Part shown: positions 1 to 64,000 of the stretch, piece after piece
Position numbering within the stretch: position 1 is the stretch's first letter
How the letters are laid out: the number at the start of each line of letters is the position of its first letter
IMG/VR virus record: IMGVR_UViG_3300028805_000055
Location: 89,680-153,679 of that record
Strand: one strand, 5' to 3'
Source of the DNA: a virus
Taxonomy: Duplodnaviria > Caudoviricetes
Length of the DNA: 64,000 nucleotides
The notes under the pieces: generated by a model
The model's input: the letters and a program-made list of their open reading frames with translations, nothing else
Told to the model about the DNA's origin: nothing
Database searches by the model: none
Program-made: the position numbers and the translations under genes

Positions 1-23
1 TACTGTCTGACACCCTTGTTCGT

Positions 24-740
24 TTACTCTTCCTCTGGGTCAACAGGATTGTCCTCATCAGTCTCCTCAGCAGCCTCCTCGAAGTCTTCCTCAGTGAGCA
101 GTGCAGCAGCCTCAGCACGTGCAGCAGCCTCTGCCTCAGCCTTTGCCTTCTTCTCAGCCTCACGCTGTGGTTTGATTATGGTCTCCTGGATAATCTTGGT
201 CTCTTCCTCATTGGCGAGGCGCAAGTCCTTGGGATTGATACACCACTGTTTCTTACCATCGGAGATACAGTGTGAGCCATCGTCGTAGCTATGCTGATAG
301 ATACCCAGGACTGTTTCACCGTTGAATTTCTTGGCACTCACCAGAGTACCCTTCTTGTGGTAGTTTACCTTTGCCATACTTTTACTAATCATTTGGTTGT
401 TATTAAATAATGAAATTAAAAAATCGAATAACTGTTCAATCTCACGCACATCCCCGAATGCCTTTGCCTCGAATGCCCTTGACACCAGGACGTTTAAAAC
501 CTTGTCTGGGCTGTCTTCATTGATGAAGTGGAGTACTATGTCATCAGTAAGCCATGAGTGCGATACTGAGAGGTATAGGAGTCTCATTGGCTTTCTTACG
601 AATGGTTCAGTCCTAACCATCGTGGAGATATACACATCTGGTTTGAAGATGTTGTCTCCGATGAGTTCTTTCAGTTTATCGAAGCTGTCTGTCCATCGTT
701 TTACAGCCTTATCAAGCTCCTGTAGTTCTTTATAATTCAT
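24..740 (-). CDS. hypothetical protein, acidic C-terminal tail
   Basis: ORF; ATG at 740 chosen because the longer start lies inside the promoter. Confidence 0.75.
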   Translation of the reverse strand: MNYKELQELDKAVKRWTDSFDKLKELIGDNIFKPDVYISTMVRTEPFVRKPMRLLYLSVSHSWLTDDIVLHFINEDSPDKVLNVLVSRAFEAKAFGDVREIEQLFDFLISLFNNNQMISKSMAKVNYHKKGTLVSAKKFNGETVLGIYQHSYDDGSHCISDGKKQWCINPKDLRLANEEETKIIQETIIKPQREAEKKAKAEAEAAARAEAAALLTEEDFEEAAEETDEDNPVDPEEE

Positions 741-759
741 ACTGTATTTAAATTTCTGC

Positions 760-793
760 TGCAAAGATAAATAAAAAATTTGAGATATCCAAA
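760..793 (-). promoter_or_regulatory. Bacteroidota-type promoter with overlapping hairpin
   Basis: TTTG..TATCTTTGCA; inverted repeat aaaatttgag/ctcaaatttt. Confidence 0.8.
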
Positions 794-824
794 GAATACC
801 TCAAATTTTAACAAATATTAGTAA

Positions 825-1733
825 TTATCTTTTTACTCTATAATAATCTGGAATGGGTTTCTGGGTATTCAGAAGCTCTTCGTTACCCTCGTATGGCACA
901 CACTGTAGATAATCAACATGTCTTGTGTCTATCATGCGGAAGGGCGAAAGGTTCTGCGGATGGAATGACTCGAAGAAGTGTGGAAACCATGTGTTATGCT
1001 CTCCGTCTCTTGCAAGCACAGGAGTGAATGCCTTCATCTTGGTAAAGTCATATCTCTCACCATCGTCAGTGTTTGAGGCATGATTGAACCTGTCAATGAA
1101 TTCAAACCAATTCATGACCTTAGAACATCCATTTCCTTGGTCAATGTATATAACTCTTTGAACCTGGTCGATTAATCCGACGTTGTAGATATCACCTAGA
1201 ACAAAACCCCAAGTACCTTTATTGTTGACGCACACAACTTTGTCATTATACTTGAAATCGAAGTTCCAGTCCTCGTCATCATCATATGTCCAGTTGCCCC
1301 TATTCTTCAGCTCCTCATGGAGTTCAAACAGATACTTGGGGACAATATCATTGACAAAGTGGCAGGAGTTTTCATAGTAGGATTTCGATTCATCCTCCAT
1401 ATAGCCGTATTTCTTCCACAGACACCTCTGGTCAGTCATTCTCATAACGGAATACTTAACCCTATAGAGCCTGTCTGGAAGCTCAGTATAATGTACATGG
1501 AGACCATTATTATGTGATACGTCTGATGGTGGTATATGAACTCTACCATCGTTGGTAATCTCTATGACTGTTTCTGGATTTGCCCACGAATCCGTCTTCA
1601 TTAGACCTAGGATGGGAAACTCGCCTACTCTGTCCCAGCAGATAATTCTAACTGGTGAGTCATTGAAGAAAACCTTGGCATTACCCTTCATGATTTTCTC
1701 CTTGAATTTGATGTTAAATTTCACTTTCTTCAT
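825..1733 (-). CDS. hypothetical phage protein
   Basis: 302-aa ORF in operon. Confidence 0.8.
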   Translation of the reverse strand: MKKVKFNIKFKEKIMKGNAKVFFNDSPVRIICWDRVGEFPILGLMKTDSWANPETVIEITNDGRVHIPPSDVSHNNGLHVHYTELPDRLYRVKYSVMRMTDQRCLWKKYGYMEDESKSYYENSCHFVNDIVPKYLFELHEELKNRGNWTYDDDEDWNFDFKYNDKVVCVNNKGTWGFVLGDIYNVGLIDQVQRVIYIDQGNGCSKVMNWFEFIDRFNHASNTDDGERYDFTKMKAFTPVLARDGEHNTWFPHFFESFHPQNLSPFRMIDTRHVDYLQCVPYEGNEELLNTQKPIPDYYRVKR

Positions 1734-2277
1734 ATAGCTTTGTTGGATTAAGATTTTTATATACTTCAGTATTAATAAAGCACTCTATTACCTTATCATA
1801 ACTAGCCTCGATAATAGGAATTGCTAAGTCGGTAGTATCTTCATAATGGTAATTACATGAATCATGGAAGAGATAGAAATTATCCCCTGTATAATTGTCC
1901 TTAAACATGTGCTGTGTCATGCGGCATCGTCTTACATTCAGCCAGCATGTAAACTCCCACATCTTATCATTCACGTAATCCACCCTGGATGTTATCATGG
2001 ATGATTTCTTGAAGTAGAATGTCTTTAAGTCACCCCACCCATAGAAGTTTTGGCTGAAATAGGCATCCCACAGGTGGCGTTCTCTAGTGACGCAATGATA
2101 GAAGAAATTCTCAAATACAGCAAGAATTTCGAACTTGAATGGGCAGAATGCGATGTATTCTCCCAGGTCAACCTCTATGTAGTCCTTACCGAACTTATAG
2201 TTTCTTAACTTAATACTGTCGTGTAGATTCTCCACGAACGTTTTATTCCTGTCGTAATATTGGTTATATGTGTTCAT
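1714..2277 (-). CDS. hypothetical protein
   Basis: 187-aa ORF, coupled to neighbours. Confidence 0.75.
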   Translation of the reverse strand: MNTYNQYYDRNKTFVENLHDSIKLRNYKFGKDYIEVDLGEYIAFCPFKFEILAVFENFFYHCVTRERHLWDAYFSQNFYGWGDLKTFYFKKSSMITSRVDYVNDKMWEFTCWLNVRRCRMTQHMFKDNYTGDNFYLFHDSCNYHYEDTTDLAIPIIEASYDKVIECFINTEVYKNLNPTKLYEESEI

Positions 2278-2279
2278 GA

Positions 2280-2636
2280 TTAAAATGGCATTTCTGGTCT
2301 TTCAGCTTCTATTACCACTATAGGTCTGGTGTCTTCCAGACACCTCGTCTCTGGATTCCACCTCATATGTTTTCTTTCCAATGCATCAAAGAGTAATTTC
2401 TTCTCCCTGTTGTTGGCAAGTTTAAAATCTCTACCCTCAACATATCCTATACCAGTCCTGGTGATAGTGGTTACATCATATAAATTGTGCCTGTTTATCA
2501 AGGCATGATACACTATAGCATGTCTGACTTCACGTCCAAACTCAGATGTTACGAGTCTGGCATAGATGAATATCCAGTTTCTTGTAACTATGACATCACC
2601 TTCCTTGTATGTTGCTAAAAAATCATCCTTCTCCAT
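2280..2636 (-). CDS. hypothetical protein (A..E...L...L...GY.WN family)
   Basis: motif shared with ORFs at 3766, 11554, 22237, 23100. Confidence 0.75.
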   Translation of the reverse strand: MEKDDFLATYKEGDVIVTRNWIFIYARLVTSEFGREVRHAIVYHALINRHNLYDVTTITRTGIGYVEGRDFKLANNREKKLLFDALERKHMRWNPETRCLEDTRPIVVIEAERPEMPF

Positions 2637-2905
2637 GTTCTATATGAATTAATTGTTTGTTCTCTGCATCCCACCTAAGCCCCTTCTTCTCCAGTGTATC
2701 AAAAAACAACTTTCTTCTACTGTTAGGAGCTTGGGCTATATTGGTATAATCCTCAATACATCCAAGACCAGGGCGAGGTGGCATGTTAATTTTTATAAAC
2801 TCTGTAACTCAGAATTATGTATAAACAAAAAATTTCCACTTTGGTTATGTGGTACTGCATTTGGATTAAGATAAATCTTCATTGGTGCTTCATTTGCTTT
2901 CATAG

Positions 2906-3253
2906 TCAAATCAAATTTTTAAGTGTATGCAAAATGCCTGCCTCAACTGCTTGTTCATAAGAAGTGTACAGTATTTTATCTACATAAGGATTACGCGCAG
3001 TTCTGGGAGTAATAACAAAAACTTGATAAAGCCAATGAATAACATCCCAAATAGAACAGATGTCGATATGAATATTATGCACTTCCCTCAACCAGCGCAT
3101 AGCCCTTTGTTGAGTACAAGTGGTTACTGCTTCAGATGTCCCGTCACCGTTGTTCTTTTGGATATAATGTGTGAAGCACTCTTTATCCATTCCTTTTTCC
3201 TTTAGTAATTCTGCAATTTCAGGGTTGCAGTATGCTTCTTTTATCATAATCAA
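2906..3253 (-). CDS. hypothetical phage protein
   Basis: 115-aa ORF. Confidence 0.75.
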   Translation of the reverse strand: MIMIKEAYCNPEIAELLKEKGMDKECFTHYIQKNNGDGTSEAVTTCTQQRAMRWLREVHNIHIDICSIWDVIHWLYQVFVITPRTARNPYVDKILYTSYEQAVEAGILHTLKNLI

Positions 3254-3636
3254 TCAATTTTATACATTCCTTCTGGTGCTTCAAGAGCAAGACCTTTCTC
3301 AATTAATCCGCGATAGTCAAAATGATGGGCATTGAGCCAATCTAAAGTGTCATAGGAAGGTATCAACGGTCCTTTAAATAAATGTATACCAACTCCCAAT
3401 ACAGAAAATTCCTTTAGTTCTTCCTCAGTCATACTTGACATTGGACGGAGATATGGTTTAATGTCTTTAATATTATTGTAATAAAATGCATTAAGTAGCA
3501 CATCCGCATAATTATGCTTTAAATCTAACAATCCTTCTTCAGTTGTTCCATCTTTAAGCCATATCTTACACTTTACATGATAAGACAATCTTGCACTTAA
3601 ATCCTTTAAAAGGAGTTCTTTATCTTCTTGTGACAT
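3250..3636 (-). CDS. hypothetical phage protein
   Basis: ORF from MSQEDKELLLKDL; start uncertain. Confidence 0.75.
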   Translation of the reverse strand: MSQEDKELLLKDLSARLSYHVKCKIWLKDGTTEEGLLDLKHNYADVLLNAFYYNNIKDIKPYLRPMSSMTEEELKEFSVLGVGIHLFKGPLIPSYDTLDWLNAHHFDYRGLIEKGLALEAPEGMYKID

Positions 3637-3765
3637 AAATCTTATTTGTTTACTTTGTTTTGTCATTAATACCAATGTATTATCCTAATAGAATACCTAT
3701 TATAAATCCGATAAATGTAAAAGTTTGAACAAATCCTAATCCTACCATAATTTTACTTATTTACT

Positions 3766-5577
3766 TTAATATGTATTTCTCTTTTTTAAATACCCTATTG
3801 CAGCACTCCAGCCATCATCAAATGTAGGCTCGCTACTATGATATTCAATTTTGTCAAGAGCATCATTATAAGCATCCTTTTTCGCTTGAGCAAGCTCTTC
3901 ATCAGTAATATTGGTTTGAGGCTGAATACGTTCTTTGAGCCAATTAATTAATTTATCCGCATTTCGCCCATCACCTCTCATTGTATGAATCATAGCTTCA
4001 ATATCAGAAAAATTGTATTTATCTTCTTCACTCCATTCTTTACTTGGTACAAGTTCTAAGAGAATGTTTGCTTGCTTTTTTATTGTATTTGTATCATTTG
4101 GGTCTAATCCTGCATATTGGCCAAAGAAAGAGCCACCTATGTACATCATTGCATTTTCAAAGTCAGTTAATTCGCCTGTATTTTCTTGCTTCCACTCTTG
4201 CTTTGGCTGTACCAGACCTTTGAGGGATTCGAGCCAATCAGAAAATTCCTTTCTTGAATTACAATATGGAGTAGAATAAATTAAATTATGTATTCCTCTA
4301 TACATTCTTTCATCCTCTTCACTCCATTCTTGCTTTGGTTGTGGCTGTACTCTGTCTTTGAGCCAATTAATATCTTTATCATATTCTTTTTTGCAAGGAT
4401 ATTGTTCCGAACAATATTCTATTGAAGAAAGAATTGAGTTGTACCTTCTTATATCCTCGTCATTCAAAGCATGGTTCTGCTCATCCATAGCGGACTTTTG
4501 TTCAATCTTCTTCAATTCTTTCTTCTCAGCATCCCACTCATATCCTGCTTCTTTCATTTTCTGAAATAAGAGGTCACGCTGTTCTTTGGTGGCTGGATAA
4601 GGCTCTTTATATGTAAAATAATTACCGATAGCACATTCAGTAAAGCGTAATCCATCATGAGTTTTGTAGATTCCACAATATGCACAAACTCTACCTCTTA
4701 AATCAAGTTTCCCATTATATATAAAAATCTTATCTTTATCTTCAGCTGCAAGCACATCACCAGCCTTTGCATCTGCAATACTCCAAAGATGATAGTTGTT
4801 CTCGATGGCAGTATGTGCTATTGTATGGTGATACCCTAAAATATCAACAACTTTATAATCAAGAGGGCTGGGTTTAGCAACTTTAATAATATTTCTTCTT
4901 TCATTGTGAACAAGCCAATCTCCAACTTTTGGTTCAACCTTATCAGTAGACTTCTGCTCAATCTTCCTCAACTCTTTTTTCTCAAAGTCAAAGATATATC
5001 CAGCATCAGCCATTGCTTTCATCAGAGTATCGCGCTGTTCTTTGGTGGCAGGATGCAACAGTGGTACGTCGTTTGTTTTTCCCCAGTAAAAATCTTTTTC
5101 TTGTATTTTAAATTTTCCACTATCAGCAACACAATGATAATCAACTACATCTTCATACTTTTTATTTCCTATCTTTCTAAACAATATTACACTAGCATCA
5201 TCTGCAAGCACATCGCCATCCTTTGCATCTTGGATTGTCCAAAGTCTTGCATCATTTTCCAACGAATAATGCGTACAAGAATACTCTTTACCTTCATTTG
5301 TCTTATAGGCATAAGTATTATCTAATACTTTCATTATTTGAAATATAGTGCCATCTTCATTATCTATGCACCAGTCGCCAACATTGAACTTTATCCTCTC
5401 GTCATCTGACTCTACAAGTTCGGGAAAAAGTTTTGCATACATGCCTCTTATGCCATCTTTTGTAAGATGATTGCAGATATAGTCATCAGCCAAGCAATCA
5501 AGTGCTAATTTTGCGCAATCCAAAGCCTCGTCATATCTTTGGGCTTTTTCTTCTATTGTAAGTTCTTTCATATGCAT
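3766..5577 (-). CDS. repeat-containing hypothetical protein
   Basis: two ~150-aa internal repeats and three WLK..VQP..EW repeats. Confidence 0.85.
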   Translation of the reverse strand: MHMKELTIEEKAQRYDEALDCAKLALDCLADDYICNHLTKDGIRGMYAKLFPELVESDDERIKFNVGDWCIDNEDGTIFQIMKVLDNTYAYKTNEGKEYSCTHYSLENDARLWTIQDAKDGDVLADDASVILFRKIGNKKYEDVVDYHCVADSGKFKIQEKDFYWGKTNDVPLLHPATKEQRDTLMKAMADAGYIFDFEKKELRKIEQKSTDKVEPKVGDWLVHNERRNIIKVAKPSPLDYKVVDILGYHHTIAHTAIENNYHLWSIADAKAGDVLAAEDKDKIFIYNGKLDLRGRVCAYCGIYKTHDGLRFTECAIGNYFTYKEPYPATKEQRDLLFQKMKEAGYEWDAEKKELKKIEQKSAMDEQNHALNDEDIRRYNSILSSIEYCSEQYPCKKEYDKDINWLKDRVQPQPKQEWSEEDERMYRGIHNLIYSTPYCNSRKEFSDWLESLKGLVQPKQEWKQENTGELTDFENAMMYIGGSFFGQYAGLDPNDTNTIKKQANILLELVPSKEWSEEDKYNFSDIEAMIHTMRGDGRNADKLINWLKERIQPQTNITDEELAQAKKDAYNDALDKIEYHSSEPTFDDGWSAAIGYLKKRNTY

Positions 5578-5595
5578 TTAATTTATAATTTCAGT

Positions 5596-5629
5596 TGCAA
5601 AGTTATACAAAAAAAATGGGATAACCAAA
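5596..5629 (-). promoter_or_regulatory. Bacteroidota-type promoter fused to terminator-like hairpin
   Basis: TTTG..TAACTTTGCA; atgggataa/ttatcccat. Confidence 0.8.
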
Positions 5630-5657
5630 TATTATCCCATCTTTTAAGATTTATTAA

Positions 5658-5819
5658 CTACTGACCCTTGATTATGGGTCGTACTATTGGCTGATTCTTT
5701 TTCTTATTGCCGTGCTTCTTTTCAAACCACTTTGCTACCTTCATCATCGTCTCGTAGGTGGTGTATACAGTTCCTGCTACCGCAACAACCGTATTGATTT
5801 TCTTAATGAGTCCTAGCAT
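5658..5819 (-). CDS. small basic protein (53 aa)
   Basis: MLGLIKKINTVV..., read manually; fills intergenic gap. Confidence 0.65.
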   Translation of the reverse strand: MLGLIKKINTVVAVAGTVYTTYETMMKVAKWFEKKHGNKKKNQPIVRPIIKGQ

Positions 5820-5831
5820 ACTGATTATTGT

Positions 5832-6191
5832 TTACTCTATCGGTAATTGTCTTTGAATATTATACAGGGTGTCGTAGAAATATGACTTATTATCACTTAC
5901 AATATCACACCATTCCAGATACTCGTCATATAGGATGCTGGTAGCACCAAGGAAATCCTCTGGGTCTGAGGGACGCATCCATGCACCCTCATAGCTGGAG
6001 GTACTGCATATACCAGCCTTGTAGATATTCCATTTGCCTTTCTTCTTCATCCATTTCATGAACAAAGACCTTGTTACGGCAATCTGGTAGCTATCGCTGT
6101 TTACCTTTCTGTTTTTTGGCAGCTTCATGAGATTTTCCAAGTTCTTCAACTCTCTTTCGGAAATCCCCAATTCCTTCAACATCTTCTCCAT
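5832..6191 (-). CDS. hypothetical protein (F..FLK..G.W family)
   Basis: 119-aa ORF. Confidence 0.7.
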   Translation of the reverse strand: MEKMLKELGISERELKNLENLMKLPKNRKVNSDSYQIAVTRSLFMKWMKKKGKWNIYKAGICSTSSYEGAWMRPSDPEDFLGATSILYDEYLEWCDIVSDNKSYFYDTLYNIQRQLPIE

Positions 6192-6408
6192 TGAATTTAA
6201 TTCCTATTACGATTTTTTCTGATAATGGTTTACCTGGCTCTAGCTTCAGTACCGTCACACTAATGTTCGTCCTGTACCATTTCACACTCTTGAAATGATA
6301 TGTAATTCTCCTACCCTCGTCCTCACGCTTAGCAGTGAAGCCGAAGAAACTGGCATCCTCCAGGATTTCCTTTACTGTGTCGTATTTAATGAATCCGCTA
6401 TCTTCCAT
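6091..6408 (-). CDS. hypothetical protein, probably leaderless
   Basis: ATG 4 nt after -7 box; overlaps next gene by ~100 nt. Confidence 0.6.
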   Translation of the reverse strand: MEDSGFIKYDTVKEILEDASFFGFTAKREDEGRRITYHFKSVKWYRTNISVTVLKLEPGKPLSEKIVIGIKFNGEDVEGIGDFRKRVEELGKSHEAAKKQKGKQR

Positions 6409-6410
6409 GC

Positions 6411-6444
6411 TGCAAAGATATACAAAATATTCCTAATAACCAAA
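6411..6444 (-). promoter_or_regulatory. Bacteroidota-type promoter
   Basis: TTTG..TATCTTTGCA. Confidence 0.8.
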
Positions 6445-6458
6445 GAAATTAAGGATTT

Positions 6459-6713
6459 TTAAGAAGTTTTTGGTGTAATCTCCTCAATCATCATGGTAAC
6501 AGCATAACGTTTTGCTTGTTCTCCTGTTTTCTTAGGCTTTAGTGAATTGAACATAGGACCAGTGATGTTGATTAAATCACTCGGCTCTCCTTGGAAGTAT
6601 GACTTTGCAATCACCTTCTTGGGTTCTTCCTCCAGGGCTTCTTTCACCTGTTGGTTCTTCTCCATTTTTTCTCTTAAGCCTTCAATAGCTTTCATTACAT
6701 CAGCCTCAGCCAT
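6459..6713 (-). CDS. hypothetical protein
   Basis: 84-aa ORF. Confidence 0.7.
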   Translation of the reverse strand: MAEADVMKAIEGLREKMEKNQQVKEALEEEPKKVIAKSYFQGEPSDLINITGPMFNSLKPKKTGEQAKRYAVTMMIEEITPKTS

Positions 6714-6718
6714 AGTTG

Positions 6719-7246
6719 TTACATTTTACTGTTTAATACTTCAGAAACGATATTTCCCTTAACGTTAGGGAACTTAGCCTTTACCACAGGCATAATCTTG
6801 CCCATGTCCTTTATTGAGAGTTTGTAGCCCTCTGGTTGCTCTGAGAGATACTTGTCAATTGTTTCGCTTACAAACGCCTTGATGTCGTCCTCTGTAGGCT
6901 GCGCTGGTGTGAATTCCTTGATAACATCAAGCTCGCCCTGTTCAATAGCAGCAAGGTCTTCTCTCTTTGCCTCCTTATATTTCTCTATAGTCTTATTCCT
7001 CTGCTCAGCCATTTCAAGCAGAATGCCAGTCTCCTGGTCTTCGGTAAGAACATACTTAGCCTTGGGGTTCTTATTGATGAACTCCGACTTTATTAGTTTG
7101 AGAGTCTTTATTCTCTCATTAACCTCTTTAACTACACCTTCCTCCTCTGCTGTTTTCTCCTTTTTGGTAAGCAGTGGTGCGTTCTCTTCCATAAGTTTCT
7201 GCAAGGCTTTCTCCACCTTGGCAAGAATTGTAACATTTGTGTCCAT
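6719..7246 (-). CDS. GatB/YqeY domain protein
   Basis: R..IE.Y..A.REDLA..E..E..VI.EF.P and KDMGKIM motifs. Confidence 0.85.
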   Translation of the reverse strand: MDTNVTILAKVEKALQKLMEENAPLLTKKEKTAEEEGVVKEVNERIKTLKLIKSEFINKNPKAKYVLTEDQETGILLEMAEQRNKTIEKYKEAKREDLAAIEQGELDVIKEFTPAQPTEDDIKAFVSETIDKYLSEQPEGYKLSIKDMGKIMPVVKAKFPNVKGNIVSEVLNSKM

Positions 7247-7258
7247 ATAATTTACTAA

Positions 7259-7951
7259 TTAGTTTTCGTTAAAAGACCAGAGGAATCCCTTATACTGGTC
7301 GCTCCTACCGCTGCAACACCTTGATACACAGGAGGGTGAGAAACCTCCGTCAGATGTTGCCATAATGCTTTCCCATGTATTCACGAGATTTCCCTCTGTG
7401 TCATATTGATATACTTTCTTCTTCTCCCTTCCTCCCTTTGTCCTAGGGTACAAATCTTGACTTCTCTTGAAGTGTTCGATTGTAAGTGGTTTATTAAGGT
7501 TCTCTTTATGCGTCATTACACACAGGTTATCAAGGTTGTTATTCTCTCTGTTTGTGTCCTTATGGCAGACTATTAATCCTTCTGGGACTTCACCCCTAAA
7601 GGTTATCCATACAAGATAGTGTATATACATATGTTTGCCCTTAACCTGGTCGTTTGAGAGTGACACATGCATATACCCACTAGCGGGAAGCTTCCCTGGC
7701 TTGAGGAGTTTTCCGAACTTGTTCATGACCTCTCCCTTCTCGTTTATCCTATACGATTCAAAGCCTGGTATCGGCTTCCATTCTTCGTCGGATATAGAGG
7801 CAGAGACCTCTTCTATTCGTCTAAGGGTGACAGACTCGTAATACTTCTGCTTTACGGTCTGCCTTACCCTCTCCTTATTTTCCCTATACCAATCCTTTCG
7901 GTAATGCGGGTGAGTTTCACGCCATTTTCTTGCCTGTTCTGGTTTAGCCAT
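7259..7951 (-). CDS. NUMOD4-HNH-NUMOD1 homing endonuclease
   Basis: EEWKPIPGF; VCHKDTNRENNNLDNL; KKVYQYDTEGNLV. Confidence 0.9.
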   Translation of the reverse strand: MAKPEQARKWRETHPHYRKDWYRENKERVRQTVKQKYYESVTLRRIEEVSASISDEEWKPIPGFESYRINEKGEVMNKFGKLLKPGKLPASGYMHVSLSNDQVKGKHMYIHYLVWITFRGEVPEGLIVCHKDTNRENNNLDNLCVMTHKENLNKPLTIEHFKRSQDLYPRTKGGREKKKVYQYDTEGNLVNTWESIMATSDGGFSPSCVSRCCSGRSDQYKGFLWSFNEN

Positions 7952-7953
7952 AA

Positions 7954-9018
7954 TTAACGTGGATATCCACCATGATTCTCCATATCCAGGGCTACAACCG
8001 TCTTCGCTGTCATATTGATAAGCGATTCAAGGTCTCTGTAGTCACAGACCTCAGCCTGGGTGTGCATATTCCTGTTAGGAATTGACAGGAGCTGTGTGAT
8101 ACAGTTTGATGATGCCTGTCTGATATACACTGTGTTAGTGCCCCAAGCAGGTGCTATAAACTCCTGGTATGGAATGTTATTTTTATTGCAAACAGCCTTG
8201 ATGAACTTGGTGAAATACGGATGGTTGTTTACACCATGAGCGATACATCCACCCTTACCAAGCTTGATGTCACCCCACTCATTAGCATCAGCGTGACCGT
8301 CATCTGTAGAGAATGTCACATCAAAGTCGATGGAGTAGTCTGGGTCAATACCAGCAGCAGCAACTATTGCTCCAGTGGCTGTGGTCTCCTCCTGTGTACA
8401 TGCAACGAAATACACGCACAGGTTATCAAGTGATGATTCCTTAGACAGAATTTCTGCTACCTCTGCAATGATGAAGATACCTGCCTTGTCATCAAGACCA
8501 CGACCAGCCACTCTGTTGACACCGATATCAAACGGTTCTCCATGAACAAGGGCAATGTCACCAATGTTCACGATTGCAGCAGCTTCTTCCTTGGTCTCAG
8601 CACCGATATCAATCTTCAAATCCTTGATTTCCAGCACCTTATTCTTCTCCTCACCCTTCTCGATGTGGATTGCTGCCTTACCAATGACACCATCGATGAT
8701 GCCAGTTGAAGTGAGAACCTTCACACGAGAACCAGGAAGCACCTTCTTGTCAATGCCTCCATCAGCCACGAAGTGAAGAAATCCCTTATCATCAATATTC
8801 TGAATTTGGAGAGCAATCTCGTCAATGTGTGCCGAAAGCATCAGCTTGGCTTCTGCCTCTGGATTACCCATCATGTAGATTGTGTTACCAGCATTGTCAC
8901 GCTTAACAAGTGTGGCAAACTTGTTCATGTGGTCAGCAAACACATTGGATGCACTGCCCTCGTAACCACTTGGACTTGATGCACTCAAGAGTGCATGTAA
9001 AAATTCTCTGTTAATCAT
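7954..9018 (-). CDS. M42 family aminopeptidase
   Basis: SPSGYE, AHIDE, LDDKAG, QEE, MHT motifs. Confidence 0.9.
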   Translation of the reverse strand: MINREFLHALLSASSPSGYEGSASNVFADHMNKFATLVKRDNAGNTIYMMGNPEAEAKLMLSAHIDEIALQIQNIDDKGFLHFVADGGIDKKVLPGSRVKVLTSTGIIDGVIGKAAIHIEKGEEKNKVLEIKDLKIDIGAETKEEAAAIVNIGDIALVHGEPFDIGVNRVAGRGLDDKAGIFIIAEVAEILSKESSLDNLCVYFVACTQEETTATGAIVAAAGIDPDYSIDFDVTFSTDDGHADANEWGDIKLGKGGCIAHGVNNHPYFTKFIKAVCNKNNIPYQEFIAPAWGTNTVYIRQASSNCITQLLSIPNRNMHTQAEVCDYRDLESLINMTAKTVVALDMENHGGYPR

Positions 9019-9478
9019 TACCTAATAAATCTTTATATTTTTCAAAATACTCCTTTACTTCTTCACTACCTCTAATACCATTTGTCTTAATGGCATCAAT
9101 AATATTGAAGCGTGTAATGTCTTTAATACAATCATTTGCAAAATCTATGGAATCCATGTTGTCTAACAGATAGAATCTCCATAGCTGCGATAGTTGTAAG
9201 TTCCTTTTGTATTGTTCGCTTTTCCTGTTTTCTTCCTTATACATGAAGTCATCGTCATCATAGACTATATATGGACTCCAGGTAAGCCAGAAATCTCCTA
9301 ACGTAGTATACTTCCCTTTTTTTATGTCCTTATGGGTTGGAACATGAGCGATTGCACGTTTAGTGTATAGCTTATGAAACAACCCATGTTTCTTCAAGAA
9401 ACTGTAGAAGATTTTGAAGAATGGAGTACTATCGTTGAAAGCGTTATCTATGGCTATTATGCGTCTTACCTTTGCCAT
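9011..9478 (-). CDS. hypothetical protein (F..FLK..G family)
   Basis: 155-aa ORF. Confidence 0.75.
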   Translation of the reverse strand: MAKVRRIIAIDNAFNDSTPFFKIFYSFLKKHGLFHKLYTKRAIAHVPTHKDIKKGKYTTLGDFWLTWSPYIVYDDDDFMYKEENRKSEQYKRNLQLSQLWRFYLLDNMDSIDFANDCIKDITRFNIIDAIKTNGIRGSEEVKEYFEKYKDLLGND

Positions 9479-9498
9479 ACGCCTCCTTCTCCTCCTTA

Positions 9499-10353
9499 TT
9501 AACTAAACTCCCTCTTGAAGGGCTTGAAGTTACCCTCTGGGTTATGTGCTCCGTTCGTTGATGGCAGGTTGATAATGGCGAATACAATCTCCTTGAACAG
9601 GTTCTTGTATTCCTCACTATCAATCACCTCATGGAACAGCTTGGCTACAATCTTCGGTGGAGTGCCATAAGCACCACAGCCGAATGCGCTAAGCACGATG
9701 GAGTCATTACCATTCTCTAGAGCTATGTCAAATATCTGCTTTATCTTTCCCCTTAGGGTATCCTTTACCCAGTCAGCAACGTCTCCAGTCTCATCAACAG
9801 TAGGTTTCCTTACTGCTGGAAGTGTGATAACGTCAATCTTGAACGGGTCATCCATTATACGGCAGTTCTCGTCCTCTGACTTCCTAAACACAGTCACGTT
9901 AGGGGTATAGATACCGCCATAGTGCATTTCAAGCGGGTATCTCTCCTCACGCTGTGGAATGTGATAGTTAGTACCTACCTCATGGAACTGATAGAGTGAC
10001 ATAAAGATATTGGTACGTCTGAAGATGCTCTCTTCCTGTGCGGCAGAGCCTTTCTCTACACCACCTCCAGGAGTGTGGAATGATGCCATGTTAAGCACTG
10101 CTGGCTTCAGACCAAGCTTCACCATAGCCTGTGCTGCATCAAGGCAGTCGCTGTCCATGATGGCTATATGGGTCTCATACTTAGGCAGGAGGTCATGATG
10201 AAGATTCACCTTAGTACTATAGAACTTGGTGTTGTTCTTCATATCCTCCATATCATCAAACTTTACGTCGATGTTTCTGATAGAATATCCCTTAGCCTTT
10301 ACCAGTCTAACGGTATTTCTAAAAATGTTGACTCTTTCTTCCTTTGTCATCAT
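9499..10353 (-). CDS. TIGR02452/DUF2263 PARG-like macrodomain protein
   Basis: LNMAS..PGGG..G..AQEE and LSAFGCGAY motifs. Confidence 0.9.
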   Translation of the reverse strand: MMTKEERVNIFRNTVRLVKAKGYSIRNIDVKFDDMEDMKNNTKFYSTKVNLHHDLLPKYETHIAIMDSDCLDAAQAMVKLGLKPAVLNMASFHTPGGGVEKGSAAQEESIFRRTNIFMSLYQFHEVGTNYHIPQREERYPLEMHYGGIYTPNVTVFRKSEDENCRIMDDPFKIDVITLPAVRKPTVDETGDVADWVKDTLRGKIKQIFDIALENGNDSIVLSAFGCGAYGTPPKIVAKLFHEVIDSEEYKNLFKEIVFAIINLPSTNGAHNPEGNFKPFKREFS

Positions 10354-10838
10354 ATCGTTCCCTCCTCAATTATAGTTTTCTTTTCCTCTTCTGAATAATC
10401 GTAGTCATCAATGTGAGCCACAAGATAGTTCCACGATTTTCCAGTTATGTCAAGCCTTCCACTAGAGAAATAATCCCTGCTGAATGAAAACCATCCTCCC
10501 TGCTTTGTCCTAACGAAAACCTGTGATGGACGGTCAACAGCATTAGAGTCTTTTATCACAACAAACTTGTCTGTGCTCCTAGCGTAGAGCCAATAGCATC
10601 TTTTAGTCTCTTCAAGCCACTGTTTAAAATCGTTCGGATATCTTTTCTTGAAAGCCATCTGTCCAAGCACCTCATATACACTGACGATATAATGCCTTGA
10701 GAAAGATATCTTACCATCATCAAAGCAATGGTACATTTTACCTTCCTCTGGTATAGGCATTATATGCTTTTTTCTGCTATAGATAACAGTCCTATCTGGC
10801 AGTGGATACCTATTAGGCTTGTTTCTTTTTCTAATCAT
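10350..10838 (-). CDS. hypothetical phage protein
   Basis: 162-aa ORF with FDDGKI motif. Confidence 0.75.
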   Translation of the reverse strand: MIRKRNKPNRYPLPDRTVIYSRKKHIMPIPEEGKMYHCFDDGKISFSRHYIVSVYEVLGQMAFKKRYPNDFKQWLEETKRCYWLYARSTDKFVVIKDSNAVDRPSQVFVRTKQGGWFSFSRDYFSSGRLDITGKSWNYLVAHIDDYDYSEEEKKTIIEEGTI

Positions 10839-11014
10839 TCCTTATTATTTTTTAGTCTGAACTCATAGTCTAGAATCATACTATCGTTTCTTGCTATCTC
10901 ATTGAGTATCTTATCCTTATCAGCCTTTGGAGCATCGGATAGTTTCTCCCTAAGAACCATGTTGGCGTGTTCAAGTTTCTTGACCGCCTCTGTCAATACG
11001 CCCTTTGTTGCCAT
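10835..11014 (-). CDS. small hypothetical protein (59 aa)
   Basis: MATKGVLTEAVKK..., read manually; ATGA overlap. Confidence 0.65.
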   Translation of the reverse strand: MATKGVLTEAVKKLEHANMVLREKLSDAPKADKDKILNEIARNDSMILDYEFRLKNNKE

Positions 11015-11015
11015 A

Positions 11016-11378
11016 CTATACTAATCCATGTGCTACAGCATTTAGAGTGGAAATGTTACGATTGACATTATCCATCTTTGCTGACAGTTGCCCAACTTTT
11101 GTCTCCAGCATTTCCTTGAGTACCATGTTATCCTTTAAGAGTTTCTGGTTCTCTTGGAATAGCTGTATGTTATCCCTCAGCAGGGTGTCTGGTGAGAGGT
11201 TTGCAACGGGGTTTCTCTGGTTCACAGACTGGGCTTGCTCAACGCTTGTAACAACGTCAAGTTCCTGCTTAAGAACGTATCCTATTTCCAGTGCCATCTG
11301 TCTGACATTGGGAGAACCTGTGGCATTGATTTGTGCAAGCAGGTCAATGCACCTGTTTAAACTTCTTGATGAAATCAT
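11016..11378 (-). CDS. coiled-coil hypothetical protein
   Basis: 120-aa ORF with heptads. Confidence 0.75.
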   Translation of the reverse strand: MISSRSLNRCIDLLAQINATGSPNVRQMALEIGYVLKQELDVVTSVEQAQSVNQRNPVANLSPDTLLRDNIQLFQENQKLLKDNMVLKEMLETKVGQLSAKMDNVNRNISTLNAVAHGLV

Positions 11379-11386
11379 AGTTCAAG

Positions 11387-11551
11387 TTATTTATATATTC
11401 CTGCATCAATCAGATGCCTCATTTCACTTTCAAAATACATCATCTGAGTGGTGGTGACAGAGTTTATCCACTCGTCACGATATTGCTGGTATTGTGTCCT
11501 GTTATTGACACGAAACCTCCACTCCAGATAACGCCTTAATGATTCATTCAT
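11387..11551 (-). CDS. small hypothetical protein
   Basis: ORF from MNESLRRYLEW. Confidence 0.65.
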   Translation of the reverse strand: MNESLRRYLEWRFRVNNRTQYQQYRDEWINSVTTTQMMYFESEMRHLIDAGIYK

Positions 11552-11553
11552 AG

Positions 11554-12126
11554 TTAATCGTAGTAACAACCGTATTCATCATCGTACCCATCCCAGCCGT
11601 ATCTACCATAGCCTTCGTAGCCACCACTATTCTGGTATGAATACTTCTTTCTATTTGTCTCTATGCAGAACATCCTAAGAAGCTTCTTAAACTTCTCGGT
11701 GATGGGTCTGATAATCTCACCATGATATTCCACCTTTGGAGTTACAACCTTTCTGACAATCTCGCCAGTGGCAATATTGATGATAGCCATAAGCTCTTCG
11801 TTCCAAGCATAACCATACTCTTCGAGTGTTCTTAAAGCCCTTGCTTTCTCCACGTCTGTACAGAGTCTTACCCAGTATGTCTCCTTATCATCGTCAAGGG
11901 TCTTCTCACACCTAGTGTCCTTGGTAGCCACTTCGAGGAATGGGGAATTACGGTATGTACCATCATCATGCTGACGATATTTACTTGGGTCGTAGTTTGC
12001 AATAACTGACAACTTCTTGTAGGAGGTTGTTGAATTATCAATACCCTCGAAGATGACGAATGAACCTGGCTTATTGTTGTAGGTTACGAAGTCACCTTGT
12101 TTGAAAGTTCTCTTCTCTTCTTCCAT
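11554..12126 (-). CDS. hypothetical protein
   Basis: 190-aa ORF; GY.WN family motif. Confidence 0.8.
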   Translation of the reverse strand: MEEEKRTFKQGDFVTYNNKPGSFVIFEGIDNSTTSYKKLSVIANYDPSKYRQHDDGTYRNSPFLEVATKDTRCEKTLDDDKETYWVRLCTDVEKARALRTLEEYGYAWNEELMAIINIATGEIVRKVVTPKVEYHGEIIRPITEKFKKLLRMFCIETNRKKYSYQNSGGYEGYGRYGWDGYDDEYGCYYD

Positions 12127-12747
12127 TTATCTGTAAAGATTATATTCGTTTATAATTTTTAATGTTTCCATCGTCACGTAAGGATATGGATTCATACCAT
12201 TCTTAATCATGCTTCTAACAAGCGTAGATGATATGTCCACCCTCTGGGTCTTGATAGTCCAGAACTCCTTGTTGGTGAGACTGCTTCTGCTACCCTCCCT
12301 CACAATGAAAGGGATATGTGGGTTCTCGAATTCAGTGCCATCACCCCTCTTAATCTCGATGAACGACACCTTATTCATTATCTCACTCTCGAACTTCTTC
12401 CATTGTGGAATGCGTTCTATAGTATCAGTACCAGCAATGATATATATTTCATCCTCTGGGTACGTCTCCAGTGCTTTACCTATTGGGAGATATGAGTATA
12501 CTGGAGGCTCAAATTCTTCCTCGAACCTGCATACCTCATACTTTCCCTTAATTAGGTCTATGGAGTCATTAATCATTCTGCACCTTAAATCATATGGTGC
12601 TGGTTCTTCTCCCTTCCAAGGGTTATGTCTTGCAACAACGAACAACACCTTGTCACACAGCCCACTGTTCAACACGGCTGATGCCATGTGGAGGTGAGCA
12701 ACCGTAACTGGGTTAAACGAGCCAAGAAGCAATCCTATCTTCTTCAT
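12127..12747 (-). CDS. nadD: nicotinate-nucleotide adenylyltransferase
   Basis: GSFNPVTVAH, NPWK, GTD....PQWK, ISSTLVR. Confidence 0.88.
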   Translation of the reverse strand: MKKIGLLLGSFNPVTVAHLHMASAVLNSGLCDKVLFVVARHNPWKGEEPAPYDLRCRMINDSIDLIKGKYEVCRFEEEFEPPVYSYLPIGKALETYPEDEIYIIAGTDTIERIPQWKKFESEIMNKVSFIEIKRGDGTEFENPHIPFIVREGSRSSLTNKEFWTIKTQRVDISSTLVRSMIKNGMNPYPYVTMETLKIINEYNLYR

Positions 12748-13039
12748 TTCCGTTGTAGATTAAAGCAAAATAGAGATAGTGTCCTAGGTCTAGTGAGAGA
12801 AAAAACACAATGGTAATCGGCCATACCATGCCGAAAAACGTTCCTATCTCCCTACTATACAATTTTATCAGTCTCGTATTCATGTCCAGGGTAATATCGT
12901 CCAACTCGTCAGATGTGGAAGTTGGTGGTGAGTATTGTTCAAGCTCACTGTTAGCTTTCATACCTATTAAGATTCCTACTGCAATATACAGGAGGAAGAA
13001 CACGAAACACATGCCAGTGTTGTAAAATTCTGCATTCAT
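12713..13039 (-). CDS. membrane protein
   Basis: two hydrophobic segments. Confidence 0.7.
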   Translation of the reverse strand: MNAEFYNTGMCFVFFLLYIAVGILIGMKANSELEQYSPPTSTSDELDDITLDMNTRLIKLYSREIGTFFGMVWPITIVFFLSLDLGHYLYFALIYNGNEEDRIASWLV

Positions 13040-13053
13040 TGATATTAATTTTC

Positions 13054-13087
13054 TGCAAAGATATAAAAAATATTCGAGAAAACCAAA
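13054..13087 (-). promoter_or_regulatory. Bacteroidota-type promoter
   Basis: TTTG..TATCTTTGCA. Confidence 0.8.
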
Positions 13088-13101
13088 CTTTTTAATGTTT
13101 T

Positions 13102-13455
13102 TTAAACGAAATCGTTGTCATCATCCATGATAACTGAATGAATCTTGCTGTCCACGACTCTATCCAAGCTACCCTTAAGCGACTCCTCCAGATATGACCC
13201 AATGACAGCTTCCACGTCAACGGTGTTACGGTAAGGACCTATCCAGATTCCCTTACCCCATTCCTTATGTCTGACGTAGTATCTGCCATTCTTAGCAATT
13301 TTGAACATAAACTCCGACCTGCTCAATGGTCTCCTGTACCAGGGTATTTGAGCAGGAGCAGCACCAACCTTGGGAGTCTTTATCTCAAGGCTGGTGGGCT
13401 TCCTTCTGTTCTTTATGAACTGAATAAGCGGAGCTTTATCCTCTATCTCACTCAT
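13102..13455 (-). CDS. hypothetical protein
   Basis: 117-aa ORF. Confidence 0.75.
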   Translation of the reverse strand: MSEIEDKAPLIQFIKNRRKPTSLEIKTPKVGAAPAQIPWYRRPLSRSEFMFKIAKNGRYYVRHKEWGKGIWIGPYRNTVDVEAVIGSYLEESLKGSLDRVVDSKIHSVIMDDDNDFV

Positions 13456-13457
13456 GA

Positions 13458-13811
13458 TTAGTTCTCGTTAGATTCCAGAGTCTTGGCGAGTTTGTCGGCA
13501 AACTCTTCAAGGATAACTGGGTAGTAAGTGTTGTACCAATACTTGATGGTAGGAAGGGTGTAGTCCTTCTGCATCTGACGGAAGATGGACTTAGCCTCCA
13601 TAATCATAATCTTCTGGATGTAGGTCTCTGGAATCTTACCATCACACCACTCCACTGCAAGCTTGTTAAACCTGCTAACATAGCCAAGATACTCGGCAAA
13701 GATAATGAAAATAGGAGCTTCAATGACATTTTCCTTGTCACTTTCCTCAGCAAGTTCAGCGAAGTTGCCTTTCCACTGCTGGGTCTCTTTTACAGTCTCA
13801 GTATTCTCCAT
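13458..13811 (-). CDS. hypothetical protein
   Basis: 117-aa ORF. Confidence 0.8.
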   Translation of the reverse strand: MENTETVKETQQWKGNFAELAEESDKENVIEAPIFIIFAEYLGYVSRFNKLAVEWCDGKIPETYIQKIMIMEAKSIFRQMQKDYTLPTIKYWYNTYYPVILEEFADKLAKTLESNEN

Positions 13812-13971
13812 TTGAATTCAATATTTAAAAAGTTAATAATCTTAGAAATACAACTCTGGAATAACCTCACAGTCGTAAGCAGCCATTTTCTCAACCTCTT
13901 CATCAGAGAGTTCTGCTGCCTTTAACAGTTCCTCTTCTTCCAAATCTACTATTGTAGATGCAGTAAAAAAA

Positions 13972-14358
13972 TCATTTTTCATTCTTGTTTATTTTATCAA
14001 TTGTTACTTTAAAATTCTTTCTGCACCTCTTCACTATTTTCTTGTACTCTGGGTCTGGTGTAGTAATCCTGATGACGTGGGTAGTACGAGTATTGGAATG
14101 GTATTGCCTCTGACCACTATCGTAATACTCATAGTTGTAATATCCCTCATCCTCTGGGAAGAACCATGAATGGCTGTTAGGATTGATGTTATTCCTTCTC
14201 ATATATTCCTTGTCGTCTTCGTCAAAGAACGAGAAGATAGCCCATACAAACATGGCTATTGGGAATAGCACATATTTGTAGTCATCCAATGTCATCATGG
14301 TAATGAATCCCATGATTGACATGAATATCATCATAGCCCTAAAAAACAGATACGTCAT
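13972..14358 (-). CDS. membrane protein
   Basis: two N-terminal hydrophobic segments. Confidence 0.7.
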   Translation of the reverse strand: MTYLFFRAMMIFMSIMGFITMMTLDDYKYVLFPIAMFVWAIFSFFDEDDKEYMRRNNINPNSHSWFFPEDEGYYNYEYYDSGQRQYHSNTRTTHVIRITTPDPEYKKIVKRCRKNFKVTIDKINKNEK

Positions 14359-14376
14359 CTTTTATATCCAAAGTAA

Positions 14377-14634
14377 TTAGAATTTCTTCTTCTTAATCAA
14401 AAACCTTGCGAATACACTTGTCCTGTGCATCTTACCCTCGGTTTCGTCGCCACCGTCAACACGCTTATAGATACCCTCGTTCTCTCCCTTTGACAGGAAG
14501 ACAATCTCTCTTCTCTCCAATGAGATAATTGGTGGGATGTGATAAACTGTGTTCACCTCAACCTGGTCCCAAGGCGTAATGCTCTTAATCTTCTGGAGCT
14601 GTTCCTTAAGCTCCTGTACTGAACGTTTTGCCAT
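14377..14634 (-). CDS. hypothetical protein, paralogous to C-terminus of next ORF
   Basis: WDQVEVNTVYHIPPII..ARFLIKKKKF vs WEDIQEGKIYVIPTII..ARFIVEYHKF. Confidence 0.75.
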   Translation of the reverse strand: MAKRSVQELKEQLQKIKSITPWDQVEVNTVYHIPPIISLERREIVFLSKGENEGIYKRVDGGDETEGKMHRTSVFARFLIKKKKF

Positions 14635-14643
14635 ATTGTCTAA

Positions 14644-15297
14644 TTAAAATTTATGATATTCTACAATGAATCTAGCGTCTAAATCTTGACGGTATACGTT
14701 ATGATAGTAAGATGTCTCCTTAAGGTCTTTGTCCAAGGTAACACATCTGAGAGTGTATTCGGTCTTTGCTACAGCCAGTACCACCTTTCCATTCTGTCGG
14801 ATAATGGTTGGAATGACATAAATCTTTCCTTCCTGTATATCTTCCCACTGTACATGGATTGGGAGAGCTTCGTATTTCTTACGCTTCTCCTGGTAAATCT
14901 CGTAAGCAGTCTTCTCTTCTGACTGGTGGGTTATATTACTCACGTGAGTAACGACATTTGGTACACGAGACGTAGGACTATCCAAGAGCTTAGGACACCA
15001 ATCTGGGACAGGAATATCCACAGGGTCTTCCAGTCTAAATGATATAGTCCTGGGTCTTGTAGTACCTTCACTCTGTATAAGATGCTTACCACAGCAGGCG
15101 TTATACTTTTTATCACCATGGTCCTTGTAATTCTTTATAAGATAACCACAGTAATTACAATTGCCATCCACCGTCACTGGTGTTTCATCTTTCTTAGGGG
15201 GTTCATACACAGGAATTGGTTCATCGAACTTGCACACTGTGCATTCTCGACAATCCCTTCCATCGCATGGATGATTCAATACATGTGCCATTGCCAT
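14644..15297 (-). CDS. Cys-rich hypothetical protein
   Basis: CxxxxCxxCxxC, CxxC, PDWCP. Confidence 0.75.
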   Translation of the reverse strand: MAMAHVLNHPCDGRDCRECTVCKFDEPIPVYEPPKKDETPVTVDGNCNYCGYLIKNYKDHGDKKYNACCGKHLIQSEGTTRPRTISFRLEDPVDIPVPDWCPKLLDSPTSRVPNVVTHVSNITHQSEEKTAYEIYQEKRKKYEALPIHVQWEDIQEGKIYVIPTIIRQNGKVVLAVAKTEYTLRCVTLDKDLKETSYYHNVYRQDLDARFIVEYHKF

Positions 15298-15309
15298 ATA
15301 CTATTACAA

Positions 15310-16041
15310 TTAGAATCCAGGGGCTTCATCAACAGCCTCTTCATCAGCCCACTCTTCGTCTCTGTCCTCGTCGTAGTCTTCGTCGTAGTAAGCGTCCTCA
15401 TCATCGTAGTACTCGTCCTCCATGTCTTCCATGAATCCGTCACCGTACATACCATGATTCTCTTCCATCATACGATTAATCTGCTCTGCCATGTTTGGAG
15501 GAAGCTCTGGCAGCTTACCAGCCTTGATAAGCTCGTGAATCTGCTTCATCTTCTCCATTTCCTCTGGTCTTGGCTGAGTCATGTCAACGAAGCCTACACC
15601 GAAGATTTCCTCACAAGTGCTGTTGAATATCTCACCACCAATCTCAGACAGGAAAGCGAAATCGTTGTTGTATCGCTCCACAAACACATGAATGAGCATA
15701 TTGGTGCAATTGGCAATGTGACGCTGAAGCATACCGTCCTGGTTGTTTTGGAAGTCAGAGCCGCACTTACCACCAAAGGTCTTCACCATAATACGCAGGA
15801 AGCTACCGATGTTCTCAGCCTTAACAAAAGCATTCTCCTTGGAACGATTCTGGATGACAGGTTGAAAACAATGCATCTTCTTGTACATGGTAGATACACA
15901 GTTGTTGGTCTCGATACCAACGGTACTCCTAAACTTCGAATACATACCATGTCTCTTAATGGCAGCAATGAAGTTCTTCAAGACTAGGAACTCAACGTAG
16001 TAGTTCTTGTCTGGACAATTTTCAATATTCAAATCTTTCAT
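15310..16041 (-). CDS. hypothetical protein, acidic tail
   Basis: 243-aa ORF behind promoter. Confidence 0.8.
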   Translation of the reverse strand: MKDLNIENCPDKNYYVEFLVLKNFIAAIKRHGMYSKFRSTVGIETNNCVSTMYKKMHCFQPVIQNRSKENAFVKAENIGSFLRIMVKTFGGKCGSDFQNNQDGMLQRHIANCTNMLIHVFVERYNNDFAFLSEIGGEIFNSTCEEIFGVGFVDMTQPRPEEMEKMKQIHELIKAGKLPELPPNMAEQINRMMEENHGMYGDGFMEDMEDEYYDDEDAYYDEDYDEDRDEEWADEEAVDEAPGF

Positions 16042-16061
16042 TTGCTATTTTATAAAGTTGG

Positions 16062-16094
16062 TGCAAAGATATTGATTTTTTTGGGGAAAACAAA
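16062..16094 (-). promoter_or_regulatory. Bacteroidota-type promoter
   Basis: TTTG..TATCTTTGCA. Confidence 0.75.
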
Positions 16095-16114
16095 ATTTCT
16101 GCACTTAAAAAAAG

Positions 16115-16297
16115 TTAATTGTCTCCTTGAATGTGTAAATTATGACAGTTAGGACAATAGAATCCCTGTTTCCAACCTGTTTCCTGGCTGGTAATACCGA
16201 ATGCCCTCCAAGGAAGGAACTCGTGTCCGCAGTGGCTGCATACTACCAAGAACTTCCTGTGAGCAGCCTTCTCCATGTCCATTTCAGCTTCTGTCAT
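16115..16297 (-). CDS. zinc-ribbon protein
   Basis: CSHC..CPNC. Confidence 0.7.
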   Translation of the reverse strand: MTEAEMDMEKAAHRKFLVVCSHCGHEFLPWRAFGITSQETGWKQGFYCPNCHNLHIQGDN

Positions 16298-16299
16298 TC

Positions 16300-16974
16300 T
16301 TATAACTCTATGTCAATATAGCATGGTGGGTACACCAGCTTATAGTTCTCATTCACTACCGATACATTCCTAATCTCGGTCTCTCCACGCTTTTCCATTT
16401 CGTGGTTGCACGAATGAAGGTGTCCACAGAAGTGATACCTCGGCATCTTATTATCCACAGCGTCACCAAGGGGGTGACAACCTATGTGGTCTCCTGTCTT
16501 CCAAGGACAATCCTCTTGCAGCAGCACATCATTGTTACCATAAGGACAATCATGTGTAAGCAGGATGTCAACCTTATATGGAATCTTATTGTATATCTTG
16601 GCAAGCTGAACGTCGGATGTCATAAATGCCCAGTTGTAGAACTGGTGACACCAGGGAGTGCCATAGATTCTGAAGCCCTCATACTCAGCCTCTTTATCAC
16701 AGAGATATGTAATTTTGGTGTTCTCAAACATTGCTTCCCAGTCGTCTGGATGCTCCATAGCAATCCAATCATGGTTTCCAGCAATGAGGAAAACCTGCTT
16801 ACAAGGCTGTTTCTCACACCAGGGTACAAACTCCTTGGCAAGCCACTTCAAAGTCCCCTGGTGATATGTCTGTACCCTCAGCGGGACAATATCGCCACAT
16901 ATGCACAGAATGTCGCACGGCTCTATGTCAAAATTAAGGATACCGTGCATATCCGATATAGCACAAACTTTCAT
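16300..16974 (-). CDS. calcineurin-like metallophosphoesterase
   Basis: SDMHG, GD, GNHD, TH, GHLH. Confidence 0.92.
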   Translation of the reverse strand: MKVCAISDMHGILNFDIEPCDILCICGDIVPLRVQTYHQGTLKWLAKEFVPWCEKQPCKQVFLIAGNHDWIAMEHPDDWEAMFENTKITYLCDKEAEYEGFRIYGTPWCHQFYNWAFMTSDVQLAKIYNKIPYKVDILLTHDCPYGNNDVLLQEDCPWKTGDHIGCHPLGDAVDNKMPRYHFCGHLHSCNHEMEKRGETEIRNVSVVNENYKLVYPPCYIDIEL

Positions 16975-16975
16975 A

Positions 16976-17350
16976 TTATTTTAATCTTATTGAATCACAA
17001 TGATATTTGTCAGATAGATACTTGTTCCACCCAGTTTCAAGATATTTTCTCCAGTAGTCAGAACCCTTCTTACTTTCAGACCAGTCGAATGAGCCACTGA
17101 ATGAAATAAAGAGCTGTCTTAAAGACCTGTTATACGCATATGCTACGTAAGAATATCCCTTTATATTGGCTACAATTATGGCTTTGGCATTATCTCTTCC
17201 GAAAGGCTCTGAAACACCAGGAAGATTACCCCTCACCTTGTGATAATCATAGCTGGCTATGACAAACTCACCTAGAATGCGATTTCTCTTGAGGAAATCA
17301 CATACCAGATGCGTGGCATCTTCATTACTTACTGTTACCTTATCTACCAT
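16976..17350 (-). CDS. hypothetical protein (F..FLK family)
   Basis: 124-aa ORF. Confidence 0.75.
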   Translation of the reverse strand: MVDKVTVSNEDATHLVCDFLKRNRILGEFVIASYDYHKVRGNLPGVSEPFGRDNAKAIIVANIKGYSYVAYAYNRSLRQLFISFSGSFDWSESKKGSDYWRKYLETGWNKYLSDKYHCDSIRLK

Positions 17351-17364
17351 TTCTGCAATTTTTT

Positions 17365-17414
17365 GGCAAAGATATAAAAAAAATTCGAGAATTCCAAATA
17401 TATTCTCGAATTTT
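17365..17414 (-). promoter_or_regulatory. promoter fused to terminator-like hairpin
   Basis: 13-bp stem aaaattcgagaat/attctcgaatttt with TTTG in loop; TATCTTTG. Confidence 0.8.
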
Positions 17415-17539
17415 AATATTTTTTAAATTAAAACGTCATCGTCTCCTTTACATTTTGTCCATGCCCAGGCAAACAGGCAGGAAAAGGCAAATACTATTAC
17501 CAACTGAATTAATTTCTCCTCCATAACACTATCTATTTG

Positions 17540-17622
17540 AGACACGGGTGAGATTCGAACTCACGTACCTTTCGGTCAAAGCTTTTGCAGAGCCAGGCGA
17601 TTGACCACTCCGCCACCGTGTC
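17540..17622 (-). tRNA. tRNA-Cys(GCA), long variable arm
   Basis: GACACGG/CCGTGTC acceptor, U73, loop CTGCAAA, V-arm ACC-GAAA-GGT, GTGAG-TTCGAAT-CTCAC. Confidence 0.85.
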
Positions 17623-17696
17623 TTGTAAGTCCCGACACGTATTTCACAATAGACATCGGGACAATTAAAAGTAATAAAGATGAAAATTAAAAATGT

Positions 17697-18278
17697 TTAC
17701 TCGCCAGCTTTTGCGAAGCGTCCGTTGGCTGCTCTTTTAGGCTTTGGTTTCGCAGCCGTAGCTGGTCTCCTCGGACTAAGACGCTTTTTCGCAGGCTTGG
17801 GGGCAGCGTCAGCCTCCTTCTCCTTTACTTCGCCTGGAGCGATGACCTTGGGGATACCAATCGTAGCTGTCTTAGCAACAGTGTTGATGGTTTTCGTCAC
17901 CTTGGTCACATCACAGTTTGCTGGAATAATAACAGTTGTCTCGTTGCTACGAGAACTCGTCTCGTCATTATAAGTTACGACAACCTTCAGTTTGTTACCA
18001 TCGATGGTGTAATCAAGCTTTTCACCTATTGACTCGTCGAATGGTACTGTAACGGAGAAATCATTGAAGCTATCCTTAACTTGCTTCAGAAGCTCTCCGA
18101 AGTCCTTCAGAAGTGAGTTACCTCTCTCAATGATGGAGTCTCTTTTCTCTGCAAAGAAATCGAGCTGGGCATCCCAGTCGAAATTGTCGATAGACTCACC
18201 TATGCCGTTCACCAGGTCTCTGGCTTTCTTGGCACTAGAGTCAATCACACTAAGTAATGTGTCTCTAAAACCTCTCAT
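17697..18278 (-). CDS. Hsp20/alpha-crystallin-like protein with K/P/A-rich tail
   Basis: GNKLKV...IP.NCD..KV......ATIGIPK pattern. Confidence 0.55.
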   Translation of the reverse strand: MRGFRDTLLSVIDSSAKKARDLVNGIGESIDNFDWDAQLDFFAEKRDSIIERGNSLLKDFGELLKQVKDSFNDFSVTVPFDESIGEKLDYTIDGNKLKVVVTYNDETSSRSNETTVIIPANCDVTKVTKTINTVAKTATIGIPKVIAPGEVKEKEADAAPKPAKKRLSPRRPATAAKPKPKRAANGRFAKAGE

Positions 18279-18290
18279 ATCTTTTATATT

Positions 18291-18395
18291 TTAACCAATT
18301 AAAAACTTCACAACAACAAGCAGGACGATGGCAACTCCTAAGAAGCATGCCATAGCAATCTTGCCCAATGTTATCATATCAATTACATTTTTCAT
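18291..18395 (-). CDS. small membrane peptide (34 aa), leaderless
   Basis: MKNVIDMITLG...; ATG 4 nt after -7 box. Confidence 0.6.
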   Translation of the reverse strand: MKNVIDMITLGKIAMACFLGVAIVLLVVVKFLIG

Positions 18396-18397
18396 GC

Positions 18398-18431
18398 TGC
18401 AAAGATATATATTTTTTTTCGTAATTCCAAA
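18398..18431 (-). promoter_or_regulatory. Bacteroidota-type promoter
   Basis: TTTG..TATCTTTGCA. Confidence 0.8.
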
Positions 18432-18435
18432 TATT

Positions 18436-18978
18436 TTAGGAATTTTTTTTCTTATCGTATACAAAATGCTTGCTTCTCTCCACAGTAGTATGAGTTGTAA
18501 CCTCAATTTGTCCACCAGAAAGCTTAGTCACCTTGTCTGCTATGTTATGGAACTCCTTACCATGACCCCTTGCTGGCTTAGTGCCATTCATGTATGTGTA
18601 ATAGTGACACATTTCATGAACAAGAGTCACCATGAAAGCCCACTCACTACCACGCTTATTACCATTCAACTCAATTCTTGGCTGGGCTAGAAGATAAAAA
18701 TTATCGTGGTTGATGTGGGTAATAATTGTTGCAAGACCAAGCGGCGTATGCTTGATGAGACCGCCACCGTTTGTAACATTAACCCCACCAGTTAGTCTGA
18801 ACCACCCATTAGTTGCTCCTCTGCTTCCTCTTCCAGTTGTGAATACTTTAAAGTCACACTTTCCAAGAGCACCGCCAAACAGCTTCTCGTTGGCTTCATC
18901 ATATCTCCTGGACATCCACTCTACCGTAGGTCTGAAATCCCTGGTATTGTAATCCAATTCAAAACTAACTGTCTTCAT
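18436..18978 (-). CDS. SprT-like zinc metalloprotease
   Basis: TLVHEMCH..HGKEF; N..LFGG.L. Confidence 0.88.
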   Translation of the reverse strand: MKTVSFELDYNTRDFRPTVEWMSRRYDEANEKLFGGALGKCDFKVFTTGRGSRGATNGWFRLTGGVNVTNGGGLIKHTPLGLATIITHINHDNFYLLAQPRIELNGNKRGSEWAFMVTLVHEMCHYYTYMNGTKPARGHGKEFHNIADKVTKLSGGQIEVTTHTTVERSKHFVYDKKKNS

Positions 18979-19001
18979 TTCTTTATCTTTTAAAATTATG
19001 C

Positions 19002-19034
19002 TGCAAAGGTAGATAAAAAATCCGAAATAGCAAA
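19002..19034 (-). promoter_or_regulatory. Bacteroidota-type promoter
   Basis: TTTG..TACCTTTGCA. Confidence 0.75.
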
Positions 19035-19072
19035 ATTTTCGAAAAGAAATTTATATATTTTAACTCATCCAA

Positions 19073-19486
19073 CTATGGTATTTCTCTATTTGTGGTGTCA
19101 ATTACCATCACATTTTGGAGTCTGTCAACCATACCAACCAATCTCAAAAATCTATCCCTATATTTCTTGAGGTCATCCATATTGTGATATTCCTCCTCAA
19201 TAGAGTCACCACGCTCAAGTATCCTTTTCTGGCATACTTCTGGCTCAGCATCGACAATCACAAACAAAGTATTTCCATCAGTACCTTCCTCATAGAAGTA
19301 GTAAGGACCACAGTAGTACGAATCACGTCCGATTTTCCTCAGTTTTTCTTCGTTATCTGGGGTATGTATCAGCTTGTTCACATCGCCACCAAGGATTCCA
19401 ACCCTGTAATCGTTTGCGATTTTGTCTACAGAGTAATCCTTATACTGGAACTCAAAGTTTCCTCCACAATAGATTATCTTCTTCAT
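19073..19486 (-). CDS. apparent chimeric ORF; C-terminus like NMP-kinase lid, no P-loop
   Basis: VDAEPEVCQKRILERG..VIDT. Confidence 0.5.
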   Translation of the reverse strand: MKKIIYCGGNFEFQYKDYSVDKIANDYRVGILGGDVNKLIHTPDNEEKLRKIGRDSYYCGPYYFYEEGTDGNTLFVIVDAEPEVCQKRILERGDSIEEEYHNMDDLKKYRDRFLRLVGMVDRLQNVMVIDTTNREIP

Positions 19487-19833
19487 TACTCACAGCCTTC
19501 TACAAAATTGAACTGTTCCTTCTCACCGTCCCATTCGATAATGTCCTTCGTATATTGCTTCCAGTGTTCAACGTTGTTGATACTAGTGAACATACCACGA
19601 AGGTTAATCTCATAGCAAGCGTCATCACCCCACTCAGACTCAGCGTTTTCCCTAAGTTTCTCATTTGTCAGCCCTGGAGGTATTGGGAAAATACTCTTCT
19701 CGTTGAGTATATCTATCAATTTGTCAGTCTCAGTGCTGTTAAGTGGATGAACAACGAATCTCACACCATTGTCTATTGATGCGTCGATTATCCTTAATAA
19801 TTCACTTCTAAATGTTTTCATACTTATATTCAA
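19486..19833 (-). CDS. hypothetical protein
   Basis: 115-aa ORF. Confidence 0.7.
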   Translation of the reverse strand: MNISMKTFRSELLRIIDASIDNGVRFVVHPLNSTETDKLIDILNEKSIFPIPPGLTNEKLRENAESEWGDDACYEINLRGMFTSINNVEHWKQYTKDIIEWDGEKEQFNFVEGCE

Positions 19834-20520
19834 TTACTCCAGTCTTTTACATTCTTCTTCACTAAACGTCGAATGAAGCTTCTCAAGCCACCATTTAGTC
19901 TTGACCTTGGACATTGGAAGCCTCTGTCCTGGAAGCCTCGTAGAACGCTTTAAAACCACTCCCTCCTTGACGTTAGGATACCTACAGCCTTCCTTAGTCC
20001 AGTCATTTTCCTGTATTGACTGTACGAAGTCAGCGGTGAGCTTACCGACATACACAACGTCTGGTGTCTCAACCCTAGCATCCTCACAGAAGATGTCAAT
20101 GAAGTCATTCGGTTCTACAAATCCTTTCTTCTTGATGAATACGTCAAACAATCCCAGGTGCATTTCATCACCAGGCTGGTGAAATCCAGCAAAGCTATGC
20201 TCTCCGTACCACTCAAAGAACAGGGTCAACTCCTCAGCACCATTGAAGATGCCATGTTTTCCAGAGTTATTGACAATGATATCCCTAAGAGCTGTTTCGT
20301 AGTTCTGTTTGAAGAATCTCACAGCGTCACCGAACTGCTCATTGGTCTCGTCCACAAGTTGAGTCCTTGACCCAAATGTGGTAAACTGTTTCTTTGTTAG
20401 ACCCTTGGGAGTGTATTTCACCCTAAAGTTCTGACCGTCCAGCTTGTTGAATGCCACTACCTGTTCACCTTTAAGCGTACCGTCATCCAATAGCCTTGGT
20501 ATACTTGCATATTCTTTCAT
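19834..20520 (-). CDS. ATP-dependent RNA ligase-like nucleotidyltransferase
   Basis: motif I KLDGQN, FEWYG, FDV, EGVVLK, KVK. Confidence 0.8.
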   Translation of the reverse strand: MKEYASIPRLLDDGTLKGEQVVAFNKLDGQNFRVKYTPKGLTKKQFTTFGSRTQLVDETNEQFGDAVRFFKQNYETALRDIIVNNSGKHGIFNGAEELTLFFEWYGEHSFAGFHQPGDEMHLGLFDVFIKKKGFVEPNDFIDIFCEDARVETPDVVYVGKLTADFVQSIQENDWTKEGCRYPNVKEGVVLKRSTRLPGQRLPMSKVKTKWWLEKLHSTFSEEECKRLE

Positions 20521-20532
20521 ATTATCTAATAG

Positions 20533-21057
20533 TTATAAACCACCCAGAAACTTTCCTCTCATCCTGGCATATCCAGACAAAGCCCTTTTCAACCTATGTA
20601 TTCCAGGAGAGTTTCTTACAAGACGCTTCATGGCATATATGATAGCTTCTCTCTGAGTAAGCCCAACTCCACTGCCATAGGAAAAGAAAGGGAATTTCAT
20701 ATATTCACCATCATGAAGGGGATAGGCACATGCCTCATAGCCAATAATAGGTTCTTTATCGTCTGAAAACCTTATACCTTTTGGCTCAAGGACAACCCTC
20801 ACTCCCTTAGATTGAAGTTTATCAATAAGTTCCTTGACAGAATCATCTATTGTGAAGTCTACCTTTTTGAAACAATTAACAGCTTCATTTTGAATATAGA
20901 GAAGATTATTCCTGTCATCGTAGAGACGTTCAGCACATACACCACATTTATACACTTTACCACGTGTGAACTTAGCATCACATGGTACATACCAACTATC
21001 AATATACATTATACCAGTATTCTCATCGGTACAAACGTAATACTCTCCTACTTTCAT
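20533..21057 (-). CDS. hypothetical protein
   Basis: 174-aa ORF, paralog of next. Confidence 0.75.
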   Translation of the reverse strand: MKVGEYYVCTDENTGIMYIDSWYVPCDAKFTRGKVYKCGVCAERLYDDRNNLLYIQNEAVNCFKKVDFTIDDSVKELIDKLQSKGVRVVLEPKGIRFSDDKEPIIGYEACAYPLHDGEYMKFPFFSYGSGVGLTQREAIIYAMKRLVRNSPGIHRLKRALSGYARMRGKFLGGL

Positions 21058-21093
21058 ACGTTATCCGAATCTGTAATAATACATTCCGTCAGC

Positions 21094-21750
21094 TCACATA
21101 CTAATCCTGCTGGCATCGAAAGCACCGAAATACATGCGCTTCGGTCTTATTACACAGCTCCTTACTCTGCATGCAAGACTACTCTTGAGTCTAAGCTTTT
21201 TCCACGCTTTGACTATTCCATCCTCCTGGGTCTCCACCTCATTAACTGTTGCATTGGCATAGATTGACCTATCACCTAGTTTTAGTAAGGTCATACATAC
21301 ATTCCATTTGATGATGAAGTCATCAAGCGAATATGTAGGAGTTTTTTTAGCCTCTTCTTTCATTACAGCAACAGGACTTATTGACACAGTGATACCCTTT
21401 CCTCTCATAATGTCAATTCTCCTTTGTGCCTCAGCAGTTATCTCATAGTTGAACTCCACGAAGTTATGGTAATTCTCCTCAGTTATTCCTATCGGATTAG
21501 AAAGAGCATCTGTGAGATAATTGTCAGCCTGGGACATGTAGTACTGTCCAATAAAGAATATAGGGTCTGGTTTCCACTCAGCATAACTAGGAGTTAAAAC
21601 ATTTCCATCCATAGTCATACGATAATAACAATTAGTAACAGAGTGGTAATACGTATCTATGAACTGGTTACGTAGTTTTTCCTTCTCTATCTCTTCCTGT
21701 GTTTTTACGTAAGCTCCGACACACAGATAAAGTTTGTTTTTCTCAATCAT
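21094..21750 (-). CDS. hypothetical protein
   Basis: 218-aa ORF. Confidence 0.75.
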   Translation of the reverse strand: MIEKNKLYLCVGAYVKTQEEIEKEKLRNQFIDTYYHSVTNCYYRMTMDGNVLTPSYAEWKPDPIFFIGQYYMSQADNYLTDALSNPIGITEENYHNFVEFNYEITAEAQRRIDIMRGKGITVSISPVAVMKEEAKKTPTYSLDDFIIKWNVCMTLLKLGDRSIYANATVNEVETQEDGIVKAWKKLRLKSSLACRVRSCVIRPKRMYFGAFDASRISM

Positions 21751-21764
21751 ATCTATTTAACTAT

Positions 21765-22232
21765 TTAGCATCCAGCAGCCCTTCTCTTGGTGATGGTATA
21801 CTTACCGAAAGAATCCCTTACATATAGCTCTGGATATATGAATCCACTTATAGTGAAAATTATAGTCCTGTTGCTACGTGAGAACCTTAACGTGTTGCCA
21901 TCATACAGGTATTCAAATGTATACACCCTGGAGTCAACACTACCAACAGCCTTGAATGTGATGTCACACTTCCTGGCATTGATGAATGAAATCCACTGCA
22001 TCTGGTATACAACATTTGGCTGTCCGTCAAGTATCTCGCCTATTCCTCTGATGTTCATGTCATAGGAACACTGCCAGCCTCCAATAAGCATATCTGCATA
22101 GAAGGCATCATTCTTTGAGTTATAGGAGCTGTTGTAGTAGCCCTTCTCAAACTTTCTCTCATTGAACTCGTTGTATGGACAGTCACATGCCCACAATGCA
22201 ACAAGTGATATGAGTAATAAAATCTTCTTCAT
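21765..22232 (-). CDS. putative lipoprotein
   Basis: signal MKKILLLISLVALWAC; LIGGW lipocalin-like start. Confidence 0.75.
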   Translation of the reverse strand: MKKILLLISLVALWACDCPYNEFNERKFEKGYYNSSYNSKNDAFYADMLIGGWQCSYDMNIRGIGEILDGQPNVVYQMQWISFINARKCDITFKAVGSVDSRVYTFEYLYDGNTLRFSRSNRTIIFTISGFIYPELYVRDSFGKYTITKRRAAGC

Positions 22233-22236
22233 GTCT

Positions 22237-22593
22237 TTACCACGTTAATAGTTTAATCTCTTTGTTCCTAACAGGAATCTTACTGCCTCTCTTGTATATA
22301 AGCTTTGTCTTCTTGTTATAAACATAACCATGAAACTTGAGTATGTCGCTTATCTTGCGATATTCCCTCTCAGTAATTTTGGTCACGTCAATAGCATCCC
22401 TAGCAAATATCCAGCCATTGATAACTGGAAAGTCAGATAAGCCTATGAAGAAGCTACAGAACATTCTTGGGGCAATACCTGTGTTGTCACTGTCATACTC
22501 TAATGGAGCAGTAGCAATGATGTGTCTTCCACCATAACGTAATTTCACAAACGCCATGCCCTGTGTGGCTTCCTTTAATTCAGCTAATCTCAT
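22237..22593 (-). CDS. hypothetical protein
   Basis: 118-aa ORF; GYVYN motif. Confidence 0.7.
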   Translation of the reverse strand: MRLAELKEATQGMAFVKLRYGGRHIIATAPLEYDSDNTGIAPRMFCSFFIGLSDFPVINGWIFARDAIDVTKITEREYRKISDILKFHGYVYNKKTKLIYKRGSKIPVRNKEIKLLTW

Positions 22594-22609
22594 TATCTGG
22601 TTATGGTAT

Positions 22610-23116
22610 TCAAATCTGGTTTATTTCCTTAAGTCTCTTCCTGGTCTCGTCAAGAACCTTACCAAGCAAGTTCTGTCCCCTCCAGTTTGACTCGTCATCC
22701 AGGGCAGTAACTTCGTCACAGCCAATACCCCATAGTTGGTCCGTTGGGCTGGCTTCAACAAAGCCCTTGCCATCAAACTCCTCGCTGAGGATGGTCTTCT
22801 TAAGTTCCTCGTTCTGCGTGAACTTCAACAGGTTGGCATCAAGCATGATGCCAAACCTCTTCTCGTTCCACACCTTATCGTCGTAACCCTGTACCTTCCT
22901 ACCCATAGCCTTAGCTGTACGAGGGTTAGAACCGAACTTGACAATCTGTTCAGCCATCTTGGTGTCACCGAAGGTAACAGCCTTCATGAACATGAAATAC
23001 TGCTCGGAGTTATAGAACTTATACTCCTGTCCGTTTACTGTGGTGGTAAATGTGGCTGAATACCAATTGGAAGGCCACTCACCCCAAAAGAATACGTGCT
23101 TATCTGTTACTCTCAT
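22610..23116 (-). CDS. NADAR (YbiA-like) family protein
   Basis: SNWY, SEQYFM..KA, KFTQN, EASP.D..WGIG, GQNLLG. Confidence 0.93.
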   Translation of the reverse strand: MRVTDKHVFFWGEWPSNWYSATFTTTVNGQEYKFYNSEQYFMFMKAVTFGDTKMAEQIVKFGSNPRTAKAMGRKVQGYDDKVWNEKRFGIMLDANLLKFTQNEELKKTILSEEFDGKGFVEASPTDQLWGIGCDEVTALDDESNWRGQNLLGKVLDETRKRLKEINQI

Positions 23117-23459
23117 AATCTTTTACTTTTATTATTTGTTTCTTTTTTCTGTTATATCTTAATCCATGATTTAATAGAATTCTGGAGAATTCAAGTATAT
23201 CATTTATATTTGGTCTCATAAGTGCATCATACTGCGTATTGAAACCAAAGGAATTATAATAATCGTTATACTCGCCATTAAAGTCTACTAAGAAGTCTAC
23301 ACCAATAACGGCAGCATACCCAGAAGAATTTAAAATAATATTATTTTCATTAGGCCATATGACAAGCATATAGTTTCTTTCGTAGTCGCAATATGGTGTA
23401 ACTATCTTGACGATATCGCCTTCTTTTGGTATGAATTCCTTAATCATATCTTCTATCAT
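23100..23459 (-). CDS. hypothetical protein, leaderless
   Basis: 119-aa ORF; ATG 4 nt after -7 box. Confidence 0.7.
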   Translation of the reverse strand: MIEDMIKEFIPKEGDIVKIVTPYCDYERNYMLVIWPNENNIILNSSGYAAVIGVDFLVDFNGEYNDYYNSFGFNTQYDALMRPNINDILEFSRILLNHGLRYNRKKKQIIKVKDYESNR

Positions 23460-23461
23460 AG

Positions 23462-23495
23462 TGCAAAGGTATAAAAAAAACGTGAGATAACCAAA
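23462..23495 (-). promoter_or_regulatory. Bacteroidota-type promoter
   Basis: TTTG..TACCTTTGCA. Confidence 0.8.
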
Positions 23496-23579
23496 TATAA
23501 AATATTAATTTATGTTTTTTAAAAGTTAAATATTGTTATTTTTTGAAATGTTGTACTATTTATAATAAAAAGGTTTAGT

Positions 23580-24683
23580 ATGAAAAAAAGGAAATTAACC
23601 TATGAATTTTGTGAAAAGATAGCAAAACAATTCACAAGAAAAGTAGATTTCGAGAAATTTGATATGTCTGCTTATGTGACATCAGTTAGAAATGGATGGA
23701 TTAACAATTGGTTTGATAGGAAAATTAAACCAAAAAATTACTGGACATATGAGAAATGTGAAGAGTGTTCTAAACAGTTTAAATATTATACTGAATTTAG
23801 AGACTCAGAATATTTGTCAGTTTATTTAAAATCCAAAAAAAATAAATGGATTTATGACTGGGATTGGCTTATTAATGACCTTGCTGAATTTGATAAAGAC
23901 GCAAAAATACATTTAATTTACATCTATATTTTCAAAGATACAAACTATTTCTATGTTGGGAGAACTATGCAGTTAAAACAAAGAGATTATGCCCATAGGC
24001 ATAAAATAAGAAAAAGGCATGGAGAAATATATTTAGATGCTGTTCAAAAACATTCAAAAGAAAATAATATAGATATACCTCAACCAATTGTTCTAGAAGA
24101 ACATTTAACAGTTTCTGAGTCAAAAGAACAAGAGCATTTTTGGCTTGAACATTTTAAAAAGAAGGGTATGATTCCATTAAATACAGCTAAAACAGGAAAA
24201 AAATATAGTTCAATTGGAGGCGGCAGGCAAAAATGGACATATAATAGAGTATATGAAGAAGCTAAAAAATACCAGCATAGAGGGGAGTTTTATAATGGTT
24301 CTACACAAGCATATAGAGTTGCATTAAAATACAACTGGATAAATGATTATGATTGGATGACTTTAAATGGTACACCTCCAGGAACTTGGACATATGAAAA
24401 AGTTTATAGTGAAGCAATTAAATACAAACATAAAACTGATTTTAAGAAAAATTCTACACTAGCTTATTCAGCAGCTATAAGACATGATTTTATGAAGAAT
24501 TTTACTTGGTTTAAACGCCCTAAAAAAGAAAAAAAATATGATTTTAAAGAAGATGAAATGCTTTTAATTTTTAAAGAATATGTAACGAAAAAAGATTTTT
24601 ATACTAAGAATGATGCTTTATACAGATATGCATTAAAAGAACATAGAGAACTTTTAAATAAATATTATAAAAATAGGGGGTAA
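23580..24683 (+). CDS. free-standing GIY-YIG homing endonuclease with WTYE repeats
   Basis: LIYIY..FYVGRT..R...H, E..W, LN; AT-rich; only + strand gene. Confidence 0.85.
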   Translation: MKKRKLTYEFCEKIAKQFTRKVDFEKFDMSAYVTSVRNGWINNWFDRKIKPKNYWTYEKCEECSKQFKYYTEFRDSEYLSVYLKSKKNKWIYDWDWLINDLAEFDKDAKIHLIYIYIFKDTNYFYVGRTMQLKQRDYAHRHKIRKRHGEIYLDAVQKHSKENNIDIPQPIVLEEHLTVSESKEQEHFWLEHFKKKGMIPLNTAKTGKKYSSIGGGRQKWTYNRVYEEAKKYQHRGEFYNGSTQAYRVALKYNWINDYDWMTLNGTPPGTWTYEKVYSEAIKYKHKTDFKKNSTLAYSAAIRHDFMKNFTWFKRPKKEKKYDFKEDEMLLIFKEYVTKKDFYTKNDALYRYALKEHRELLNKYYKNRG

Positions 24684-24698
24684 TCAGCCCCCTATTTG
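24672..24698. terminator. hairpin spanning two convergent stop codons
   Basis: aaatagggg/cccctattt. Confidence 0.6.
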
Positions 24699-25916
24699 TT
24701 TAAGAAGATATTCACATTTTTCTTTATTACCAAGAGTTTTACCTTTGTCGTTTGAAAGTTTAACACAGTCATGCCACTCACGAAGTTCGGTGATTCGCAT
24801 TCCAACGAGTTTAATGACGATATTAGAATATGGGAACTTCTCCCCAGTTTCAGAATTGGTCACGTCAGCACAAAGGTGCGTTCCAATTCCATAGGAATCC
24901 TTCATACGCCCATTAAGCCACTCATGAAGTTCAATTGCCTTGTCAATGGTAAGAGCATTAGAGTAGACGATAGATTTTGTTGCTGGGTCAATGCCAAGCG
25001 ACTGATACTTTTCAATCATCTTTTCAGTCTCTTCTCTCTCGTCACCGCTATCAATGCGGATACCATCGAACATCTTAGCCATCTTCTTGGAGAAATTAGA
25101 TAAGAATACCTTAGAGCCGAAACAATCTGGAAGGAAAATACCAAGGTCTCCATCGTAAACGTCAGACCACTTCTTCATCACTTGATAGTTACACTCAAAA
25201 ATACCACTTACACATTCCTCAAAAGAACAAATCTGATGAGACATAGTTCCAATTGGAACAAGACCAAATTCTTTAGCAAACCAAACATTAGATGTACCAA
25301 CAATTTTTCCAGGATAGTCTTTTTCTTCTCCGTATTTTTTTGCTTCGGCTAATGCTTTCACCACATCATAGTGGTTTTGGAAATCAAACCTTCTTCTAGT
25401 TCCCATGTCACTAAGCAAAAGTCCATTCCTTAATGCTTTAATGCTTTTTTCCAATGTTTTTTTATATTCATTGTCCCTGTTAACCTTCTCAATATCGCCA
25501 TTGAGAATATGCATCAATTCAGAAATGGTAGAAAGAATTGGCATTTCCCACATGATGGTGGAATACCATTTACCTTCAATCATAATTGATAAATAGCCAC
25601 TTTGGTCTTGCAAGATATGTACATCAGATGGATTAAATCTGAAACCACGAAGGAAATTGTAATACCATTCTGGCAAGAAATAAACCTTTTTCTTCATGAA
25701 CTCAATTTCTTCTTCTGTGATAACAACATCCTTCATGGCGTTAATTTGTTCTTGGAGTAATTTACCAAACCCTTCTGGATAACGAGTATGGTTGCGGTCA
25801 AAGAATGAATACCTTACTTCCGCACGTGGATACGTCTGTAAGATGTAATACTGACAAGTAAATGTATAAAGGTCGTTGTCAGTAAAATGATTAATAATTC
25901 TTCTTATTTCTTTCAT
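24684..25916 (-). CDS. pncB: nicotinate phosphoribosyltransferase
   Basis: DNDLYTFT, DMGTRRR, GTSNV, GTMSH, RIDSGD, GIGT, KLSNDKGK. Confidence 0.95.
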   Translation of the reverse strand: MKEIRRIINHFTDNDLYTFTCQYYILQTYPRAEVRYSFFDRNHTRYPEGFGKLLQEQINAMKDVVITEEEIEFMKKKVYFLPEWYYNFLRGFRFNPSDVHILQDQSGYLSIMIEGKWYSTIMWEMPILSTISELMHILNGDIEKVNRDNEYKKTLEKSIKALRNGLLLSDMGTRRRFDFQNHYDVVKALAEAKKYGEEKDYPGKIVGTSNVWFAKEFGLVPIGTMSHQICSFEECVSGIFECNYQVMKKWSDVYDGDLGIFLPDCFGSKVFLSNFSKKMAKMFDGIRIDSGDEREETEKMIEKYQSLGIDPATKSIVYSNALTIDKAIELHEWLNGRMKDSYGIGTHLCADVTNSETGEKFPYSNIVIKLVGMRITELREWHDCVKLSNDKGKTLGNKEKCEYLLKQIGG

Positions 25917-25939
25917 GTTATTTAATGTTTAATGATAGC

Positions 25940-26347
25940 TTATTTTAAGCCTAGTTTCTTGATTTCAACAGTGGTTGTTTCACCTTTTAGTTTTCTGAGG
26001 GGGTAAACCTTGACTGGTTTTAGCCCATTAATACCTATAACGAAGTTATGACCCTGCATTGACCTCACATGACATATGATATTTCCCTTATATTGGTAGT
26101 GTTCCAAGGCAGCAACGAATTTAAACACATGTGGTCTGTTTACTGCCATAGCTTGTCTGTTAGTATTAAAACCATGTGACTTCTGTTTGCCAAAACCGAA
26201 AGCATTGAATGCAGTTGTGAAATTACTATAGTGTTCACCCCAGTCAGCCACTTCTACAAGGTCTCCTGGTCTAAAGGGAAATGTTTTGTAAAGTTTCTCG
26301 CCATTTTCAAGCTTATAGGTGAATTCAAGCTTACCATCGTTCATCAT
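25940..26347 (-). CDS. hypothetical protein
   Basis: 135-aa ORF. Confidence 0.75.
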   Translation of the reverse strand: MMNDGKLEFTYKLENGEKLYKTFPFRPGDLVEVADWGEHYSNFTTAFNAFGFGKQKSHGFNTNRQAMAVNRPHVFKFVAALEHYQYKGNIICHVRSMQGHNFVIGINGLKPVKVYPLRKLKGETTTVEIKKLGLK

Positions 26348-26579
26348 AATAATCCTCCTGTGGCTCTTCTACAACCTGTTGTGCGGGTTGGGTGTTATAC
26401 CTATCATACACAGCAGGTGCTACTTTTCTCTTATAATGAGACTGTGATGCTTCGCCAATCCAAGTTACGCTCTGGGTGCATCCAGCAACAGAGAGAACAA
26501 CGAGGATTACCTTGAATAGTGTCCTCGTTAAATCTCTCATAATCTCCTGGTCTAGAGACCTATCGTTTCTTTGTACCAT
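26331..26579 (-). CDS. small membrane/lipoprotein
   Basis: hydrophobic stretch ending VAGC. Confidence 0.6.
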   Translation of the reverse strand: MVQRNDRSLDQEIMRDLTRTLFKVILVVLSVAGCTQSVTWIGEASQSHYKRKVAPAVYDRYNTQPAQQVVEEPQEDYYDERW

Positions 26580-27457
26580 GTGTTAAACTCTTCAAATTCA
26601 TCATCAGTGAACTCACTACGCACACGCTGGTATTCAATATAGTCAACGTATTTAACCTTGACTATGATGCGATTACCACGTCCATCACACATAGGGATAA
26701 CAGGACGAGCCACAATACCTTCCTCAATAAGGGTTGGGTCAGCAGCCCTGTCAAACTTGGTTTTGAAGCCCTTCATAACCATCTGCTCAATGTCACGCAG
26801 GGTCATATTGCCGATATAAGGCACGGTCTCCAGCTTGAGTGTCTTGCACATTTCGTCACGCATATCCTTTGGCAACCACCAGCCCTGCTGACGAATGTCG
26901 AATACAAGGAAGCCATTGCCATTCTGTATATAGCGTCCACCACCCTTCTGAACACCAGAGCCGAAGTACTCGCCATAGATGTAGATGGGGACTTCCTCAA
27001 GGCCGACGATATATTGTCCGTCCTTTGATGGGTTAACCTTTGTAATGTCAAGTGGGTCAACCATATTACAGTTCCAGTACTCTATCTTATTGGTCTCCTT
27101 GTCTTTCACCTGTGTGAAACGTGCTGTCTCTTTCGGGAACATAGCACGAAGCATAGGATGGATGCGGTCAGCAATCTCCTGGAGCATTTCGAACTGTCCA
27201 TGCTGTGAGGTTGCATTGTCTGACTTACCGCCTACTTTGATGACACCAGTAGAGGGGTAGAAAGCAATCTTGGAGTTAGTACCGTCAATCTTGCTGTATG
27301 CCTCCCACAGGTTGTCAAACAGATACTTAGCCTCGATGTTTGAGAACTCACCAAGGATAATCTTGTTTCTGAACTTTAACCACTTCTGGTTGGGGCATTC
27401 ATCACCCTTGAACTGATACCTCTTATACATGGTATCGATTTTTGTATATGTCTCCAT
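26552..27457 (-). CDS. RNA ligase (Rnl2-like) family protein
   Basis: KIDGTN, YGEYFG, FDI, EGIVARP, KVK. Confidence 0.85.
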   Translation of the reverse strand: METYTKIDTMYKRYQFKGDECPNQKWLKFRNKIILGEFSNIEAKYLFDNLWEAYSKIDGTNSKIAFYPSTGVIKVGGKSDNATSQHGQFEMLQEIADRIHPMLRAMFPKETARFTQVKDKETNKIEYWNCNMVDPLDITKVNPSKDGQYIVGLEEVPIYIYGEYFGSGVQKGGGRYIQNGNGFLVFDIRQQGWWLPKDMRDEMCKTLKLETVPYIGNMTLRDIEQMVMKGFKTKFDRAADPTLIEEGIVARPVIPMCDGRGNRIIVKVKYVDYIEYQRVRSEFTDDEFEEFNTWYKETIGL

Positions 27458-27461
27458 TATT

Positions 27462-27788
27462 CTAATCTTCTATTTCTAAATCTAATTCTTTTAGTAAACT
27501 CTCATAGAGACAGATAAGGTTATAAGTGTTCTGCGAGAACTCGACGAATGTCTTATCATCCTCGTCAATCTCGAACATCTTCTTATCAGTCAGTATGAAC
27601 ATACCGTTCTGCTGCAAGAGCAGACCTGTTATCTTTCTGTTACCGAAACTGAACTGGTTGGCTTTCTTAAACTTTACCAGCCCACTTGTTGCCAACAAGA
27701 CAGCGATGTCTCTTACGATGTTACACTTGAGCATGAAAACGCTCTGCTCGTGTAATGTTCTGTAATCTATGATATCTTTTCTGTTCAT
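27462..27788 (-). CDS. hypothetical protein, leaderless
   Basis: 108-aa ORF. Confidence 0.7.
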   Translation of the reverse strand: MNRKDIIDYRTLHEQSVFMLKCNIVRDIAVLLATSGLVKFKKANQFSFGNRKITGLLLQQNGMFILTDKKMFEIDEDDKTFVEFSQNTYNLICLYESLLKELDLEIED

Positions 27789-27790
27789 GG

Positions 27791-27824
27791 TGCAAAAGTA
27801 AGCAGAATTTTCGAGATAACCAAA
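27791..27824 (-). promoter_or_regulatory. Bacteroidota-type promoter
   Basis: TTTG..TACTTTTGCA. Confidence 0.75.
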
Positions 27825-27833
27825 TTTAGCTAG

Positions 27834-28475
27834 TTAAAACTTGTTAAATGTTAGGTAAATCAGATAAACTGCAAACACAATACCATGTATTCCTATCATT
27901 ATGAAGGTGAGCGTTGGGGATACGATGTACATAATCCACGCCATAAAGATATAGAACAGTGAGGTAATCGCTATAGCACCATACCAGGCAACAGTAAGTT
28001 CATTAGGTACTGGCTTATGAGTCTTCTTATACTCCTCGTAGTAGTCTTCACAGTACATACTGGTTACATCCTCTACTGATAGTTTATGCTCTCGTCTGAT
28101 ATCGCTGTAACGGCTATTAAGCATACTTCTCAATATAACCAACCTTCTAATGATAGGGATGTTAAGCACTGCCTTATACTCGTGACCATGTTTGGTCATG
28201 AAAGACAGTCCACAGAACTTAATGGTTGGATTACTCTTCATCTTCTTAATGACAATAGCATCCTCACTTTTCTCGTCACGATTCCAAGGATGAAGAACAT
28301 GTCCCTCCATTGGGTTGAAGCTCAACTGAAAATTGAAGAACTTCTTTCTCTTTTTAAGGACACGATAGGTCTCTTTAACAATGGATTTTGATTCCTCCGT
28401 TGCCTCCTTATCAAGACCCTTATGCTGATATCCTATGTTGAATGGTTCTACATTAAATGGTACACTATTCTTCAT
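27834..28475 (-). CDS. membrane protein
   Basis: two C-terminal TM segments. Confidence 0.75.
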   Translation of the reverse strand: MKNSVPFNVEPFNIGYQHKGLDKEATEESKSIVKETYRVLKKRKKFFNFQLSFNPMEGHVLHPWNRDEKSEDAIVIKKMKSNPTIKFCGLSFMTKHGHEYKAVLNIPIIRRLVILRSMLNSRYSDIRREHKLSVEDVTSMYCEDYYEEYKKTHKPVPNELTVAWYGAIAITSLFYIFMAWIMYIVSPTLTFIMIGIHGIVFAVYLIYLTFNKF

Positions 28476-28683
28476 CAGTTATTTCTTTAAGCAGTTTTTT
28501 CCAACCAAACACCCTAGCAAATAGACTAGCCTCAGTGATGTTATCGAGCATTTCCTGCAAGTTGTTTATACGCTCATTATATACCTCAATTTGTTTCTTG
28601 GAGTCAGCCCAGGACTTTTCAAGAGATTCTATCTTCTCTTTCATGCCCTTATACTCCTCCATTGGTATTTCTATCCTAGCCAT
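28465..28683 (-). CDS. small coiled-coil protein
   Basis: ORF from MARIEIP. Confidence 0.7.
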   Translation of the reverse strand: MARIEIPMEEYKGMKEKIESLEKSWADSKKQIEVYNERINNLQEMLDNITEASLFARVFGWKKLLKEITDEE

Positions 28684-28684
28684 A

Positions 28685-29260
28685 CTATACAAGTTCTACT
28701 CTTTCACTGTTAGCAATGAAATCGGTGAATGCCTGTGCAGTGTCCTCTGCGATAGCAGGGCAGAAATCCTTGAACACCACGAACTTCACATTAGGCAAGT
28801 AACGCAGACCATCCTTGACGGTATCAGCAACGCAGTAGTCATAGGCAATACCTCCGACATGAATCTCCTCGATGCCAAGTGCCTCAACCATTGCAAGAAT
28901 CTTCTTGCGTGACTCCTCGTTCTTGAAGACTGAGTATTCCTCGTGGTCTTCGTCGCATCCCTTAGTGAATACGGTGAAGTTAGGACAGGTCTTCATAACG
29001 TCATACAGAGGCTGGTAAATAGCAGCATCCTTTGTGAACTGTTCACAGTGGTTAGGCCATATTCCACCATTCTCCTTGAATGAGCAATGGGTTGATGGAT
29101 GCCAGTCTACAGTCTCTCCTACTGCTGCATACTTATTCCCATTTTTAGAAAGGTACTCAGCCTGGAGGTCTCCACACTTAGTTCCACCTGCTACTGCAAG
29201 GTTTCCACCCTCACGAAATCCATCCTGGTTATCAATACCAAGGTACATTATTTTACTCAT
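28685..29260 (-). CDS. pncA: nicotinamidase
   Basis: IDNQDGF..GG.LAV, DWHP..H.SF, WPNHC, KG, YS, GIAYDYCV. Confidence 0.93.
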   Translation of the reverse strand: MSKIMYLGIDNQDGFREGGNLAVAGGTKCGDLQAEYLSKNGNKYAAVGETVDWHPSTHCSFKENGGIWPNHCEQFTKDAAIYQPLYDVMKTCPNFTVFTKGCDEDHEEYSVFKNEESRKKILAMVEALGIEEIHVGGIAYDYCVADTVKDGLRYLPNVKFVVFKDFCPAIAEDTAQAFTDFIANSERVELV

Positions 29261-29345
29261 ACTTTTAAAACTATTTTAATATTTATTATATTTTATTTAA
29301 TAATATTAATATAATATATAACTTAATATATACTATTATAATATA

Positions 29346-30755
29346 TTACACAGTCAGAGTTCTCAGCTTAGCCTCTACGACCTCGAAACACTCATCCTTT
29401 GACATATTAGGATTCTCGATATAAGCCTCCTTAACTGCCTCCAGGAGTATACCTACGTTAGGACCTTTCTTAATCTTGAACTCGGTCATGATGTCGTTTC
29501 CGTCGATAGGGAGCTTAAGGTTTACCAGTTTGTCAACCTCGTCCAGCTCTTCAATTCTCTTTAAGACATCAAGCACCTGGGTCTTCTTCTTGTTGAAGAC
29601 TTTATGCACGTTGTTGGCATGCATCAAGTCCATAGTCACTGCAAGGTTGTCACCACAAGAGTTTATCAGCTTTCTGATTTTCTTGTCTGGTGGCAGGAAT
29701 CCATCAGTATAGGTAGAGAACCACTCATGGTGTCTGATAGCCACACACACAGACTTGATGACATCGTTAGGGAGCTTCATTTTTTTAAGGTCAGACTCAG
29801 CAACCTCAGCACTAAACTGGTTGGGTGATACAGTCCTGTCGTTGGCTGTAGCTATCCTACCAACATCGTGAAACAATGCAGCCAATCTGTGCTCCTCATA
29901 AGGTTCTACAGCGTCCAGCACTTCCATTGTATGGTCAAACGTTGTAATAACAGGGTTCTTACACTCGAATGCATGACGCATATCACTGATGTCTGGCATA
30001 ATGATATCCAAGAGGCCACAGTAGAACATCTTACGAACACCGACACTTGCATTGGCTGAGCAGATGATTTTCAGAACTTCATCCGTGATTCTCTCCTGTG
30101 ATACAATCTTAATTCTGTTGGCGTTCTTAACCATACCAAGCCATGTATCCTTTTCGATTCCCCATCCATATCGACAAGAGAATCTAATGACTCTGAGGAT
30201 TCTCAGTGGGTCATCACAGAAGGTAATATCTGGGTCGGCAGGAGTCCTTATAATCTGGTTGGTAATGTCGTATAAGCCAGTTCCGTTGTAGTCGTAAATC
30301 TTACCGTCTGATATGTTGTAGTACAGCGAGTTGATGGTAAGGTCACGTCTCTTGGCATCCTCCTGGATAGTACCGTAGCACGTCTCTGGATTGTGACTGT
30401 CCTTGTGGTATTGCTCCTTTCTGGTCTGCACACACTCCAGCTCCATACCCTCACACTCTGGGTCATTATAGAACTGTACCTTTGCAGTGCCGTAGGTCTC
30501 GAATACAACAGGGTTAGAACCAGACTTATAGGAATCATCCTTTATGGCTACAAAGTTAGCAAAGCTAAGACCACCATTCTTCTCTTCAACAACAATGTCG
30601 ATATCCTTTACAGGCTGTCCTAGTATCAAGTCACGGACACAACCACCAACATAATACACCTTACCCTCGAAGTAGTTGCCTTTAATCATTTCTTCCAACT
30701 TCTTCGTCACTGCAATTATCTTCTTATCAGCGTTTTTAAACAGTATCTCGTTCAT
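29346..30755 (-). CDS. cca: CCA tRNA nucleotidyltransferase (HD domain)
   Basis: VGGCVRD, DIDI, RRDLTIN, DDPLRILR, ERI, HD. Confidence 0.92.
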   Translation of the reverse strand: MNEILFKNADKKIIAVTKKLEEMIKGNYFEGKVYYVGGCVRDLILGQPVKDIDIVVEEKNGGLSFANFVAIKDDSYKSGSNPVVFETYGTAKVQFYNDPECEGMELECVQTRKEQYHKDSHNPETCYGTIQEDAKRRDLTINSLYYNISDGKIYDYNGTGLYDITNQIIRTPADPDITFCDDPLRILRVIRFSCRYGWGIEKDTWLGMVKNANRIKIVSQERITDEVLKIICSANASVGVRKMFYCGLLDIIMPDISDMRHAFECKNPVITTFDHTMEVLDAVEPYEEHRLAALFHDVGRIATANDRTVSPNQFSAEVAESDLKKMKLPNDVIKSVCVAIRHHEWFSTYTDGFLPPDKKIRKLINSCGDNLAVTMDLMHANNVHKVFNKKKTQVLDVLKRIEELDEVDKLVNLKLPIDGNDIMTEFKIKKGPNVGILLEAVKEAYIENPNMSKDECFEVVEAKLRTLTV

Positions 30756-30772
30756 TCGAAAATCATTTTTGG

Positions 30773-30806
30773 TGCAAAGATATAAAAAAAATCTGAGACT
30801 ACCAAG
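30773..30806 (-). promoter_or_regulatory. promoter with overlapping hairpin
   Basis: CTTG..TATCTTTGCA; ATCTGGGATT/AGTCTCAGAT. Confidence 0.75.
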
Positions 30807-30834
30807 TAACAATCCCAGATTTAATATTATTTAA

Positions 30835-31602
30835 CTAATCGTCATCATTTGTTGTACATTCGTATATTGACACGATAGCATTTTCATCTATCTTAGTGAC
30901 GAATTTCTCAAAGAAGGAATTTATCCATTCGTATTCATCCTTACCAGACATGTCAGTCCATCCGTTCTCATCAACATATCCAAAGTTCCAGTATGCCGTT
31001 GAATAGTTGACATAGGATTCCTTGTCTGGGAACTTAGAGAAATAGACATCCTTATCTTTCATTGCGTTATAGATAGTCTCTTCCTCCTCAGTCTCTGGTT
31101 TTCTTCCTTCCACAACCATTTCCCAAGCTGCCCTGTATACGCCCTGGTTATTGAGGTGCATTCTGTCCCAGTCAACATCAGAGCATTTAGCAGTGTATAC
31201 CTCCCTTCCATCTTTCAGTATCAGTGGTAGTGAGAAGTTCCTTCCGATGTGAGCTGTCTTCCATTTTCCGTTTGGATTCTTATCAGACAATGCATCACCT
31301 TCCTCATTGTAATACATCCCATCAGTGAGCTGCCTGTAGTAATCAAACGTAGAAAGCGATTTAAGCCGCTTTACGTTCTCTTCTAGGGCTGATTTCATCT
31401 GGGGGTTCATCATTGTAAGGGAGGCATCTTCTAAGAGCTTCTGGGAGACTTTTATGGCTGTCTCCTTATACTTCTCAGCCTGTAGGAACTTATACTTAAC
31501 GTATGGTTCTACTTTCTTATCAATCTTATAATCCTCAAGAATGGCTGCTGGGTCTTGCCCAACAACCATTACAGAGAAAAATTTACTATTCGTCTGTCCC
31601 AT
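30835..31602 (-). CDS. hypothetical phage protein
   Basis: 255-aa ORF. Confidence 0.85.
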   Translation of the reverse strand: MGQTNSKFFSVMVVGQDPAAILEDYKIDKKVEPYVKYKFLQAEKYKETAIKVSQKLLEDASLTMMNPQMKSALEENVKRLKSLSTFDYYRQLTDGMYYNEEGDALSDKNPNGKWKTAHIGRNFSLPLILKDGREVYTAKCSDVDWDRMHLNNQGVYRAAWEMVVEGRKPETEEEETIYNAMKDKDVYFSKFPDKESYVNYSTAYWNFGYVDENGWTDMSGKDEYEWINSFFEKFVTKIDENAIVSIYECTTNDDD

Positions 31603-31604
31603 AA

Positions 31605-33029
31605 TTAACCATGTCCTTCACCATCATCGGTTGCCATTACACCAGCAACTGCATTATTTCTGAAGTCAGTGATTGTATTCACCATTTGTTCTATTCTCTC
31701 ATTACGCTGTTGAATAGTCTCTAGTGGATGCCCAGGGTCAACTGGGTGTCCAAGATTTCCAGCCAACTCTGTTGGGTCGAACGTTATTCTTCTTCCGTGA
31801 ATGGGTTCATAGTTAATCCCATTGTCATCCGTAAAGATTCTTCTATCGACCCTATAGCCGTTTCCACCATTCTCTACTATTGCTATTCTAGGCTCTTCTG
31901 TAGCATCGCCTTCCTCGAACTCTGGCAGTTCCTCAAGTTCTGGTTCTCCACGCTCTTCCTCCACGTCATCAACACCCATTTCCATTTCAGCGTCACCATC
32001 CAGGTTGTTTAGGTCATCTAAAAGCTCCTGGTATGGGTCTCTCGGTGGTTGGTTACGAGGTGCTTGAATGCCATGTAGACTGCCCGTAAACCTTTTAGGG
32101 GCTTTCTTAAAAGTTTTGGATATGTCACCCATTTCAAGACGAAACCCAAATGCACCCTCCACTGTGTCGTTCAAGCTAAAAATGTTGTTGATATCTGTTG
32201 ATGCCATGAATCTGATGTTGTTGAGGTGACAGTTATCACCTTCACCAGTGAACATCCACACATACGGTTTCACATTAGCTTTAACGAACTCTGAGTAGAT
32301 TTTGTCAATCGTCAATCTCTCGTTGATTGCGTCATCGATAACCTCCTTGTCTGAGCCAGACCACTTGCTATCCGAATAGGTTGAAGTGTCAGTACCAACG
32401 AAAGAAGGTGGTACATGGGTCACAACACAAGCAATCTTATTGTCTGCCAGTATCTCCTTGAGTTCATCCTCGTTGAATTTGGTAGACTCGCCATCCCAGT
32501 ACAGGGTCTTCTTGAGCCTTCCACCCTGGGTCTGCTTCCACTTCCTGTCAAGTGAGACACCACCACCAATGCAAAGGCAGTTGAATCCATTGAACTTGAT
32601 GAGTGAATAATCATCTACAGCCTTGATGTTACTATAGTTGATTTTGCCCTCAGTAAAGTAGGAAGGGTCATCACTGTTACCACGAATGAAAATGATGTGG
32701 GTATTGTTCTTCTCCAGTATTTCGTTGAGTGACTTAAAGATTTCATCGAAATGTTCGAAACTCTTAGAGCCGAATCCTGTACTACCAGAGAAAATGATAA
32801 CACTGTCGTTAAACGTGCCATCACCCTTACGCATCATTCCAAGACCACCCTTTGGTGACTTCTTTCTCCTACTAAGTCTTTCCTGCCTCTCAATCTCCTT
32901 TGGATGGAGCTGGATGCTATTACTAGATGACAACCTTTTGGAGATTATGGGAATCAGTGACTCTTCTTTATTCAGTACGCTACCTCCCAGATAGACGTTA
33001 CTAAACTTTTGATAATCGTAAATCTTCAT
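31605..33029 (-). CDS. degenerate metallophosphoesterase with acidic extension
   Basis: RGNSD, IGGGVSLDR, VTH retained; DxH, GD and GHxH lost. Confidence 0.7.
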   Translation of the reverse strand: MKIYDYQKFSNVYLGGSVLNKEESLIPIISKRLSSSNSIQLHPKEIERQERLSRRKKSPKGGLGMMRKGDGTFNDSVIIFSGSTGFGSKSFEHFDEIFKSLNEILEKNNTHIIFIRGNSDDPSYFTEGKINYSNIKAVDDYSLIKFNGFNCLCIGGGVSLDRKWKQTQGGRLKKTLYWDGESTKFNEDELKEILADNKIACVVTHVPPSFVGTDTSTYSDSKWSGSDKEVIDDAINERLTIDKIYSEFVKANVKPYVWMFTGEGDNCHLNNIRFMASTDINNIFSLNDTVEGAFGFRLEMGDISKTFKKAPKRFTGSLHGIQAPRNQPPRDPYQELLDDLNNLDGDAEMEMGVDDVEEERGEPELEELPEFEEGDATEEPRIAIVENGGNGYRVDRRIFTDDNGINYEPIHGRRITFDPTELAGNLGHPVDPGHPLETIQQRNERIEQMVNTITDFRNNAVAGVMATDDGEGHG

Positions 33030-33070
33030 TTCGGTTGAATTTTAGATGTTAATGTTTCCAATATTGTTAG

Positions 33071-33104
33071 TGCAAAGATATATATTTTTTTCCTAAAAAA
33101 CAAG
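33071..33104 (-). promoter_or_regulatory. Bacteroidota-type promoter
   Basis: CTTG..TATCTTTGCA. Confidence 0.75.
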
Positions 33105-33121
33105 TTTTGAAGGAAAAAAAA

Positions 33122-33147
33122 GTGGTGTAACATCCCTGCTACACCAC
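33122..33147 (-). terminator. intrinsic terminator
   Basis: GTGGTGTAG/TTACACCAC then T-run. Confidence 0.7.
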
Positions 33148-33156
33148 CCGATGGTA

Positions 33157-35223
33157 TTACTGAGCCATCACAGTTGCAGCACTTTCAAGCTCACTGAGCA
33201 AGTCTGCCATCTGAGCCTCGCTTGACTTGAATATGCTCTCGTCTGGCTTCAAGTAGTTCTTAAGAACGATTCCACAGGTGCTAGCTGTTTTCTCGTCCTC
33301 TTCTGTAACCTTAAGGTCTGGACGCTTGCAAAGAGCCTCAACCACGTCCATGTTGTTGTGGGTCATGGCGATAGTCAGAGGTGAGAATCCGAAGTCGTTA
33401 GGAATGTTGACATCAGTCCTCTGCTTGGAGATAAGCTCCTTTGCAACCCAATTCATCTTGGAATACTCACAGGAGATTGTGAGTGCGGTATCACCGTTCA
33501 AGTCCTTGACGTTAAGGTCGAAGTTGTCATTAGCCATGATAGCCTTAATCATCTTCACCAAGTCTTCCTCTTCCTCCTGTGATGCAGATACCTCGTCAGC
33601 ACCGTAGATGTAGAGAATGCTCTCCAGAAGTGACTCACCGAATCCGTCCTCAATCTTTGCGTTGAACGTTGGGTGTGAAACCATCTTCTCGAACAGCTTG
33701 AACATCCTGTTGTTCAGAACTGTGAAGATAGGGATACGCATGTTGAACTCGTAGCTCACGTTGATGTTCTCCTTTTCCTTCTCGATAAGGGCGATTGCAC
33801 CAATCTCGTCGTTCTCGTCGATGAGCTTGTGGAGAAGAATGGATGGGTCTATAGCCTCACGGTTCAAGAAGTCGTTAGGTGAAATACCAATCTGGTTAAG
33901 GTACTTGCTATTTGTCATGTCGGCATTGAACAAGTCCCAGATGTTTCTGAGTGATACGTCACCGTACTGGTCTTTCTGATATCTCATAACAAGCAGAGCC
34001 TTGTCATCGTTGACAGGAAGGTTCATATCCAGGAGGACATATACCTTATTATTCTGGTCAACAGGAATGTTTCTGCCGTTGATGAGAGAGTGTGAGATAA
34101 GTTTGCTCAGACCATCACGTGCGAGGATGTTGATGATGAAGCGGTTATCCTTTTCCAGAGCCACTGCGAAGTAGCCTGGGTTCGCCTTGATGAACTCCAG
34201 CATGGACTTGGTGTCCCACTTGAACTCTGAGTCCTTTGGCAGGTGGATGAATGTACCCATCTTAGCACCCACTGACTGCAAAAGCGTGTGGATGTTGAAG
34301 GTCTCACGACCATTGCTAAGGTCTGCAATCATTGGCTTGTTGTCACAGCTCTGTGCCTCGACAATACCACTACCCTTCTGGATAGTGAAACCAACGTGTG
34401 CGAATGGGTCGGTCTCACGACGATTGAAGTCGAACAGGAAGTACTGACTCCTGCTATTATCGTGAGAGTCACCATTATAGCGTCCTACGTAGTCATTCCA
34501 GTGATGGCTTTCCATAGTGATACACCACTGTGTACGACCACCTCCACAAAGCTTTTTACTTGTCTCGAAGTTAGGGATACGGATGATTACATAAGGACCC
34601 TGGTTGAACACAATCTCACAACCCTTGGTGTTGTTCTCAACAAAGGCAAGAAGGTCTTCCTTGTCCCACGTATAGGTAGCTTCCAGAGCATCCTTGATAA
34701 GCTTCTGAAGCTCATTGATATCACGCACACCAGAAGCCTTGGTGTAGAAGTTGTTCTTACGTGACGATGGCAGACGGTTGAACTTGGCAAAAATCTTGCC
34801 CCATTCTGTCACATTTGCGTCATGAGAAGCCTCCAATCCGTTAAGCTCGTTTGGAATGATGGCTGCTGTCAACATTCTACGCTGGTCGGTGTTGAAGTGA
34901 GAGATAATGTCCTTAATGATAGACACATTATCCAGTGCCTTCATTTCACGCAGGAGCTGGGCAATCATAGTCTTGTTAGAATAAGACACAATGTTCTTCT
35001 TCTCCAAGTTCCTAATCATTGTCTGGTTGACAGTTGCCCAATCATGAATCTTAGCAAGAGTCTCGTAATCGAAGGTCTTACTAAACACACCCTTGACAGC
35101 CCAAATCTGATAGTTTGGCTGATTATCGAACATTTCGATGATGTTGATAAAGAGCTTGTTCGTCTCTGGATTGATTTGGAACTTATCAATCAAAGGCTGC
35201 ATCTGTTTCTTATTATAAGTCAT
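33157..35223 (-). CDS. large protein with WCI domain and C-terminal ankyrin repeats
   Basis: KDLNGDTAL, DVNIPNDFGFSPL; N-domain paralogous to 35544..38081. Confidence 0.8.
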   Translation of the reverse strand: MTYNKKQMQPLIDKFQINPETNKLFINIIEMFDNQPNYQIWAVKGVFSKTFDYETLAKIHDWATVNQTMIRNLEKKNIVSYSNKTMIAQLLREMKALDNVSIIKDIISHFNTDQRRMLTAAIIPNELNGLEASHDANVTEWGKIFAKFNRLPSSRKNNFYTKASGVRDINELQKLIKDALEATYTWDKEDLLAFVENNTKGCEIVFNQGPYVIIRIPNFETSKKLCGGGRTQWCITMESHHWNDYVGRYNGDSHDNSRSQYFLFDFNRRETDPFAHVGFTIQKGSGIVEAQSCDNKPMIADLSNGRETFNIHTLLQSVGAKMGTFIHLPKDSEFKWDTKSMLEFIKANPGYFAVALEKDNRFIINILARDGLSKLISHSLINGRNIPVDQNNKVYVLLDMNLPVNDDKALLVMRYQKDQYGDVSLRNIWDLFNADMTNSKYLNQIGISPNDFLNREAIDPSILLHKLIDENDEIGAIALIEKEKENINVSYEFNMRIPIFTVLNNRMFKLFEKMVSHPTFNAKIEDGFGESLLESILYIYGADEVSASQEEEEDLVKMIKAIMANDNFDLNVKDLNGDTALTISCEYSKMNWVAKELISKQRTDVNIPNDFGFSPLTIAMTHNNMDVVEALCKRPDLKVTEEDEKTASTCGIVLKNYLKPDESIFKSSEAQMADLLSELESAATVMAQ

Positions 35224-35261
35224 CTTTTAAAAATTAAATTAATTTGTTTTCGTTTCTATGG

Positions 35262-35295
35262 TGCAAAGATATAGATTTACTTTTAGAAAAACAAA
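35262..35295 (-). promoter_or_regulatory. Bacteroidota-type promoter
   Basis: TTTG..TATCTTTGCA. Confidence 0.75.
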
Positions 35296-35314
35296 TATCT
35301 CGTGTTAATAAACC

Positions 35315-35497
35315 TTAAAAACATGCAAAATAAACCGTCCAAAGTATTGCTACGAGAATCATGTTTCCGAAAGATAAATAAGCATCTTTTGTAGTCTCCT
35401 CCTCACCGAAAGCAATGATTCTGACACCCTTGCTAAACTTGTAGTTCCAGAAGAACAGTGAAGATAAGATTGCTAGAAAAAGAACTATCGTTTCCAT
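35315..35497 (-). CDS. small membrane protein
   Basis: two hydrophobic segments. Confidence 0.65.
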   Translation of the reverse strand: METIVLFLAILSSLFFWNYKFSKGVRIIAFGEEETTKDAYLSFGNMILVAILWTVYFACF

Positions 35498-35514
35498 TTA
35501 AGTGATTTTTTCGA

Positions 35515-35540
35515 AGGTGGAGTGCCGAAGCACTCCACTT
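35515..35540 (-). terminator. terminator-like hairpin
   Basis: GTGGAGTGC-TTCG-GCACTCCAC. Confidence 0.75.
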
Positions 35541-35543
35541 ATT

Positions 35544-38081
35544 TTATTGCCAGTCGTCATCATCAAGCTGATATCCTGCTGGCACAACAACTGGTTGTGC
35601 TACCTCATCACCAGTTGCAATTCTAGGAGCTTGGACTCTTGCAGTGAAAGGCTCAAATCTTACAAAGGTACGTGAAGACGACTGTCCTTCCATCTTCTTA
35701 GCCATAGCCTCCAGTCTTTCAACCGACTGTGCTACAGCCTGGTGCTTGCTTGCAAGCTCTTCCAGAAGCTTCTTAAGGTTTTCGTTACCACTAGTGAAAG
35801 CGTAGCCAATCCAAGATGAACAACCATCACATCTCTCGCTGAAGTTCATGAGCTTTGCTACTCTCTCCATGATATCGTCAAACACCTCACCCTTCTTATG
35901 TCCCATGAAAATGGTATTGACCAGTCTCTTGCAGTAGTAGTTGCCGTGCTCGTCCTTTCCCTCATGGTCAAGAATGTGTACAATGGCAAGATAAGTTCCT
36001 ACGTACATGGTCTTCTCGTAGGATTCAAGTTTCCTGTCATAGAATGCCTGGATATCCTCACTTGTGGGCTTGTTGTATTTACCGTCATCAACTCTTCTGC
36101 CGTTTTCAATGAGAGAGTTAATAACCTCTTTCAGTACGGTTGATGTATTACCATTACCAATAATGTTATGCATTGCAAGACCCCTTGAATAGAACAGGTT
36201 AAGGTAGTCGAATGACATACTTCCAACGATACTTGACACAATAAAGTCCACAGTGGTCTCACAACCAAGGTAGTCGAATATCACCTCAGAAAGCATGTGA
36301 CCGTCCTTGATGGTTTCGTTCAACATAGGAACGTTGTAAGACAAGAACGCATTTTTTGCTTTCTCATAAGGGTCATCAGACCTTCTGATAATGTCATAAG
36401 GAAGACCGAATTGAGCCAACTTTGTATTGAAATCGAAACCTGGGTTCTGGCTGTGCTCATTAAAGATATTCATACAATAAGCCTCATCCTGTCTCTTATC
36501 ACCGTTGACGATGATTGCGAATTGGATTCTGTTAGGGTCATACTGACTCATAGAGAAATCCATGAAGATGATATGCTGCAAGCCCCAATGGTTCTCATTG
36601 ATGGTCTCTATGTATGTGTCACCAAGGAAGTATCTGATGTTTCTGTCAGTAACAGAGATAGCTACCAGATTATCCTTGTCAACCAAAACGTCAACATTGT
36701 CTTTCTTGACGCACTCGTACAAATAGGTGTACATAGCCTCCTTGTTCCATTCATACAGAGCCTTATCGTAGTGAGCAACCAGGTTGATGTCGATTCCACA
36801 TTTGTCAAGGACGCTGTAGATACCGTTGTTAGTCCTAAAGTTGCTGATGAACGATTCAAGAAACACTCTCTCTTCCTGGGAGTCCTGCTTCATCATGTCG
36901 TTGTTCACGAAATCATGAGCATGTGTAATACCCCTGTTATACTGAGTGGTGAAACCGATGATGGACAACAGGTCATCCTCTTTCTTTGAAAAGTCAAACA
37001 CCATGTACTGAACAGCATCACTCTGGTTTTCAACATAGTTGTTCCAGTATGACTTGTTCTTTGAAATACACCAGTTGGTAGTCTTTGCGAGGTGCTTGAT
37101 TGTCTCGTAGTCAGTAACCTTAAGGAGTACAATATCATCTTTATCATACACAACCTCATATTTCATTTCCTCGACATTCTTGATGAAGTCCATGAAGGAC
37201 TCCTTATTCCAGTCGAAGTGAGTGCTGGTGATATGTCTCATCTGTCTCATAAACTCAGCGAAGTCCTCTATAGTGGACATCTTGCGGATGAAATTGGTCT
37301 TTTTAGCCTCTGAGAGACGATAGAACTTAGCAAGGGTAGTCTTATCCTTGTCAGAGAGTTCAACGCCCTTCAGCATCCTTTTCTGGGCTGTGTTGAATGA
37401 GTTAATGACATCGTTGACACGCTTCTCTTTCCTAAGGGTTGAAATCTCCTGTGAAAGAGCGTACATATCATTGCTAGATGTGTACGCAGTAATAGTACTC
37501 TTCGAGAGCTTCTTAATGAGCTGACCATATGACTCATTCCAAGCCATAACACGCTTGATGGTTGTCAATGACGTGCCATTCTGGAAATAGTTGTTGATAG
37601 CCCACATGTAGAAGTTCTTAGAACCCTCAGTATACATATAGATTCTCTTACTTATCTGGTCTTCGGTTGAGTAACCGAACTTGTCAGTAAGTGTACGAAT
37701 CATCTTGGCGTTGGTTGACAGGAAGTTATTATAATCCTTAGTGAACGTTGGGGGCAGAAGAATAATCTCGTTGATAAAAGGGAAACCAGCAAGGGTAATA
37801 TCACCAAACTCCATCAGTTTCTGGAACTGATAACCCATAAATGATGCTTCCTCTCTTGGGATAATACCAGAAGCCAGGGCACTATTAATACCAATGTTTC
37901 CGTAGTTGTAATGGTTGTTGAAGATAAGAAGCCTCTCACCAATGGGTGACTTAGGTTCAGTCTTCATAACCTTACAGAACTGATATCCAATACCCTCTCT
38001 GAAGTATATTAAAGCGTCTCTAAGAGAGGTGTCAGCTACTCTAAACAGATGTCTGACACCCCTAATATTCATTCCTATCAT
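35544..38081 (-). CDS. large hypothetical protein (WCI domain)
   Basis: 845-aa ORF; FNTAQKRML, TNWCIS, QYMVFDF shared with 33157 ORF. Confidence 0.85.
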   Translation of the reverse strand: MIGMNIRGVRHLFRVADTSLRDALIYFREGIGYQFCKVMKTEPKSPIGERLLIFNNHYNYGNIGINSALASGIIPREEASFMGYQFQKLMEFGDITLAGFPFINEIILLPPTFTKDYNNFLSTNAKMIRTLTDKFGYSTEDQISKRIYMYTEGSKNFYMWAINNYFQNGTSLTTIKRVMAWNESYGQLIKKLSKSTITAYTSSNDMYALSQEISTLRKEKRVNDVINSFNTAQKRMLKGVELSDKDKTTLAKFYRLSEAKKTNFIRKMSTIEDFAEFMRQMRHITSTHFDWNKESFMDFIKNVEEMKYEVVYDKDDIVLLKVTDYETIKHLAKTTNWCISKNKSYWNNYVENQSDAVQYMVFDFSKKEDDLLSIIGFTTQYNRGITHAHDFVNNDMMKQDSQEERVFLESFISNFRTNNGIYSVLDKCGIDINLVAHYDKALYEWNKEAMYTYLYECVKKDNVDVLVDKDNLVAISVTDRNIRYFLGDTYIETINENHWGLQHIIFMDFSMSQYDPNRIQFAIIVNGDKRQDEAYCMNIFNEHSQNPGFDFNTKLAQFGLPYDIIRRSDDPYEKAKNAFLSYNVPMLNETIKDGHMLSEVIFDYLGCETTVDFIVSSIVGSMSFDYLNLFYSRGLAMHNIIGNGNTSTVLKEVINSLIENGRRVDDGKYNKPTSEDIQAFYDRKLESYEKTMYVGTYLAIVHILDHEGKDEHGNYYCKRLVNTIFMGHKKGEVFDDIMERVAKLMNFSERCDGCSSWIGYAFTSGNENLKKLLEELASKHQAVAQSVERLEAMAKKMEGQSSSRTFVRFEPFTARVQAPRIATGDEVAQPVVVPAGYQLDDDDWQ

Positions 38082-38087
38082 ATAAAC

Positions 38088-39968
38088 TTAGAATTTAATC
38101 TCGTTACTAAACTTAGCAGTAATTACCTCCTCGAATGGCTTGTATGCCAGACCGTTAGCCTCGCAGACAGCCTTTATACCCTCAAGAACCTCCTCCTTGA
38201 TAGCCTTGATGTGACCATCGTACCTGTCAGCAATATACTTGACAGTCTCGAACTTAATCTCATCCTCCTTGCTAACAGTTGGCTTAGTAGATGAAGAGCT
38301 GCTAGAAGAGCTAGAACTGCTGCTAGAGTTCGACGCGCTGCTACCATATGACCTACGGTTCTTGTCGCCAAGGAGTTCAAGCTTACGGTTATCCTCTTCC
38401 TCGTCATTGTTACGCTGGTATGTACCATCGTTATGACGCACATATGAGTAGTTGGTAGAAGTACCCCAGGTCTTTCCAGTGTGCTTAAGGTAGTGACGTG
38501 TGCAACCGATTGCATCGATAAGGTCAATACCCATACCACAAGCCTGGTCCATGTCCTCCATAATACAGTACTCTGTACCTCCGATGTTATGGGCGTTGTA
38601 GCCACCGTTACCGAAGTTCATACAGATAACACCAATCTTCTCACGGATGTTCTTTACATCGGTGTAAGGCTCTGAGAAGAAGCAACCCTCGGTAAGACCC
38701 CAAGTGTCGCACACCTCTTTCATGTGCTTCTCGTAGAAGTCATAGTTGAAGAGCTTAGTGCCCTGGCAGCACCATGCAGCACGATAAAGGTCTGGAGAGT
38801 CAAAGCCGATTACATAACCCACATCCTTGAACCAATTCTCGTCAAGGTGGTCACTACCGTTACAACCAGTTTCCTCGTCAAGGAAGAAACAAGCCTTGAG
38901 CTTCTCCATGTGCTCGAACAATGCCAGACAGATACAGATACCAGACTTACAGTCAGCACCAATACCGATGTCACTACCAAGAGTACCATCCTCGTTGTTG
39001 ACGGACAGCTTGTGCTGCTTGTTCTTATCCTTCTCAATCTTCAACTGGAGAGGAACACCTGCATAGATGTATGGGTCATGCTTGGTCTGAACGGTATCAA
39101 GGTGTGAAGTCACACATGGGTAATACTCACCCTCGTCCAGCTTACCCTTCGTCAGATAGACGTTACCGTAGCTATCAAACTCATACTTAACCTTGTTACG
39201 TCTAGCCCACATGATGACAAATGCCACCATACGGAACTCCAACTTGCTGTGGGTTGGAACAGACATACACTCTAACAGGAAGTCCTTATCGATATAGTCC
39301 AGACGAATCTCGTCTTCCTCTTCCTCGTTATCTGTCACCTCTTCGGCATCAGCGTCCTCAACCTCTGAGTCATCATCGTTAGGAGTAGCCTCTATCACTG
39401 GTTCTGAATGAATCTGAGCTGCCTTGATGACATTTCTATCCAATTCGAGGTTAAGAACATATCCAACCTCCACGTCAACATGAAGCCTAAGCTCTTCGGA
39501 GTCAGTAATCATAATCTTCTTGTCACCCAAGGTTTCAAGGGTTACAATTGTCTTGTCTCCTTTCTTTTCGACTTTTGTCACCTTAGCCTGGATGTCGCCA
39601 CTCTCCAGTTCCACTTCCTCTGGAGCGTCATCCTGTGGATGCTCTGCCTCAGCAGCCTGCTGAGAACCAGCCTTTACATGCGAAACAATGTTAAGGATGG
39701 TCTTCTGACCATTCCTCTCTTGGAGGCGAAGCTCTACGATATCATCAAGGGAGACCTCTTCCTTATTAAAATGACTAATAGGAACGACTCCGATGTTACC
39801 GTCTTCAAGCTCGATGTTAACCCCGTCAGTGTCAATGCGGACAACCTTACCCTTCACAACGTCATCAGACTGTGTAGGGGTAGCTGGCTGTGCCTGGTCA
39901 ACATTTTCCTCATAAGGAGTGTTGGCTACCTGTCCAACTTTCTCATTCAAGTTTTCTGAATCAATCAT
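38088..39968 (-). CDS. S1-like domain fused to M20/M28 peptidase-like domain
   Basis: VVKGKVVRI..G.VP.SH; SHLDTV, GADCKSG, EETG..GS, YTDV, YNAH. Confidence 0.8.
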   Translation of the reverse strand: MIDSENLNEKVGQVANTPYEENVDQAQPATPTQSDDVVKGKVVRIDTDGVNIELEDGNIGVVPISHFNKEEVSLDDIVELRLQERNGQKTILNIVSHVKAGSQQAAEAEHPQDDAPEEVELESGDIQAKVTKVEKKGDKTIVTLETLGDKKIMITDSEELRLHVDVEVGYVLNLELDRNVIKAAQIHSEPVIEATPNDDDSEVEDADAEEVTDNEEEEDEIRLDYIDKDFLLECMSVPTHSKLEFRMVAFVIMWARRNKVKYEFDSYGNVYLTKGKLDEGEYYPCVTSHLDTVQTKHDPYIYAGVPLQLKIEKDKNKQHKLSVNNEDGTLGSDIGIGADCKSGICICLALFEHMEKLKACFFLDEETGCNGSDHLDENWFKDVGYVIGFDSPDLYRAAWCCQGTKLFNYDFYEKHMKEVCDTWGLTEGCFFSEPYTDVKNIREKIGVICMNFGNGGYNAHNIGGTEYCIMEDMDQACGMGIDLIDAIGCTRHYLKHTGKTWGTSTNYSYVRHNDGTYQRNNDEEEDNRKLELLGDKNRRSYGSSASNSSSSSSSSSSSSSTKPTVSKEDEIKFETVKYIADRYDGHIKAIKEEVLEGIKAVCEANGLAYKPFEEVITAKFSNEIKF

Positions 39969-39994
39969 CTTGTTATAAACTAATTAAAAATTTG

Positions 39995-40028
39995 TGCAAA
40001 GATATATTTCTTTTTTGGTAAAAACAAA
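39995..40028 (-). promoter_or_regulatory. Bacteroidota-type promoter
   Basis: TTTG..TATCTTTGCA. Confidence 0.75.
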
Positions 40029-40059
40029 CAATTTGAAAATTTTAACATACATTTAACAC

Positions 40060-40299
40060 TTAATCGATAATGGCGCACTTAACTAATGGGTTGCCTTTTA
40101 CCTGTGGCGTTATCTGTACTCTTACCTCTTTACGCTTTCCAATCGAAATCATTTTCTCGTGACTGTAGCTTGTTGCAACGTCAACTCCAATCCTGTAACC
40201 CAGTGACTCTATAAGGCTAACCCTAAGGTCAAGGTTCTTTACGTGAGTGACGAAGTAACAAATATCACGTATGTCGGTTGCGTAATTTTTTTTCTTCAT
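40060..40299 (-). CDS. hypothetical protein
   Basis: 79-aa ORF. Confidence 0.65.
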   Translation of the reverse strand: MKKKNYATDIRDICYFVTHVKNLDLRVSLIESLGYRIGVDVATSYSHEKMISIGKRKEVRVQITPQVKGNPLVKCAIID

Positions 40300-40648
40300 T
40301 TAATATAGAAGTAAGCAAAATCTTCTTGTCTGCTGGCGGTAGCGTAAACCACTTCGTAGAGAAGCTAGATAAGCCGAAGCGTCTCTTAATGCCTGTCTTA
40401 ATGTGATTAGATAACCCGTCGTATGTTCTAATGAGTTCGCCTTTGATAATAATGTTTCTCTGGCTCTGCGTTAATTCGGAGAAGTCATTTCTCCAGTCAT
40501 TCTCTGGAAGATGGAATTTGAGGAATACATGTTTGTATTTGTTTCCAGCATGGAGTCTCTTCTTCTCATCCTTCATGTTCCAGTTCTCTTCGGCTTTCTT
40601 TACAATGGTTTCATGCGACAGGGTTTCAATATTGCTCCTGTCTCTCAT
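40265..40648 (-). CDS. hypothetical protein
   Basis: 127-aa ORF. Confidence 0.7.
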   Translation of the reverse strand: MRDRSNIETLSHETIVKKAEENWNMKDEKKRLHAGNKYKHVFLKFHLPENDWRNDFSELTQSQRNIIIKGELIRTYDGLSNHIKTGIKRRFGLSSFSTKWFTLPPADKKILLTSILNEEKKLRNRHT

Positions 40649-41169
40649 CAGCTAGTCTTTTTAAATACCTGGAAATAGAAAGAGGTGTCAACACCTTCCC
40701 ACGTACTAACCTGCGCCATAGACTTGTAGTACTCGTACCACTCTTCATCCTTTAAGTCTGGGAAGTGGGCATCACCCTCTGCCTCATCGTTAACAACAGT
40801 AAGGCGCATTTCAGAGACAAGTCCCTTATCCAGGAACTGCTGATAGATTGACTCACCACCTATGACAAACAGCTCCTTGTCTGGGAAAAGAGCCTCGCAC
40901 AGGTCTATAGTATCTTCTATGGAGTTGGTGATGAACACATTATCTGCTGGTGTTACACCGTATTCCACATTCGAGGTGAGAATAATATTCACTCTGTCTT
41001 TCAGAGGCTCACCATTGGGTAATGATTCGAACGTCTTCCTACCCATGATAACGACATTACCTACCGTCATACGTTTGAAGTTGGCTAGGTCGTTCTTAAT
41101 GGTATACAGGAGCTTACCGTCCTTACCAATTACACCTTTCTTGTTAATACACGCAATAATTTTGAACAT
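40648..41169 (-). CDS. folA: dihydrofolate reductase
   Basis: IGKDG.L, D...FK, MGRKTFES, PL..R.N, IGG, GDAHFP. Confidence 0.95.
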   Translation of the reverse strand: MFKIIACINKKGVIGKDGKLLYTIKNDLANFKRMTVGNVVIMGRKTFESLPNGEPLKDRVNIILTSNVEYGVTPADNVFITNSIEDTIDLCEALFPDKELFVIGGESIYQQFLDKGLVSEMRLTVVNDEAEGDAHFPDLKDEEWYEYYKSMAQVSTWEGVDTSFYFQVFKKTS

Positions 41170-41195
41170 ATAAACCAATTTAAATTGTAATTTGG

Positions 41196-41246
41196 GGCAA
41201 AGATATATAAAAAAATTGGAAAATACAAATTTGTACCTTCCAATTT
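41196..41246 (-). promoter_or_regulatory. promoter with overlapping hairpin
   Basis: TTTG..TATCTTTG; aaattggaa/ttccaattt. Confidence 0.75.
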
Positions 41247-41259
41247 ATGTTAAAAAGTA

Positions 41260-41571
41260 TTAATGAGTATCTTCAATAAACTTAGAGAATATACCATAAA
41301 GCCAGTCGTTAATAAACTTTTCAATTACTCCATAATACAAATACCCACGACACTCACTAACAAGAGGCTTCTCCTTACAAAGAGCTTCTGGTTTACTGTA
41401 TCTAGGATAAGCAACCTTGTAGTTAAGCCCCCTAAGTTCTGATGGATTTATCTCATTCTCGTAGGGGTCTGTGTCTGGGTTGTAGTAAAGCGTAACGGTC
41501 TCAATGACGTAGCCAGCTTTTTCAAGTAGATTGGCACACTGTTCATCTGAAAAATCTAATCTGAAATTCAT
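41260..41571 (-). CDS. hypothetical protein
   Basis: ORF from MNFRL, ATGA overlap. Confidence 0.7.
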   Translation of the reverse strand: MNFRLDFSDEQCANLLEKAGYVIETVTLYYNPDTDPYENEINPSELRGLNYKVAYPRYSKPEALCKEKPLVSECRGYLYYGVIEKFINDWLYGIFSKFIEDTH

Positions 41572-42323
41572 CGCCAATAACAATATAAACATTTGTTTTC
41601 ACATTGATGAGGTCTTACCCTCAACAATTCGGATTTGTTCGCTGGGCAATGGCATGACTCCCTCTGCTCTGCTGAACCTTCAAGAGTAACTTGGTCTGTG
41701 AGACCAAGGATGTCAATATCTTTCTGTGATAAACATGATATGCTCTCAATGCCTGGTTCTCCACATGCTTCAATGCTCTCAAACCCTGCATCCCTAGCAA
41801 CTTCTTCAATTTTTTTCGCATGCTCCAGTCTCTCTTCAAGTGGTGCATGGAACTCGCCTCCATATAGCTCTGGAATACCCTCGTTCTTGAACCTGGTCTT
41901 AACGTGCTTGTAGTTGTCCAGGAAGGAGAATCTGAGCCTCTTGATGCCAAGACCACCAAATGCGGTAATCACATCGAGTGCTGTGTTCATACCACGCTCT
42001 GTCGGCACTATAGGGTCAACCCTCAGTACCACGTGTGAGACTGGAAAACCAGCTTCTAAGAGCTTTGTTAGTGCCTTGTGGGTATCTATAACCCTGGGGA
42101 CAAACGGCTCGATTCTAGAACCTCCCATGCCCGTTACGGTTAAGTGTAGGATAATCTTATCCTGGTGCTCAACCAACTTCTCAATCAATTTCTCAGTAAG
42201 ACGCTTGGTAATAATGATATTACCGCTATACAGCCTGTCAAATATATCTAGATTGAAAGCTACTTCACCAGCCTCTGTAACTCCTATGCGTTGAGTTTTA
42301 TCAACTTTGATTCCTTTTCCCAT
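41568..42323 (-). CDS. DUF1848-like radical-SAM-related protein
   Basis: ITK, IEP.VP, LRVDPI, C-terminal CENKCLYCYW. Confidence 0.8.
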   Translation of the reverse strand: MGKGIKVDKTQRIGVTEAGEVAFNLDIFDRLYSGNIIITKRLTEKLIEKLVEHQDKIILHLTVTGMGGSRIEPFVPRVIDTHKALTKLLEAGFPVSHVVLRVDPIVPTERGMNTALDVITAFGGLGIKRLRFSFLDNYKHVKTRFKNEGIPELYGGEFHAPLEERLEHAKKIEEVARDAGFESIEACGEPGIESISCLSQKDIDILGLTDQVTLEGSAEQRESCHCPANKSELLRVRPHQCENKCLYCYWR

Positions 42324-42700
42324 TTTTCGTAAAAACCTTTTCTTTTTGCATATCGTGTCCCTCTGATGGCATCATCGATACTTATGCCTCGACTTGCAAA
42401 TAACTTTGGACAAAAATAATAAGTATAGACAATGAATATATCCAAGACTGTCATCAAGTGTATGCCATGATTTGCCTCCAGATATCCACTGAAATTGGTG
42501 CTACCGAACACATTGTATGGGTTTTCACACTCAACCCAATTTCCATTTGGAAACCTTTTGGCAAAACTCTTATACCTGTCAGTTGTAATATATTCTTTCC
42601 AGTATGCCCACCAGCCCATTTCCTTCAAGAATCTGGAGACAATCTGGAATGTCTTACGATTACTTTCGTTTTCTGAAACTAATTTTCTTATCGAATCCAT
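42284..42700 (-). CDS. hypothetical protein (F..FLK..G.W family)
   Basis: 138-aa ORF. Confidence 0.7.
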   Translation of the reverse strand: MDSIRKLVSENESNRKTFQIVSRFLKEMGWWAYWKEYITTDRYKSFAKRFPNGNWVECENPYNVFGSTNFSGYLEANHGIHLMTVLDIFIVYTYYFCPKLFASRGISIDDAIRGTRYAKRKGFYEKWEKESKLIKLNA

Positions 42701-43436
42701 GCGACTCTATGTGTTGGTCGTTCGTTCTACTATCTGTAAACTCTTTATCCCTTAGTGAGGATATGTATTCATAGAGATTATTCCAGATTTCCATCGCATC
42801 GATGAACTTTGGAATGTACGTACTGAACAGGATAGGATTGTCTATCTTCTGTTCTTTGGTGAGATTGGTTATCTCGAACTTACCATCAGCACCAAGCCAG
42901 TGATACTTGTTGTGAGACACTGGTGCTAAACACATAGGCTCATACGATATCTTCTCACCCTTCTCAATATTTCTCTTCTCTATAAGGTCATACTCAAGAT
43001 GAAGCCTTGTCTCATCGTCATCATCGAGATAACGTTCAACCTCGAAATAGTAATGATGGTAGCCAATCTCCAGTACAAAGTGAAGCACTAGTCCTTCCTT
43101 GATTTGTTCGTCATCTATCTTCCACTTCCTAGTCCAGCTTAAGCCTTCCTCTTCAAGCTTCCTCTGCCTGTATACCAAGACTTTCTTACTTGAACCTCTC
43201 CTAACGGGTTCTCTCTTTTTATCTCCATAGATAGGCTCTTTTCTAAACCACTTCTCGATGTTGCTGTTCAAGTAGGCATTGCACTTGGTTAGACACTGCC
43301 TGTCAACATCATCACCCCATTTCTTGGTTGGGTCTATTGGAAAAGCATTCCTACGGTCATACACAACCAATTCGTCTTGCCCTAGGATTCCCTGGAGATA
43401 ATCGTAATAATCTTTATACTTTGAAATAATCTTCAT
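42660..43436 (-). CDS. hypothetical phage protein
   Basis: MKIISKYKDYYDY..HGFDKK.SFR. Confidence 0.8.
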   Translation of the reverse strand: MKIISKYKDYYDYLQGILGQDELVVYDRRNAFPIDPTKKWGDDVDRQCLTKCNAYLNSNIEKWFRKEPIYGDKKREPVRRGSSKKVLVYRQRKLEEEGLSWTRKWKIDDEQIKEGLVLHFVLEIGYHHYYFEVERYLDDDDETRLHLEYDLIEKRNIEKGEKISYEPMCLAPVSHNKYHWLGADGKFEITNLTKEQKIDNPILFSTYIPKFIDAMEIWNNLYEYISSLRDKEFTDSRTNDQHIESHGFDKKISFRKRK

Positions 43437-43450
43437 ATCAAAAACAATTA

Positions 43451-43480
43451 AACGCCAGTCCAGAGGACTGGGCTGACGTT
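43451..43480 (-). terminator. terminator-like hairpin
   Basis: AACGTCAGCCCAG/CTGGACTGGCGTT. Confidence 0.65.
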
Positions 43481-43506
43481 ATTAAATACTTCTTTTTCTC
43501 AGTAAA

Positions 43507-43680
43507 TTACTCGGCAATCACACTGTCAGCAACTTCTACTGAATCAACAACAACGGTGTCGATGGTATCGACTGCAACGCTGTCTGAATCAACTGTGCTA
43601 GCTGTACCAGCGGTCTGACCGCCACAAGCTGCAAACGTCATGGCTACTGTAGCCAAAAACGCAAATACTAACTTTTTCAT
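43507..43680 (-). CDS. small lipoprotein with VDS/DT repeats
   Basis: MKKLVFAFLATVAMTFAAC lipobox. Confidence 0.8.
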   Translation of the reverse strand: MKKLVFAFLATVAMTFAACGGQTAGTASTVDSDSVAVDTIDTVVVDSVEVADSVIAE

Positions 43681-43724
43681 TCTACTTTTTAATTTAATTT
43701 TTGATATGTTATTTAAAAAATCTG

Positions 43725-43758
43725 TGCAAAGATATAATAAATATTTGTAAAAAACAAA
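43725..43758 (-). promoter_or_regulatory. Bacteroidota-type promoter
   Basis: TTTG..TATCTTTGCA. Confidence 0.75.
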
Positions 43759-43775
43759 TTTTTGGGCAACTTTTT

Positions 43776-44456
43776 TTATAAAGCCCACAAAAAATCTTTA
43801 ATACCTTCACCGATGGACTTGAAAAATTTCTTTGTATTGAGCTTCTCGAAATACCATCCGTCTGGGTCAATGTACTCGTTGAATATCTCATAGATACGCT
43901 TCTTATGATTAAAAGCCCACTCGTATTTCTCTATATCCTCTATTGGAATCCAGGCAATCTTACCGACCTCTTCACCCTCGTTGTTAGCCCTGGAGAATGT
44001 GAAGTCCTCAGCCAGCTTGTGCTCAATCTCCACATAGAACCTAAAGGTAACATTCTGTCTGTTGGCAGTTACAGGGTCATCCTCATACGATACGAACTTG
44101 ATGGTAGTAGGGTCAATATCAACTCCAGTCTCCTCGAAGCACTCACGTCTTGCACAATCCTTCGTTGTCTCGTCGAAGTCCAAATACCCACATGGACAAT
44201 TCCAATAGCCTACGAAGTCTGCTGCTTCCTTACCACGCTCTGATGCAAGCACACACCACTGGTTCTTCTTGTTTCTACAGAACACGAACAGTGCCGTAGC
44301 CATTGAACGACTGTACCAGCCAATGAAGGCTTTCTTTAGAATCTCCTCTGGTTCTTTGTCATCTATTGAGCCGTGCTCATTTGCATACTCTTCAAATAGC
44401 TTGATAGCTAAATTCATGTCCAAACACGGACGATTTGTCATCTTCTGAATCTCCAT
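43776..44456 (-). CDS. Nudix hydrolase
   Basis: GYLDFDETTKDCARRECFEETGV Nudix box; AFNH. Confidence 0.92.
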   Translation of the reverse strand: MEIQKMTNRPCLDMNLAIKLFEEYANEHGSIDDKEPEEILKKAFIGWYSRSMATALFVFCRNKKNQWCVLASERGKEAADFVGYWNCPCGYLDFDETTKDCARRECFEETGVDIDPTTIKFVSYEDDPVTANRQNVTFRFYVEIEHKLAEDFTFSRANNEGEEVGKIAWIPIEDIEKYEWAFNHKKRIYEIFNEYIDPDGWYFEKLNTKKFFKSIGEGIKDFLWAL

Positions 44457-45112
44457 CTATCTTGTCTTCTAATGTTATTTCTATTTATACGGTCATACCA
44501 CTGACCACCTTCTTCTCTATTCCTGTGTCTTGGAGTAGCTGCATATGTACGTGCTGTTTCTGCAAGAGGTGGGTCTGGTAATTCAAAGTACCATTCTCCA
44601 CGTGGCTCTATGGTTCGTGAGTCAGAACCCCATATATCTCCACAAAGTTTCTTACGTCTCTCTTCTTCAGCCTTCCTAAGTTGCTCCCTTCGGATTTTCA
44701 TTCTCTTGTACATCCTTTCAAAAGCCTCATCGCCATACTTCTGTCTCAGTTCATATATGAAGAACTCCTTTACAACAGTAGTCCATGTAATATCCTTGAT
44801 AAAGACCTTTTGAACATATTCTTGATACCTGTACACGTTGTTTATAGAACTAACCCTGCTGTCAACCTGTCTCATAATCCTCATGAGGTCTGCCTTTGTT
44901 ACTTCCTTCATCTTAAGAGACCAGTATGGAGAACATGCTATATCAACAGAGTTCACTATGAACGCCTTGTCTGGCTTTGGTCTGTCTTTTGGCGAGAATA
45001 TAATGAAGAAGTTATAGTCTACAACCTTTCCCATTGTATAAAGGTACTCGCAGTAAAGACCCTTTATCTTCAGATACTTCACCCAGTTCTTATATGTTTC
45101 ACTGCACTCCAT
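44438..45112 (-). CDS. hypothetical protein
   Basis: 224-aa ORF. Confidence 0.75.
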   Translation of the reverse strand: MECSETYKNWVKYLKIKGLYCEYLYTMGKVVDYNFFIIFSPKDRPKPDKAFIVNSVDIACSPYWSLKMKEVTKADLMRIMRQVDSRVSSINNVYRYQEYVQKVFIKDITWTTVVKEFFIYELRQKYGDEAFERMYKRMKIRREQLRKAEEERRKKLCGDIWGSDSRTIEPRGEWYFELPDPPLAETARTYAATPRHRNREEGGQWYDRINRNNIRRQDRWRFRR

Positions 45113-45125
45113 ATTCTAATTTTAG

Positions 45126-45159
45126 TGCAAAGATATACAAAATTTACGAAATAACCAAA
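45126..45159 (-). promoter_or_regulatory. Bacteroidota-type promoter
   Basis: TTTG..TATCTTTGCA. Confidence 0.8.
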
Positions 45160-45312
45160 TTTAAAGTGTTAAAAAAGCATAAGCCACTATTTCTAGTAGC
45201 CTATGCCGTTCACTCACTTATATCCTTATATACCTGTATGCATCGTTATTATAAGCCTCCATGAAGGCATGTGCATACCACTTAACAAAACTCTTAATAT
45301 ATTTCATAGGCA

Positions 45313-45681
45313 TTAGAAATTAAATCCCTTGTTTCTAAGGGTTGCATTAAACACTACAAGATACTTGTGGTACTGCTTGTCATTAAGGATGTAAGACATG
45401 TGCTTAACGTTCTTGTTAACTGCGTTTACCACAACTTTCTTACGACCATCGTTGCTGTTCTCATAGAAAGCAAACTGCATGTCGTTTGAGAGTTCGTTAG
45501 TCACCTGCTCCACAGCATCCATCTGGTCTTCTGACAACTCAAGGAAAGATGCAAGCTTCCTGGTGTTAACGTTAAAGTCATACTTCTCAACACTCTCTAC
45601 CTCAGCTACGTTATTGTCCTCAGCGAACATAACTGCGTTCATGGTGAATAACATCACCAACATAATAAAATACTTCTTCAT
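45313..45681 (-). CDS. secreted helical protein
   Basis: signal peptide; LELSEDQ / LNDKQY repeats. Confidence 0.8.
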   Translation of the reverse strand: MKKYFIMLVMLFTMNAVMFAEDNNVAEVESVEKYDFNVNTRKLASFLELSEDQMDAVEQVTNELSNDMQFAFYENSNDGRKKVVVNAVNKNVKHMSYILNDKQYHKYLVVFNATLRNKGFNF

Positions 45682-45974
45682 AATAAATTTCCCTTTCTTT
45701 TAATTAAATTATTACTTCACTTACTTTTTATAATGTTCGGCATTGAAATGTGGGTTCACTACTCCCACACTTGCAACGCCAAACGGCACTTACTTCTTAA
45801 TCAGTCCAGCAGATATTTCCCAAACCGTTGACTGTTACAACACTTACTTCGTATAATATATATTCCGAATTTTCATATTCGAAACTATATAGCTGGACTA
45901 TTTTCAGCTTATGCCACGTATTGTTGATGTACATCAATTTGGATGTGTGCGCACACACCCTCAACGTTTAACGG

Positions 45975-46008
45975 TGCAAAGGTATATAAATTTTCTCTGA
46001 TTTCCAAA
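45975..46008 (-). promoter_or_regulatory. Bacteroidota-type promoter
   Basis: TTTG..TACCTTTGCA. Confidence 0.8.
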
Positions 46009-46071
46009 TAATTACAGGAAAAAAGTGTGTTTTTAGCAGGATAATTGACATAAATCAGTTATAAAAAAAAG

Positions 46072-46098
46072 GAGCACCCTGGTAGCCAGAGGGTGCTC
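46072..46098 (-). terminator. intrinsic terminator
   Basis: GAGCACCCT/AGGGTGCTC then T-run. Confidence 0.8.
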
Positions 46099-46169
46099 GG
46101 TGATAATAAAAATAAAAATACTACTAATCTAATACTATGAAAAACACACAATTTATGATTGGCTACCAA

Positions 46170-46273
46170 GGGAACTTAAGCCAGGATTCGAACCTGGAAG
46201 TCCTTACGGACGTTGGATTTGCAGTCCAATGAGTATAACCATTCCTCCACAAAGAAACTTGCTGTACGTTCCC
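46170..46273 (-). ncRNA. ACAGCA-type tRNA mimic (GCA loop)
   Basis: GGGAAC/GTTCCC closing stem, TACAGCAAG, D/AC/V/T arms, unpaired acceptor. Confidence 0.7.
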
Positions 46274-46277
46274 ACTG

Positions 46278-46362
46278 TAGCGTAAGCTGGATTCGAACCA
46301 GCGGCAGTGTTTCCACTAACGACTTATGAGACCGCCCCAATTGGCCACTCTGGCATTACGCT
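46278..46362 (-). tRNA. tRNA(CAT), long variable arm
   Basis: AGCGTAA/TTACGCT, A73, CTCATAA, V-arm TAGTG-GAAA-CACTG. Confidence 0.85.
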
Positions 46363-46931
46363 TTGTAATCGACATAGTTCAACAGAAGAATACCATCGTT
46401 ATACTTGAACTTGTCGATGTATTTGTTGTTCAACTTCTTTCTCATGAACGGAAACAGCCTGGATACGATACTATAAAATAACGATTCCTTGTCCAGGTCA
46501 ATAACATTCAGCTCTTCTCCCTTGAATTTGTAGATTTGCTTCTTGTCATATATCCTGTATCCTCCCACGAAGTTTATACCCTTGTAGATAGTCTCAGCCA
46601 CCTTACAGGTATTCTTGAAATTATTCTCCAGACTATTAGATGCTCCGTAGTTATATTTGTCTATACTCTCGTCAAGAGTTACACGTACAGTTACGTCACC
46701 GTATTTTTCTAAGAACTCTAGTACCTCATATATAGGGAATTCGCTTCCATTATTTAGGACTATGTGCCCTTTCATGTCTGCTGATACCCTAATGTCAAAA
46801 TATCTGACGCGGCAATAGAAATACTGAAACTGGTAATCCTTGCGCTGATGTCTGGTAATTTTGTTAAGTATCTTAAGCCACCACGAAGATGGCTCAAGAT
46901 ACGTTAATGAATTATTTGAACCAATTTTCAT
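46356..46931 (-). CDS. PI-PLC X-domain-like protein, catalytic His replaced
   Basis: GSNNSLTY (usually GSHNS), VRYFDIRV. Confidence 0.65.
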   Translation of the reverse strand: MKIGSNNSLTYLEPSSWWLKILNKITRHQRKDYQFQYFYCRVRYFDIRVSADMKGHIVLNNGSEFPIYEVLEFLEKYGDVTVRVTLDESIDKYNYGASNSLENNFKNTCKVAETIYKGINFVGGYRIYDKKQIYKFKGEELNVIDLDKESLFYSIVSRLFPFMRKKLNNKYIDKFKYNDGILLLNYVDYKA

Positions 46932-46994
46932 TCCACTGAATTTTTACTATATATTATCCCTAGTACATAATAAATATCAGTGTATTTCAAATAG

Positions 46995-48305
46995 TTACTC
47001 CCACCACTTCACGCTAGGGTCGCTAATCCAAGTTGCAAATGCTGGATATCTGCTCTGAATTGACACCCTCTCATCTGACCAAGCAGTTCCCGCAGGTACA
47101 GCAATCATTTCTGCTGGAGAGCCTGGATTAATAGTCAGATACACAATCTGTCCATTAGGATTCTGCACGATGATTGGGAGGTCATTGATAGCATCCCATG
47201 CCGTTGCATAATTGCTTCCTGGTAGTGTCACAATGAGAGGAACTGGGTCTAGTCCGTCAATGTGGTCTCCGAAGTTAGCGTGTGTATTAATCATCGTGGT
47301 GGTAGAAATACTCTGGTCGTTATTATCTTCTGCAAACAAGTTATGTACCTCCTGTCCACCGATTGTCAATGGCAATGTACCACCAGCAGCCTGTACAAGG
47401 ATATCAGCCTTGATGGTGCTACCTTCCTTGATGAACTTGATGTCAAATACGATGTCATTGTAGTCGAAGTCAGAGTTACTAGCACCCAAGTCCTCGCACA
47501 TTACACGTACCCTATCAACATGTGGAATGGTATAACCCTGTCCAGGAACAATCTTAACAATCCAGTCGTTGTAGATGTAGTCACGCTGAACCTGCTCATT
47601 AGGATTCTGTCCCTCTGCTGAGAAATCGAAGCCAACATAGTACATGCCGTTGATTTCCTCCATTCTGAAGTAGTAGAACACATGACCATTGTCAGTTGAA
47701 GACTTATATCCAAAACGCTGCGTTGAACTATTCATCATCAGCATAACAGAGCCATTAGCATTATTGAAGTTGTTTACGTGGTCATCACCGTTGGTTGCAG
47801 GGTCATAAGCGCACAGCCAATCCATCTGATTACCACCAACTACAGTTCCACCGTTTCCAGCCTTATAAGAAGCAGTACCTTTCCATACTTGCTGCACGAA
47901 GAAAGTGCTCCAATTAATTTTAGCCGTGTAGGACTCTGCGCCTTTCTGGTTGAATACTCTCAGCACATCGTTAAGCTCGTCGGCTGTAATTGCAGGAATC
48001 TCGTCTTTCTTCAACACATCCTTATACTTACCGTTGTTCTCATTAGTACCCCACTGGTTGCTGTTTGTCTCAGCACCACGTGTTACGCTCCAAGAGATTT
48101 GATTACCGTCGGCATCAATAAGAGGAACAGTGTTCATACCCCACTGGTGATTTGCGTAAACTTCTGGAGTTACACCAAAAGTCTTGTTGAAGTCAGCAAC
48201 GAAAGTCTCTTGCTTTGCCTGCTGATAGTTACCTGTCTCAAAATTGTCGTGTCCGCATGATACAAATGCTAGCACGGCAAACATTGTCAAAACTAAATTT
48301 TTCAT
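46995..48305 (-). CDS. lipoprotein, DUF4842/LruC-like C-terminus
   Basis: FVSC lipobox; CEDLG..DFDYNDIVFD, AAGGTLP, ER..I...YP.F..W. Confidence 0.8.
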   Translation of the reverse strand: MKNLVLTMFAVLAFVSCGHDNFETGNYQQAKQETFVADFNKTFGVTPEVYANHQWGMNTVPLIDADGNQISWSVTRGAETNSNQWGTNENNGKYKDVLKKDEIPAITADELNDVLRVFNQKGAESYTAKINWSTFFVQQVWKGTASYKAGNGGTVVGGNQMDWLCAYDPATNGDDHVNNFNNANGSVMLMMNSSTQRFGYKSSTDNGHVFYYFRMEEINGMYYVGFDFSAEGQNPNEQVQRDYIYNDWIVKIVPGQGYTIPHVDRVRVMCEDLGASNSDFDYNDIVFDIKFIKEGSTIKADILVQAAGGTLPLTIGGQEVHNLFAEDNNDQSISTTTMINTHANFGDHIDGLDPVPLIVTLPGSNYATAWDAINDLPIIVQNPNGQIVYLTINPGSPAEMIAVPAGTAWSDERVSIQSRYPAFATWISDPSVKWWE

Positions 48306-48328
48306 GTTTTATTTTTAATTAAAAGTTA

Positions 48329-48568
48329 TTATACGAACTTTGGCTTCGGAACTTTGAATAGCTCCACGCTAAGGGTGAACCAAGGGTCTTGGTCTTCTTC
48401 CACATAATCCTCTGGGGTTTCCTCCATGTTCTTAAGATACTGCTGTAGGGATTTTATAGCTTCCTCTACCAGCTTCTTCTTATCACTGCCTGGATGGTTA
48501 GTCCCAAACCTAAACTCCTTGCCTTCCATCAGCTGCATGCGCAACTGCATTTCCTTTAAAGCGTCCAT
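48329..48568 (-). CDS. hypothetical protein
   Basis: 79-aa ORF. Confidence 0.7.
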   Translation of the reverse strand: MDALKEMQLRMQLMEGKEFRFGTNHPGSDKKKLVEEAIKSLQQYLKNMEETPEDYVEEDQDPWFTLSVELFKVPKPKFV

Positions 48569-48573
48569 AACGT

Positions 48574-48720
48574 TTATTTCTTATCTTTCTTGTATTCCAT
48601 ACCATAGATGAAAAACTTCTTGCACAGTTCTATTACCTGGCTCTGAGTCATCATTGGTGCTTCACCTAATAGACAAATTCTCATCTTCTGGTTGAAATGC
48701 TTCTGAGTGTCTTTATCCAT
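48574..48720 (-). CDS. small hypothetical protein (48 aa)
   Basis: MDKDTQKHFNQK..., read manually. Confidence 0.55.
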   Translation of the reverse strand: MDKDTQKHFNQKMRICLLGEAPMMTQSQVIELCKKFFIYGMEYKKDKK

Positions 48721-48751
48721 AAGTGACAATCTTTTTTTAAAAAGTTATTAA

Positions 48752-48901
48752 CTAAAGAGTCATCATGTCAACGAATTTATCGTCGTCGTCCTCATCTATG
48801 CCAGTATCAACCTCTATACCCTGTTCGTAGTAGCAGGGGTAAGTTTCCCGTATGTGCTCACATTTAAAGAATATAGGGCACGAAATGTCACAGATAATCA
48901 T
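48752..48901 (-). CDS. small Cys/acidic protein (49 aa)
   Basis: MIICDISCPIFFKC..., read manually. Confidence 0.55.
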   Translation of the reverse strand: MIICDISCPIFFKCEHIRETYPCYYEQGIEVDTGIDEDDDDKFVDMMTL

Positions 48902-48905
48902 ACAA

Positions 48906-49235
48906 CTAATCTTTTAATTCGTTATTTAACTCTTCATCAATTATACGCCTCGATTCGTCACGTATCTCCTTGATGTGCTTCTTGTCGTCAACTTTCTTCC
49001 AGGGGTCTTTGTAAGGTGTTGGAGTGTCCTTTAGACTCTTATAACCAGCAGAACCAACCTCGTCTGCCTCTTTCCAACTCTCTGGAGACCTCCAGAGCTT
49101 TCGTTTGTAAACTTTGCCATTTGGCAATTTAACCTCAGTCTCACCATATTGGACTCTCATGTAGTAAAGTCTCTCCTTAATGCGTGAGGCATACTTGGTT
49201 AAGGTTTTCCACCTTCTGTAAGCTTTTCCTCTCAT
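48906..49235 (-). CDS. hypothetical basic protein
   Basis: 109-aa ORF. Confidence 0.7.
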   Translation of the reverse strand: MRGKAYRRWKTLTKYASRIKERLYYMRVQYGETEVKLPNGKVYKRKLWRSPESWKEADEVGSAGYKSLKDTPTPYKDPWKKVDDKKHIKEIRDESRRIIDEELNNELKD

Positions 49236-49237
49236 GC

Positions 49238-49447
49238 TTAATCGATTTTACAAGAACCGTATCTAAATGTTTTCAGATGCTCAGTTTTATCATCCAACTT
49301 TACACCACCATCATCTAGTGGTTTTCCATTCCTCACCCATTCATCGTATGTGAATGGTCTCCAGTACTCAGCGAATATATCGCCATTGCACCACATGTGG
49401 AATAGATAAGTTTGGAACTCGTCCTCGTATTTTCTCTTCTTATCCAT
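49238..49447 (-). CDS. hypothetical protein
   Basis: 69-aa ORF starting 2 nt after tRNA 3' end. Confidence 0.65.
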   Translation of the reverse strand: MDKKRKYEDEFQTYLFHMWCNGDIFAEYWRPFTYDEWVRNGKPLDDGGVKLDDKTEHLKTFRYGSCKID

Positions 49448-49448
49448 G

Positions 49449-49537
49449 TGGCTGGGGCGGGACTCAAACCCGCAACTATCTTGCGATAGACCTGCTTAGG
49501 AGGCAGGGACGGTCATTCGATTACGTTTTACCCAGTC
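49449..49537 (-). tRNA. tRNA-Arg(CCT), long variable arm
   Basis: CCTGC-CTCCTAA-GCAGG, V-arm CTATC-GCAA-GATAG, GCGGG-TTTGAGT-CCCGC. Confidence 0.8.
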
Positions 49538-49573
49538 AAATATTTACAATAAATATTGTGCTATTTCTAAATG

Positions 49574-49648
49574 TACCCCCTCAAGGAATCGAACCTCGCT
49601 CTCCATGTGAGTTTCCCCTAGGCGTCCTTACCGATAGACGAAGGAGGT
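49574..49648 (-). ncRNA. tRNA-Glu-like body without a canonical anticodon loop
   Basis: ACCTCCT/AGGGGGT, GTCT..GGAC D-arm, T-arm intact; AC arm CCTAGGG-GAAA-CTCACATGG. Confidence 0.7.
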
Positions 49649-49853
49649 ATGGATTGGGAATATGTTTTTGCTAGCGTCGCACAACTCCCGAAAAAAGCGA
49701 CATCCTTGACGTGGACTGACCGAACGGTTAACTTTCTTCCCCTTAAGTCCTATTCCGATAACCCGACTAGGAACATTTAGCGTTTCCCGTGCTGTGACTT
49801 CTGTTAAGTAAGTGGTGGGATAAGAAGGCACAAAAACCCCATCCACTGTATCG

Positions 49854-50219
49854 TTATAGCGGAGCTTCGAAACTCTCTAAGTCCTCAGAGATTGTATCGA
49901 CAATCCACTTTATAAAATCATCCTGTAACTTGGCTGCATCGTTAGGATTCATTCCAAGACCGCCACTACCAGTCAAGTATCCCCAGCCACGAACTAATAT
50001 TATGTTCTTACCTATGTAGATGATGTCTTTCTCAACCTTAATGGACTTCTTGTCGTATCTGTAATTACTGTCCCCATTGAGCACGTCAATGATACGTTTC
50101 AGTTCTCCCTGGGATGCTGGGTCAAAGGCAGTGAATGTTTTCACACCATTGGATGACTTAGCACACATCCCATCAATTACAACCTTGAAAGGTAATTTAT
50201 ATACTTCTTTGAAATCCAT
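49854..50219 (-). CDS. hypothetical phage protein
   Basis: VRGWGYLTGSGGL motif. Confidence 0.8.
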   Translation of the reverse strand: MDFKEVYKLPFKVVIDGMCAKSSNGVKTFTAFDPASQGELKRIIDVLNGDSNYRYDKKSIKVEKDIIYIGKNIILVRGWGYLTGSGGLGMNPNDAAKLQDDFIKWIVDTISEDLESFEAPL

Positions 50220-50237
50220 AATATTTTTTTATTTCTG

Positions 50238-50311
50238 TGGGCCAGCCTGGACTCGAACCAGGGACCTCAATCTTATGAGGATTTTGCTCTAACCTACTGA
50301 GCTACAAGCCC
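50238..50311 (-). tRNA. tRNA(CAT), probably Ile2
   Basis: canonical cloverleaf GGGCTTG.., CTCATAA. Confidence 0.9.
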
Positions 50312-50323
50312 TTTTTGAAAAAG

Positions 50324-50446
50324 TAGCCAAAGGAACTTCCTGGTTAATTCTGTGTGTAATCGTATATGACTACCCCTACGTCATACTATTTAACCCCTGT
50401 ATAGTAGAGGCGATAACAAAGTCCTATGTTAGGCTCTCTTTGGCTA
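50324..50446 (-). ncRNA. structured RNA candidate
   Basis: 9-bp closing stem TAGCCAAAG/CTTTGGCTA; two hairpins with AGGGGT loops. Confidence 0.5.
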
Positions 50447-50450
50447 TATG

Positions 50451-50552
50451 TTGAAGGTGGGCGAGTTCGCTTTACCATTTAAGCTCTACATCCACGTCTT
50501 TCGTGTCTGGCAGTTTGTACCTGCAATGACAACTCGTTGACCACATCTTCAA
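50451..50552 (-). ncRNA. circularly permuted tRNA-like (Y RNA/YrlA-like) RNA
   Basis: terminal stem, then T-arm, loop-closed acceptor, D-arm. Confidence 0.55.
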
Positions 50553-50566
50553 TTTCTAATTCACGG

Positions 50567-50600
50567 TGCAAAGATATATAAAATTTTCCAAATAACCAAA
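50567..50600 (-). promoter_or_regulatory. Bacteroidota-type promoter driving ncRNAs
   Basis: TTTG..TATCTTTGCA. Confidence 0.8.
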
Positions 50601-50626
50601 TTTTTTAAGGCTTTTTTTGAAAAAAA

Positions 50627-51076
50627 TTATGCTAGCTCAATTTTTAGCCCAAGGTCTTTGGCACTCTGTATGCGTCTTTCATCATCCCACTTACTGCGTT
50701 TCTTCTTACCATGACTATCCAGCCATATGTAGGCAATCATCATGGCGATAATAAATGGAATTGGCGTTAAGAACAGGACAAAGATTGCTATTCCTCCAGT
50801 CATCATACCATCAAGGAAAGCATCAATTTTATCACTATCATTGGCTTTACCTCTTACCAGCTTTCTGGGAGGCTGTGGCTTGGTGTCAGATTCAACAGGA
50901 ATACCGAAGTTCCCCTTCTTGACTGGATATCCCATTTCGGTATAGTTGAAATTGATGATATCTGACTTAACCTCATATTTATCCTTCTGTTGCCAGGGTA
51001 TGTCAAGCTTTACATTATCAGCATGTGTACACAATGGTAACATGATAAAGATTATAATCCAGAATTTTTTAATCAT
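50627..51076 (-). CDS. membrane protein
   Basis: signal peptide plus TM. Confidence 0.7.
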   Translation of the reverse strand: MIKKFWIIIFIMLPLCTHADNVKLDIPWQQKDKYEVKSDIINFNYTEMGYPVKKGNFGIPVESDTKPQPPRKLVRGKANDSDKIDAFLDGMMTGGIAIFVLFLTPIPFIIAMMIAYIWLDSHGKKKRSKWDDERRIQSAKDLGLKIELA

Positions 51077-51087
51077 ATTGTATCTAA

Positions 51088-51459
51088 TTAATAGTTTTGC
51101 TTACCTGGGATAACTCCACGAATGCCACCACGAGGGTTCTCACAATCGCCATCATAGCGAGGTATGATGTGTATATGACAATGCATCACAGTCTGTCCTG
51201 CACTCTGACCACAGTTGACACCGATGTTATAGCCAGTTGGGTGAAACTTGTCATCCAGAAGCTTCTTCACATCGTTCAGTCTGAAGTTCAATGACTCTTT
51301 CAGTCTGTCTGGCAGGTCGAAGAACGTCTCATAATGCTCCTTTGGAATGAGTAACACATGACCAGGGGTTACAGGGTATGCGTCAAACATGGCGACCCAC
51401 TCTGTTGTTTCAAACAGGATTCTACTCTTGTCAATGTTACAAAAAACACATTTATCCAT
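51088..51459 (-). CDS. HIT family hydrolase
   Basis: CVFC, PGH.L.IPK.H, AGQTVMHCHIH. Confidence 0.95.
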   Translation of the reverse strand: MDKCVFCNIDKSRILFETTEWVAMFDAYPVTPGHVLLIPKEHYETFFDLPDRLKESLNFRLNDVKKLLDDKFHPTGYNIGVNCGQSAGQTVMHCHIHIIPRYDGDCENPRGGIRGVIPGKQNY

Positions 51460-52012
51460 ACTCTAATTTACCATTTGGGTATTTGTTGAAAAACTCTATT
51501 ATAATATCTCTTATCTCGTCGCACATACCTTCTCTTTCTCCGTATATGATTTTCTTGCTATCGTACCCCTCAAGGAACTTGATAGCTGACTCAGCATCGT
51601 AGAACTTCTCTGGAGGGTAGCCGTAGACTCTGAAGTTATCCCAATACTCTGGGACTTGGTAGTAGTCATCCAAGGTCTTGCCAAATAGGATGTGCTCGTC
51701 TGATAATGCCTTTAGAAGTTTGTTTATATCAGTCTCGTCACTCTCGAAGAGTTCCAGCCTTCTCTTGTATTTCTTGATAGTTTTCTCGTAATACTCCTTG
51801 CTGTTCATTTTCTGGAGAATCTTGACCCAGTTTTTATCCTTTATCTTCTTGGAGTCTACCAGGTCTCTGCCAATACCATCAAGGAACTGCTTGCAGGTAC
51901 ACTTGAAGATGTGGGAGTTCCTTATGGTGTACGCCCCTCTCTCCTTGTATATCTTGATATGCTCTAGTGGTATATCAGCTATCTTATTGAAAAACCATGT
52001 ATGACATCCCAT
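51452..52012 (-). CDS. hypothetical phage protein
   Basis: MGCHTWF..YPNG. Confidence 0.8.
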   Translation of the reverse strand: MGCHTWFFNKIADIPLEHIKIYKERGAYTIRNSHIFKCTCKQFLDGIGRDLVDSKKIKDKNWVKILQKMNSKEYYEKTIKKYKRRLELFESDETDINKLLKALSDEHILFGKTLDDYYQVPEYWDNFRVYGYPPEKFYDAESAIKFLEGYDSKKIIYGEREGMCDEIRDIIIEFFNKYPNGKLEYG

Positions 52013-52039
52013 AATTAATAATGTTTATATTTGCCGTTG

Positions 52040-52125
52040 TGAGCGTAGTGGGATTCGAACCCACGTAGCCTTATCGCCATAATAGTTTTAGAGACTATCC
52101 CAATCGACCTCTCTGGCATACGCTC
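52040..52125 (-). tRNA. amber suppressor tRNA(CTA), long variable region
   Basis: GAGCGTA/TACGCTC, A73, ATAGT-CTCTAAA-ACTAT, GTGGG-TTCGAAT-CCCAC. Confidence 0.88.
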
Positions 52126-52128
52126 TTG

Positions 52129-52824
52129 TTAATCTAGAACTTGATTCTTAGATAATGGTAGGCCATAATGCTTAAACCATTTTCTAATTGCCACATCTGA
52201 CACACCATACTTTTTACCAACCTTCCTAAAGCTTTTCAGTTCTTTAAATGACTGAATAAACTCATCTTTCGATGGATGAGAATTTCTCCAGATTTCTTCT
52301 TTTAAATTTTTGTTGTATTCTTTTTTTGGAGCTTTAACAACATTTTTTTTCCTATATTTTGTTTTCTCACAAGTTCTATTCTTGGAGGTAAAATTATCTG
52401 TTTGAGAATGACAATTTGGGCATAAAATTTGTAAGTTTTCTAACCTATTATCATTATTAATACCATTAATATGATGTACTTGTAAAGAAATTGGCTTTCC
52501 TTGCCACTCTGTTATGCCACATATCTCGCATTTATTTTCTTTTAAGCCTTCATTAAGTAATCTTTTTTTTAATTTTTGATTTGTATATGTACTATTTTCT
52601 ACTAGTACACTTTCTATTGGCATTTTTTTACGATACTCTCCAATTTTTTCACTTTGATATGTGAATTTTAATTCTATGTTGTATTTTTTAGATAAATCTC
52701 TAATTTGTTTGTAATCATAACTATTAGGATTTACAATACCAATTTTGTGGCATAAATCAAGCATGTTAACAGAAGAACCACTTGATAATTCTATAAGTTT
52801 GTCTAAAAGTAATTCATTTTTCAT
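52129..52824 (-). CDS. HNH endonuclease with C-terminal HTH
   Basis: CEIC, HHING..DN..ENL..LCPNCH; AT-rich. Confidence 0.92.
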   Translation of the reverse strand: MKNELLLDKLIELSSGSSVNMLDLCHKIGIVNPNSYDYKQIRDLSKKYNIELKFTYQSEKIGEYRKKMPIESVLVENSTYTNQKLKKRLLNEGLKENKCEICGITEWQGKPISLQVHHINGINNDNRLENLQILCPNCHSQTDNFTSKNRTCEKTKYRKKNVVKAPKKEYNKNLKEEIWRNSHPSKDEFIQSFKELKSFRKVGKKYGVSDVAIRKWFKHYGLPLSKNQVLD

Positions 52825-52894
52825 ATTAAATCTATTTTATTATAAATAGTATTAATGTTAAAAAATCAAACTAATTACAAAACTTTTTTTTTAA

Positions 52895-52933
52895 CGGTTT
52901 GGACTGCCGCTTTCCCCATTCAGCCATACGCCC
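52895..52933 (-). pseudogene. orphan tRNA 5' half
   Basis: GGGCGTA-TG-GCTG-AATGGGGA-AAGC-G-GCAGT-C, then truncated. Confidence 0.7.
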
Positions 52934-52941
52934 ATTTATAA

Positions 52942-53331
52942 CTATTTCATATGCAGCCTTGCTCTTTCACTTCTGAATAAAGCAGCAAACATATTGGAGA
53001 CATGTGTCATAACAGTTCTACGCCATTCAGTAGATTCTAGCTCAAGAACCTTCCACTTGGAATTATTCTTCTCTTGCCACATCTTGCATACCGTTTTAAA
53101 ATACACCAGTTTGAAATTGTCGCTAGGCAGCTTTTCATAATAGTTGGCATACCACTTGGCAAACATGTTAAGATAAAGAACAACCTGGTTTCTTACGTAA
53201 GAGTTATTCTCACATAGAATCTCTTCCACAGTATCACAGATGCGTGACGGTCTGTTATCTAACCTCTTTCTGAAGAAGTTAATCGTCTTCTTGACGGTCA
53301 ACTCATCGTAATCCTTTTTGAACTTCCCCAT
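52942..53331 (-). CDS. hypothetical protein
   Basis: 129-aa ORF. Confidence 0.7.
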   Translation of the reverse strand: MGKFKKDYDELTVKKTINFFRKRLDNRPSRICDTVEEILCENNSYVRNQVVLYLNMFAKWYANYYEKLPSDNFKLVYFKTVCKMWQEKNNSKWKVLELESTEWRRTVMTHVSNMFAALFRSERARLHMK

Positions 53332-53645
53332 TATTCAGATTCTATTTGCTTAAGTTTCTTCTTCATGTTATCAAGTCTCCTAGTGCTAACTTTAATCATT
53401 GCCTCAGTGGTCACAATTTCCTGTCTAAGGCTCTCCATGATGGTCTGCTTGCACTCTTCCACGCTGTCATAAATAAACGAGCCACGAGTCAAATAAAAGC
53501 CATTATCGAGGTCTACACGACCAATAAGGAACTTGGGACGTGGATTGTCATCTATGGGCTTCTCTACAACAGTAGCCTCCACAACGTCATATCCAGACTT
53601 GTAGATAACTTTTTCACCAGGTTTAATATCTCCTACCTTTTTCAT
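53331..53645 (-). CDS. hypothetical protein, leaderless
   Basis: 104-aa ORF. Confidence 0.75.
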   Translation of the reverse strand: MKKVGDIKPGEKVIYKSGYDVVEATVVEKPIDDNPRPKFLIGRVDLDNGFYLTRGSFIYDSVEECKQTIMESLRQEIVTTEAMIKVSTRRLDNMKKKLKQIESE

Positions 53646-53647
53646 GC

Positions 53648-53680
53648 TGCAAAGATATACAAAATATTTGGAATATCAAA
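53648..53680 (-). promoter_or_regulatory. Bacteroidota-type promoter
   Basis: TTTG..TATCTTTGCA. Confidence 0.75.
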
Positions 53681-53701
53681 ATTTATTAACGTAAATTAAG
53701 A

Positions 53702-53732
53702 AAGCCGTACTGAATATTCTTCAATACGGCTT
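53702..53732 (-). terminator. terminator-like hairpin
   Basis: AAGCCGTATTGAA/TTCAGTACGGCTT. Confidence 0.7.
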
Positions 53733-53739
53733 TATATTA

Positions 53740-54039
53740 TTAGTCTTCGGTTACAATCTTCAAGTTCTTGAATAGCTCTTCGTGTCCGAAAACCGCTAAG
53801 GCTGTTGTCTTGTAATCAAGGTCTGGTTCTTTGAACTCAGTATACTCGACATCCATTGCCTCAAGCCTCATCTTCCACTTACTTATGTCAGCACTTAAGT
53901 AAATCAAATAATCGTTCTGCCACTCCTGGCTATCGGGATGCTCCAGCATCCACTGTGCCACTGCGTGTCCACCCTGGACACAGCCATATACAGGTCTGAG
54001 TGACTTGTCAATTAGTACATATAACTTTCTCTTCTCCAT
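53740..54039 (-). CDS. phage peptidyl-tRNA hydrolase (Pth2-like)
   Basis: KLYVL, QGGHA, F.EPD...TALA. Confidence 0.7.
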   Translation of the reverse strand: MEKRKLYVLIDKSLRPVYGCVQGGHAVAQWMLEHPDSQEWQNDYLIYLSADISKWKMRLEAMDVEYTEFKEPDLDYKTTALAVFGHEELFKNLKIVTED

Positions 54040-54350
54040 TATTCCTGTGGGTCTGCATACTTGTTATACTTACTGATGACTGAATTCTTGAACGAAGGTA
54101 TTGCTGTCCTTTCAGTCCAATCACCGCCAGACATACCGTGCCAACGTCCGCTGAAAAGCATCTTGTGGCAACGAGTATTAACCTCTTCCTCTAAGTATTT
54201 GTCACGCTCCTCGCCAGTTATCCTGTGCTTGAAGATGTAATAAGCTACATAGTCAGAATGGTCTTTCTCTGCGTCTGACTTAATGAATTCCTTAAACTTA
54301 AGATACTGCTCTTTTGTGGTATCTGTATTTGTAAAAATTTTCTTTTCCAT
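54039..54350 (-). CDS. hypothetical protein coupled to Pth2-like gene
   Basis: 103-aa ORF, TAATG overlap. Confidence 0.75.
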   Translation of the reverse strand: MEKKIFTNTDTTKEQYLKFKEFIKSDAEKDHSDYVAYYIFKHRITGEERDKYLEEEVNTRCHKMLFSGRWHGMSGGDWTERTAIPSFKNSVISKYNKYADPQE

Positions 54351-54421
54351 GTTGTATAAATTTTAATTTGATGTTATTAATTAAGTAAAGTTACCTCACT
54401 ACATTTCCCTTCAAATAAAAC

Positions 54422-54496
54422 TTATACGTCAGGACCACGAATCAGTTTCAGCTACCAGAACTGGTCAGAAACCTACCAAAAACTGTTTTTCTTCAT
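54422..54496 (-). CDS. putative leader peptide with two in-frame TAG codons
   Basis: MKKNSFW*VSDQFW*LKLIRGPDV-TAA; A-rich initiation region. Confidence 0.55.
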
Positions 54497-54529
54497 ACTA
54501 CTTTAAATTTTAAATTGTTATTAAAAAAC

Positions 54530-54593
54530 GGAAGCCATTCCTTTTCGTTGGCAGCGGCATTTCTACCGCTAAAGGGATTTGCTGTTAGCTTCC
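54530..54593 (-). ncRNA. ACAGCA-type element
   Basis: GGAAGC/GCTTCC, AACAGCAAA, GAAA hairpin. Confidence 0.6.
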
Positions 54594-54633
54594 TTGTTGT
54601 ATTTTAGTTTCTGAACTAATATTCTCAGAATAA

Positions 54634-54721
54634 GGGAACTACGATTTGTTGGAATCGAACCAACCTTTTCTGTTTTCAAGACAAAAATTTCACCCTGTAC
54701 AAAAACTTGCTGTAAGTTCCC
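54634..54721 (-). ncRNA. ACAGCA-type tRNA mimic (TGA loop)
   Basis: GGGAACT/AGTTCCC, TACAGCAAG, CTTGAAA loop, GTTGG-TTCGATT-CCAAC. Confidence 0.7.
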
Positions 54722-54724
54722 ATG

Positions 54725-54796
54725 TGGAGAATGTGGGATTCGAACCCCTCTGAATCCTTGCAAAGGACTAGTGCTAGCCGTTACACTACAAACCCC
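54725..54796 (-). tRNA. irregular tRNA-Ala(TGC)
   Basis: G3:U70, AGTCC-TTTGCAA-GGATT; mismatched acceptor and T stems. Confidence 0.65.
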
Positions 54797-54882
54797 AAAA
54801 TGCTAGTTTTTGTACAGAACTAACAAACTGCATACTATGAAAACAACTGTTTAGTGACCATCCATCCAACTGTTTCATTTGT

Positions 54883-54925
54883 AAGTCATGAAGGAGTCGA
54901 ACCTTCTTTTTACCACTTTGACCTT
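54883..54925 (-). ncRNA. tRNA minihelix-like element
   Basis: AGGTCA/TGACTT plus GAAGG-TTCGACT-CCTTC; no AC arm. Confidence 0.5.
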
Positions 54926-55252
54926 TTAGAGTATTTCAACAACCTTGCCGTAAATCTGGTTTCGGCTTATCCAGCCATTCATGTGACCATGATTATTACC
55001 GATTAGGTATTCCTTGTCATTCTTGATTGCATGTATTAAGTGCAAATAATGATAACCTTTTACCTTGCAGAGAACGATGTCTCTCTTCTTTAAGGTTGTC
55101 TTGTCTGTCACAGGCTCAACTATCACAGGTTGCCTGGATTTCAAAATAGGTGTCATAGAATTACCAATTCCAGTCACCTTACATGTCTCACCTGCTCTCA
55201 GATGATTGCATGTCTCTTGGTTTTCAAACCCACTATAAGTAAAATCTTTCAT
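54926..55252 (-). CDS. S24/S26 peptidase-like protein
   Basis: GNSMTP.L, DIVLCKV, YLH. Confidence 0.75.
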   Translation of the reverse strand: MKDFTYSGFENQETCNHLRAGETCKVTGIGNSMTPILKSRQPVIVEPVTDKTTLKKRDIVLCKVKGYHYLHLIHAIKNDKEYLIGNNHGHMNGWISRNQIYGKVVEIL

Positions 55253-55271
55253 AATTAAAATTGTTAAGCGG

Positions 55272-55382
55272 TGGAGCATAGGAGAATCGAACTCCAGAGG
55301 TCAAAACAAATACACCTCACGTATGGTCTTCTTATGCGCAAAACCGACCAGCAGGTCACCACCCAACGTGTTTTTATGCCCC
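55272..55382 (-). ncRNA. Ala-acceptor tRNA-like RNA
   Basis: GGGGCAT/ATGCTCC-A (G3:U70), T-arm; D/AC arms replaced. Confidence 0.65.
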
Positions 55383-55400
55383 ATAGATTTTACTTACTTG

Positions 55401-55521
55401 CAGGGACAGAAGGATTTGAACCTCCGTCGTTTATCCTTTTCCAAACATCAACACTTCCCGAAGTCCGTGTATATACGAATGGAATCGTAACAAATTATTC
55501 TAACCGCTAAACTATATCCCT
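55401..55521 (-). tRNA. tRNA with ~50-nt insertion in anticodon loop (Arg-ACG?)
   Basis: AGGGATA/TGTCCCT, normal D and T arms, long hairpin insert. Confidence 0.7.
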
Positions 55522-55535
55522 ATAAAAATACAAAA

Positions 55536-56399
55536 GACTGAGAACTTTGTCTTATTGTGGATGCCTTTTCACAACGGTTGGACGTTGCTGTTCACACGCC
55601 ACCTTACGATGGACGTAGACACCATGCACAATAGTTTTGCGAAAACTACTAAACACTTACTGGTTTAAACCTTTCGGTACAGAATCATAACATTCATTTC
55701 ACCACCAAGCTCTTGCGGATTCACTGGATGCCTCCAGCTAACTCAGATGACTACTTTTACTCGTTCATCGGATTCCTTGCGAGTCCCCGATGCCTCCATA
55801 TTGCAGGAGAGATAAGTGCATTTTATCTGCCCAGTGTCGCACACTTTCGCTTTTAATATTTATTTTAAAAGACGACAGGATTCGAACCTGTAACACTCGG
55901 ATTAACAATCTGATGCTCTACCGTTGAGCTACACTTCCACAACTAACGGAAGACGAGGTGCGACCCTTAGCATCCGTGCCTTTTGAGCACAGCCCACTAA
56001 ATCGCCTTCCTATGCCAAGACCACCACAGTCCTGTAGCACCGATACACACTCTCAGCCTTACGGTTCTTAACGCTTATAGACTACGCATTTCACGTTAAG
56101 ACGATTGTGTATCTGAATCCAACCCGCCAACTGGTGACTATTGAATCGGATTCAACAGAGTAATCTATTGTATCGCTACTCAACCAAAGCTGTTAACCTT
56201 GGTAGCACGTCGCACTGCATTTACCGACAGAACTCCGTGCCGTACCCTGTTCTTTTCAGTGAAATGCCCTGGTTTTCCAGAACATCTGAGTCGGGTTAGT
56301 TGCCAATATCCGTCTCATTTATCCCATCACTGGATTATCCTTATGGCTACGAAAGCTAGCCGTTCTTCCTCGTTTTCAGCCGAAGCCTACAACGTGAGA
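55536..56399 (-). ncRNA. large structured RNA, GOLLD-like, with embedded degenerate tRNA-Asn
   Basis: ~860 nt without a credible ORF, many GNRA hairpins, within tRNA cluster. Confidence 0.5.
55867..55938 (-). pseudogene. degenerate tRNA-Asn(GTT)
   Basis: D, AC (TTGTTAA) and T arms present; acceptor mostly G-U or mismatched. Confidence 0.65.
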
Positions 56400-56404
56400 A
56401 GTAG

Positions 56405-56519
56405 TTGGTAAGAGCAGATTTGCACTGCTGAAGCCGCCTAAGCGACACATCAAGCACGAACTTGATGCCCATTTGTCTACATCTAGGTGTTACCCTAGTT
56501 CTCCTCTGGTACTTACCAA
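56405..56519 (-). ncRNA. tRNA-shaped array RNA copy A
   Basis: shared covarying fold with copies B-E. Confidence 0.85.
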
Positions 56520-56724
56520 AAGGTGATTTTTTACTTTGTTCACCACAAAATATAGTAAGTAGTATTGTAAAGGCTGATTCATTTTTCAGAACCAATTTAA
56601 TGGTAAAGGACATCCGCTTTATTTCATACGGTTGTATGTTTGTCGCAACCTCACTTTCCTCGCCAACCTTTACTGCCGATTGCACCTGAGCATTTATACT
56701 ACTTTAACGCTTAACTGATACTCG

Positions 56725-56836
56725 TTGGAAGAGGTGGATTTGCACACACCGAAGCTCCGAAGAGCACACTAAGCACGAACTTAGTGCCCATTTGTCTACA
56801 TCAGCCTTGCGACTGTTCTCCTCTGGTATCTTCCAA
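56725..56836 (-). ncRNA. tRNA-shaped array RNA copy B
   Basis: shared covarying fold. Confidence 0.85.
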
Positions 56837-56837
56837 A

Positions 56838-56951
56838 TGGTTGGTAGAGGTGGATTTGCGCCACCGAAGCTCCTAAGAGCACATTACTCACGAAAGTAAT
56901 GCCGATTTGTCTACATCTGGATTACTCCAGTTCTCCTCTCGTATCTACCAA
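56838..56951 (-). ncRNA. tRNA-shaped array RNA copy C (encoded CCA)
   Basis: TGGTAGA/TCTACCA-A-CCA. Confidence 0.88.
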
Positions 56952-56955
56952 AGAG

Positions 56956-57066
56956 TTGAGAGAGTGGGATTTGCACACCACGAAGTCACCTAAGTGACAC
57001 AACATTTACCATGTTGCCCATTTGTCTACATCAGCCTTGCGACTGTTCTCCTCTGGTATCTCTCAA
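56956..57066 (-). ncRNA. tRNA-shaped array RNA copy D
   Basis: shared covarying fold. Confidence 0.85.
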
Positions 57067-57070
57067 AGAG

Positions 57071-57183
57071 TTGGAAGAGCTAGATTTGCACTAGCGAAGC
57101 CCCATAAGAGGCACATCAAGCACGAACTTGATGCCGATTTGTCTACATCAGCCTTGCGACTGTTCTCCTCTCGTATCTTCCAA
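57071..57183 (-). ncRNA. tRNA-shaped array RNA copy E
   Basis: shared covarying fold. Confidence 0.85.
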
Positions 57184-57184
57184 A

Positions 57185-57261
57185 TGGTAGCGGCACACAG
57201 GAGTCGCACCTGGTGTTTTTTGCTTATGAGACAAACGTGTAAACTGTTTCACTCTGCCGCT
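57185..57261 (-). tRNA. tRNA-Met(CAT), atypical T-loop, encoded CCA
   Basis: AGCGGCA/TGCCGCT-A-CCA, CTCATAA, TGCGACT. Confidence 0.8.
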
Positions 57262-57264
57262 ATA

Positions 57265-57753
57265 TTAACTGAATATTTTTTTCTTGTCTTCATCAGAGAG
57301 TTGACCACTATCAAACTCCCAATGGTGATTAGGACATAATGCAACTAGATTATTTATATCATTTATTTCTGAGACTAAACTATCATTACTGAATTCAGAT
57401 ACACCCTTTATGTGAGCAATCTCAATATGCTTATTATATCCGCATATTGCACATTCTCTAGGTTTATTAGACCTTTTGAAAATAGAATCAGCTAATTTTC
57501 TAATTGCTGTTCTAGCACTCTGCCAGTTTTTCCTACACCCAAACAATTCACCCTTGGTCATATTAAGTATCGGAGAGTTGTATTCAAGATTCAGTTCAAC
57601 ACCTAATGCTTTACATCTTTCCAATATTTTGTTATGAATTTTGAATGCCCTGCTAGAGTATCCCAAAGCTTCATTAACACCCTTCCAAGTTGTGTTGGCT
57701 TTTATTATTCTACAGAAATCTTCATCAGATGTTCTATATAATTTATCTACCAA
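57265..57753 (-). CDS. HNH endonuclease
   Basis: CAIC, AHIK, N.INNL..LCPNHH; TTG start only. Confidence 0.85.
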   Translation of the reverse strand: MVDKLYRTSDEDFCRIIKANTTWKGVNEALGYSSRAFKIHNKILERCKALGVELNLEYNSPILNMTKGELFGCRKNWQSARTAIRKLADSIFKRSNKPRECAICGYNKHIEIAHIKGVSEFSNDSLVSEINDINNLVALCPNHHWEFDSGQLSDEDKKKIFS

Positions 57754-57804
57754 TTGTTCATATTCATTACAATGAGTATCGCTACTCTTATTTCATTTTC
57801 ACGG

Positions 57805-57838
57805 TGCAAAGATATATATTTTTTTTCGTAATTCCAAA
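57805..57838 (-). promoter_or_regulatory. Bacteroidota-type promoter upstream of RNA array
   Basis: TTTG..TATCTTTGCACCGT. Confidence 0.85.
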
Positions 57839-57856
57839 TTTTTGAGGAACTTTTTT

Positions 57857-58120
57857 TTAATCAATTACACCTTTTATTTTTCTAAGCTCGTTGATTTCAG
57901 CATTAAACTCCTTCATTGTGTTGGTTGTTCCATCTTCATCAACATATTTGTCAGCTTCGATGTCAGCGACGAACTGAGTCAACTTGTTAACCAGGTCTGT
58001 CTTCAGTGCGCCATGATATTTCACACCGACAATTTTCTGAGCCTCTTTCTTCTCATACCCTGCGTCTACTAGAGACTTGTACAGGTTGTTTCTGAAATCA
58101 CTTTCTAATATCTTCTCCAT
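57857..58120 (-). CDS. hypothetical protein
   Basis: ORF from MEKILE. Confidence 0.75.
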   Translation of the reverse strand: MEKILESDFRNNLYKSLVDAGYEKKEAQKIVGVKYHGALKTDLVNKLTQFVADIEADKYVDEDGTTNTMKEFNAEINELRKIKGVID

Positions 58121-58142
58121 AACTATTATTTTTAATTGACGG

Positions 58143-58176
58143 TGCAAAGATATATATTTTTTTCCGTAATTCCAAA
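58143..58176 (-). promoter_or_regulatory. Bacteroidota-type promoter
   Basis: near-identical to 57805 copy. Confidence 0.85.
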
Positions 58177-58207
58177 TTTTTCAGAAGAAATTTTTCATCT
58201 TTTTTTG

Positions 58208-58581
58208 TGGAGCTGGTGGAAGTCGAATCCACGTCACAATTACCATCCCATAAGAGATTATACAAGCTTCTAGAGAATTGGTAAGTGGCTTGCGCCACCT
58301 TTCCTCTCTGCCACCTCATTTTTAAGAAACGAGGAAAACTGGGGGATTGACCAGAGGTCTATCCCAGCATGACCACCACTTGGTTTCTTGACACCAAGAA
58401 ACAAGTCACCAGGATGTTCTGTTCCTAAGAGCCTGGTCTCTCGGCTTCGCTTACGCTGCTACAGCGTATGCATAAGCAGGAGAATCTACGTTCTCGCCAT
58501 TTATGTTTTTTCGCTATTTCTAGTGTATGCCCACTGCTTGTCTCTTACCAGACGCATAACGTTCTATACCGTTTCAGCCCC
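58208..58581 (-). ncRNA. ssrA: tmRNA
   Basis: GGGGCTG/CAGCTCC-A, T-arm, ATAAAT resume context, tag GENVDSPAYAYAVAA*. Confidence 0.93.
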
Positions 58582-58642
58582 ATTTGTGTAAGATAAATAT
58601 ATCCTAATATGTAAAACTATCAAAGAACACTCTTTTTAAATG

Positions 58643-58717
58643 TGTTGGTGGAGGGATTTGGACCCCCGACCTCCTCGGTATCAGCGAGGTGCTACTAACC
58701 AGCTGAGCTACACCAAC
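58643..58717 (-). tRNA. tRNA-Ile(GAT)
   Basis: GTTGGTG/CACCAAC, CCTCG-CTGATAC-CGAGG. Confidence 0.88.
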
Positions 58718-58755
58718 ATGATGAATGCAGCCTTATGAGACTGCATTGCTTTTTT

Positions 58756-58932
58756 TTACCAGAAGAAGTGGAGCTTGTAGATTGCCCAAATTGGCAGTAC
58801 ACCAATCCAGAACAAACTGAACAACACCTTCTCCCATTCCTTGTTGTTCCACTTACTAATCCAGTACTTATATGCTGCAAAGGCAATGACCAGATAGAGA
58901 AGAACAAGCAATACAATGCCTACGGTACTCAT
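58756..58932 (-). CDS. small membrane protein (58 aa)
   Basis: MSTVGIVLLVLLYLVIAFAAY..., read manually. Confidence 0.7.
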   Translation of the reverse strand: MSTVGIVLLVLLYLVIAFAAYKYWISKWNNKEWEKVLFSLFWIGVLPIWAIYKLHFFW

Positions 58933-58973
58933 TTCTCAACGTTTTTTAGTCTAATTATTTTCATGGGTAGCAG

Positions 58974-59531
58974 TTATCGGAATGCACCAATGAACTGCTT
59001 TAGTATGTCCTTACGCTTAAGGACGCTTTCTGGAACGAAATCCTTAATCCATTCAGAGTTATCACTAATTCCTTCTCTCACCTTTGTTGCCGATATGTTA
59101 TCAGCGATAGTGCCTCTGGCATTCAACTTGAAGGAAACGAAGTTCCTTGTGATGAATGGTGGAAACCACAACATGATAATCTCGAACCCATCAGAATAGT
59201 AGATGGTAAACTCTGGAGACCTGGTGATACCAACAATCTTACTGTAGAGATAGAATCCCCAATCGTGAGAGTTGTCAGATTCATCCGTAAGGTCATCAAG
59301 TGGCTCGATGCGCACCCTATTAGCATCCTCTCCAAACGTCTGGTGTACAGCCTCAACTGCCATGTCCAGCCTTAGGTTAATCGGAATTGGATTCCTCTTA
59401 TTGAGTTTATCAGCAGAACCAACGAGAACAAGAACTGTGTCGTTCTCATTGAGTGCCTGGCGAATCAACTCCAGATGCCCGTTGTGAATGGGCTGCAAAC
59501 GTGCTATAATAACACCTACCTTTTCTGTCAT
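58974..59531 (-). CDS. NMN adenylyltransferase (NadM-like)
   Basis: ARLQPIHNGH, VGSA..RNP, ISATKVR. Confidence 0.85.
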   Translation of the reverse strand: MTEKVGVIIARLQPIHNGHLELIRQALNENDTVLVLVGSADKLNKRNPIPINLRLDMAVEAVHQTFGEDANRVRIEPLDDLTDESDNSHDWGFYLYSKIVGITRSPEFTIYYSDGFEIIMLWFPPFITRNFVSFKLNARGTIADNISATKVREGISDNSEWIKDFVPESVLKRKDILKQFIGAFR

Positions 59532-59554
59532 AATTATATACGTTTTCAAAAAAC

Positions 59555-59620
59555 GGAAGCAATCTTTTTAGAAAAAATGATTACAAGTCAAATCCTATAA
59601 GAAATCTGCTGTACGCTTCC
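59555..59620 (-). ncRNA. ACAGCA-type element (TGT loop)
   Basis: GGAAGCG/TGCTTCC, TACAGCAG, TGA-CTTGTAA-TCA. Confidence 0.65.
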
Positions 59621-59621
59621 T

Positions 59622-59700
59622 TGGTAGGACATGGGGGGTTCGAACCCTCGACCTTCTGCTTGTAAGGCAGACGCTACTGAACCAGCTGAGCTAATGTCCT
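59622..59700 (-). tRNA. tRNA-Val(TAC), encoded CCA
   Basis: AGGACAT/ATGTCCT-A-CCA, TCTGC-CTTACAA-GCAGA. Confidence 0.92.
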
Positions 59701-60005
59701 ATAAAATACGTGGTATCACTCGAAACTGCCTGTCATTGGACAAGCTTGCCTTACCTTCTTATGGTAAATTATAACCACGTGTCACAACCAGTAGCCAAAT
59801 GAGGGCTAAAAGGTTGCCTCCAATTTTTTTCGTGTTATAAAAATCGTAAACCGTCTCCCAGTCTTAATCGTAGCTTGGGTCACGCCATGTCTATTCCACA
59901 GTGCCATTCGAGTAGTGGGATATGCCGCCTTATGTTTTACTCTAGAAACCCACCATTAGATAGTCATCAACCTCTTTCCGAAGTTGGAGGTATATATCCT
60001 ACCAT

Positions 60006-60147
60006 GCCCTTGCAGTGAGGATTCGAACCTACTATTTCTAGTTGCCGCATAGTCTCAGCTATTACCAGCATGAGGGACTTATTCAGCTCCTTGTTAAACA
60101 CAAGTACTTTGCCCTCCTAGTGCGCTTCCTATTCGCCTTTCAAGGAT
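60006..60147 (-). ncRNA. tRNA-like RNA with ~70-nt structured insertion at anticodon loop
   Basis: CCTTG/CAAGG, GCG..CGC D-arm, CTAG/CTAG stem, AGG-TTCGAAT-CCT. Confidence 0.55.
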
Positions 60148-60421
60148 GATGCAAGTCCAACCACGTAGAAATAGGCTTTACTTGCGTGAGAGTTTGATGC
60201 ACTTCAGTCTATAAAGGTGCAATTTGTGGTACTCACAAACACAGTGTTTCTTCGCAAAAACTACAAAAAGCCCCCATTTCTAGATGATGGGATAACTGTC
60301 CGTCTCTTCCGAACTGTCATTCTAGTGGATGCATAATTGCTAGACGCTGCCAGCCCATCTAGCGCACCTTTCTACGGTATTCATACCCTTTCCGAAGTCA
60401 GAGTTATATAGCTCCGTATTG

Positions 60422-60507
60422 TGCCTGGGGTGGGATTTGAACCCTCCTATCTCTGTCTCTGCTTTTGGCTTCGAATCAGTGTTTTTACCAATTAATACTT
60501 CTCAAGC
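60422..60507 (-). pseudogene. degenerate tRNA with expanded anticodon arm
   Basis: GCTTGAG/CCCAGGC, TTGGTAA D-loop, TTCAAAT T-loop. Confidence 0.55.
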
Positions 60508-60691
60508 ATTTTGGGACCGTTTGTTTTAAGTGTGACTCAGCCTTTCAACAAGACCCGATTACGGTTCTCTTGTTCCACTATAACTTTGGCATGAACTTCC
60601 TATCCATAAATGCCACATCCAGACTCCATCTAAACTTCATCCTTCTCCAACATATATGTCACCGACAGGCTCGATGCCATAATCTTTCTGG

Positions 60692-60787
60692 TTACTTACC
60701 AAACCATCCTGCGACGGTATCAGCAATTGGCTCTTTATACTTGTGACCGAACCAACCCAGTGCTATGAATACTACTGCTTCAATCAT
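60692..60787 (-). CDS. small peptide (31 aa)
   Basis: MIEAVVFIALGWFGHKYKEPIADTVAGWFGK, behind promoter. Confidence 0.6.
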   Translation of the reverse strand: MIEAVVFIALGWFGHKYKEPIADTVAGWFGK

Positions 60788-60823
60788 AATTTTTTACTTT
60801 TAAGTTGAACTTCTGTTTAACGG

Positions 60824-60857
60824 TGCAAAGATATATATTTTTTTTCGTAATTCCAAA
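60824..60857 (-). promoter_or_regulatory. Bacteroidota-type promoter
   Basis: near-identical to 57805 copy. Confidence 0.85.
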
Positions 60858-60881
60858 TTTTCAGCAAGTTTTTTTCAACTT

Positions 60882-61334
60882 TTAACATACTAGGTCTTTC
60901 ACTAAGCTTGAGTCACCATGACTCGTCTGTAGGATGCTCCTAATTGCCGTACTACTTATATAAGATAAGGTATTAGGCGTTGGTATCACCAGGGTTGGCA
61001 TCTTTCCCAAGTTCCAGTTTATGTCAGCCTGAGCAACTTCATCTGTGAAGTCTGTACCATTCCTAGCACCCTTGATGATAAACTTAGCACCAATCTCTTG
61101 TGCCTTCTTGAATACCAACCCATCAGTGCTGATAACCTTTACACGAGGCTCATCCTTGAAGATTGCCTCAATCATCCTCACTCGTGCTACAGGCTCGAAA
61201 TAACCCTTCTTTAGATGGTTTATAGCAACGCATACGTAGACTTCATCGAAGACCTGTAATGCAGCATTCACAACGAACCTATGCCCTTTATGGAATGGGT
61301 CAAAGCTTCCTGGAAATAATGCTATATTCTTCAT
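60882..61334 (-). CDS. coaD: pantetheine-phosphate adenylyltransferase
   Basis: FPGSFDPFHKGH, N..KK..F...R, KG.R...DF..E, ISS. Confidence 0.9.
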   Translation of the reverse strand: MKNIALFPGSFDPFHKGHRFVVNAALQVFDEVYVCVAINHLKKGYFEPVARVRMIEAIFKDEPRVKVISTDGLVFKKAQEIGAKFIIKGARNGTDFTDEVAQADINWNLGKMPTLVIPTPNTLSYISSTAIRSILQTSHGDSSLVKDLVC

Positions 61335-61543
61335 ATCCTTCTGTATCTAACCAGATTGTATACCAGTTTCAGAGGCCAGAATATTGTCATGAACAGCAAC
61401 AGAAGGCTAACCATGCCTGCCTCTACTTCACCATTCTCAGAGAGAGTTCTGTACTCCTCTCCGAACTCTTTCTTAAACCACATGTTGGCTAGATACATAC
61501 CTACTCCCATGTAGACTATAAGACATACAATATCCAATCTCAT
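61331..61543 (-). CDS. small membrane protein
   Basis: two TM segments, FWP motif. Confidence 0.7.
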   Translation of the reverse strand: MRLDIVCLIVYMGVGMYLANMWFKKEFGEEYRTLSENGEVEAGMVSLLLLFMTIFWPLKLVYNLVRYRRI

Positions 61544-61561
61544 AACACTTATTTAATTAAG

Positions 61562-61647
61562 CTCGTCGGGTGCGATTCGAACACACGGTAGCGCAAAGCT
61601 ACACTAGTTTTGGAGACTAGCGGGTTAAACCACTCCCCCACCGACGA
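61562..61647 (-). tRNA. tRNA-Trp(CCA), long variable arm
   Basis: TCGTCGG/CCGACGA, G73, CTAGT-CTCCAAA-ACTAG, V-arm GTAGC/GCTAC. Confidence 0.85.
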
Positions 61648-61651
61648 ATAT

Positions 61652-62323
61652 TTAAGTTGCATCCCTATAGGCAAATCCATTCTTCTCTGTCTCAGCAACC
61701 CACTTGTCAAATTCACTGAAATCAATTGACAATCCTTTAAGTTTATTGCCAATATCTTCCTTCATGATGTTTGTCGCTTCAATCTCATCAGCAGCCATCA
61801 TCCTGGTTCTTGTGTCTATTGACTTGATAATGTCTGGTATTCTGAACTCACCGAACATCAGCTCAACCTTGATGGCGTAATGATTGACAAATGCATTCTC
61901 AGTGCAAGTCACATACAATGGTTTCTTTGATATACCCCTGTATACTTCCTCACAGTTTGGTATCTGCTTATGATATGGGTTCTTGGCAATACCGACAACC
62001 GATATGTTCTTACCATACTCTTTTAAGACAGCATCCTGGAGTCTCTTTCCAAGACCTGGAACTTGATTGCCTTCCCCGTCTACCACCCATGCAAACCCAT
62101 CGACAACCATTGATGTTACATTGTCAATCTTGATGTGAGACAGACACTGCATAATACATGGTAATTCACGCTTGTAAAGCTCTCCTGGAGTGTATTCAGC
62201 ATCGATGCCCTTCCTCCTGTTGCTTACGAAGAACTTAGCCTTCTCGGAGTCCCAGCTCTCAAATGCCCCACACACTGTGTAGGAATAACCATCATAATAG
62301 TATGTATCAAATGCAAGTATCAT
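61652..62323 (-). CDS. nfi: endonuclease V
   Basis: AFDTYY, Y.PG..YKRELP, VDG, GIAK, RIP. Confidence 0.88.
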   Translation of the reverse strand: MILAFDTYYYDGYSYTVCGAFESWDSEKAKFFVSNRRKGIDAEYTPGELYKRELPCIMQCLSHIKIDNVTSMVVDGFAWVVDGEGNQVPGLGKRLQDAVLKEYGKNISVVGIAKNPYHKQIPNCEEVYRGISKKPLYVTCTENAFVNHYAIKVELMFGEFRIPDIIKSIDTRTRMMAADEIEATNIMKEDIGNKLKGLSIDFSEFDKWVAETEKNGFAYRDAT

Positions 62324-62340
62324 TATTCAAAACATTTTTG

Positions 62341-62414
62341 TGGAGCTAGTGGGGCTTGAACCCACGACCCCCTGCTTGCAAAGCAGGTGCTCTAGCCAAC
62401 TGAGCTATAGCCCC
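62341..62414 (-). tRNA. tRNA-Ala(TGC)
   Basis: canonical cloverleaf, G3:U70. Confidence 0.95.
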
Positions 62415-62420
62415 AGTCTA

Positions 62421-62807
62421 TTAATCCCAACTTATATACACCTTAAACATCCTGTTACAAGCCCATCCGTATAATAGACAGCCTTCGCACATGTATCCCT
62501 TATGTTCGATTTTTACCTTAAAACCAAGGGGCTGCATCTTTCTATTGACATACTCTCTTACACTATGCAATGAATCATCGTCAAGTTTTCTAAGTCTCTT
62601 GCCAATGTTTGAAGGAAGTCTGAAGTTAATCCATTTGCGATTGGCATTCTGCATAATTGCCTTTTGTGCCAGAGCCTTGTATGTGGAGTTAATGTAGTTA
62701 TATACCTCCTCTGCAAGTTTTGACACGGCATCACTTTTCTGTCTTTTTACCTCTTCTGAAAGTGCCCTCAGCTTGCTGGCTGTAAGGGTGTCATTAGCTG
62801 TATCCAT
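62421..62807 (-). CDS. hypothetical protein
   Basis: 128-aa ORF. Confidence 0.7.
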   Translation of the reverse strand: MDTANDTLTASKLRALSEEVKRQKSDAVSKLAEEVYNYINSTYKALAQKAIMQNANRKWINFRLPSNIGKRLRKLDDDSLHSVREYVNRKMQPLGFKVKIEHKGYMCEGCLLYGWACNRMFKVYISWD

Positions 62808-62935
62808 TACTTATCAGTATATCTAAATTTGAAACCACAATGAGGACATTTGAATACTTCAGCATTCTCGTCACAGGCTTTGGAGATATCAATCTCAACC
62901 TCGCCCCCACATCTAATACAATTCACTTTTGTCAT
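62807..62935 (-). CDS. small zinc-ribbon protein (42 aa)
   Basis: CIRC..CPHC; TAATG overlap. Confidence 0.7.
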   Translation of the reverse strand: MTKVNCIRCGGEVEIDISKACDENAEVFKCPHCGFKFRYTDK

Positions 62936-62955
62936 ATGTCATGTAATTTTGATAT

Positions 62956-62989
62956 GGCAAAGATATATAAAAAATCTGAGATTACCAAA
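62956..62989 (-). promoter_or_regulatory. Bacteroidota-type promoter
   Basis: TTTG..TATCTTTG. Confidence 0.8.
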
Positions 62990-63024
62990 TTTTTCTCAAT
63001 CTTTTTTTCATTTTTTAATATTTG

Positions 63025-63108
63025 AGCTAGAGACAGGATTCGAACCTGCGTGGGATTTTTACCTTTGGATTACGAAACCAACCTATTCAACCACTCTAGC
63101 ACTCTAGC
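63025..63108 (-). tRNA. tRNA-Thr(CGT), long variable region
   Basis: GCTAGAG/CTCTAGC, U73, TTCGTAA loop, 15-nt V region. Confidence 0.85.
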
Positions 63109-63110
63109 AT

Positions 63111-63137
63111 ATCGTTTTACCACTTAACTATAGAGTC
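63111..63137 (-). pseudogene. orphan tRNA 5' fragment
   Basis: GACTCTA-TA-GTT-AAGTGGTAA-AAC. Confidence 0.5.
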
Positions 63138-63138
63138 A

Positions 63139-63561
63139 TTATTTAAACTCCTCTTCATCATACTGGTCTCCCATTATCTTCTCATACCAAGTATCAAGGA
63201 TGTATTCTGGAGTCCAAGATAAACCATTACGGTGGTTAAAACAATTCTGGATATATTTAATCTGCTCCAGGGTTGGCTTGTGAAGGTTGGGATATAACAG
63301 GTTGAACAATCCACTTCCACGAAATACGTCATCGTCTCTCACTTCCAATATGATGTCGTCGTATTGCCTGTATTCGTTTTCACTTTCTACATACACATAT
63401 CCGATTACTCTCACCTTATACTTGGTGATGTTAGTGTGAATAACCTCTTTTACAACACCCTTAAGGATGATGGTGTGGTCATATTCATACTCGATGTTGT
63501 GAACCACATCGTATACCTCATAATTAAAGACGATTGTATCGCCCACTTTCTTCTCCTTCAT
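63139..63561 (-). CDS. hypothetical protein
   Basis: 140-aa ORF. Confidence 0.75.
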   Translation of the reverse strand: MKEKKVGDTIVFNYEVYDVVHNIEYEYDHTIILKGVVKEVIHTNITKYKVRVIGYVYVESENEYRQYDDIILEVRDDDVFRGSGLFNLLYPNLHKPTLEQIKYIQNCFNHRNGLSWTPEYILDTWYEKIMGDQYDEEEFK

Positions 63562-63577
63562 AACATTCTACCTTTTG

Positions 63578-63649
63578 AGCCTTATGCCAGAATCGGACTG
63601 ACAACCACTACAATACCACAGTAGTGCTCTACCATTGAGCTAATAAGGC
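63578..63649 (-). tRNA. tRNA-Thr(GGT)
   Basis: GCCTTAT/ATAAGGC, U73, GGT anticodon, T-loop TCCGATT. Confidence 0.8.
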
Positions 63650-63656
63650 ATTCTTG

Positions 63657-63738
63657 AGCTGGGGACAGGATTCGAACCTGCGTTGTCTTTCGAACATGAT
63701 TACAAATCAAGTGCCTTCAACCTCTCAGCCACCCCAGC
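63657..63738 (-). tRNA. tRNA-Thr(TGT), long variable region
   Basis: GCTGGGG/CCCCAGC, U73, TTTGTAA loop, 13-nt V region. Confidence 0.85.
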
Positions 63739-63789
63739 AAGTAAGGGTACATTAAAACCGTCATTTCAACCCCTCCAGTTTATATTATG

Positions 63790-63875
63790 TTGCGGAGGGG
63801 GGAGTCGAACCCACGTTACACACAAATTTAAAGTCTGCTCGAATGTAATATTAATCTTGCTGTATGTACCCACAA
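63790..63875 (-). ncRNA. ACAGCA-type tRNA mimic (TTA loop)
   Basis: TACAGCAAG, GCAGA-CTTTAAA-TTTGT, GGG-TTCGACT-CCC. Confidence 0.65.
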
Positions 63876-63876
63876 G

Positions 63877-63958
63877 TGCATCGTGTAGGACTCGAACCCA
63901 CGTCGTGATTACTCACACAGATTAAGAGTCTGTTGCATAACCTCTCTGCCAACGATGC
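63877..63958 (-). tRNA. tRNA-Lys(CTT), long variable arm
   Basis: GCATCGT/ACGATGC, A73, ACAGA-CTCTTAA-TCTGT, V-arm GTGA-GTAA-TCAC. Confidence 0.87.
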
Positions 63959-63969
63959 ATATGAAAATG

Positions 63970-64000
63970 TGCTTCCACAGGGAGTCGAACCCTGCTATTC
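63970..64000 (-). tRNA. 3' part of a tRNA cut by window edge
   Basis: CAGGG-TTCGACT-CCCTG-TGGAAGC-A. Confidence 0.7.

Follow-up and report, generated by a model that had tools for sequence, protein, structure and literature searches.

In a giant, rumen-type phage, seven or eight tRNA genes, judged real, combine a long extra arm, reserved in textbooks for Leu, Ser and Tyr tRNAs, with anticodons for Cys, Met/Ile, Arg, Trp, Thr, Lys and the amber codon; judging from their acceptor ends, these tRNAs are most likely still charged with the amino acid matching the anticodon. They apparently belong to a large, phage-wide and undescribed class: long-arm tRNAs of this kind are frequent in large phages but seldom occur in cells, and a literature search found no paper describing a long-arm phage tRNA design of the cognate type. 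The window (the whole 64,000-nt stretch analysed here) makes up the terminal part of a 154-kb jumbo-phage contig (completeness about 52%) that uses the standard genetic code, and distant kinship to Lak phage makes a Bacteroidota host plausible.

ARAGORN and Rfam identified seven minus-strand long-arm tRNAs of 82–86 nt with variable regions of 13–17 nt (Table 1), confirming the long arms reported in an earlier note on this DNA for all but Arg-CCT, which lies below threshold but has clear relatives. The seven score 47–56 bits against an Rfam tRNA gathering score of 29 bits. In each, acceptor and T stems follow the 7/5 layout, positions 8 and 9 are T8-G9, the D stem has 3 bp, the D loop reads GAG[T/A]GG and the 7-nt anticodon loop is canonical (Y32-U33...A37-A38). 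Their discriminator bases (N73) agree with those given in that note, the U73 of the long Thr pair being the same as in the short Thr-GGT. The CAT tRNA has a Tyr-like D arm and, by sequence, would be either Met or, after lysidine modification, Ile2, the two being indistinguishable. All eight long-arm genes lack an encoded CCA, their 3′ flanks reading N73-C-A/T.

Table 1. Long-arm tRNA genes and neighbouring features (window coordinates; V, variable region in nt)
Feature	Position	Strand	Evidence and features
tRNA-Cys(GCA)	17540..17622	-	83 nt, V 14 (3-bp stem, GAAA loop), U73; ARAGORN; Rfam 48 bits
RNA ligase	26552..27457	-	Pfam RNA_ligase 1e-14; PHROG RNA ligase 2.5e-20
CCA-adding enzyme (tRNA nucleotidyltransferase + HD domain)	29346..30812	-	Pfam PolyA_pol 1.5e-25; PHROG tRNA nucleotidyltransferase 1.8e-60
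Non-standard tRNA-shaped RNA	46180-46250		
tRNA(CAT)	46278..46362	-	85 nt, V 16 (4-5-bp stem, GAAA loop), A1-U72, A73; ARAGORN; Rfam 47.6 bits
tRNA-Arg(CCT)-like, divergent	49449..49537	-	89 nt, V 17 (5-bp stem, GCAA loop), A73; Rfam 21.5 bits (E 0.045, 400-nt search), below threshold
Amber suppressor tRNA(CTA)	52040..52125	-	86 nt, V 17, A73, Tyr-like D arm; ARAGORN; Rfam 56.2 bits
Non-standard tRNA-shaped RNA	55401-55521		
tRNA-Trp(CCA)	61562..61647	-	86 nt, V 17 (5-bp stem), U1-A72, G73; ARAGORN; Rfam 51.9 bits (from one Rfam search only; missing in the other Rfam list)
tRNA-Thr(CGT)	63025..63108	-	84 nt, V 15, G1-C72, C2-G71, U73; ARAGORN; Rfam 53.8 bits
tRNA-Thr(TGT)	63657..63738	-	82 nt, V 13 (2-bp stem, GAAA loop), G1-C72, C2-G71, U73; ARAGORN; Rfam 55 bits
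tRNA-Lys(CTT)	63877..63958	-	82 nt, V 15 (4-bp stem, GTAA loop), A73; ARAGORN; Rfam 55.6 bits

The Arg-CCT gene received no ARAGORN call and shows several oddities (an A2xC71 mismatch, T8-A9, no G18-G19, no C56 and a T loop reading TTTGAGT). It folds as a cloverleaf (z -2.4); its D arm and variable hairpin (5 bp, GCAA cap) correspond to those of a long Arg-ACG tRNA (89 nt, ARAGORN-called) in the related phage G001, its T loop and acceptor to those of a short Arg-CCT in another relative, G005. These resemblances suggest that it is probably a real but divergent member of the long-arm set.

Long-arm genes persist in five relatives (G001–G005, 105–412 kb), where substitutions in the variable stem compensate one another, and the set is therefore not a product of chance. 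Trp-CCA has orthologues in all five, its variable stem covarying; long CAT tRNAs of 82–90 nt are present in G002, G004 and G005; and the G002 orthologue of Cys-GCA shows compensatory changes within the variable stem. Thr-CGT and Thr-TGT have a common T arm and are thus paralogues; the latter differs by one base from its orthologue in G001, which keeps a short class I Thr-TGT beside the long form. Lys-CTT is identical in G001, and in G002 its entire variable hairpin has been swapped for another GNRA-capped one. The variable region measures 6 nt in Lys-TTT paralogues with the same D arm, versus 15 nt in Lys-CTT, and 5, 8, 8, 16–17 and 22 nt in CTA orthologues, whose acceptor, D and T arms are common to all. 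For Trp and Cys, the long form is the sole phage copy in several complete genomes. Furthermore, the long-arm Trp family (59 distinct sequences) covaries strongly: its acceptor, D, anticodon and T stems are 92–99.7% paired and 23 of 25 pairs show both-sided change, values reached by none of 500 shuffles.

Across 1,518 phage tRNAs compared, N73 and the acceptor pairs track the anticodon rather than Ser identity. Long Trp tRNAs have G73 in 58/59 cases (with weak 1:72 pairs), long Cys tRNAs U73 in 9/9 and, in a second set, 69/74, long Thr tRNAs C2-G71 in 29/30 and long His tRNAs C73 in 5/6; phage Ser tRNAs carry G73, G1-C72, G2-C71 and A3-U70. A blind classifier that was given the acceptor stem and N73 only ranked the cognate amino acid first for 51% and within the top three for 72% of 257 long-arm tRNAs (57% and 79% for ordinary tRNAs; 5% by chance), placed it above Ser, Leu and Tyr in 77%, and, as a control, did assign Ser to chromosomal Ser-like CCA tRNAs. 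Within the window, it ranked Cys first for Cys-GCA, Met first for CAT and Thr first for Thr-TGT, and, being correct about half the time overall, put the cognate third for Trp, Thr-CGT and Lys; Ser came 16th for Cys-GCA and 16th–20th over the Cys, CAT, Trp, Lys and CTA tRNAs.

The arm geometry of most long-arm members is Tyr-type, not Ser-type: their variable region of 16 nt forms a stem of 3–4 bp with 1 and 3–4 unpaired bases on its 5′ and 3′ sides, as compared to 14 nt, 3 bp and 1/3 in Tyr tRNAs and 19 nt, 6 bp and 1/1 in Ser tRNAs. The Trp tRNA of the window's clade combines a Ser-like arm (1 unpaired, 5 bp, 1 unpaired) with G73, and would be protected against SerRS, if at all, solely by its acceptor pairs. 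G000–G004, three of them 95–100% complete, encode no CysRS and no class IIa, Lys/Asp/Asn, Met, Glu/Gln or Arg synthetase; TyrRS is the only one present, so the other long-arm tRNAs would have to be charged by host synthetases. CTA is perhaps not a "short-arm-class" anticodon, because the D arm of its tRNA is Tyr-like; given A73, this D arm, U35-A36 and the TyrRS of the relatives, charging with Tyr or Leu is quite possible. No TAG recoding was found in the contig or in the complete relatives.

Pattern scans detected long-arm Trp tRNAs in 75 viral contigs (48 of which measure 100 kb or more), long-arm Cys tRNAs in at least 117 viral contigs, and long-arm Ile/Met/Thr/Asn/Lys tRNAs likewise in at least 117. 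The set in the relatives also includes Asn, His, Gln and other anticodons, and long-arm Trp and Cys occur together in the published Prevotella phage Lak-A2. A pattern scan of 185,579 species genomes returned 39 long-arm Trp hits, about 23 of them real. The earlier note had made its reading depend on long arms of these isotypes not being routine in host genomes, and the Trp count in cellular genomes bears this out. The reading itself, that cognate tRNAs were rebuilt on a class II body and are not decaying, is supported, both in the window and in several hundred related phage tRNAs, by acceptor ends and N73 that track the anticodon and by covarying stems; the allo-tRNA-style mischarging by SerRS or LeuRS that the note also proposed is disfavoured by un-Ser-like acceptor ends and N73 and by the mostly Tyr-type geometry.

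The neighbourhood encodes an RNA ligase, an RNA end-joining type of enzyme that phages use to mend cut tRNAs, and a CCA-adding enzyme with further Pfam domains (RNA-binding, tRNA_NucTran2_2, HD), which would be needed or useful because the eight long-arm genes lack an encoded CCA. A phosphoesterase-like gene and NAD salvage genes are also found there, and the same region holds clearly non-standard tRNA-shaped RNAs, a GOLLD-like RNA and a Cys-like element that has lost its acceptor stem.

We consider it probable, if only modestly so, that these are working, cognate-charged phage tRNAs built on a Tyr-type chassis that spread by duplication, with the arm kept for structural distinctness. Once expressed, each would read the codons of its own anticodon, charged by the matching synthetase of the host (Cys, Met or Ile, Arg, Trp, Thr, Lys). 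The chassis would be of class II (U8-G9, 3-bp D stem, GAGUGG-type D loop, short GNRA-capped variable hairpin), in most members with the geometry of bacterial tRNA-Tyr (one unpaired base 5′, a stem of 3–4 bp, 3–4 unpaired bases 3′), and may have spread within large-phage tRNA arrays by duplication and subsequent remodelling of anticodon and acceptor end. A Tyr-type body would suit such remodelling, since TyrRS depends on the anticodon, while a Ser or Leu body retains its identity under any anticodon. CCA-less transcripts would be finished by the CCA-adding enzyme, itself phage-encoded. Retention of the arm is the least certain step; the likeliest gain would be phage tRNAs structurally unlike host isoacceptors, such that body-reading host tRNA-targeting defences, or phage-made host shutoff, would treat the two differently. 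Evasion of anticodon nucleases, as proposed in the earlier note, may be part of that gain, and the RNA ligase, the CCA-adding enzyme and the NAD salvage genes would fit it; because the anticodon loops are canonical, it could not extend to nucleases that read nothing but the anticodon stem-loop (PrrC- or colicin-type). Counting against the explanation as a whole, some lineages can do without the arm (CTA, from 22 down to 5 nt; Lys-TTT, 6 nt).

The same lability, together with hairpin sequences that are freely swapped, pairing and a GNRA cap alone being retained, and with the long and short forms of one anticodon in G001, is in keeping with an alternative that we regard as unlikely yet deserving of weight: functional, cognate-charged tRNAs would bear a non-adaptive arm, acquired by descent from a class II ancestor or by insertion, to which synthetases, EF-Tu and the ribosome are indifferent, a tidy hairpin being retained to avoid disturbing folding. 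Pure neutrality, however, does not explain the restriction to phages of a design that is very rare in cells yet frequent and deeply conserved from Lak megaphages to the window's clade, and the sole-copy status of long Trp and Cys also speaks against it. Deliberate mistranslation in the style of allo-tRNAs or nev-tRNAs, in which SerRS, LeuRS or TyrRS would charge these bodies whatever their anticodon and place Ser, Leu or Tyr at Cys, Trp, Thr, Lys, AGG and amber codons, seems improbable. It draws on the indifference of SerRS and LeuRS to the anticodon (Mukai 2017, PMC5389517), on Ser/Leu-type U8-G9 and Ser/Tyr-type D loops, on the G73 and Ser-like arm of the window-clade Trp and on the Tyr features of CTA; it conflicts with cognate-like acceptor and discriminator elements (hence the low ranks of Ser), with arms that mostly depart from the Ser pattern in stem length and 3′ unpaired bases, and with normal use of the affected codons by the phage. 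Moreover, since the long Trp and Cys forms are the only phage copies, mischarging would poison the phage's own proteins.

Quite improbable, too, is a ribosome-independent role as look-alikes, whether as regulators or as decoys or sponges for host tRNA-cutting or -modifying defences. Although canonical anticodon loops are expected of a decoy, and non-standard tRNA-shaped RNAs and a GOLLD-like RNA occur in the same region, these genes have a complete 7/5 cloverleaf, EF-Tu-compatible T loops and a conserved N73 and 1:72–3:70, which are relevant to aminoacylation only, and sole-copy Trp and Cys in complete relatives fit a supply role. Decaying pseudogenes or tRNA-finder artefacts, of which the sub-threshold Arg-CCT without conserved D- and T-loop bases and the Cys-like element without acceptor stem are reminiscent, are highly improbable and largely refuted for the seven high-scoring genes, whose stems are intact and show compensatory substitutions across phages from many samples.

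Among known systems, bacterial class II tRNAs (tRNA-Tyr above all, but also Ser and Leu) are alike in the 7/5 cloverleaf, 3-bp D stem, GAGUGG-type D loop and hairpin variable arm, and phage and bacterial tRNA-Tyr have the same arm geometry; the long-arm set differs in its class I anticodons and in acceptor and discriminator elements that are not those of Tyr, Ser or Leu. Class I isoacceptors (Trp, Cys, Thr, Lys, Met, Arg) have the same anticodon loop, discriminator and top acceptor pairs, and presumably the same decoding role, but a variable region of 4–5 nt, compared to 13–17 nt, a 3-bp D stem and G9 in the long-arm set. The combination of a class II-type core with class I identity is almost confined to phages. 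The nev-tRNAs of nematodes, reportedly described in 2016 by Hamashima and colleagues (cited in PMC5389517), also have a variable arm on tRNAs with class I anticodons; these eukaryotic tRNAs are reportedly charged according to their body (Leu or Ser) and not their anticodon, whereas the acceptor ends of the phage set argue for cognate charging. Allo-tRNAs and selC* tRNA-Cys (PMC5389517), found in metagenomes and some of them in phages, likewise join a long variable arm to non-Leu/Ser/Tyr anticodons. In allo-tRNAs the acceptor/T branches are 8/4 or 9/3, the D stem is long and bears a tetraloop, and the identity is that of Ser (G73 or U73 with the arm) (Mukai et al. 2017, PMC5389517); the phage set, by contrast, has the 7/5 layout, a D arm of class II and acceptor ends of the cognate type. 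Finally, phage tRNAs that escape tRNA-cutting defences (T5 tRNA-Lys against PARIS, phage tRNA-Tyr against retron/PtuAB, and mycobacteriophage anticodon-loop variants; PMC10264068, PMC11555353, discussed in PMC13056530) are similarly phage isoacceptors that duplicate host specificities in genomes with RNA-repair and other counter-defence genes. These published escape tRNAs depend on anticodon-loop or stem changes (PMC10264068, PMC11555353, PMC13056530), with no mention of variable arms in PMC10264068, whereas the long-arm set differs in body and variable arm and keeps canonical anticodon loops.

In the window, ARAGORN called 14 tRNAs plus one tmRNA, and Rfam agreed with these calls while adding a few weak extra tRNAs. 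Eight minus-strand genes carry the anticodons GCA (Cys), CAT (Met or Ile2), CCT (Arg), CTA (amber suppressor), CCA (Trp), CGT and TGT (both Thr) and CTT (Lys) together with variable regions of 13–17 nt, compared to the 4–5-nt variable loop of class I tRNAs. In bacteria, a long variable arm is held to be restricted to Leu, Ser, Tyr and Sec tRNAs. All of the eight except Arg-CCT are 82–86 nt long, score 47–56 bits in Rfam (gathering score 29) and combine a 7-bp acceptor stem, a 5-bp T stem and an ordinary 7-nt anticodon loop with T8-G9, a 3-bp D stem and a GAG[T/A]GG D loop of 9–11 nt (laid out as G13 A14 G15 Y16 G18 G19). The variable stem spans 3–5 bp in six of the eight (only ~2 bp in Thr-CGT and Thr-TGT), and its hairpin is capped by a GNRA tetraloop in most of the seven. 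The hairpin arm and, outside Arg-CCT, the D-arm core are those of class II tRNAs, and none of the anticodons is a Leu, Ser, Tyr or Sec one. CCA is encoded in none of the eight genes, whose 3′ flank reads N73-C-A/T (N73 being the discriminator).

The eighth gene, the Arg-CCT candidate, has a different D arm, one acceptor mismatch and neither G18-G19 nor C56. A long Arg-ACG tRNA (89 nt, called by ARAGORN) of the related large phage G001 shares its unusual D arm and its 5-bp hairpin with GCAA loop, and the short Arg-CCT of a second relative, G005, shares its acceptor and its T loop, TTTGAGT; from these likenesses, it is probably a divergent member of the long-arm set.

Features of the window, of its contig and of matched genomes (L-numbers are loci extracted from matched contigs or genomes)
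Feature	Position	Strand	Remarks
RNA-repair/counter-defense-type gene cluster	22610–33029, 43776–44456, 58974–61334		
RNA ligase	26552–27457		
CCA-adding enzyme with HD domain	29346–30812		
Phosphoesterase-like (metallophosphoesterase-like) protein	31605–33029		
RlaP-type RNA-repair nucleotidyltransferase	G000:24503–25711		on the window's own contig (G000), upstream of the window
NAD-salvage set			NAPRTase, two NMNAT-like cytidylyltransferases, NUDIX, NADAR; weak isochorismatase-like match
tRNA-shaped element	46180–46250	−	Rfam partial, 34.7 bits
Arg-CCT candidate	49449–49537	−	Rfam 21.5 bits; no ARAGORN call
HNH homing-endonuclease-type gene	52129–52824	−	adjoins the CTA suppressor
tRNA with Ser anticodon UGA	54640–54708	−	69 nt; 27 bits (below threshold)
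tRNA-like gene	55401–55521	−	121 nt; Rfam tRNA 39.9 bits
GOLLD-like RNA	55535–56010	−	RF02032, 72.4 bits, E 3.6e-18
tRNA-Asn(GTT)	55867–55938		
Third CAT tRNA	57189–57261	−	weak, 32.5 bits
HNH homing-endonuclease-type gene	57265–57753	−	adjoins tRNA genes
tmRNA	58207–58581	−	Rfam 65.6 bits; tag peptide GENVDSPAYAYAVAA; amid tRNAs
TyrRS of relatives	L248:1943–3232	−	
TyrRS of relatives	L249:2065–3354	−	
TyrRS of relatives	L250:2214–3491	+	
Lak-A2 long-arm Trp	L294:15828 region		MK250019.1, without annotation
Lak-A2 long-arm Cys	L295:2836 region		MK250019.1, without annotation
Lone chromosomal long-arm CCA genes	L084, L085, L088, L094, L104, L113 (also L089, L090, L100)		Pelagibius, Saccharibacteria, alphaproteobacterium, Planctomycetaceae, Pyrinomonadaceae, Dehalococcoidia

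To describe the distribution of the design, we used a Trp pattern that requires a D loop reading GAGWGG, the anticodon loop of tRNA-Trp and, 23–32 nt farther downstream, a T loop (class II spacing). The pattern matched 75 viral contigs (48 of at least 100 kb, the largest 554 kb), 72 of which contain a long Trp-CCA called by ARAGORN. Across 185,579 prokaryotic species (one genome each, 596 Gb), the same pattern returned 39 matches, ~23 of them real tRNAs; long-arm Trp forms are therefore not routine in host genomes, and the outcome that the earlier note named as refuting its reading did not occur. These cellular tRNAs fall into two groups: members of MAG-binned, phage-like tRNA clusters, with Trp-type acceptor ends, and lone chromosomal genes that join a long arm and a CCA anticodon to a Ser-type acceptor end (G1-C72, G2-C71, G73). 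Judged by sequence, the latter are candidates for Ser-charged readers of UGG, a class distinct from the phage tRNAs. Long-arm Cys tRNAs were found in at least 117 viral contigs (74 distinct sequences, U73 in 69), and long-arm tRNAs with Ile, Met, Thr, Asn or Lys anticodons also in at least 117; among the matches listed, long forms numbered 45 for Asn, 32 for Lys, 25 for Thr, 19 for Met and 16 for Ile. Prevotella phage Lak-A2 (MK250019.1) encodes a 92-nt long-arm Trp tRNA (A1-U72, G73) and an 81-nt Cys tRNA (U73) with the same class II D arm; variable arms go unmentioned in the Lak papers, which treat tRNA introns. The converse case is frequent in the same phages, with 52 distinct tRNAs in loci L001–L230 that have a Leu anticodon yet measure under 81 nt, each with A73.

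Conservation of the fold was assessed on 59 distinct aligned long-arm Trp tRNAs. Their four canonical stems are 92.5–99.7% paired, with two-sided changes in 23 of 25 pairs, and neither any of 500 shuffles nor any slid register approached the observed pairing; the 3-bp D stem of the family is 99.4% paired and covaries at all three pairs. Taken column-wise on the MAFFT alignment, the variable stem is 51% paired, a value rendered uninformative by register shifts between subfamilies, and this stem was instead judged by per-sequence folding and comparison of orthologues. A variable hairpin with a stem of at least 3 bp forms in 78% of 258 long-arm tRNAs whose anticodons are not for Leu, Ser or Tyr (MFE −2.77 vs −0.73 kcal/mol for shuffled sequence), and GNRA sequences make up 54% of the hairpin loops, compared to 32% in these phages' own Leu, Ser and Tyr tRNAs. 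Orthologues are held by five close relatives, G001–G005 (105–412 kb, 31–43 tRNAs apiece): Thr-TGT differs by one base from the G001 copy, Lys-CTT is identical in G001 and has its whole variable hairpin exchanged for another GNRA-capped hairpin in G002, and the Cys and Trp orthologues retain the arm through compensatory stem changes.

Arm length is nonetheless labile among these relatives. Lys-TTT in G002 and G005 has a class II D arm yet a 6-nt variable loop, Arg-CCT is long in the window and short in G005, and G001 carries both long and ordinary short copies of Trp, Thr-TGT and Lys-CTT; within the stretches examined, only long forms of Cys (G002–G004) and of Trp (G002–G005) were seen. This lability indicates that the phage-specific unit is the class II-type core, on which the arm is gained, lost or resized.

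The proposal that identity elements follow the anticodon was borne out by a survey of 1,518 distinct phage tRNAs, in which long-arm and short-arm forms of the same anticodon have the discriminator and top acceptor pairs in common. G73 is present in 58 of 59 long Trp tRNAs (with 1:72 as A1-U72, G·U or U-A) and 25 of 27 short ones, U73 in 9/9 long and 22/24 short Cys tRNAs, C73 in 5/6 long and 21/31 short His tRNAs, and C2-G71 in 29/30 long (U73 or A73) and 62/72 short Thr tRNAs. Ser tRNAs of the same phages are marked by G73 (59/76), G1-C72 (69/76), G2-C71 (71/76) and A3-U70 (66/76), and this acceptor signature is found in none of the eight window tRNAs. Within the window, the discriminator is U73 in Cys, G73 in Trp (next to a weak 1:72 pair) and A73 in Lys and CAT, and both Thr tRNAs combine U73 with G1-C72 and C2-G71; isotype-typical ends hold for the Cys, Trp, Thr, Lys and Met families. 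A naive-Bayes classifier trained on ordinary phage tRNAs, and given only the seven acceptor pairs and N73, ranked the cognate isotype first for 51% and among the top three for 72% of 257 long-arm tRNAs (chance 5%), near its leave-one-out baseline on ordinary tRNAs (57% and 79%). In 77% of the 257, the cognate outscored the best of Ser, Leu and Tyr. The cognate ranked first for window Cys, CAT (as Met) and Thr-TGT and third for Trp, Thr-CGT and Lys, while Ser ranked 16th–20th (4th for the two Thr tRNAs).

Charging enzymes were sought in the contig and its relatives. G000–G004, three of which are 95–100% complete, contain no CysRS, class IIa (Thr/Ser/Pro/His/Gly), Lys/Asp/Asn, MetRS, Glu/GlnRS or ArgRS enzyme, which rules out private phage synthetases for these families and implies that the phages depend on enzymes of the host for their long-arm Trp, Cys, Thr, Lys, Met, Gln and Arg tRNAs. 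The clade's missing synthetases would thereby lend indirect support to cognate charging by the host. TyrRS was the sole synthetase present among the eight families searched in the relatives; each of G001–G004 encodes a full-length bacterial-type enzyme with a C-terminal S4-like arm-binding domain (TIGR00234 329–385 bits in G001–G003, Pfam 264 bits in G004), which could serve phage tRNA-Tyr, the CTA suppressor or both.

Arm geometry discriminates the Ser, Leu and Tyr classes in these phages and points to which class II body is in use. Ser tRNAs have a 19-nt variable region with a 6-bp stem and 1/1 unpaired nucleotides on the 5′/3′ sides, Leu tRNAs 15 nt, 4 bp and 1/2, and Tyr tRNAs 14 nt, 3 bp and 1/3; long-arm tRNAs with other anticodons show 16 nt, 3–4 bp and 1/3–4, a pattern that indicates a Tyr-like body. 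The D arms of the window's CAT and CTA tRNAs are also near that of the relatives' tRNA-Tyr. SerRS and LeuRS do not read the anticodon, and re-use of a Ser or Leu body would therefore lead to mistranslation. TyrRS requires the anticodon and A73, so that a Tyr-type body sheds its Tyr identity upon anticodon change.

We consider it somewhat better than an even chance that these are working, cognately charged tRNAs whose distinct body is useful to the phage, with that usefulness the least secure part of the reading. The gene neighborhood (CCA-adding enzyme, RNA-repair, counter-defense-type and NAD-salvage genes, and the tmRNA) fits a phage expecting attack on its own tRNAs; a Pfam search of ~53.7–54.4 kb of the window found no Pth2-like gene. 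Phage tRNAs are known to rescue infection from tRNA-cutting defenses (PMC10264068, PMC11555353, PMC13056530). The anticodon loops follow the canonical pattern (CU-NNN-AA or UU-NNN-AA) and do not differ from those in the short G001 paralogues used for comparison, which would limit evasion to enzymes that sense the body, elbow or variable region of a tRNA. A more specific version, which we offer tentatively, is that large phages keep a parallel set of tRNAs, covering at least ten amino acids, on a Tyr-type class II chassis, correctly charged by the host and distinguishable by tRNA-targeting enzymes. Possible enzymes of this sort are anticodon nucleases of the host, toxins acting on the acceptor end, or effectors of Schlafen, PARIS or retron type that read the tRNA body; alternatively, the discriminating activity might be the phage's own destruction of host tRNAs. 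If true, translation supply would be shielded from immunity, and the set would prove, by natural example, that a long variable arm is acceptable to most synthetases of bacteria.

Other readings were weighed against cognately charged tRNAs with a useful body. The same tRNAs may carry the arm as tolerated baggage, which is unlikely. The arm is dispensable in some lineages, which counts against a benefit; the near-confinement of the design to phages argues for a phage-specific one. Mischarging by SerRS, LeuRS or TyrRS is decidedly improbable. Its allo-tRNA-style SerRS form, also raised in the earlier note, appears disfavored by the missing Ser acceptor signature; the exception in the window's clade is Trp, the only one of the eight to pair G73 with an arm of 1 unpaired nucleotide, 5 bp and 1 unpaired nucleotide and hence Ser-like in look, for which only the acceptor end (U1-A72, C2-G71, G3-C70) argues against serylation. 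Decoys or other non-translational look-alikes have a slimmer chance still. A separate idea, a decoy anticodon placed in the extra arm, was rejected for the window: none of the eight arm loops (GAAA, GAAA, GCAA, GATAAG, TTTGC, A-rich, GAAA and GTAA) copies a cognate anticodon loop. Pseudogenes or artefacts are hardly credible, as stem covariation, compensatory changes in orthologues and cognate-type acceptor ends speak for cognate tRNAs and not decay, as first claimed from the sequence.

With A73, U35-A36 and a D arm resembling that of tRNA-Tyr, the CTA tRNA could act as a suppressor inserting Tyr, or conceivably Leu, and might be charged by the phage TyrRS; its long arm would then be unremarkable. 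Its orthologues have acceptor, D and T arms in common and variable regions of 5, 8, 8, 16–17 and 22 nt, and 8 of 36 viral CTA tRNAs with this D loop are long. TAG recoding was ruled out as its rationale, and the contig is read with the standard code: ORFs tile normally when code 11 is applied, TAG is the stop of 35 of 232 crudely called genes on the contig, reading TAG as sense lengthens the contig's ORFs no more than reading TGA as sense, and no excess of in-frame TAG joins was found in the contig or in the complete relatives G003 and G004. The window, with genes mostly on the minus strand, spans the final 64 kb of a viral contig from IMG/VR (153,679 bp); CheckV puts this contig at ~52% complete, implying a jumbo phage of roughly 300 kb as its source. 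The sole host clues come from distant protein matches: Prevotella Lak phages are matched at 38.6% identity across 28% of a 919-aa protein, and phages of Maribacter and Synechococcus are matched as well.

Further elements were observed among the tRNA genes. Two HNH homing-endonuclease-type genes beside tRNAs suggest mobile-element traffic through the region. The GOLLD-like RNA is a full-length match under the gathering score of 150, and the tRNA-Asn(GTT) lies within its variable region. The 121-nt tRNA-like gene has normal acceptor, D and T arms and ~60 nt in place of the anticodon arm; ARAGORN in intron mode reads it as Arg-TCG plus an intron, and its fold does not surpass that of shuffled sequence (z −0.3). 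The tRNA-shaped element immediately downstream of the long CAT tRNA combines a normal T arm with a Cys-like loop, CTGCAAA, and a variable hairpin capped by GTAA; it lacks a standard acceptor stem or D arm and is closed by a GGGAAC/GTTCCC helix. The third CAT tRNA has A1-U72 and an odd D arm, and the class I-like tRNA with the UGA anticodon presents the reverse anomaly, a short-arm body under a Ser anticodon.

In large phages, published Lak megaphage genomes included, the textbook rule that confines long arms to Leu, Ser, Tyr and Sec breaks down systematically, which helps account for ‘mismatched isotype’ or ‘undetermined’ tRNA calls in huge phages. If these tRNAs are cognately charged, a class II body is no obstacle for any of the Trp, Cys, Thr, Lys, Asn, His, Met, Gln and Arg synthetases. 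The scaffolds could offer natural starting points for tagged or orthogonal tRNAs in synthetic biology. Should the arm shield the phage's tRNAs from immunity directed at tRNAs, the tRNA body would be contested along with the anticodon loop, possibly a new front between phage and host. Literature on tRNA variable arms and Lak megaphages yielded no account of phage 7/5 long-arm tRNAs outside Leu, Ser and Tyr. Allo-tRNAs and selC* tRNA-Cys have 8/4 or 9/3 branches, the allo-tRNAs with Ser identity (PMC5389517). In contrast, the window tRNAs are all 7/5, and their 3-bp D stem and 9–11-nt loop differ from the long, tRNA-Sec-like D stem and tetraloop of allo-tRNAs. The nearest described systems also include nematode nev-tRNAs and phage tRNAs with altered anticodon loops, and none of these systems matches the combination seen here of 7/5 branches, Tyr-like geometry and cognate identity on a class II body across many amino acids.

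What the first reader, a model, noticed from the sequence alone, without database searches (positions are those of the whole stretch)
54422..54496. Leader ORF with two TGG-TAG pairs and an RGP end upstream of the peptidyl-tRNA hydrolase operon
Seen: after an A/T-rich initiation region with A at -3, the frame reads ATG AAG AAA AAC AGT TTT TGG TAG GTT TCT GAC CAG TTC TGG TAG CTG AAA CTG ATT CGT GGT CCT GAC GTA TAA (MKKNSFW*VSDQFW*LKLIRGPDV). It lies ~70 nt upstream of a gene pair ending in a Pth2-like gene, and an amber suppressor tRNA is 2.3 kb away. Established: RAGP/RAPP-type C-terminal motifs stall ribosomes. Inference: ribosomes reach the RGP motif only when UAG is read through, making this a sensor of amber suppression or RF1 activity that controls ribosome-rescue genes.
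Basis: partly seen in the sequence, partly recalled or inferred. Interest (0 to 1): 0.84.

Follow-up and report, generated by a model that had tools for sequence, protein, structure and literature searches.

The report
Amber-gated leader peptide in jumbo phages
A 24-codon mini-gene with two in-frame UAG stop codons is kept in dozens of related giant rumen phages, next to the phages' own UAG-reading tRNA, and it looks like a natural sensor that lets two neighbouring genes be translated only when that tRNA is overriding the stop signal.

Summary
It lies on the minus strand: ATG 54496, TGG-TAG at 54478-54473 and 54457-54452, IRGP at 54442-54431, TAA 54424-54422.

In this one genome it could be chance; its conservation shows it is not. 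Relatives from rumen metagenomes give 51 distinct copies, all upstream of homologues of the same 103-aa gene.

Both TAGs are invariant. The frame beyond them shows amino-acid-level selection:
- Pro is invariant but uses all four codons.
- Arg is kept as CGT, AGA or AGG.
- Indels are in frame.

In nearly every relative with enough flank, a tRNA-CUA lies 0.3-2 kb downstream.

In all 54 distinct copies folded, a long hairpin runs from the Gly-Pro codons and pairs with the start region of the 103-aa gene. Its arms covary between clades.

The peptide end, (I/V)RG(x)P, resembles the SecM arrest cores IRAGP and IRGSP.

Best reading: only ribosomes that read through both UAGs reach and open the hairpin, probably pausing there. 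This unmasks the start of gene A, which is coupled to a Pth2-fold gene B.

In about half the relatives the leader is fused in frame to gene A.

Stalling and regulation are inferred, not shown. The family otherwise uses the standard code.

The parts
54422..54496 (-). Leader ORF: MKKNSFW-UAG-VSDQFW-UAG-LKLIRGPDV-UAA, 24 sense or recoded codons plus the stop.
   Evidence: Read directly. Conserved as 51 distinct versions in relatives. Codon-level selection in this frame.
54473..54478 (-). First TGG-TAG pair (codons 7-8): amber checkpoint 1.
   Evidence: TAG and the preceding TGG are invariant in 45 of 45 canonical distinct leaders. In the variants L084 and L087 the TAG is kept although TGG is lost.
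54452..54457 (-). Second TGG-TAG pair (codons 14-15): amber checkpoint 2. It sits 17-19 nt before the hairpin begins.
   Evidence: Invariant in 45 of 45. The spacing to the R-G-P codons is conserved, with a 2-codon linker in 41 of 51.
54431..54442 (-). ATT CGT GGT CCT = I-R-G-P, the putative SecM-like arrest core.
   Evidence: Codon use across distinct leaders: I/V in 49 of 51; R in 49 of 51 (CGT 41, AGA 6, AGG 2); G/S in 51 of 51; P in 51 of 51 (CCT 35, CCA 8, CCG 7, CCC 1). Arrest motifs HAPIRGSP...GIRAGP and WWWPRIRGPP are quoted in PMC12526060.
54346..54434 (-). Long hairpin. The 5' arm starts at the last base of the Gly codon and the Pro codon and runs over the leader's stop. The 3' arm covers the 20 nt before the gene-A AUG, and the AUG-GA itself.
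   Evidence: MFE -23.0 kcal/mol, z -3.75, 0 of 200 shuffles fold as well. The same architecture is present in all 54 distinct relatives. Arm-swap covariation test.
54039..54350 (-). Gene A: 103-aa helical protein of unknown function.
   Evidence: ORF. No Pfam or PHROG hit. AlphaFold2 pLDDT 88, four helices, no fold match. Homologues at 37-98% identity in rumen phage contigs.
53740..54039 (-). Gene B: 99-aa Pth2-fold protein. Its start overlaps the gene-A stop (ATAATG).
   Evidence: phrog_3668 'hydrolase' at 6e-7. Best PDB sequence hit is a peptidyl-tRNA hydrolase at E 0.25. Fold match to Pth2 and Bit1.
52039..52125 (-). Amber suppressor tRNA (anticodon CUA, discriminator A73, variable-arm hairpin).
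   Evidence: ARAGORN and Rfam tRNA at 56 bits. Homologous tRNA-CUA genes lie downstream of gene B in relatives.
54530..54593 (-). Conserved hairpin GGAAGCUAACAGCAA...GCUUCC followed by a U-run, about 30 nt upstream of the leader ATG. It probably marks the 5' boundary or processing site of the leader mRNA.
Evidence: Seen in the fold. Both stem halves are conserved with a variable middle in relatives.

Best explanation
This is a translated cis-regulatory leader that reports whether UAG is being read as sense.

Proposed mechanism:
1. Ribosomes start at the leader ATG.
2. If release factor wins at either UAG, they leave the mRNA at least 17 nt before a long hairpin. That hairpin pairs the leader's Gly-Pro codons and the following roughly 20 nt with the start region of gene A, so gene A and the translationally coupled Pth2-fold gene B stay untranslated.
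3. If the phage's tRNA-CUA reads both UAGs, the ribosome runs onto the 5' arm of the hairpin.
4. The nascent peptide ...W-x-L-x-x-(I/V)-R-G-(x)-P, which resembles SecM-type arrest motifs, probably pauses the ribosome there with Gly-tRNA in the P site and Pro in the A site. This holds the hairpin open so that gene A's AUG can be used.
5. Two UAGs in series make the response steep and suppress leak from near-cognate readthrough.

In about half of the relatives the same ribosome can continue in frame into gene A, giving an N-terminally extended form.

Shown: conservation, amino-acid-level selection beyond the UAGs, linkage to tRNA-CUA, and a covarying hairpin that masks the start.

Inferred: readthrough by that particular tRNA, pausing at RGP, and the ON/OFF effect on genes A and B.
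For: **1. Conservation**
- 51 distinct leaders with the consensus M-[KR]-[KR]-x-S-F-W-TAG-[IVG]-x-[DNSE]-[QE]-[FH]-W-TAG-[LI]-x(1-3)-[IV]-R-[GS]-(T/F)?-P.
- All lie upstream of gene-A homologues of 61-98% identity.

**2. The frame is translated past the TAGs**
- Pro is kept in 51 of 51 with four codons.
- Arg is kept in 49 of 51 across two codon families.
- Val at P+2 uses GTA 13, GTT 12, GTG 11.
- Gln uses CAA 22, CAG 17.
- Indels are multiples of three (MKSFW versus MKKNSFW; a 3-codon deletion between the TAGs in L074 and L122).
- pN/pS is 0.54 and 0.47 in this frame, against 0.86-7.3 in the other two frames.

**3. TAG itself is selected**
- It is never replaced by a sense codon in 45 of 45 canonical leaders, although neighbouring codons vary.
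- It is kept in L087 and L084, where the upstream residues are replaced.

**4. Linkage to the suppressor tRNA**
- A tRNA-CUA lies 0.3-2 kb downstream of gene B in nearly all loci with enough flank. In the compact forms it directly abuts gene B.

**5. Hairpin**
- In all 54 distinct sequences, the CC of the Pro codon and positions +6 to +17 pair with the region around gene A's AUG.
- Many columns change on both sides.
- Each 5' arm pairs best with its own 3' arm: -17.8 versus -10.0 kcal/mol for swapped arms. The own arm is best in 11 of 15 clusters, and 0 of 10,000 permutations match this.
- z-scores range from -1.9 to -4.5.

**6. Resemblance to arrest motifs**
- IRGP, VRGTP and IRGFP resemble the published arrest cores MsSecM HAPIRGSP, EcSecM GIRAGP and engineered WWWPRIRGPP (PMC12526060).

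**7. No other role for the suppressor is visible**
- The contig and two complete relatives are otherwise standard code, with no internal TAG in long genes. These UAGs are the only conserved in-frame targets seen for the suppressor.

**8. Synthetic precedent**
- Engineered amber-in-leader switches, and the gain obtained from multiplexed UAGs, show that the logic works (PMC6412442).
Against: - There is no experimental evidence of readthrough, pausing or regulation.
- The CC of the Pro codon is also held by base pairing with the GG of AUGG. Part of the apparent peptide conservation could therefore be at the RNA level.
- In about half of the relatives the frame continues into gene A. A strong arrest would be awkward there.
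- A divergent clade (46% identity) has a single W-TAG leader. Its 97%-complete 410-kb genome has no detectable tRNA-CUA among 32 tRNAs.
- A still more distant clade has the tRNA-CUA but no leader.
- The window's contig is only about 52% complete, so other UAG targets could lie in the missing part.
- The amino acid inserted at UAG is unknown.
Confidence: 0.6

Rival explanations
1. The element is simply the 5' end of gene A. The functional form is the fused ORF, in which two amber codons gate synthesis of a long isoform. The window's separate 'leader' is a recently broken remnant with no regulatory role of its own.
For: About half of the distinct leaders are fused in frame. Linker lengths run from -138 to -162 nt, always a multiple of three, with no TAA or TGA in AT-rich sequence. 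The linker peptides of the RGTP clade look conserved.
Against: - Unfused forms occur in several separate clades. They still keep the ATG, both TAGs and IRGP intact, with synonymous variation.
- Gene A's own ATG is kept in every member, fused or not.
- The hairpin that masks that ATG is conserved in both forms. This makes sense only if internal initiation is regulated.
Confidence: 0.2
2. RNA-only element: translation ends at the first UAG, giving a 7-aa uORF. Everything downstream is conserved as RNA structure or as a protein-binding site that controls gene-A initiation or mRNA stability, independently of suppression.
For: The hairpin is strongly supported. Part of the 'RGP' conservation overlaps paired bases. 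The single-TAG clade lacks a detectable suppressor.
Against: - The Arg, Ile/Val and Gly codons lie outside the helix, yet they are kept at the amino-acid level through CGT/AGA/AGG and ATT/GTT/GTC/ATA.
- The segment between the two TAGs is unpaired but shows Q (CAA/CAG) and F (TTT/TTC) synonymous variation and only in-frame indels.
- pN/pS is lowest in this frame.
- This reading gives no reason for a second invariant TAG.
Confidence: 0.1
3. DNA-level element: the two TTTGGTAG copies, 21 bp apart, are promoter -33 boxes or operator sites. The same octamer forms the -33 part of about 18 promoter-like repeats in this genome.
For: Recurrent aTTTGGTAGt-N16-TAATTTTGCA repeats elsewhere in the contig. 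The spacing of two helical turns fits a binding-site pair.
Against: - There is no -7 box (TAnnTTTG) at the spacing used by the genuine repeats. It would have to lie 7 nt closer.
- TTT is replaced by TTC in 10 of 45 and by CAT in 5 of 45 at the second site, which breaks TTTG but is synonymous or conservative for Phe.
- L087 and L084 keep TAG in the context AACGTAG with no TTTGG.
- This model does not predict the codon-type conservation.
Confidence: 0.03
4. Chance ORF in an AT-rich spacer.
For: Within one 154-kb contig, two in-frame TGGTAG hexamers within 30 nt are not very improbable, because TGGTAG is common here.
Against: 51 distinct conserved versions at the same position in relatives down to 61% protein identity. 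The pattern is found nowhere else in IMG/VR outside coding sequence.
Confidence: 0.01

Closest known systems
SecM-type arrest peptides regulating secA (E. coli ...GIRAGP; Mannheimia HAPIRGSP; engineered WWWPRIRGPP)
   Same: A short upstream ORF ends in (I)R-(G/A)-(x)-P. A ribosome sitting on these codons would melt a hairpin that hides the start region of the next gene. A Trp lies 5 residues upstream of the Ile, as in the engineered peptide. Motifs are quoted in PMC12526060. The secM-secA hairpin mechanism is from my own knowledge.
   Different: - There is no signal peptide, no secA, and no pulling-force release.
- The arrest motif can only be reached through two UAG codons.
- The R-to-P spacing varies (RGP, RGTP, RSP).
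- Arrest has not been demonstrated.
- The host is probably a Bacteroidota- or Firmicutes-type rumen bacterium and the setting is a phage.
Antibiotic- and metabolite-sensing leader peptides (ermC, cat, tnaC, speFL)
   Same: Leader translation state decides whether a downstream start, or a terminator or rut site, is exposed. The peptide sequence of the leader is conserved. From my own knowledge.
   Different: The input here is not a small molecule bound in the exit tunnel. It is the decoding of a stop codon, which depends on the balance between suppressor tRNA and release factor.
prfB (RF2) autoregulation by an in-frame UGA
   Same: An early in-frame stop codon acts as a sensor of termination efficiency for the expression of a translation-related gene. 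From my own knowledge.
   Different: prfB uses a +1 frameshift with an internal Shine-Dalgarno sequence and senses RF2. Here there is no frameshift signal. The UAGs are read in frame by a dedicated tRNA, and in the window the output goes through a separate start codon.
Stop-codon recoding in gut and rumen phages (code 15; Borges et al., bioRxiv 10.1101/2021.08.26.457843)
   Same: A phage-encoded tRNA-CUA, in-frame TAG codons, the idea that recoding times gene expression, and suppressor tRNAs seen in standard-code relatives.
   Different: - In those phages many late genes carry TAG, which aligns with Gln codons in relatives.
- Here the genomes are standard code.
- The TAGs are confined to one tiny element beside the tRNA gene and are never exchanged for sense codons. 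They act as signals rather than as coding positions.
Synthetic amber-in-leader and multiplexed-UAG switches (Liu, Qi, Yanofsky and Arkin 2011, and others, reviewed in PMC6412442; suppressor-tRNA feed-forward loop, PMC7969014)
   Same: UAG placed in a regulatory leader makes downstream expression depend on a suppressor tRNA. Several UAGs in series reduce leak and raise gain.
   Different: Those systems are engineered in E. coli with orthogonal tRNA/synthetase pairs. This would be a natural counterpart, found in uncultured phages.
bldA tRNA-Leu(UUA) / TTA-codon control in Streptomyces; ArfA control by tmRNA
   Same: Expression of particular genes is gated by the availability of one tRNA (bldA). 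Alternatively, a rescue factor is made only when a translation-quality system is saturated (ArfA). From my own knowledge.
   Different: Those systems use a different codon class (a rare sense codon, or non-stop mRNA) and have no arrest-type leader or masking hairpin.

Membership tests
SecM-type ribosome arrest peptide | C-terminal arrest core (I)R(A/G)(G/S)P, with the final Pro decoded in the A site. | tested here: inconclusive
   IRGP (window), VRGTP, IRGFP and IRSP(G/N/D) in relatives, compared with the published IRAGP, IRGSP and IRGPP. The cores are similar, but the R-to-P spacing is one residue shorter in the window's form.
SecM-type ribosome arrest peptide | Demonstrated elongation arrest (peptidyl-tRNA accumulation, toeprint). 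| not testable with these tools
   Needs in vitro translation or profiling.
SecM-type ribosome arrest peptide | N-terminal signal peptide, a location upstream of secA, and release by Sec-dependent pulling. | tested here: not met
   The leader is 24 codons long with no hydrophobic signal segment. The downstream genes are a 103-aa helical protein and a Pth2-fold protein.
Ribosome-position-dependent leader (erm/cat/secM class) | A short translated ORF upstream of the regulated gene. | tested here: met
   Conserved ATG, frame, in-frame indels and synonymous variation.
Ribosome-position-dependent leader (erm/cat/secM class) | A conserved RNA structure masks the downstream initiation region, and its 5' arm overlaps the leader's distal codons. 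| tested here: met
   The hairpin is present in 54 of 54 distinct sequences. The AUG or +4/+5 positions are paired in 44 of 54, and at least 6 nt of -15..+5 are paired in 54 of 54. Covariation was shown by arm swapping. z-scores.
Ribosome-position-dependent leader (erm/cat/secM class) | Downstream expression changes with the translation state of the leader. | not testable with these tools
   Needs reporter assays.
Code-15 (TAG-recoded) phage genome | Many genes, typically late ones, have internal TAG, and coding density is restored when TAG is read as sense. | tested here: not met
   - Coding density is already high with the standard code.
- TAG ends about 15% of ORFs in the contig, with short extensions beyond it.
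- The same holds in 160 kb sampled from two complete relatives and in the whole 410-kb G007.
- Caveat: the window's contig is about 52% complete.
Code-15 (TAG-recoded) phage genome | A phage-encoded tRNA with anticodon CUA. | tested here: met
prfB-like in-frame-stop autoregulation | A +1 frameshift site (CUU UGA C type) with an upstream internal Shine-Dalgarno sequence. | tested here: not met
   No such site is present. In fused relatives the ORF continues in the zero frame through TAG.
Pth2 (PF01981) peptidyl-tRNA hydrolase, for gene B | Sequence match above Pfam's threshold. | tested here: not met
   No hit for the window protein. The best among 9 homologues is E 0.063. The PDB profile search gives its top hit to a peptidyl-tRNA hydrolase, at only E 0.25.
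Pth2 (PF01981) peptidyl-tRNA hydrolase, for gene B | The Pth2 alpha/beta fold. | tested here: met
   Foldseek hits: 2zv3 at 4e-4; also 1wn2, 3erj and 1xty (TM 0.70) and 1q7s Bit1 (TM 0.71). All have probability 1.0.
Pth2 (PF01981) peptidyl-tRNA hydrolase, for gene B | Catalytic residues and hydrolase activity. | not tested
   The alignment places the invariant E71-P-D-L against the K-D-A-G-L motif.
tRNA-Pyl (ARAGORN's label for the CUA tRNA) | The special tRNA-Pyl architecture and accompanying pyl genes. | not tested
   ARAGORN's label follows the anticodon only. The tRNA has an ordinary GG D-loop and a TTCGAAT T-loop. No search for pyl genes was made.

The most novel reading that the evidence does not exclude
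The four-part module (amber leader, gene A, Pth2-fold gene B, tRNA-CUA) may be a self-contained homeostat that lets a standard-code jumbo phage run a controlled level of amber suppression in its host.

- The leader measures suppression with a two-UAG, arrest-peptide read-out.
- It then switches on proteins that either deal with the damage (peptidyl-tRNA and non-stop complexes, alongside the phage's own tmRNA) or act back on the suppressor itself.

This would be the first natural arrest peptide whose trigger is stop-codon readthrough. It would also be a candidate starting point for full stop-codon reassignment in phages.
Probability: 0.3. Interest if true: 0.9.

Novelty: new variant of a known kind. 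Interest (0 to 1): 0.8.

Why it matters
Phage-encoded suppressor tRNAs are common, including in phages that use the standard code. Why they are there, and how a phage knows that its code switch has taken effect, are open questions (Borges et al. preprint).

This element offers a concrete, testable answer for one large family of rumen jumbo phages: a dedicated cis-sensor of UAG readthrough, wired to two genes beside the tRNA.

- It would add a new input (stop-codon decoding) to the known repertoire of regulatory leader peptides.
- It would be a natural counterpart of synthetic amber-in-leader switches.
- It gives a compact part, about 150 nt, that could be tested directly in reporters.
- It points to gene A (unknown fold) and the Pth2-fold gene B as proteins whose function is tied to suppression.

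Tried and rejected
- **Phage database:** blastn of the 2-kb region against 50,697 GenBank phage records gave no match.
- **Rfam:** nothing was found at 54350-54520.
- **RNAalifold on MAFFT alignments:** 54 sequences and a 19-sequence subset gave no consensus structure. The arms are out of register between clades. I replaced this with per-sequence folds, an arm-swap test and an anchored pair table.
- **Structure in the leader's 5' part alone:** none (z +0.96).
- **Gene A:** no Pfam or PHROG family, no Foldseek hit, VIA-align Z of 5 or less, and no ESM Atlas lead.
- **Other amber-gated genes in the contig:** the best candidate (genome 44517-46025, TAGs at codons 16 and 42) has an upstream part that reads as non-coding and a normal start further down. 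Other in-frame TAGs sit at the extreme ends of ORFs.
- **Promoter/operator reading of TTTGGTAG:** rejected (see rivals).
- **Suppressor in the single-TAG clade:** a BLAST search and a full ARAGORN scan of the 410-kb G007 found none. The one BLAST hit near gene A lies in coding sequence.
- **RNA libraries:** sheep-rumen metatranscriptome contigs contain the stretch, some at 100% identity. Contigs cannot show strand, ends or expression level, so I do not count this as evidence of expression.
- **Identity of the suppressor:** A73 and the class-II-like D-loop argue against Gln, Trp and Ser by the usual identity rules (my own knowledge). The inserted amino acid stays unresolved.
- **GTDB genomes:** the only gene-A hit is the same 410-kb phage scaffold, filed as a 'Firmicutes' bin. 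It gives no information on the host.
Full report
**1. What is there**

The finding lies on the minus strand. Read from 54496 downwards, the sequence is ATG AAG AAA AAC AGT TTT TGG TAG GTT TCT GAC CAG TTC TGG TAG CTG AAA CTG ATT CGT GGT CCT GAC GTA TAA, ending at 54422.

- Seventy-one nt further on, a 103-aa ORF starts (gene A, 54350..54039).
- Gene A's TAA overlaps the ATG of a 99-aa ORF (gene B, 54039..53740).
- A tRNA with anticodon CUA lies at 52039-52125 on the same strand.
- The surroundings (54350-59000) are packed with tRNAs, tRNA-like elements, a tmRNA and a GOLLD-like RNA.
- The window is the last 64 kb of a 153,679-bp linear virus contig, estimated at about 52% complete.
- Complete relatives measure 295-413 kb, so this is a fragment of a jumbo phage from the rumen.

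**2. Is it more than chance?**

Inside one contig it is not clearly so, because TGGTAG is a frequent hexamer here. The relatives settle the question.

- Searching IMG/VR and JGI metagenomes with gene A returned about 20 viral and 78 metagenomic loci.
- In every locus of 61-98% identity with enough upstream sequence, a start codon is followed by the same arrangement. There are 51 distinct versions.
- The consensus is M-[KR]-[KR]-x-S-F-W-TAG-[IVG]-x-[DNSE]-[QE]-[FH]-W-TAG-[LI]-x(1-3)-[IV]-R-[GS]-(T/F)?-P.
- A pattern scan of all IMG/VR for the double TGGTAG found it in non-coding context only in this family. The other roughly 20 hits are chance matches inside genes.

**3. The frame is translated beyond both UAGs**

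Codon tables over the distinct leaders show the signature of protein-level selection downstream of the stops.

| Position | Residue kept | Codons used |
|---|---|---|
| Pro | 51 of 51 | CCT 35, CCA 8, CCG 7, CCC 1 |
| Arg | 49 of 51 | CGT 41, AGA 6, AGG 2 |
| Ile/Val before Arg | 49 of 51 | ATT, GTT, GTC, ATA |
| Val two residues after Pro | 36 of 47 with a codon there | GTA 13, GTT 12, GTG 11 |
| Gln between the UAGs | 39 of 45 | CAA 22, CAG 17 |
| Phe before the second Trp | 40 of 45 | TTT 30, TTC 10 |

- Length changes are in frame: MKSFW versus MKKNSFW, three codons missing between the UAGs in L074 and L122, and one codon more or less before Arg.
- Pooled pN/pS for the part after the first UAG is 0.54 and 0.47 in this frame. 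In the two other frames it is 0.86-7.3.
- The UAGs themselves are never replaced by a sense codon in 45 of 45 canonical leaders.
- In two variants whose N-terminal part was replaced (L087: MKIVSYNGNAT-TAG-VCDKFW-TAG-LRQIRGPD; L084...AT-TAG-LKKIRGPDV), TAG is kept although the preceding TGG is gone.
- So TAG is selected as TAG. It is a signal, not a codon for a particular residue.

**4. Linkage to the suppressor**

- In essentially every relative with enough downstream sequence, a homologous tRNA-CUA follows gene B at 0.3-2 kb. In the compact forms it abuts gene B directly.
- In the window, two small ORFs and an HNH endonuclease gene lie between them.
- The tRNA has an ordinary D-loop and T-loop, discriminator A73, and a variable arm that ranges from 4 to 22 nt among relatives.
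- ARAGORN's 'Pyl' label follows the anticodon only. I could not determine which amino acid the tRNA carries.

**5. The genomes otherwise use the standard code**

- Coding density is high with table 11 along the contig.
- TAG terminates about 15% of ORFs, and the in-frame extensions behind it are short.
- The same holds in 160 kb sampled from two complete relatives and in the whole of a 410-kb one. In-frame TAGs appear only at the extreme ends of ORFs.
- The one promising second case in the contig turned out to be a non-coding upstream stretch.
- Within what could be examined, the leader's UAGs are therefore the only conserved in-frame targets of the suppressor. The missing half of this genome remains a caveat.

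**6. A covarying hairpin ties the leader's end to gene A's start**

Folding each of the 54 distinct sequences from the Arg codon to gene A's fourth codon gives the same architecture every time.

- The 5' arm begins at the last base of the Gly codon and the Pro codon, and runs about 25 nt onward.
- The 3' arm is the region just upstream of, and including, gene A's AUG.
- In the window, U-C-C of GGU-CCU pairs with G-G-A of AUG-GAA, and UG pairs with CA around the A of the AUG. Then follows a 17-bp helix (54427-54411 with the 3' arm). The MFE is -23.0 kcal/mol, z is -3.75, and 0 of 200 shuffles fold as well.
- In the VRGTP clade, ACU-CCU-A pairs instead with a UAGGA box 9-12 nt before the AUG.
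- In the divergent single-UAG clade, GGUUUUCCGUAAU (G-F-P-stop) pairs with AUUAUGGAAAAC.

The arm sequences differ between clades but stay complementary.

- Anchored at the Pro codon, positions 0-1 are paired in 53-54 of 54 sequences, and positions 6-17 in 47-54 of 54.
- At positions 8-11, 14, 15 and 17, 17-28 sequences have changed on both sides.
- In an arm-swap test over 15 clusters, a 5' arm binds its own 3' arm at -17.8 kcal/mol on average, against -10.0 for foreign arms. The own arm is best in 11 of 15 clusters, and none of 10,000 permutations reaches the observed mean.
- In 54 of 54 sequences, at least 6 nt of the -15..+5 window of gene A are sequestered. In 44 of 54 the AUG or the next two bases are themselves paired.
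- MAFFT plus RNAalifold failed on these sequences because the arms are out of register.
- The pair table therefore rests on per-sequence minimum-energy folds and leans toward pairing. The swap test is the control for that bias.

**7. Geometry**

These ribosome footprint dimensions are from my own knowledge.

- A ribosome waiting at the second UAG has its A site 17-19 nt before the first paired base, which leaves the helix just outside the mRNA channel. This spacing is conserved, with a two-codon linker in 41 of 51 leaders.
- A ribosome with Gly in the P site and Pro in the A site covers roughly the first 12-14 nt of the 5' arm. That includes the bases that hold gene A's AUG.
- Termination at either UAG therefore leaves the mask on. 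Readthrough of both takes it off.

**8. The peptide end resembles SecM-type arrest motifs**

- Published minimal arrest sequences are E. coli SecM FSTPVWISQAQGIRAGP, Mannheimia SecM HAPIRGSP, and the engineered WWWPRIRGPP (PMC12526060).
- The phage leaders end in ...W-x-L-K-L-IRGP-D, ...W-x-L-N-R-VRGTP, ...IRGFP-stop or ...IRSP(G/N/D).
- The Arg, the Ile/Val and the Gly/Ser lie outside the helix, so RNA pairing does not explain their conservation.
- This makes a nascent-chain pause at Gly-Pro a reasonable inference. It is not shown, and the Pro codon's CC is also held by base pairing.

**9. Fused forms**

- In about half of the distinct leaders the frame runs on through the hairpin into gene A. 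This covers the whole VRGTP clade, many IRGP members and one IRSP member.
- The distance from the leader ATG to gene A's ATG is then always a multiple of three (138-162 nt), with no TAA or TGA despite the AT-rich composition.
- Gene A's own ATG is nevertheless kept in all of them.
- The unfused state, as in the window, occurs in several clades with the leader intact.
- My reading is that the element works in cis in both states. In fused phages, readthrough ribosomes additionally make an N-extended gene-A protein.
- The alternative, that the fused protein is the point and unfused leaders are decaying, fits less well with their intact state. I cannot exclude it, and give it 0.2.

**10. The regulated genes**

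- Gene A is predicted with confidence (pLDDT 88) as a four-helix protein. It has no family or fold match.
- Gene B matches phrog_3668 'hydrolase'. Its model matches archaeal Pth2 and human Bit1. Sequence-level support for Pth2 is below threshold.
- Two distant gene-B homologues in other phages themselves carry an in-frame TAG.
- A 37%-identity clade of gene A has no leader, but has a tRNA-CUA 0.8 kb upstream.
- The A/B pair therefore seems tied to amber suppressors more deeply than the leader is.
- Two functions are both plausible, and both are untested. One is dealing with the by-products of suppression (peptidyl-tRNA, ribosomes run to mRNA ends), alongside the phage's tmRNA. The other is acting on the suppressor itself.

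**11. Evidence that cuts the other way**

- The 46%-identity clade has only one W-TAG (MKQKW-TAG-IDIRGFP-stop). Its 97%-complete genome has 32 tRNAs, none of them CUA. In that clade the UAG may simply end a 5-codon uORF, or it may be read by something I could not detect.
- TTTGGTAG is also the -33 part of about 18 promoter-like repeats in this contig. However, the leader copies lack a -7 box at the right distance, they tolerate TTC and CAT in place of TTT, and the TAG survives loss of the octamer. I reject the DNA-element reading.

**12. Comparison with what is known**

- The architecture (short translated leader, conserved peptide end, hairpin masking the next start) is that of secM-secA and the erm/cat leaders.
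- It is not a SecM family member: there is no signal peptide and no secA.
- Sensing termination efficiency with an early in-frame stop recalls prfB, but there is no frameshift site.
- Gating by one tRNA recalls bldA/TTA.
- The closest functional counterparts are synthetic. Amber codons placed in regulatory leaders make downstream genes depend on a suppressor tRNA, and multiplexed UAGs lower leak (PMC6412442; PMC7969014).
- Work on phage recoding describes suppressor tRNAs in standard-code relatives and proposes recoding as a timer for late genes.
- In the papers I could search, I found no description of a dedicated amber-readthrough leader next to the suppressor gene.

**13. Verdict**

- I classify it as a new variant of a known kind of regulator.

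| Claim | Confidence |
|---|---|
| It is a conserved element translated through UAG | about 0.85 |
| It controls gene-A initiation by unmasking | about 0.65 |
| RGP acts as an arrest motif | about 0.45 |

Another (e1-5779962) listed the hairpin just upstream of the leader.

Noticed in passing
G000 genome 52-76 kb (outside the window), minus strand; one copy in the window at about 30804 (-): About 18 copies of a promoter-like repeat, aTTTGGTAGt-N16-T(C/A)TAATTTTGCA. It fits the Bacteroidota -33 TTTG / -7 TAnnTTTG type and hints at the host phylum and at a class of phage promoters.
   Followed up: partly
window 17539-17622, 46277-46362, 52039-52125, 61561-61647, 63024-63108, 63656-63738, 63876-63958; also genome 64326-64418: Eight of the 16 phage tRNAs (Cys, Met, sup-CUA, Trp, two Thr, Lys, Leu-UAA; 83-93 nt) share a class-II-like D-loop and carry a hairpin in the variable region, although most belong to class-I amino acids. 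Their discriminator bases look cognate.
   Followed up: no
L032:3202-3204 and L034 (2977-3285): Distant homologues (about 40% identity) of the Pth2-fold gene B in other phage contigs carry one in-frame TAG inside the conserved core (..EFT-TAG-FKEPDL..). This suggests the gene is amber-gated in another way elsewhere.
   Followed up: partly
L146 and L148 (tRNA-CUA at about 1612-1708; gene A at 2501): The 37%-identity clade of gene A has no amber leader, but has a tRNA-CUA about 0.8 kb upstream. The gene A/B pair is linked to amber suppressors beyond the leader-bearing clade.
   Followed up: partly
G007 (L196-L216), 410,106 bp: This near-complete jumbo phage with the single-TAG leader has 32 tRNAs and a tmRNA, but no tRNA-CUA. 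ARAGORN also calls one odd tRNA with a two-base 'anticodon' at about 6565. The same scaffold is filed in GTDB as 'uncultured Firmicutes bacterium RUG343'.
   Followed up: partly
window about 54395-54410 (-), apical part of the hairpin: A purine-rich motif, GGGAAA..(U)AGUGA(A/G)G, is conserved across clades in the unpaired top of the leader/gene-A hairpin. Its role is unknown; it could be a standby site or a protein-binding site.
   Followed up: no
window 52129-52824 (-): An HNH endonuclease gene with an HTH domain, plus two small ORFs, sits between gene B and the suppressor tRNA. In compact relatives the tRNA follows gene B directly, so this is probably a mobile insertion.
   Followed up: no
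window 55535-56010 (-): A GOLLD-like RNA hit (72 bits, E 2e-17, below the gathering score of 150) encloses the tRNA-Asn call at 55867-55938. Further weak tRNA-like hits lie at 54640-54708, 55401-55521 and 57189-57261.
   Followed up: no
window 53600-54900: Contigs from sheep-rumen metatranscriptome libraries of three studies cover the leader, hairpin and genes A and B, some with no differences. This shows presence only; it shows neither strand nor ends.
   Followed up: partly
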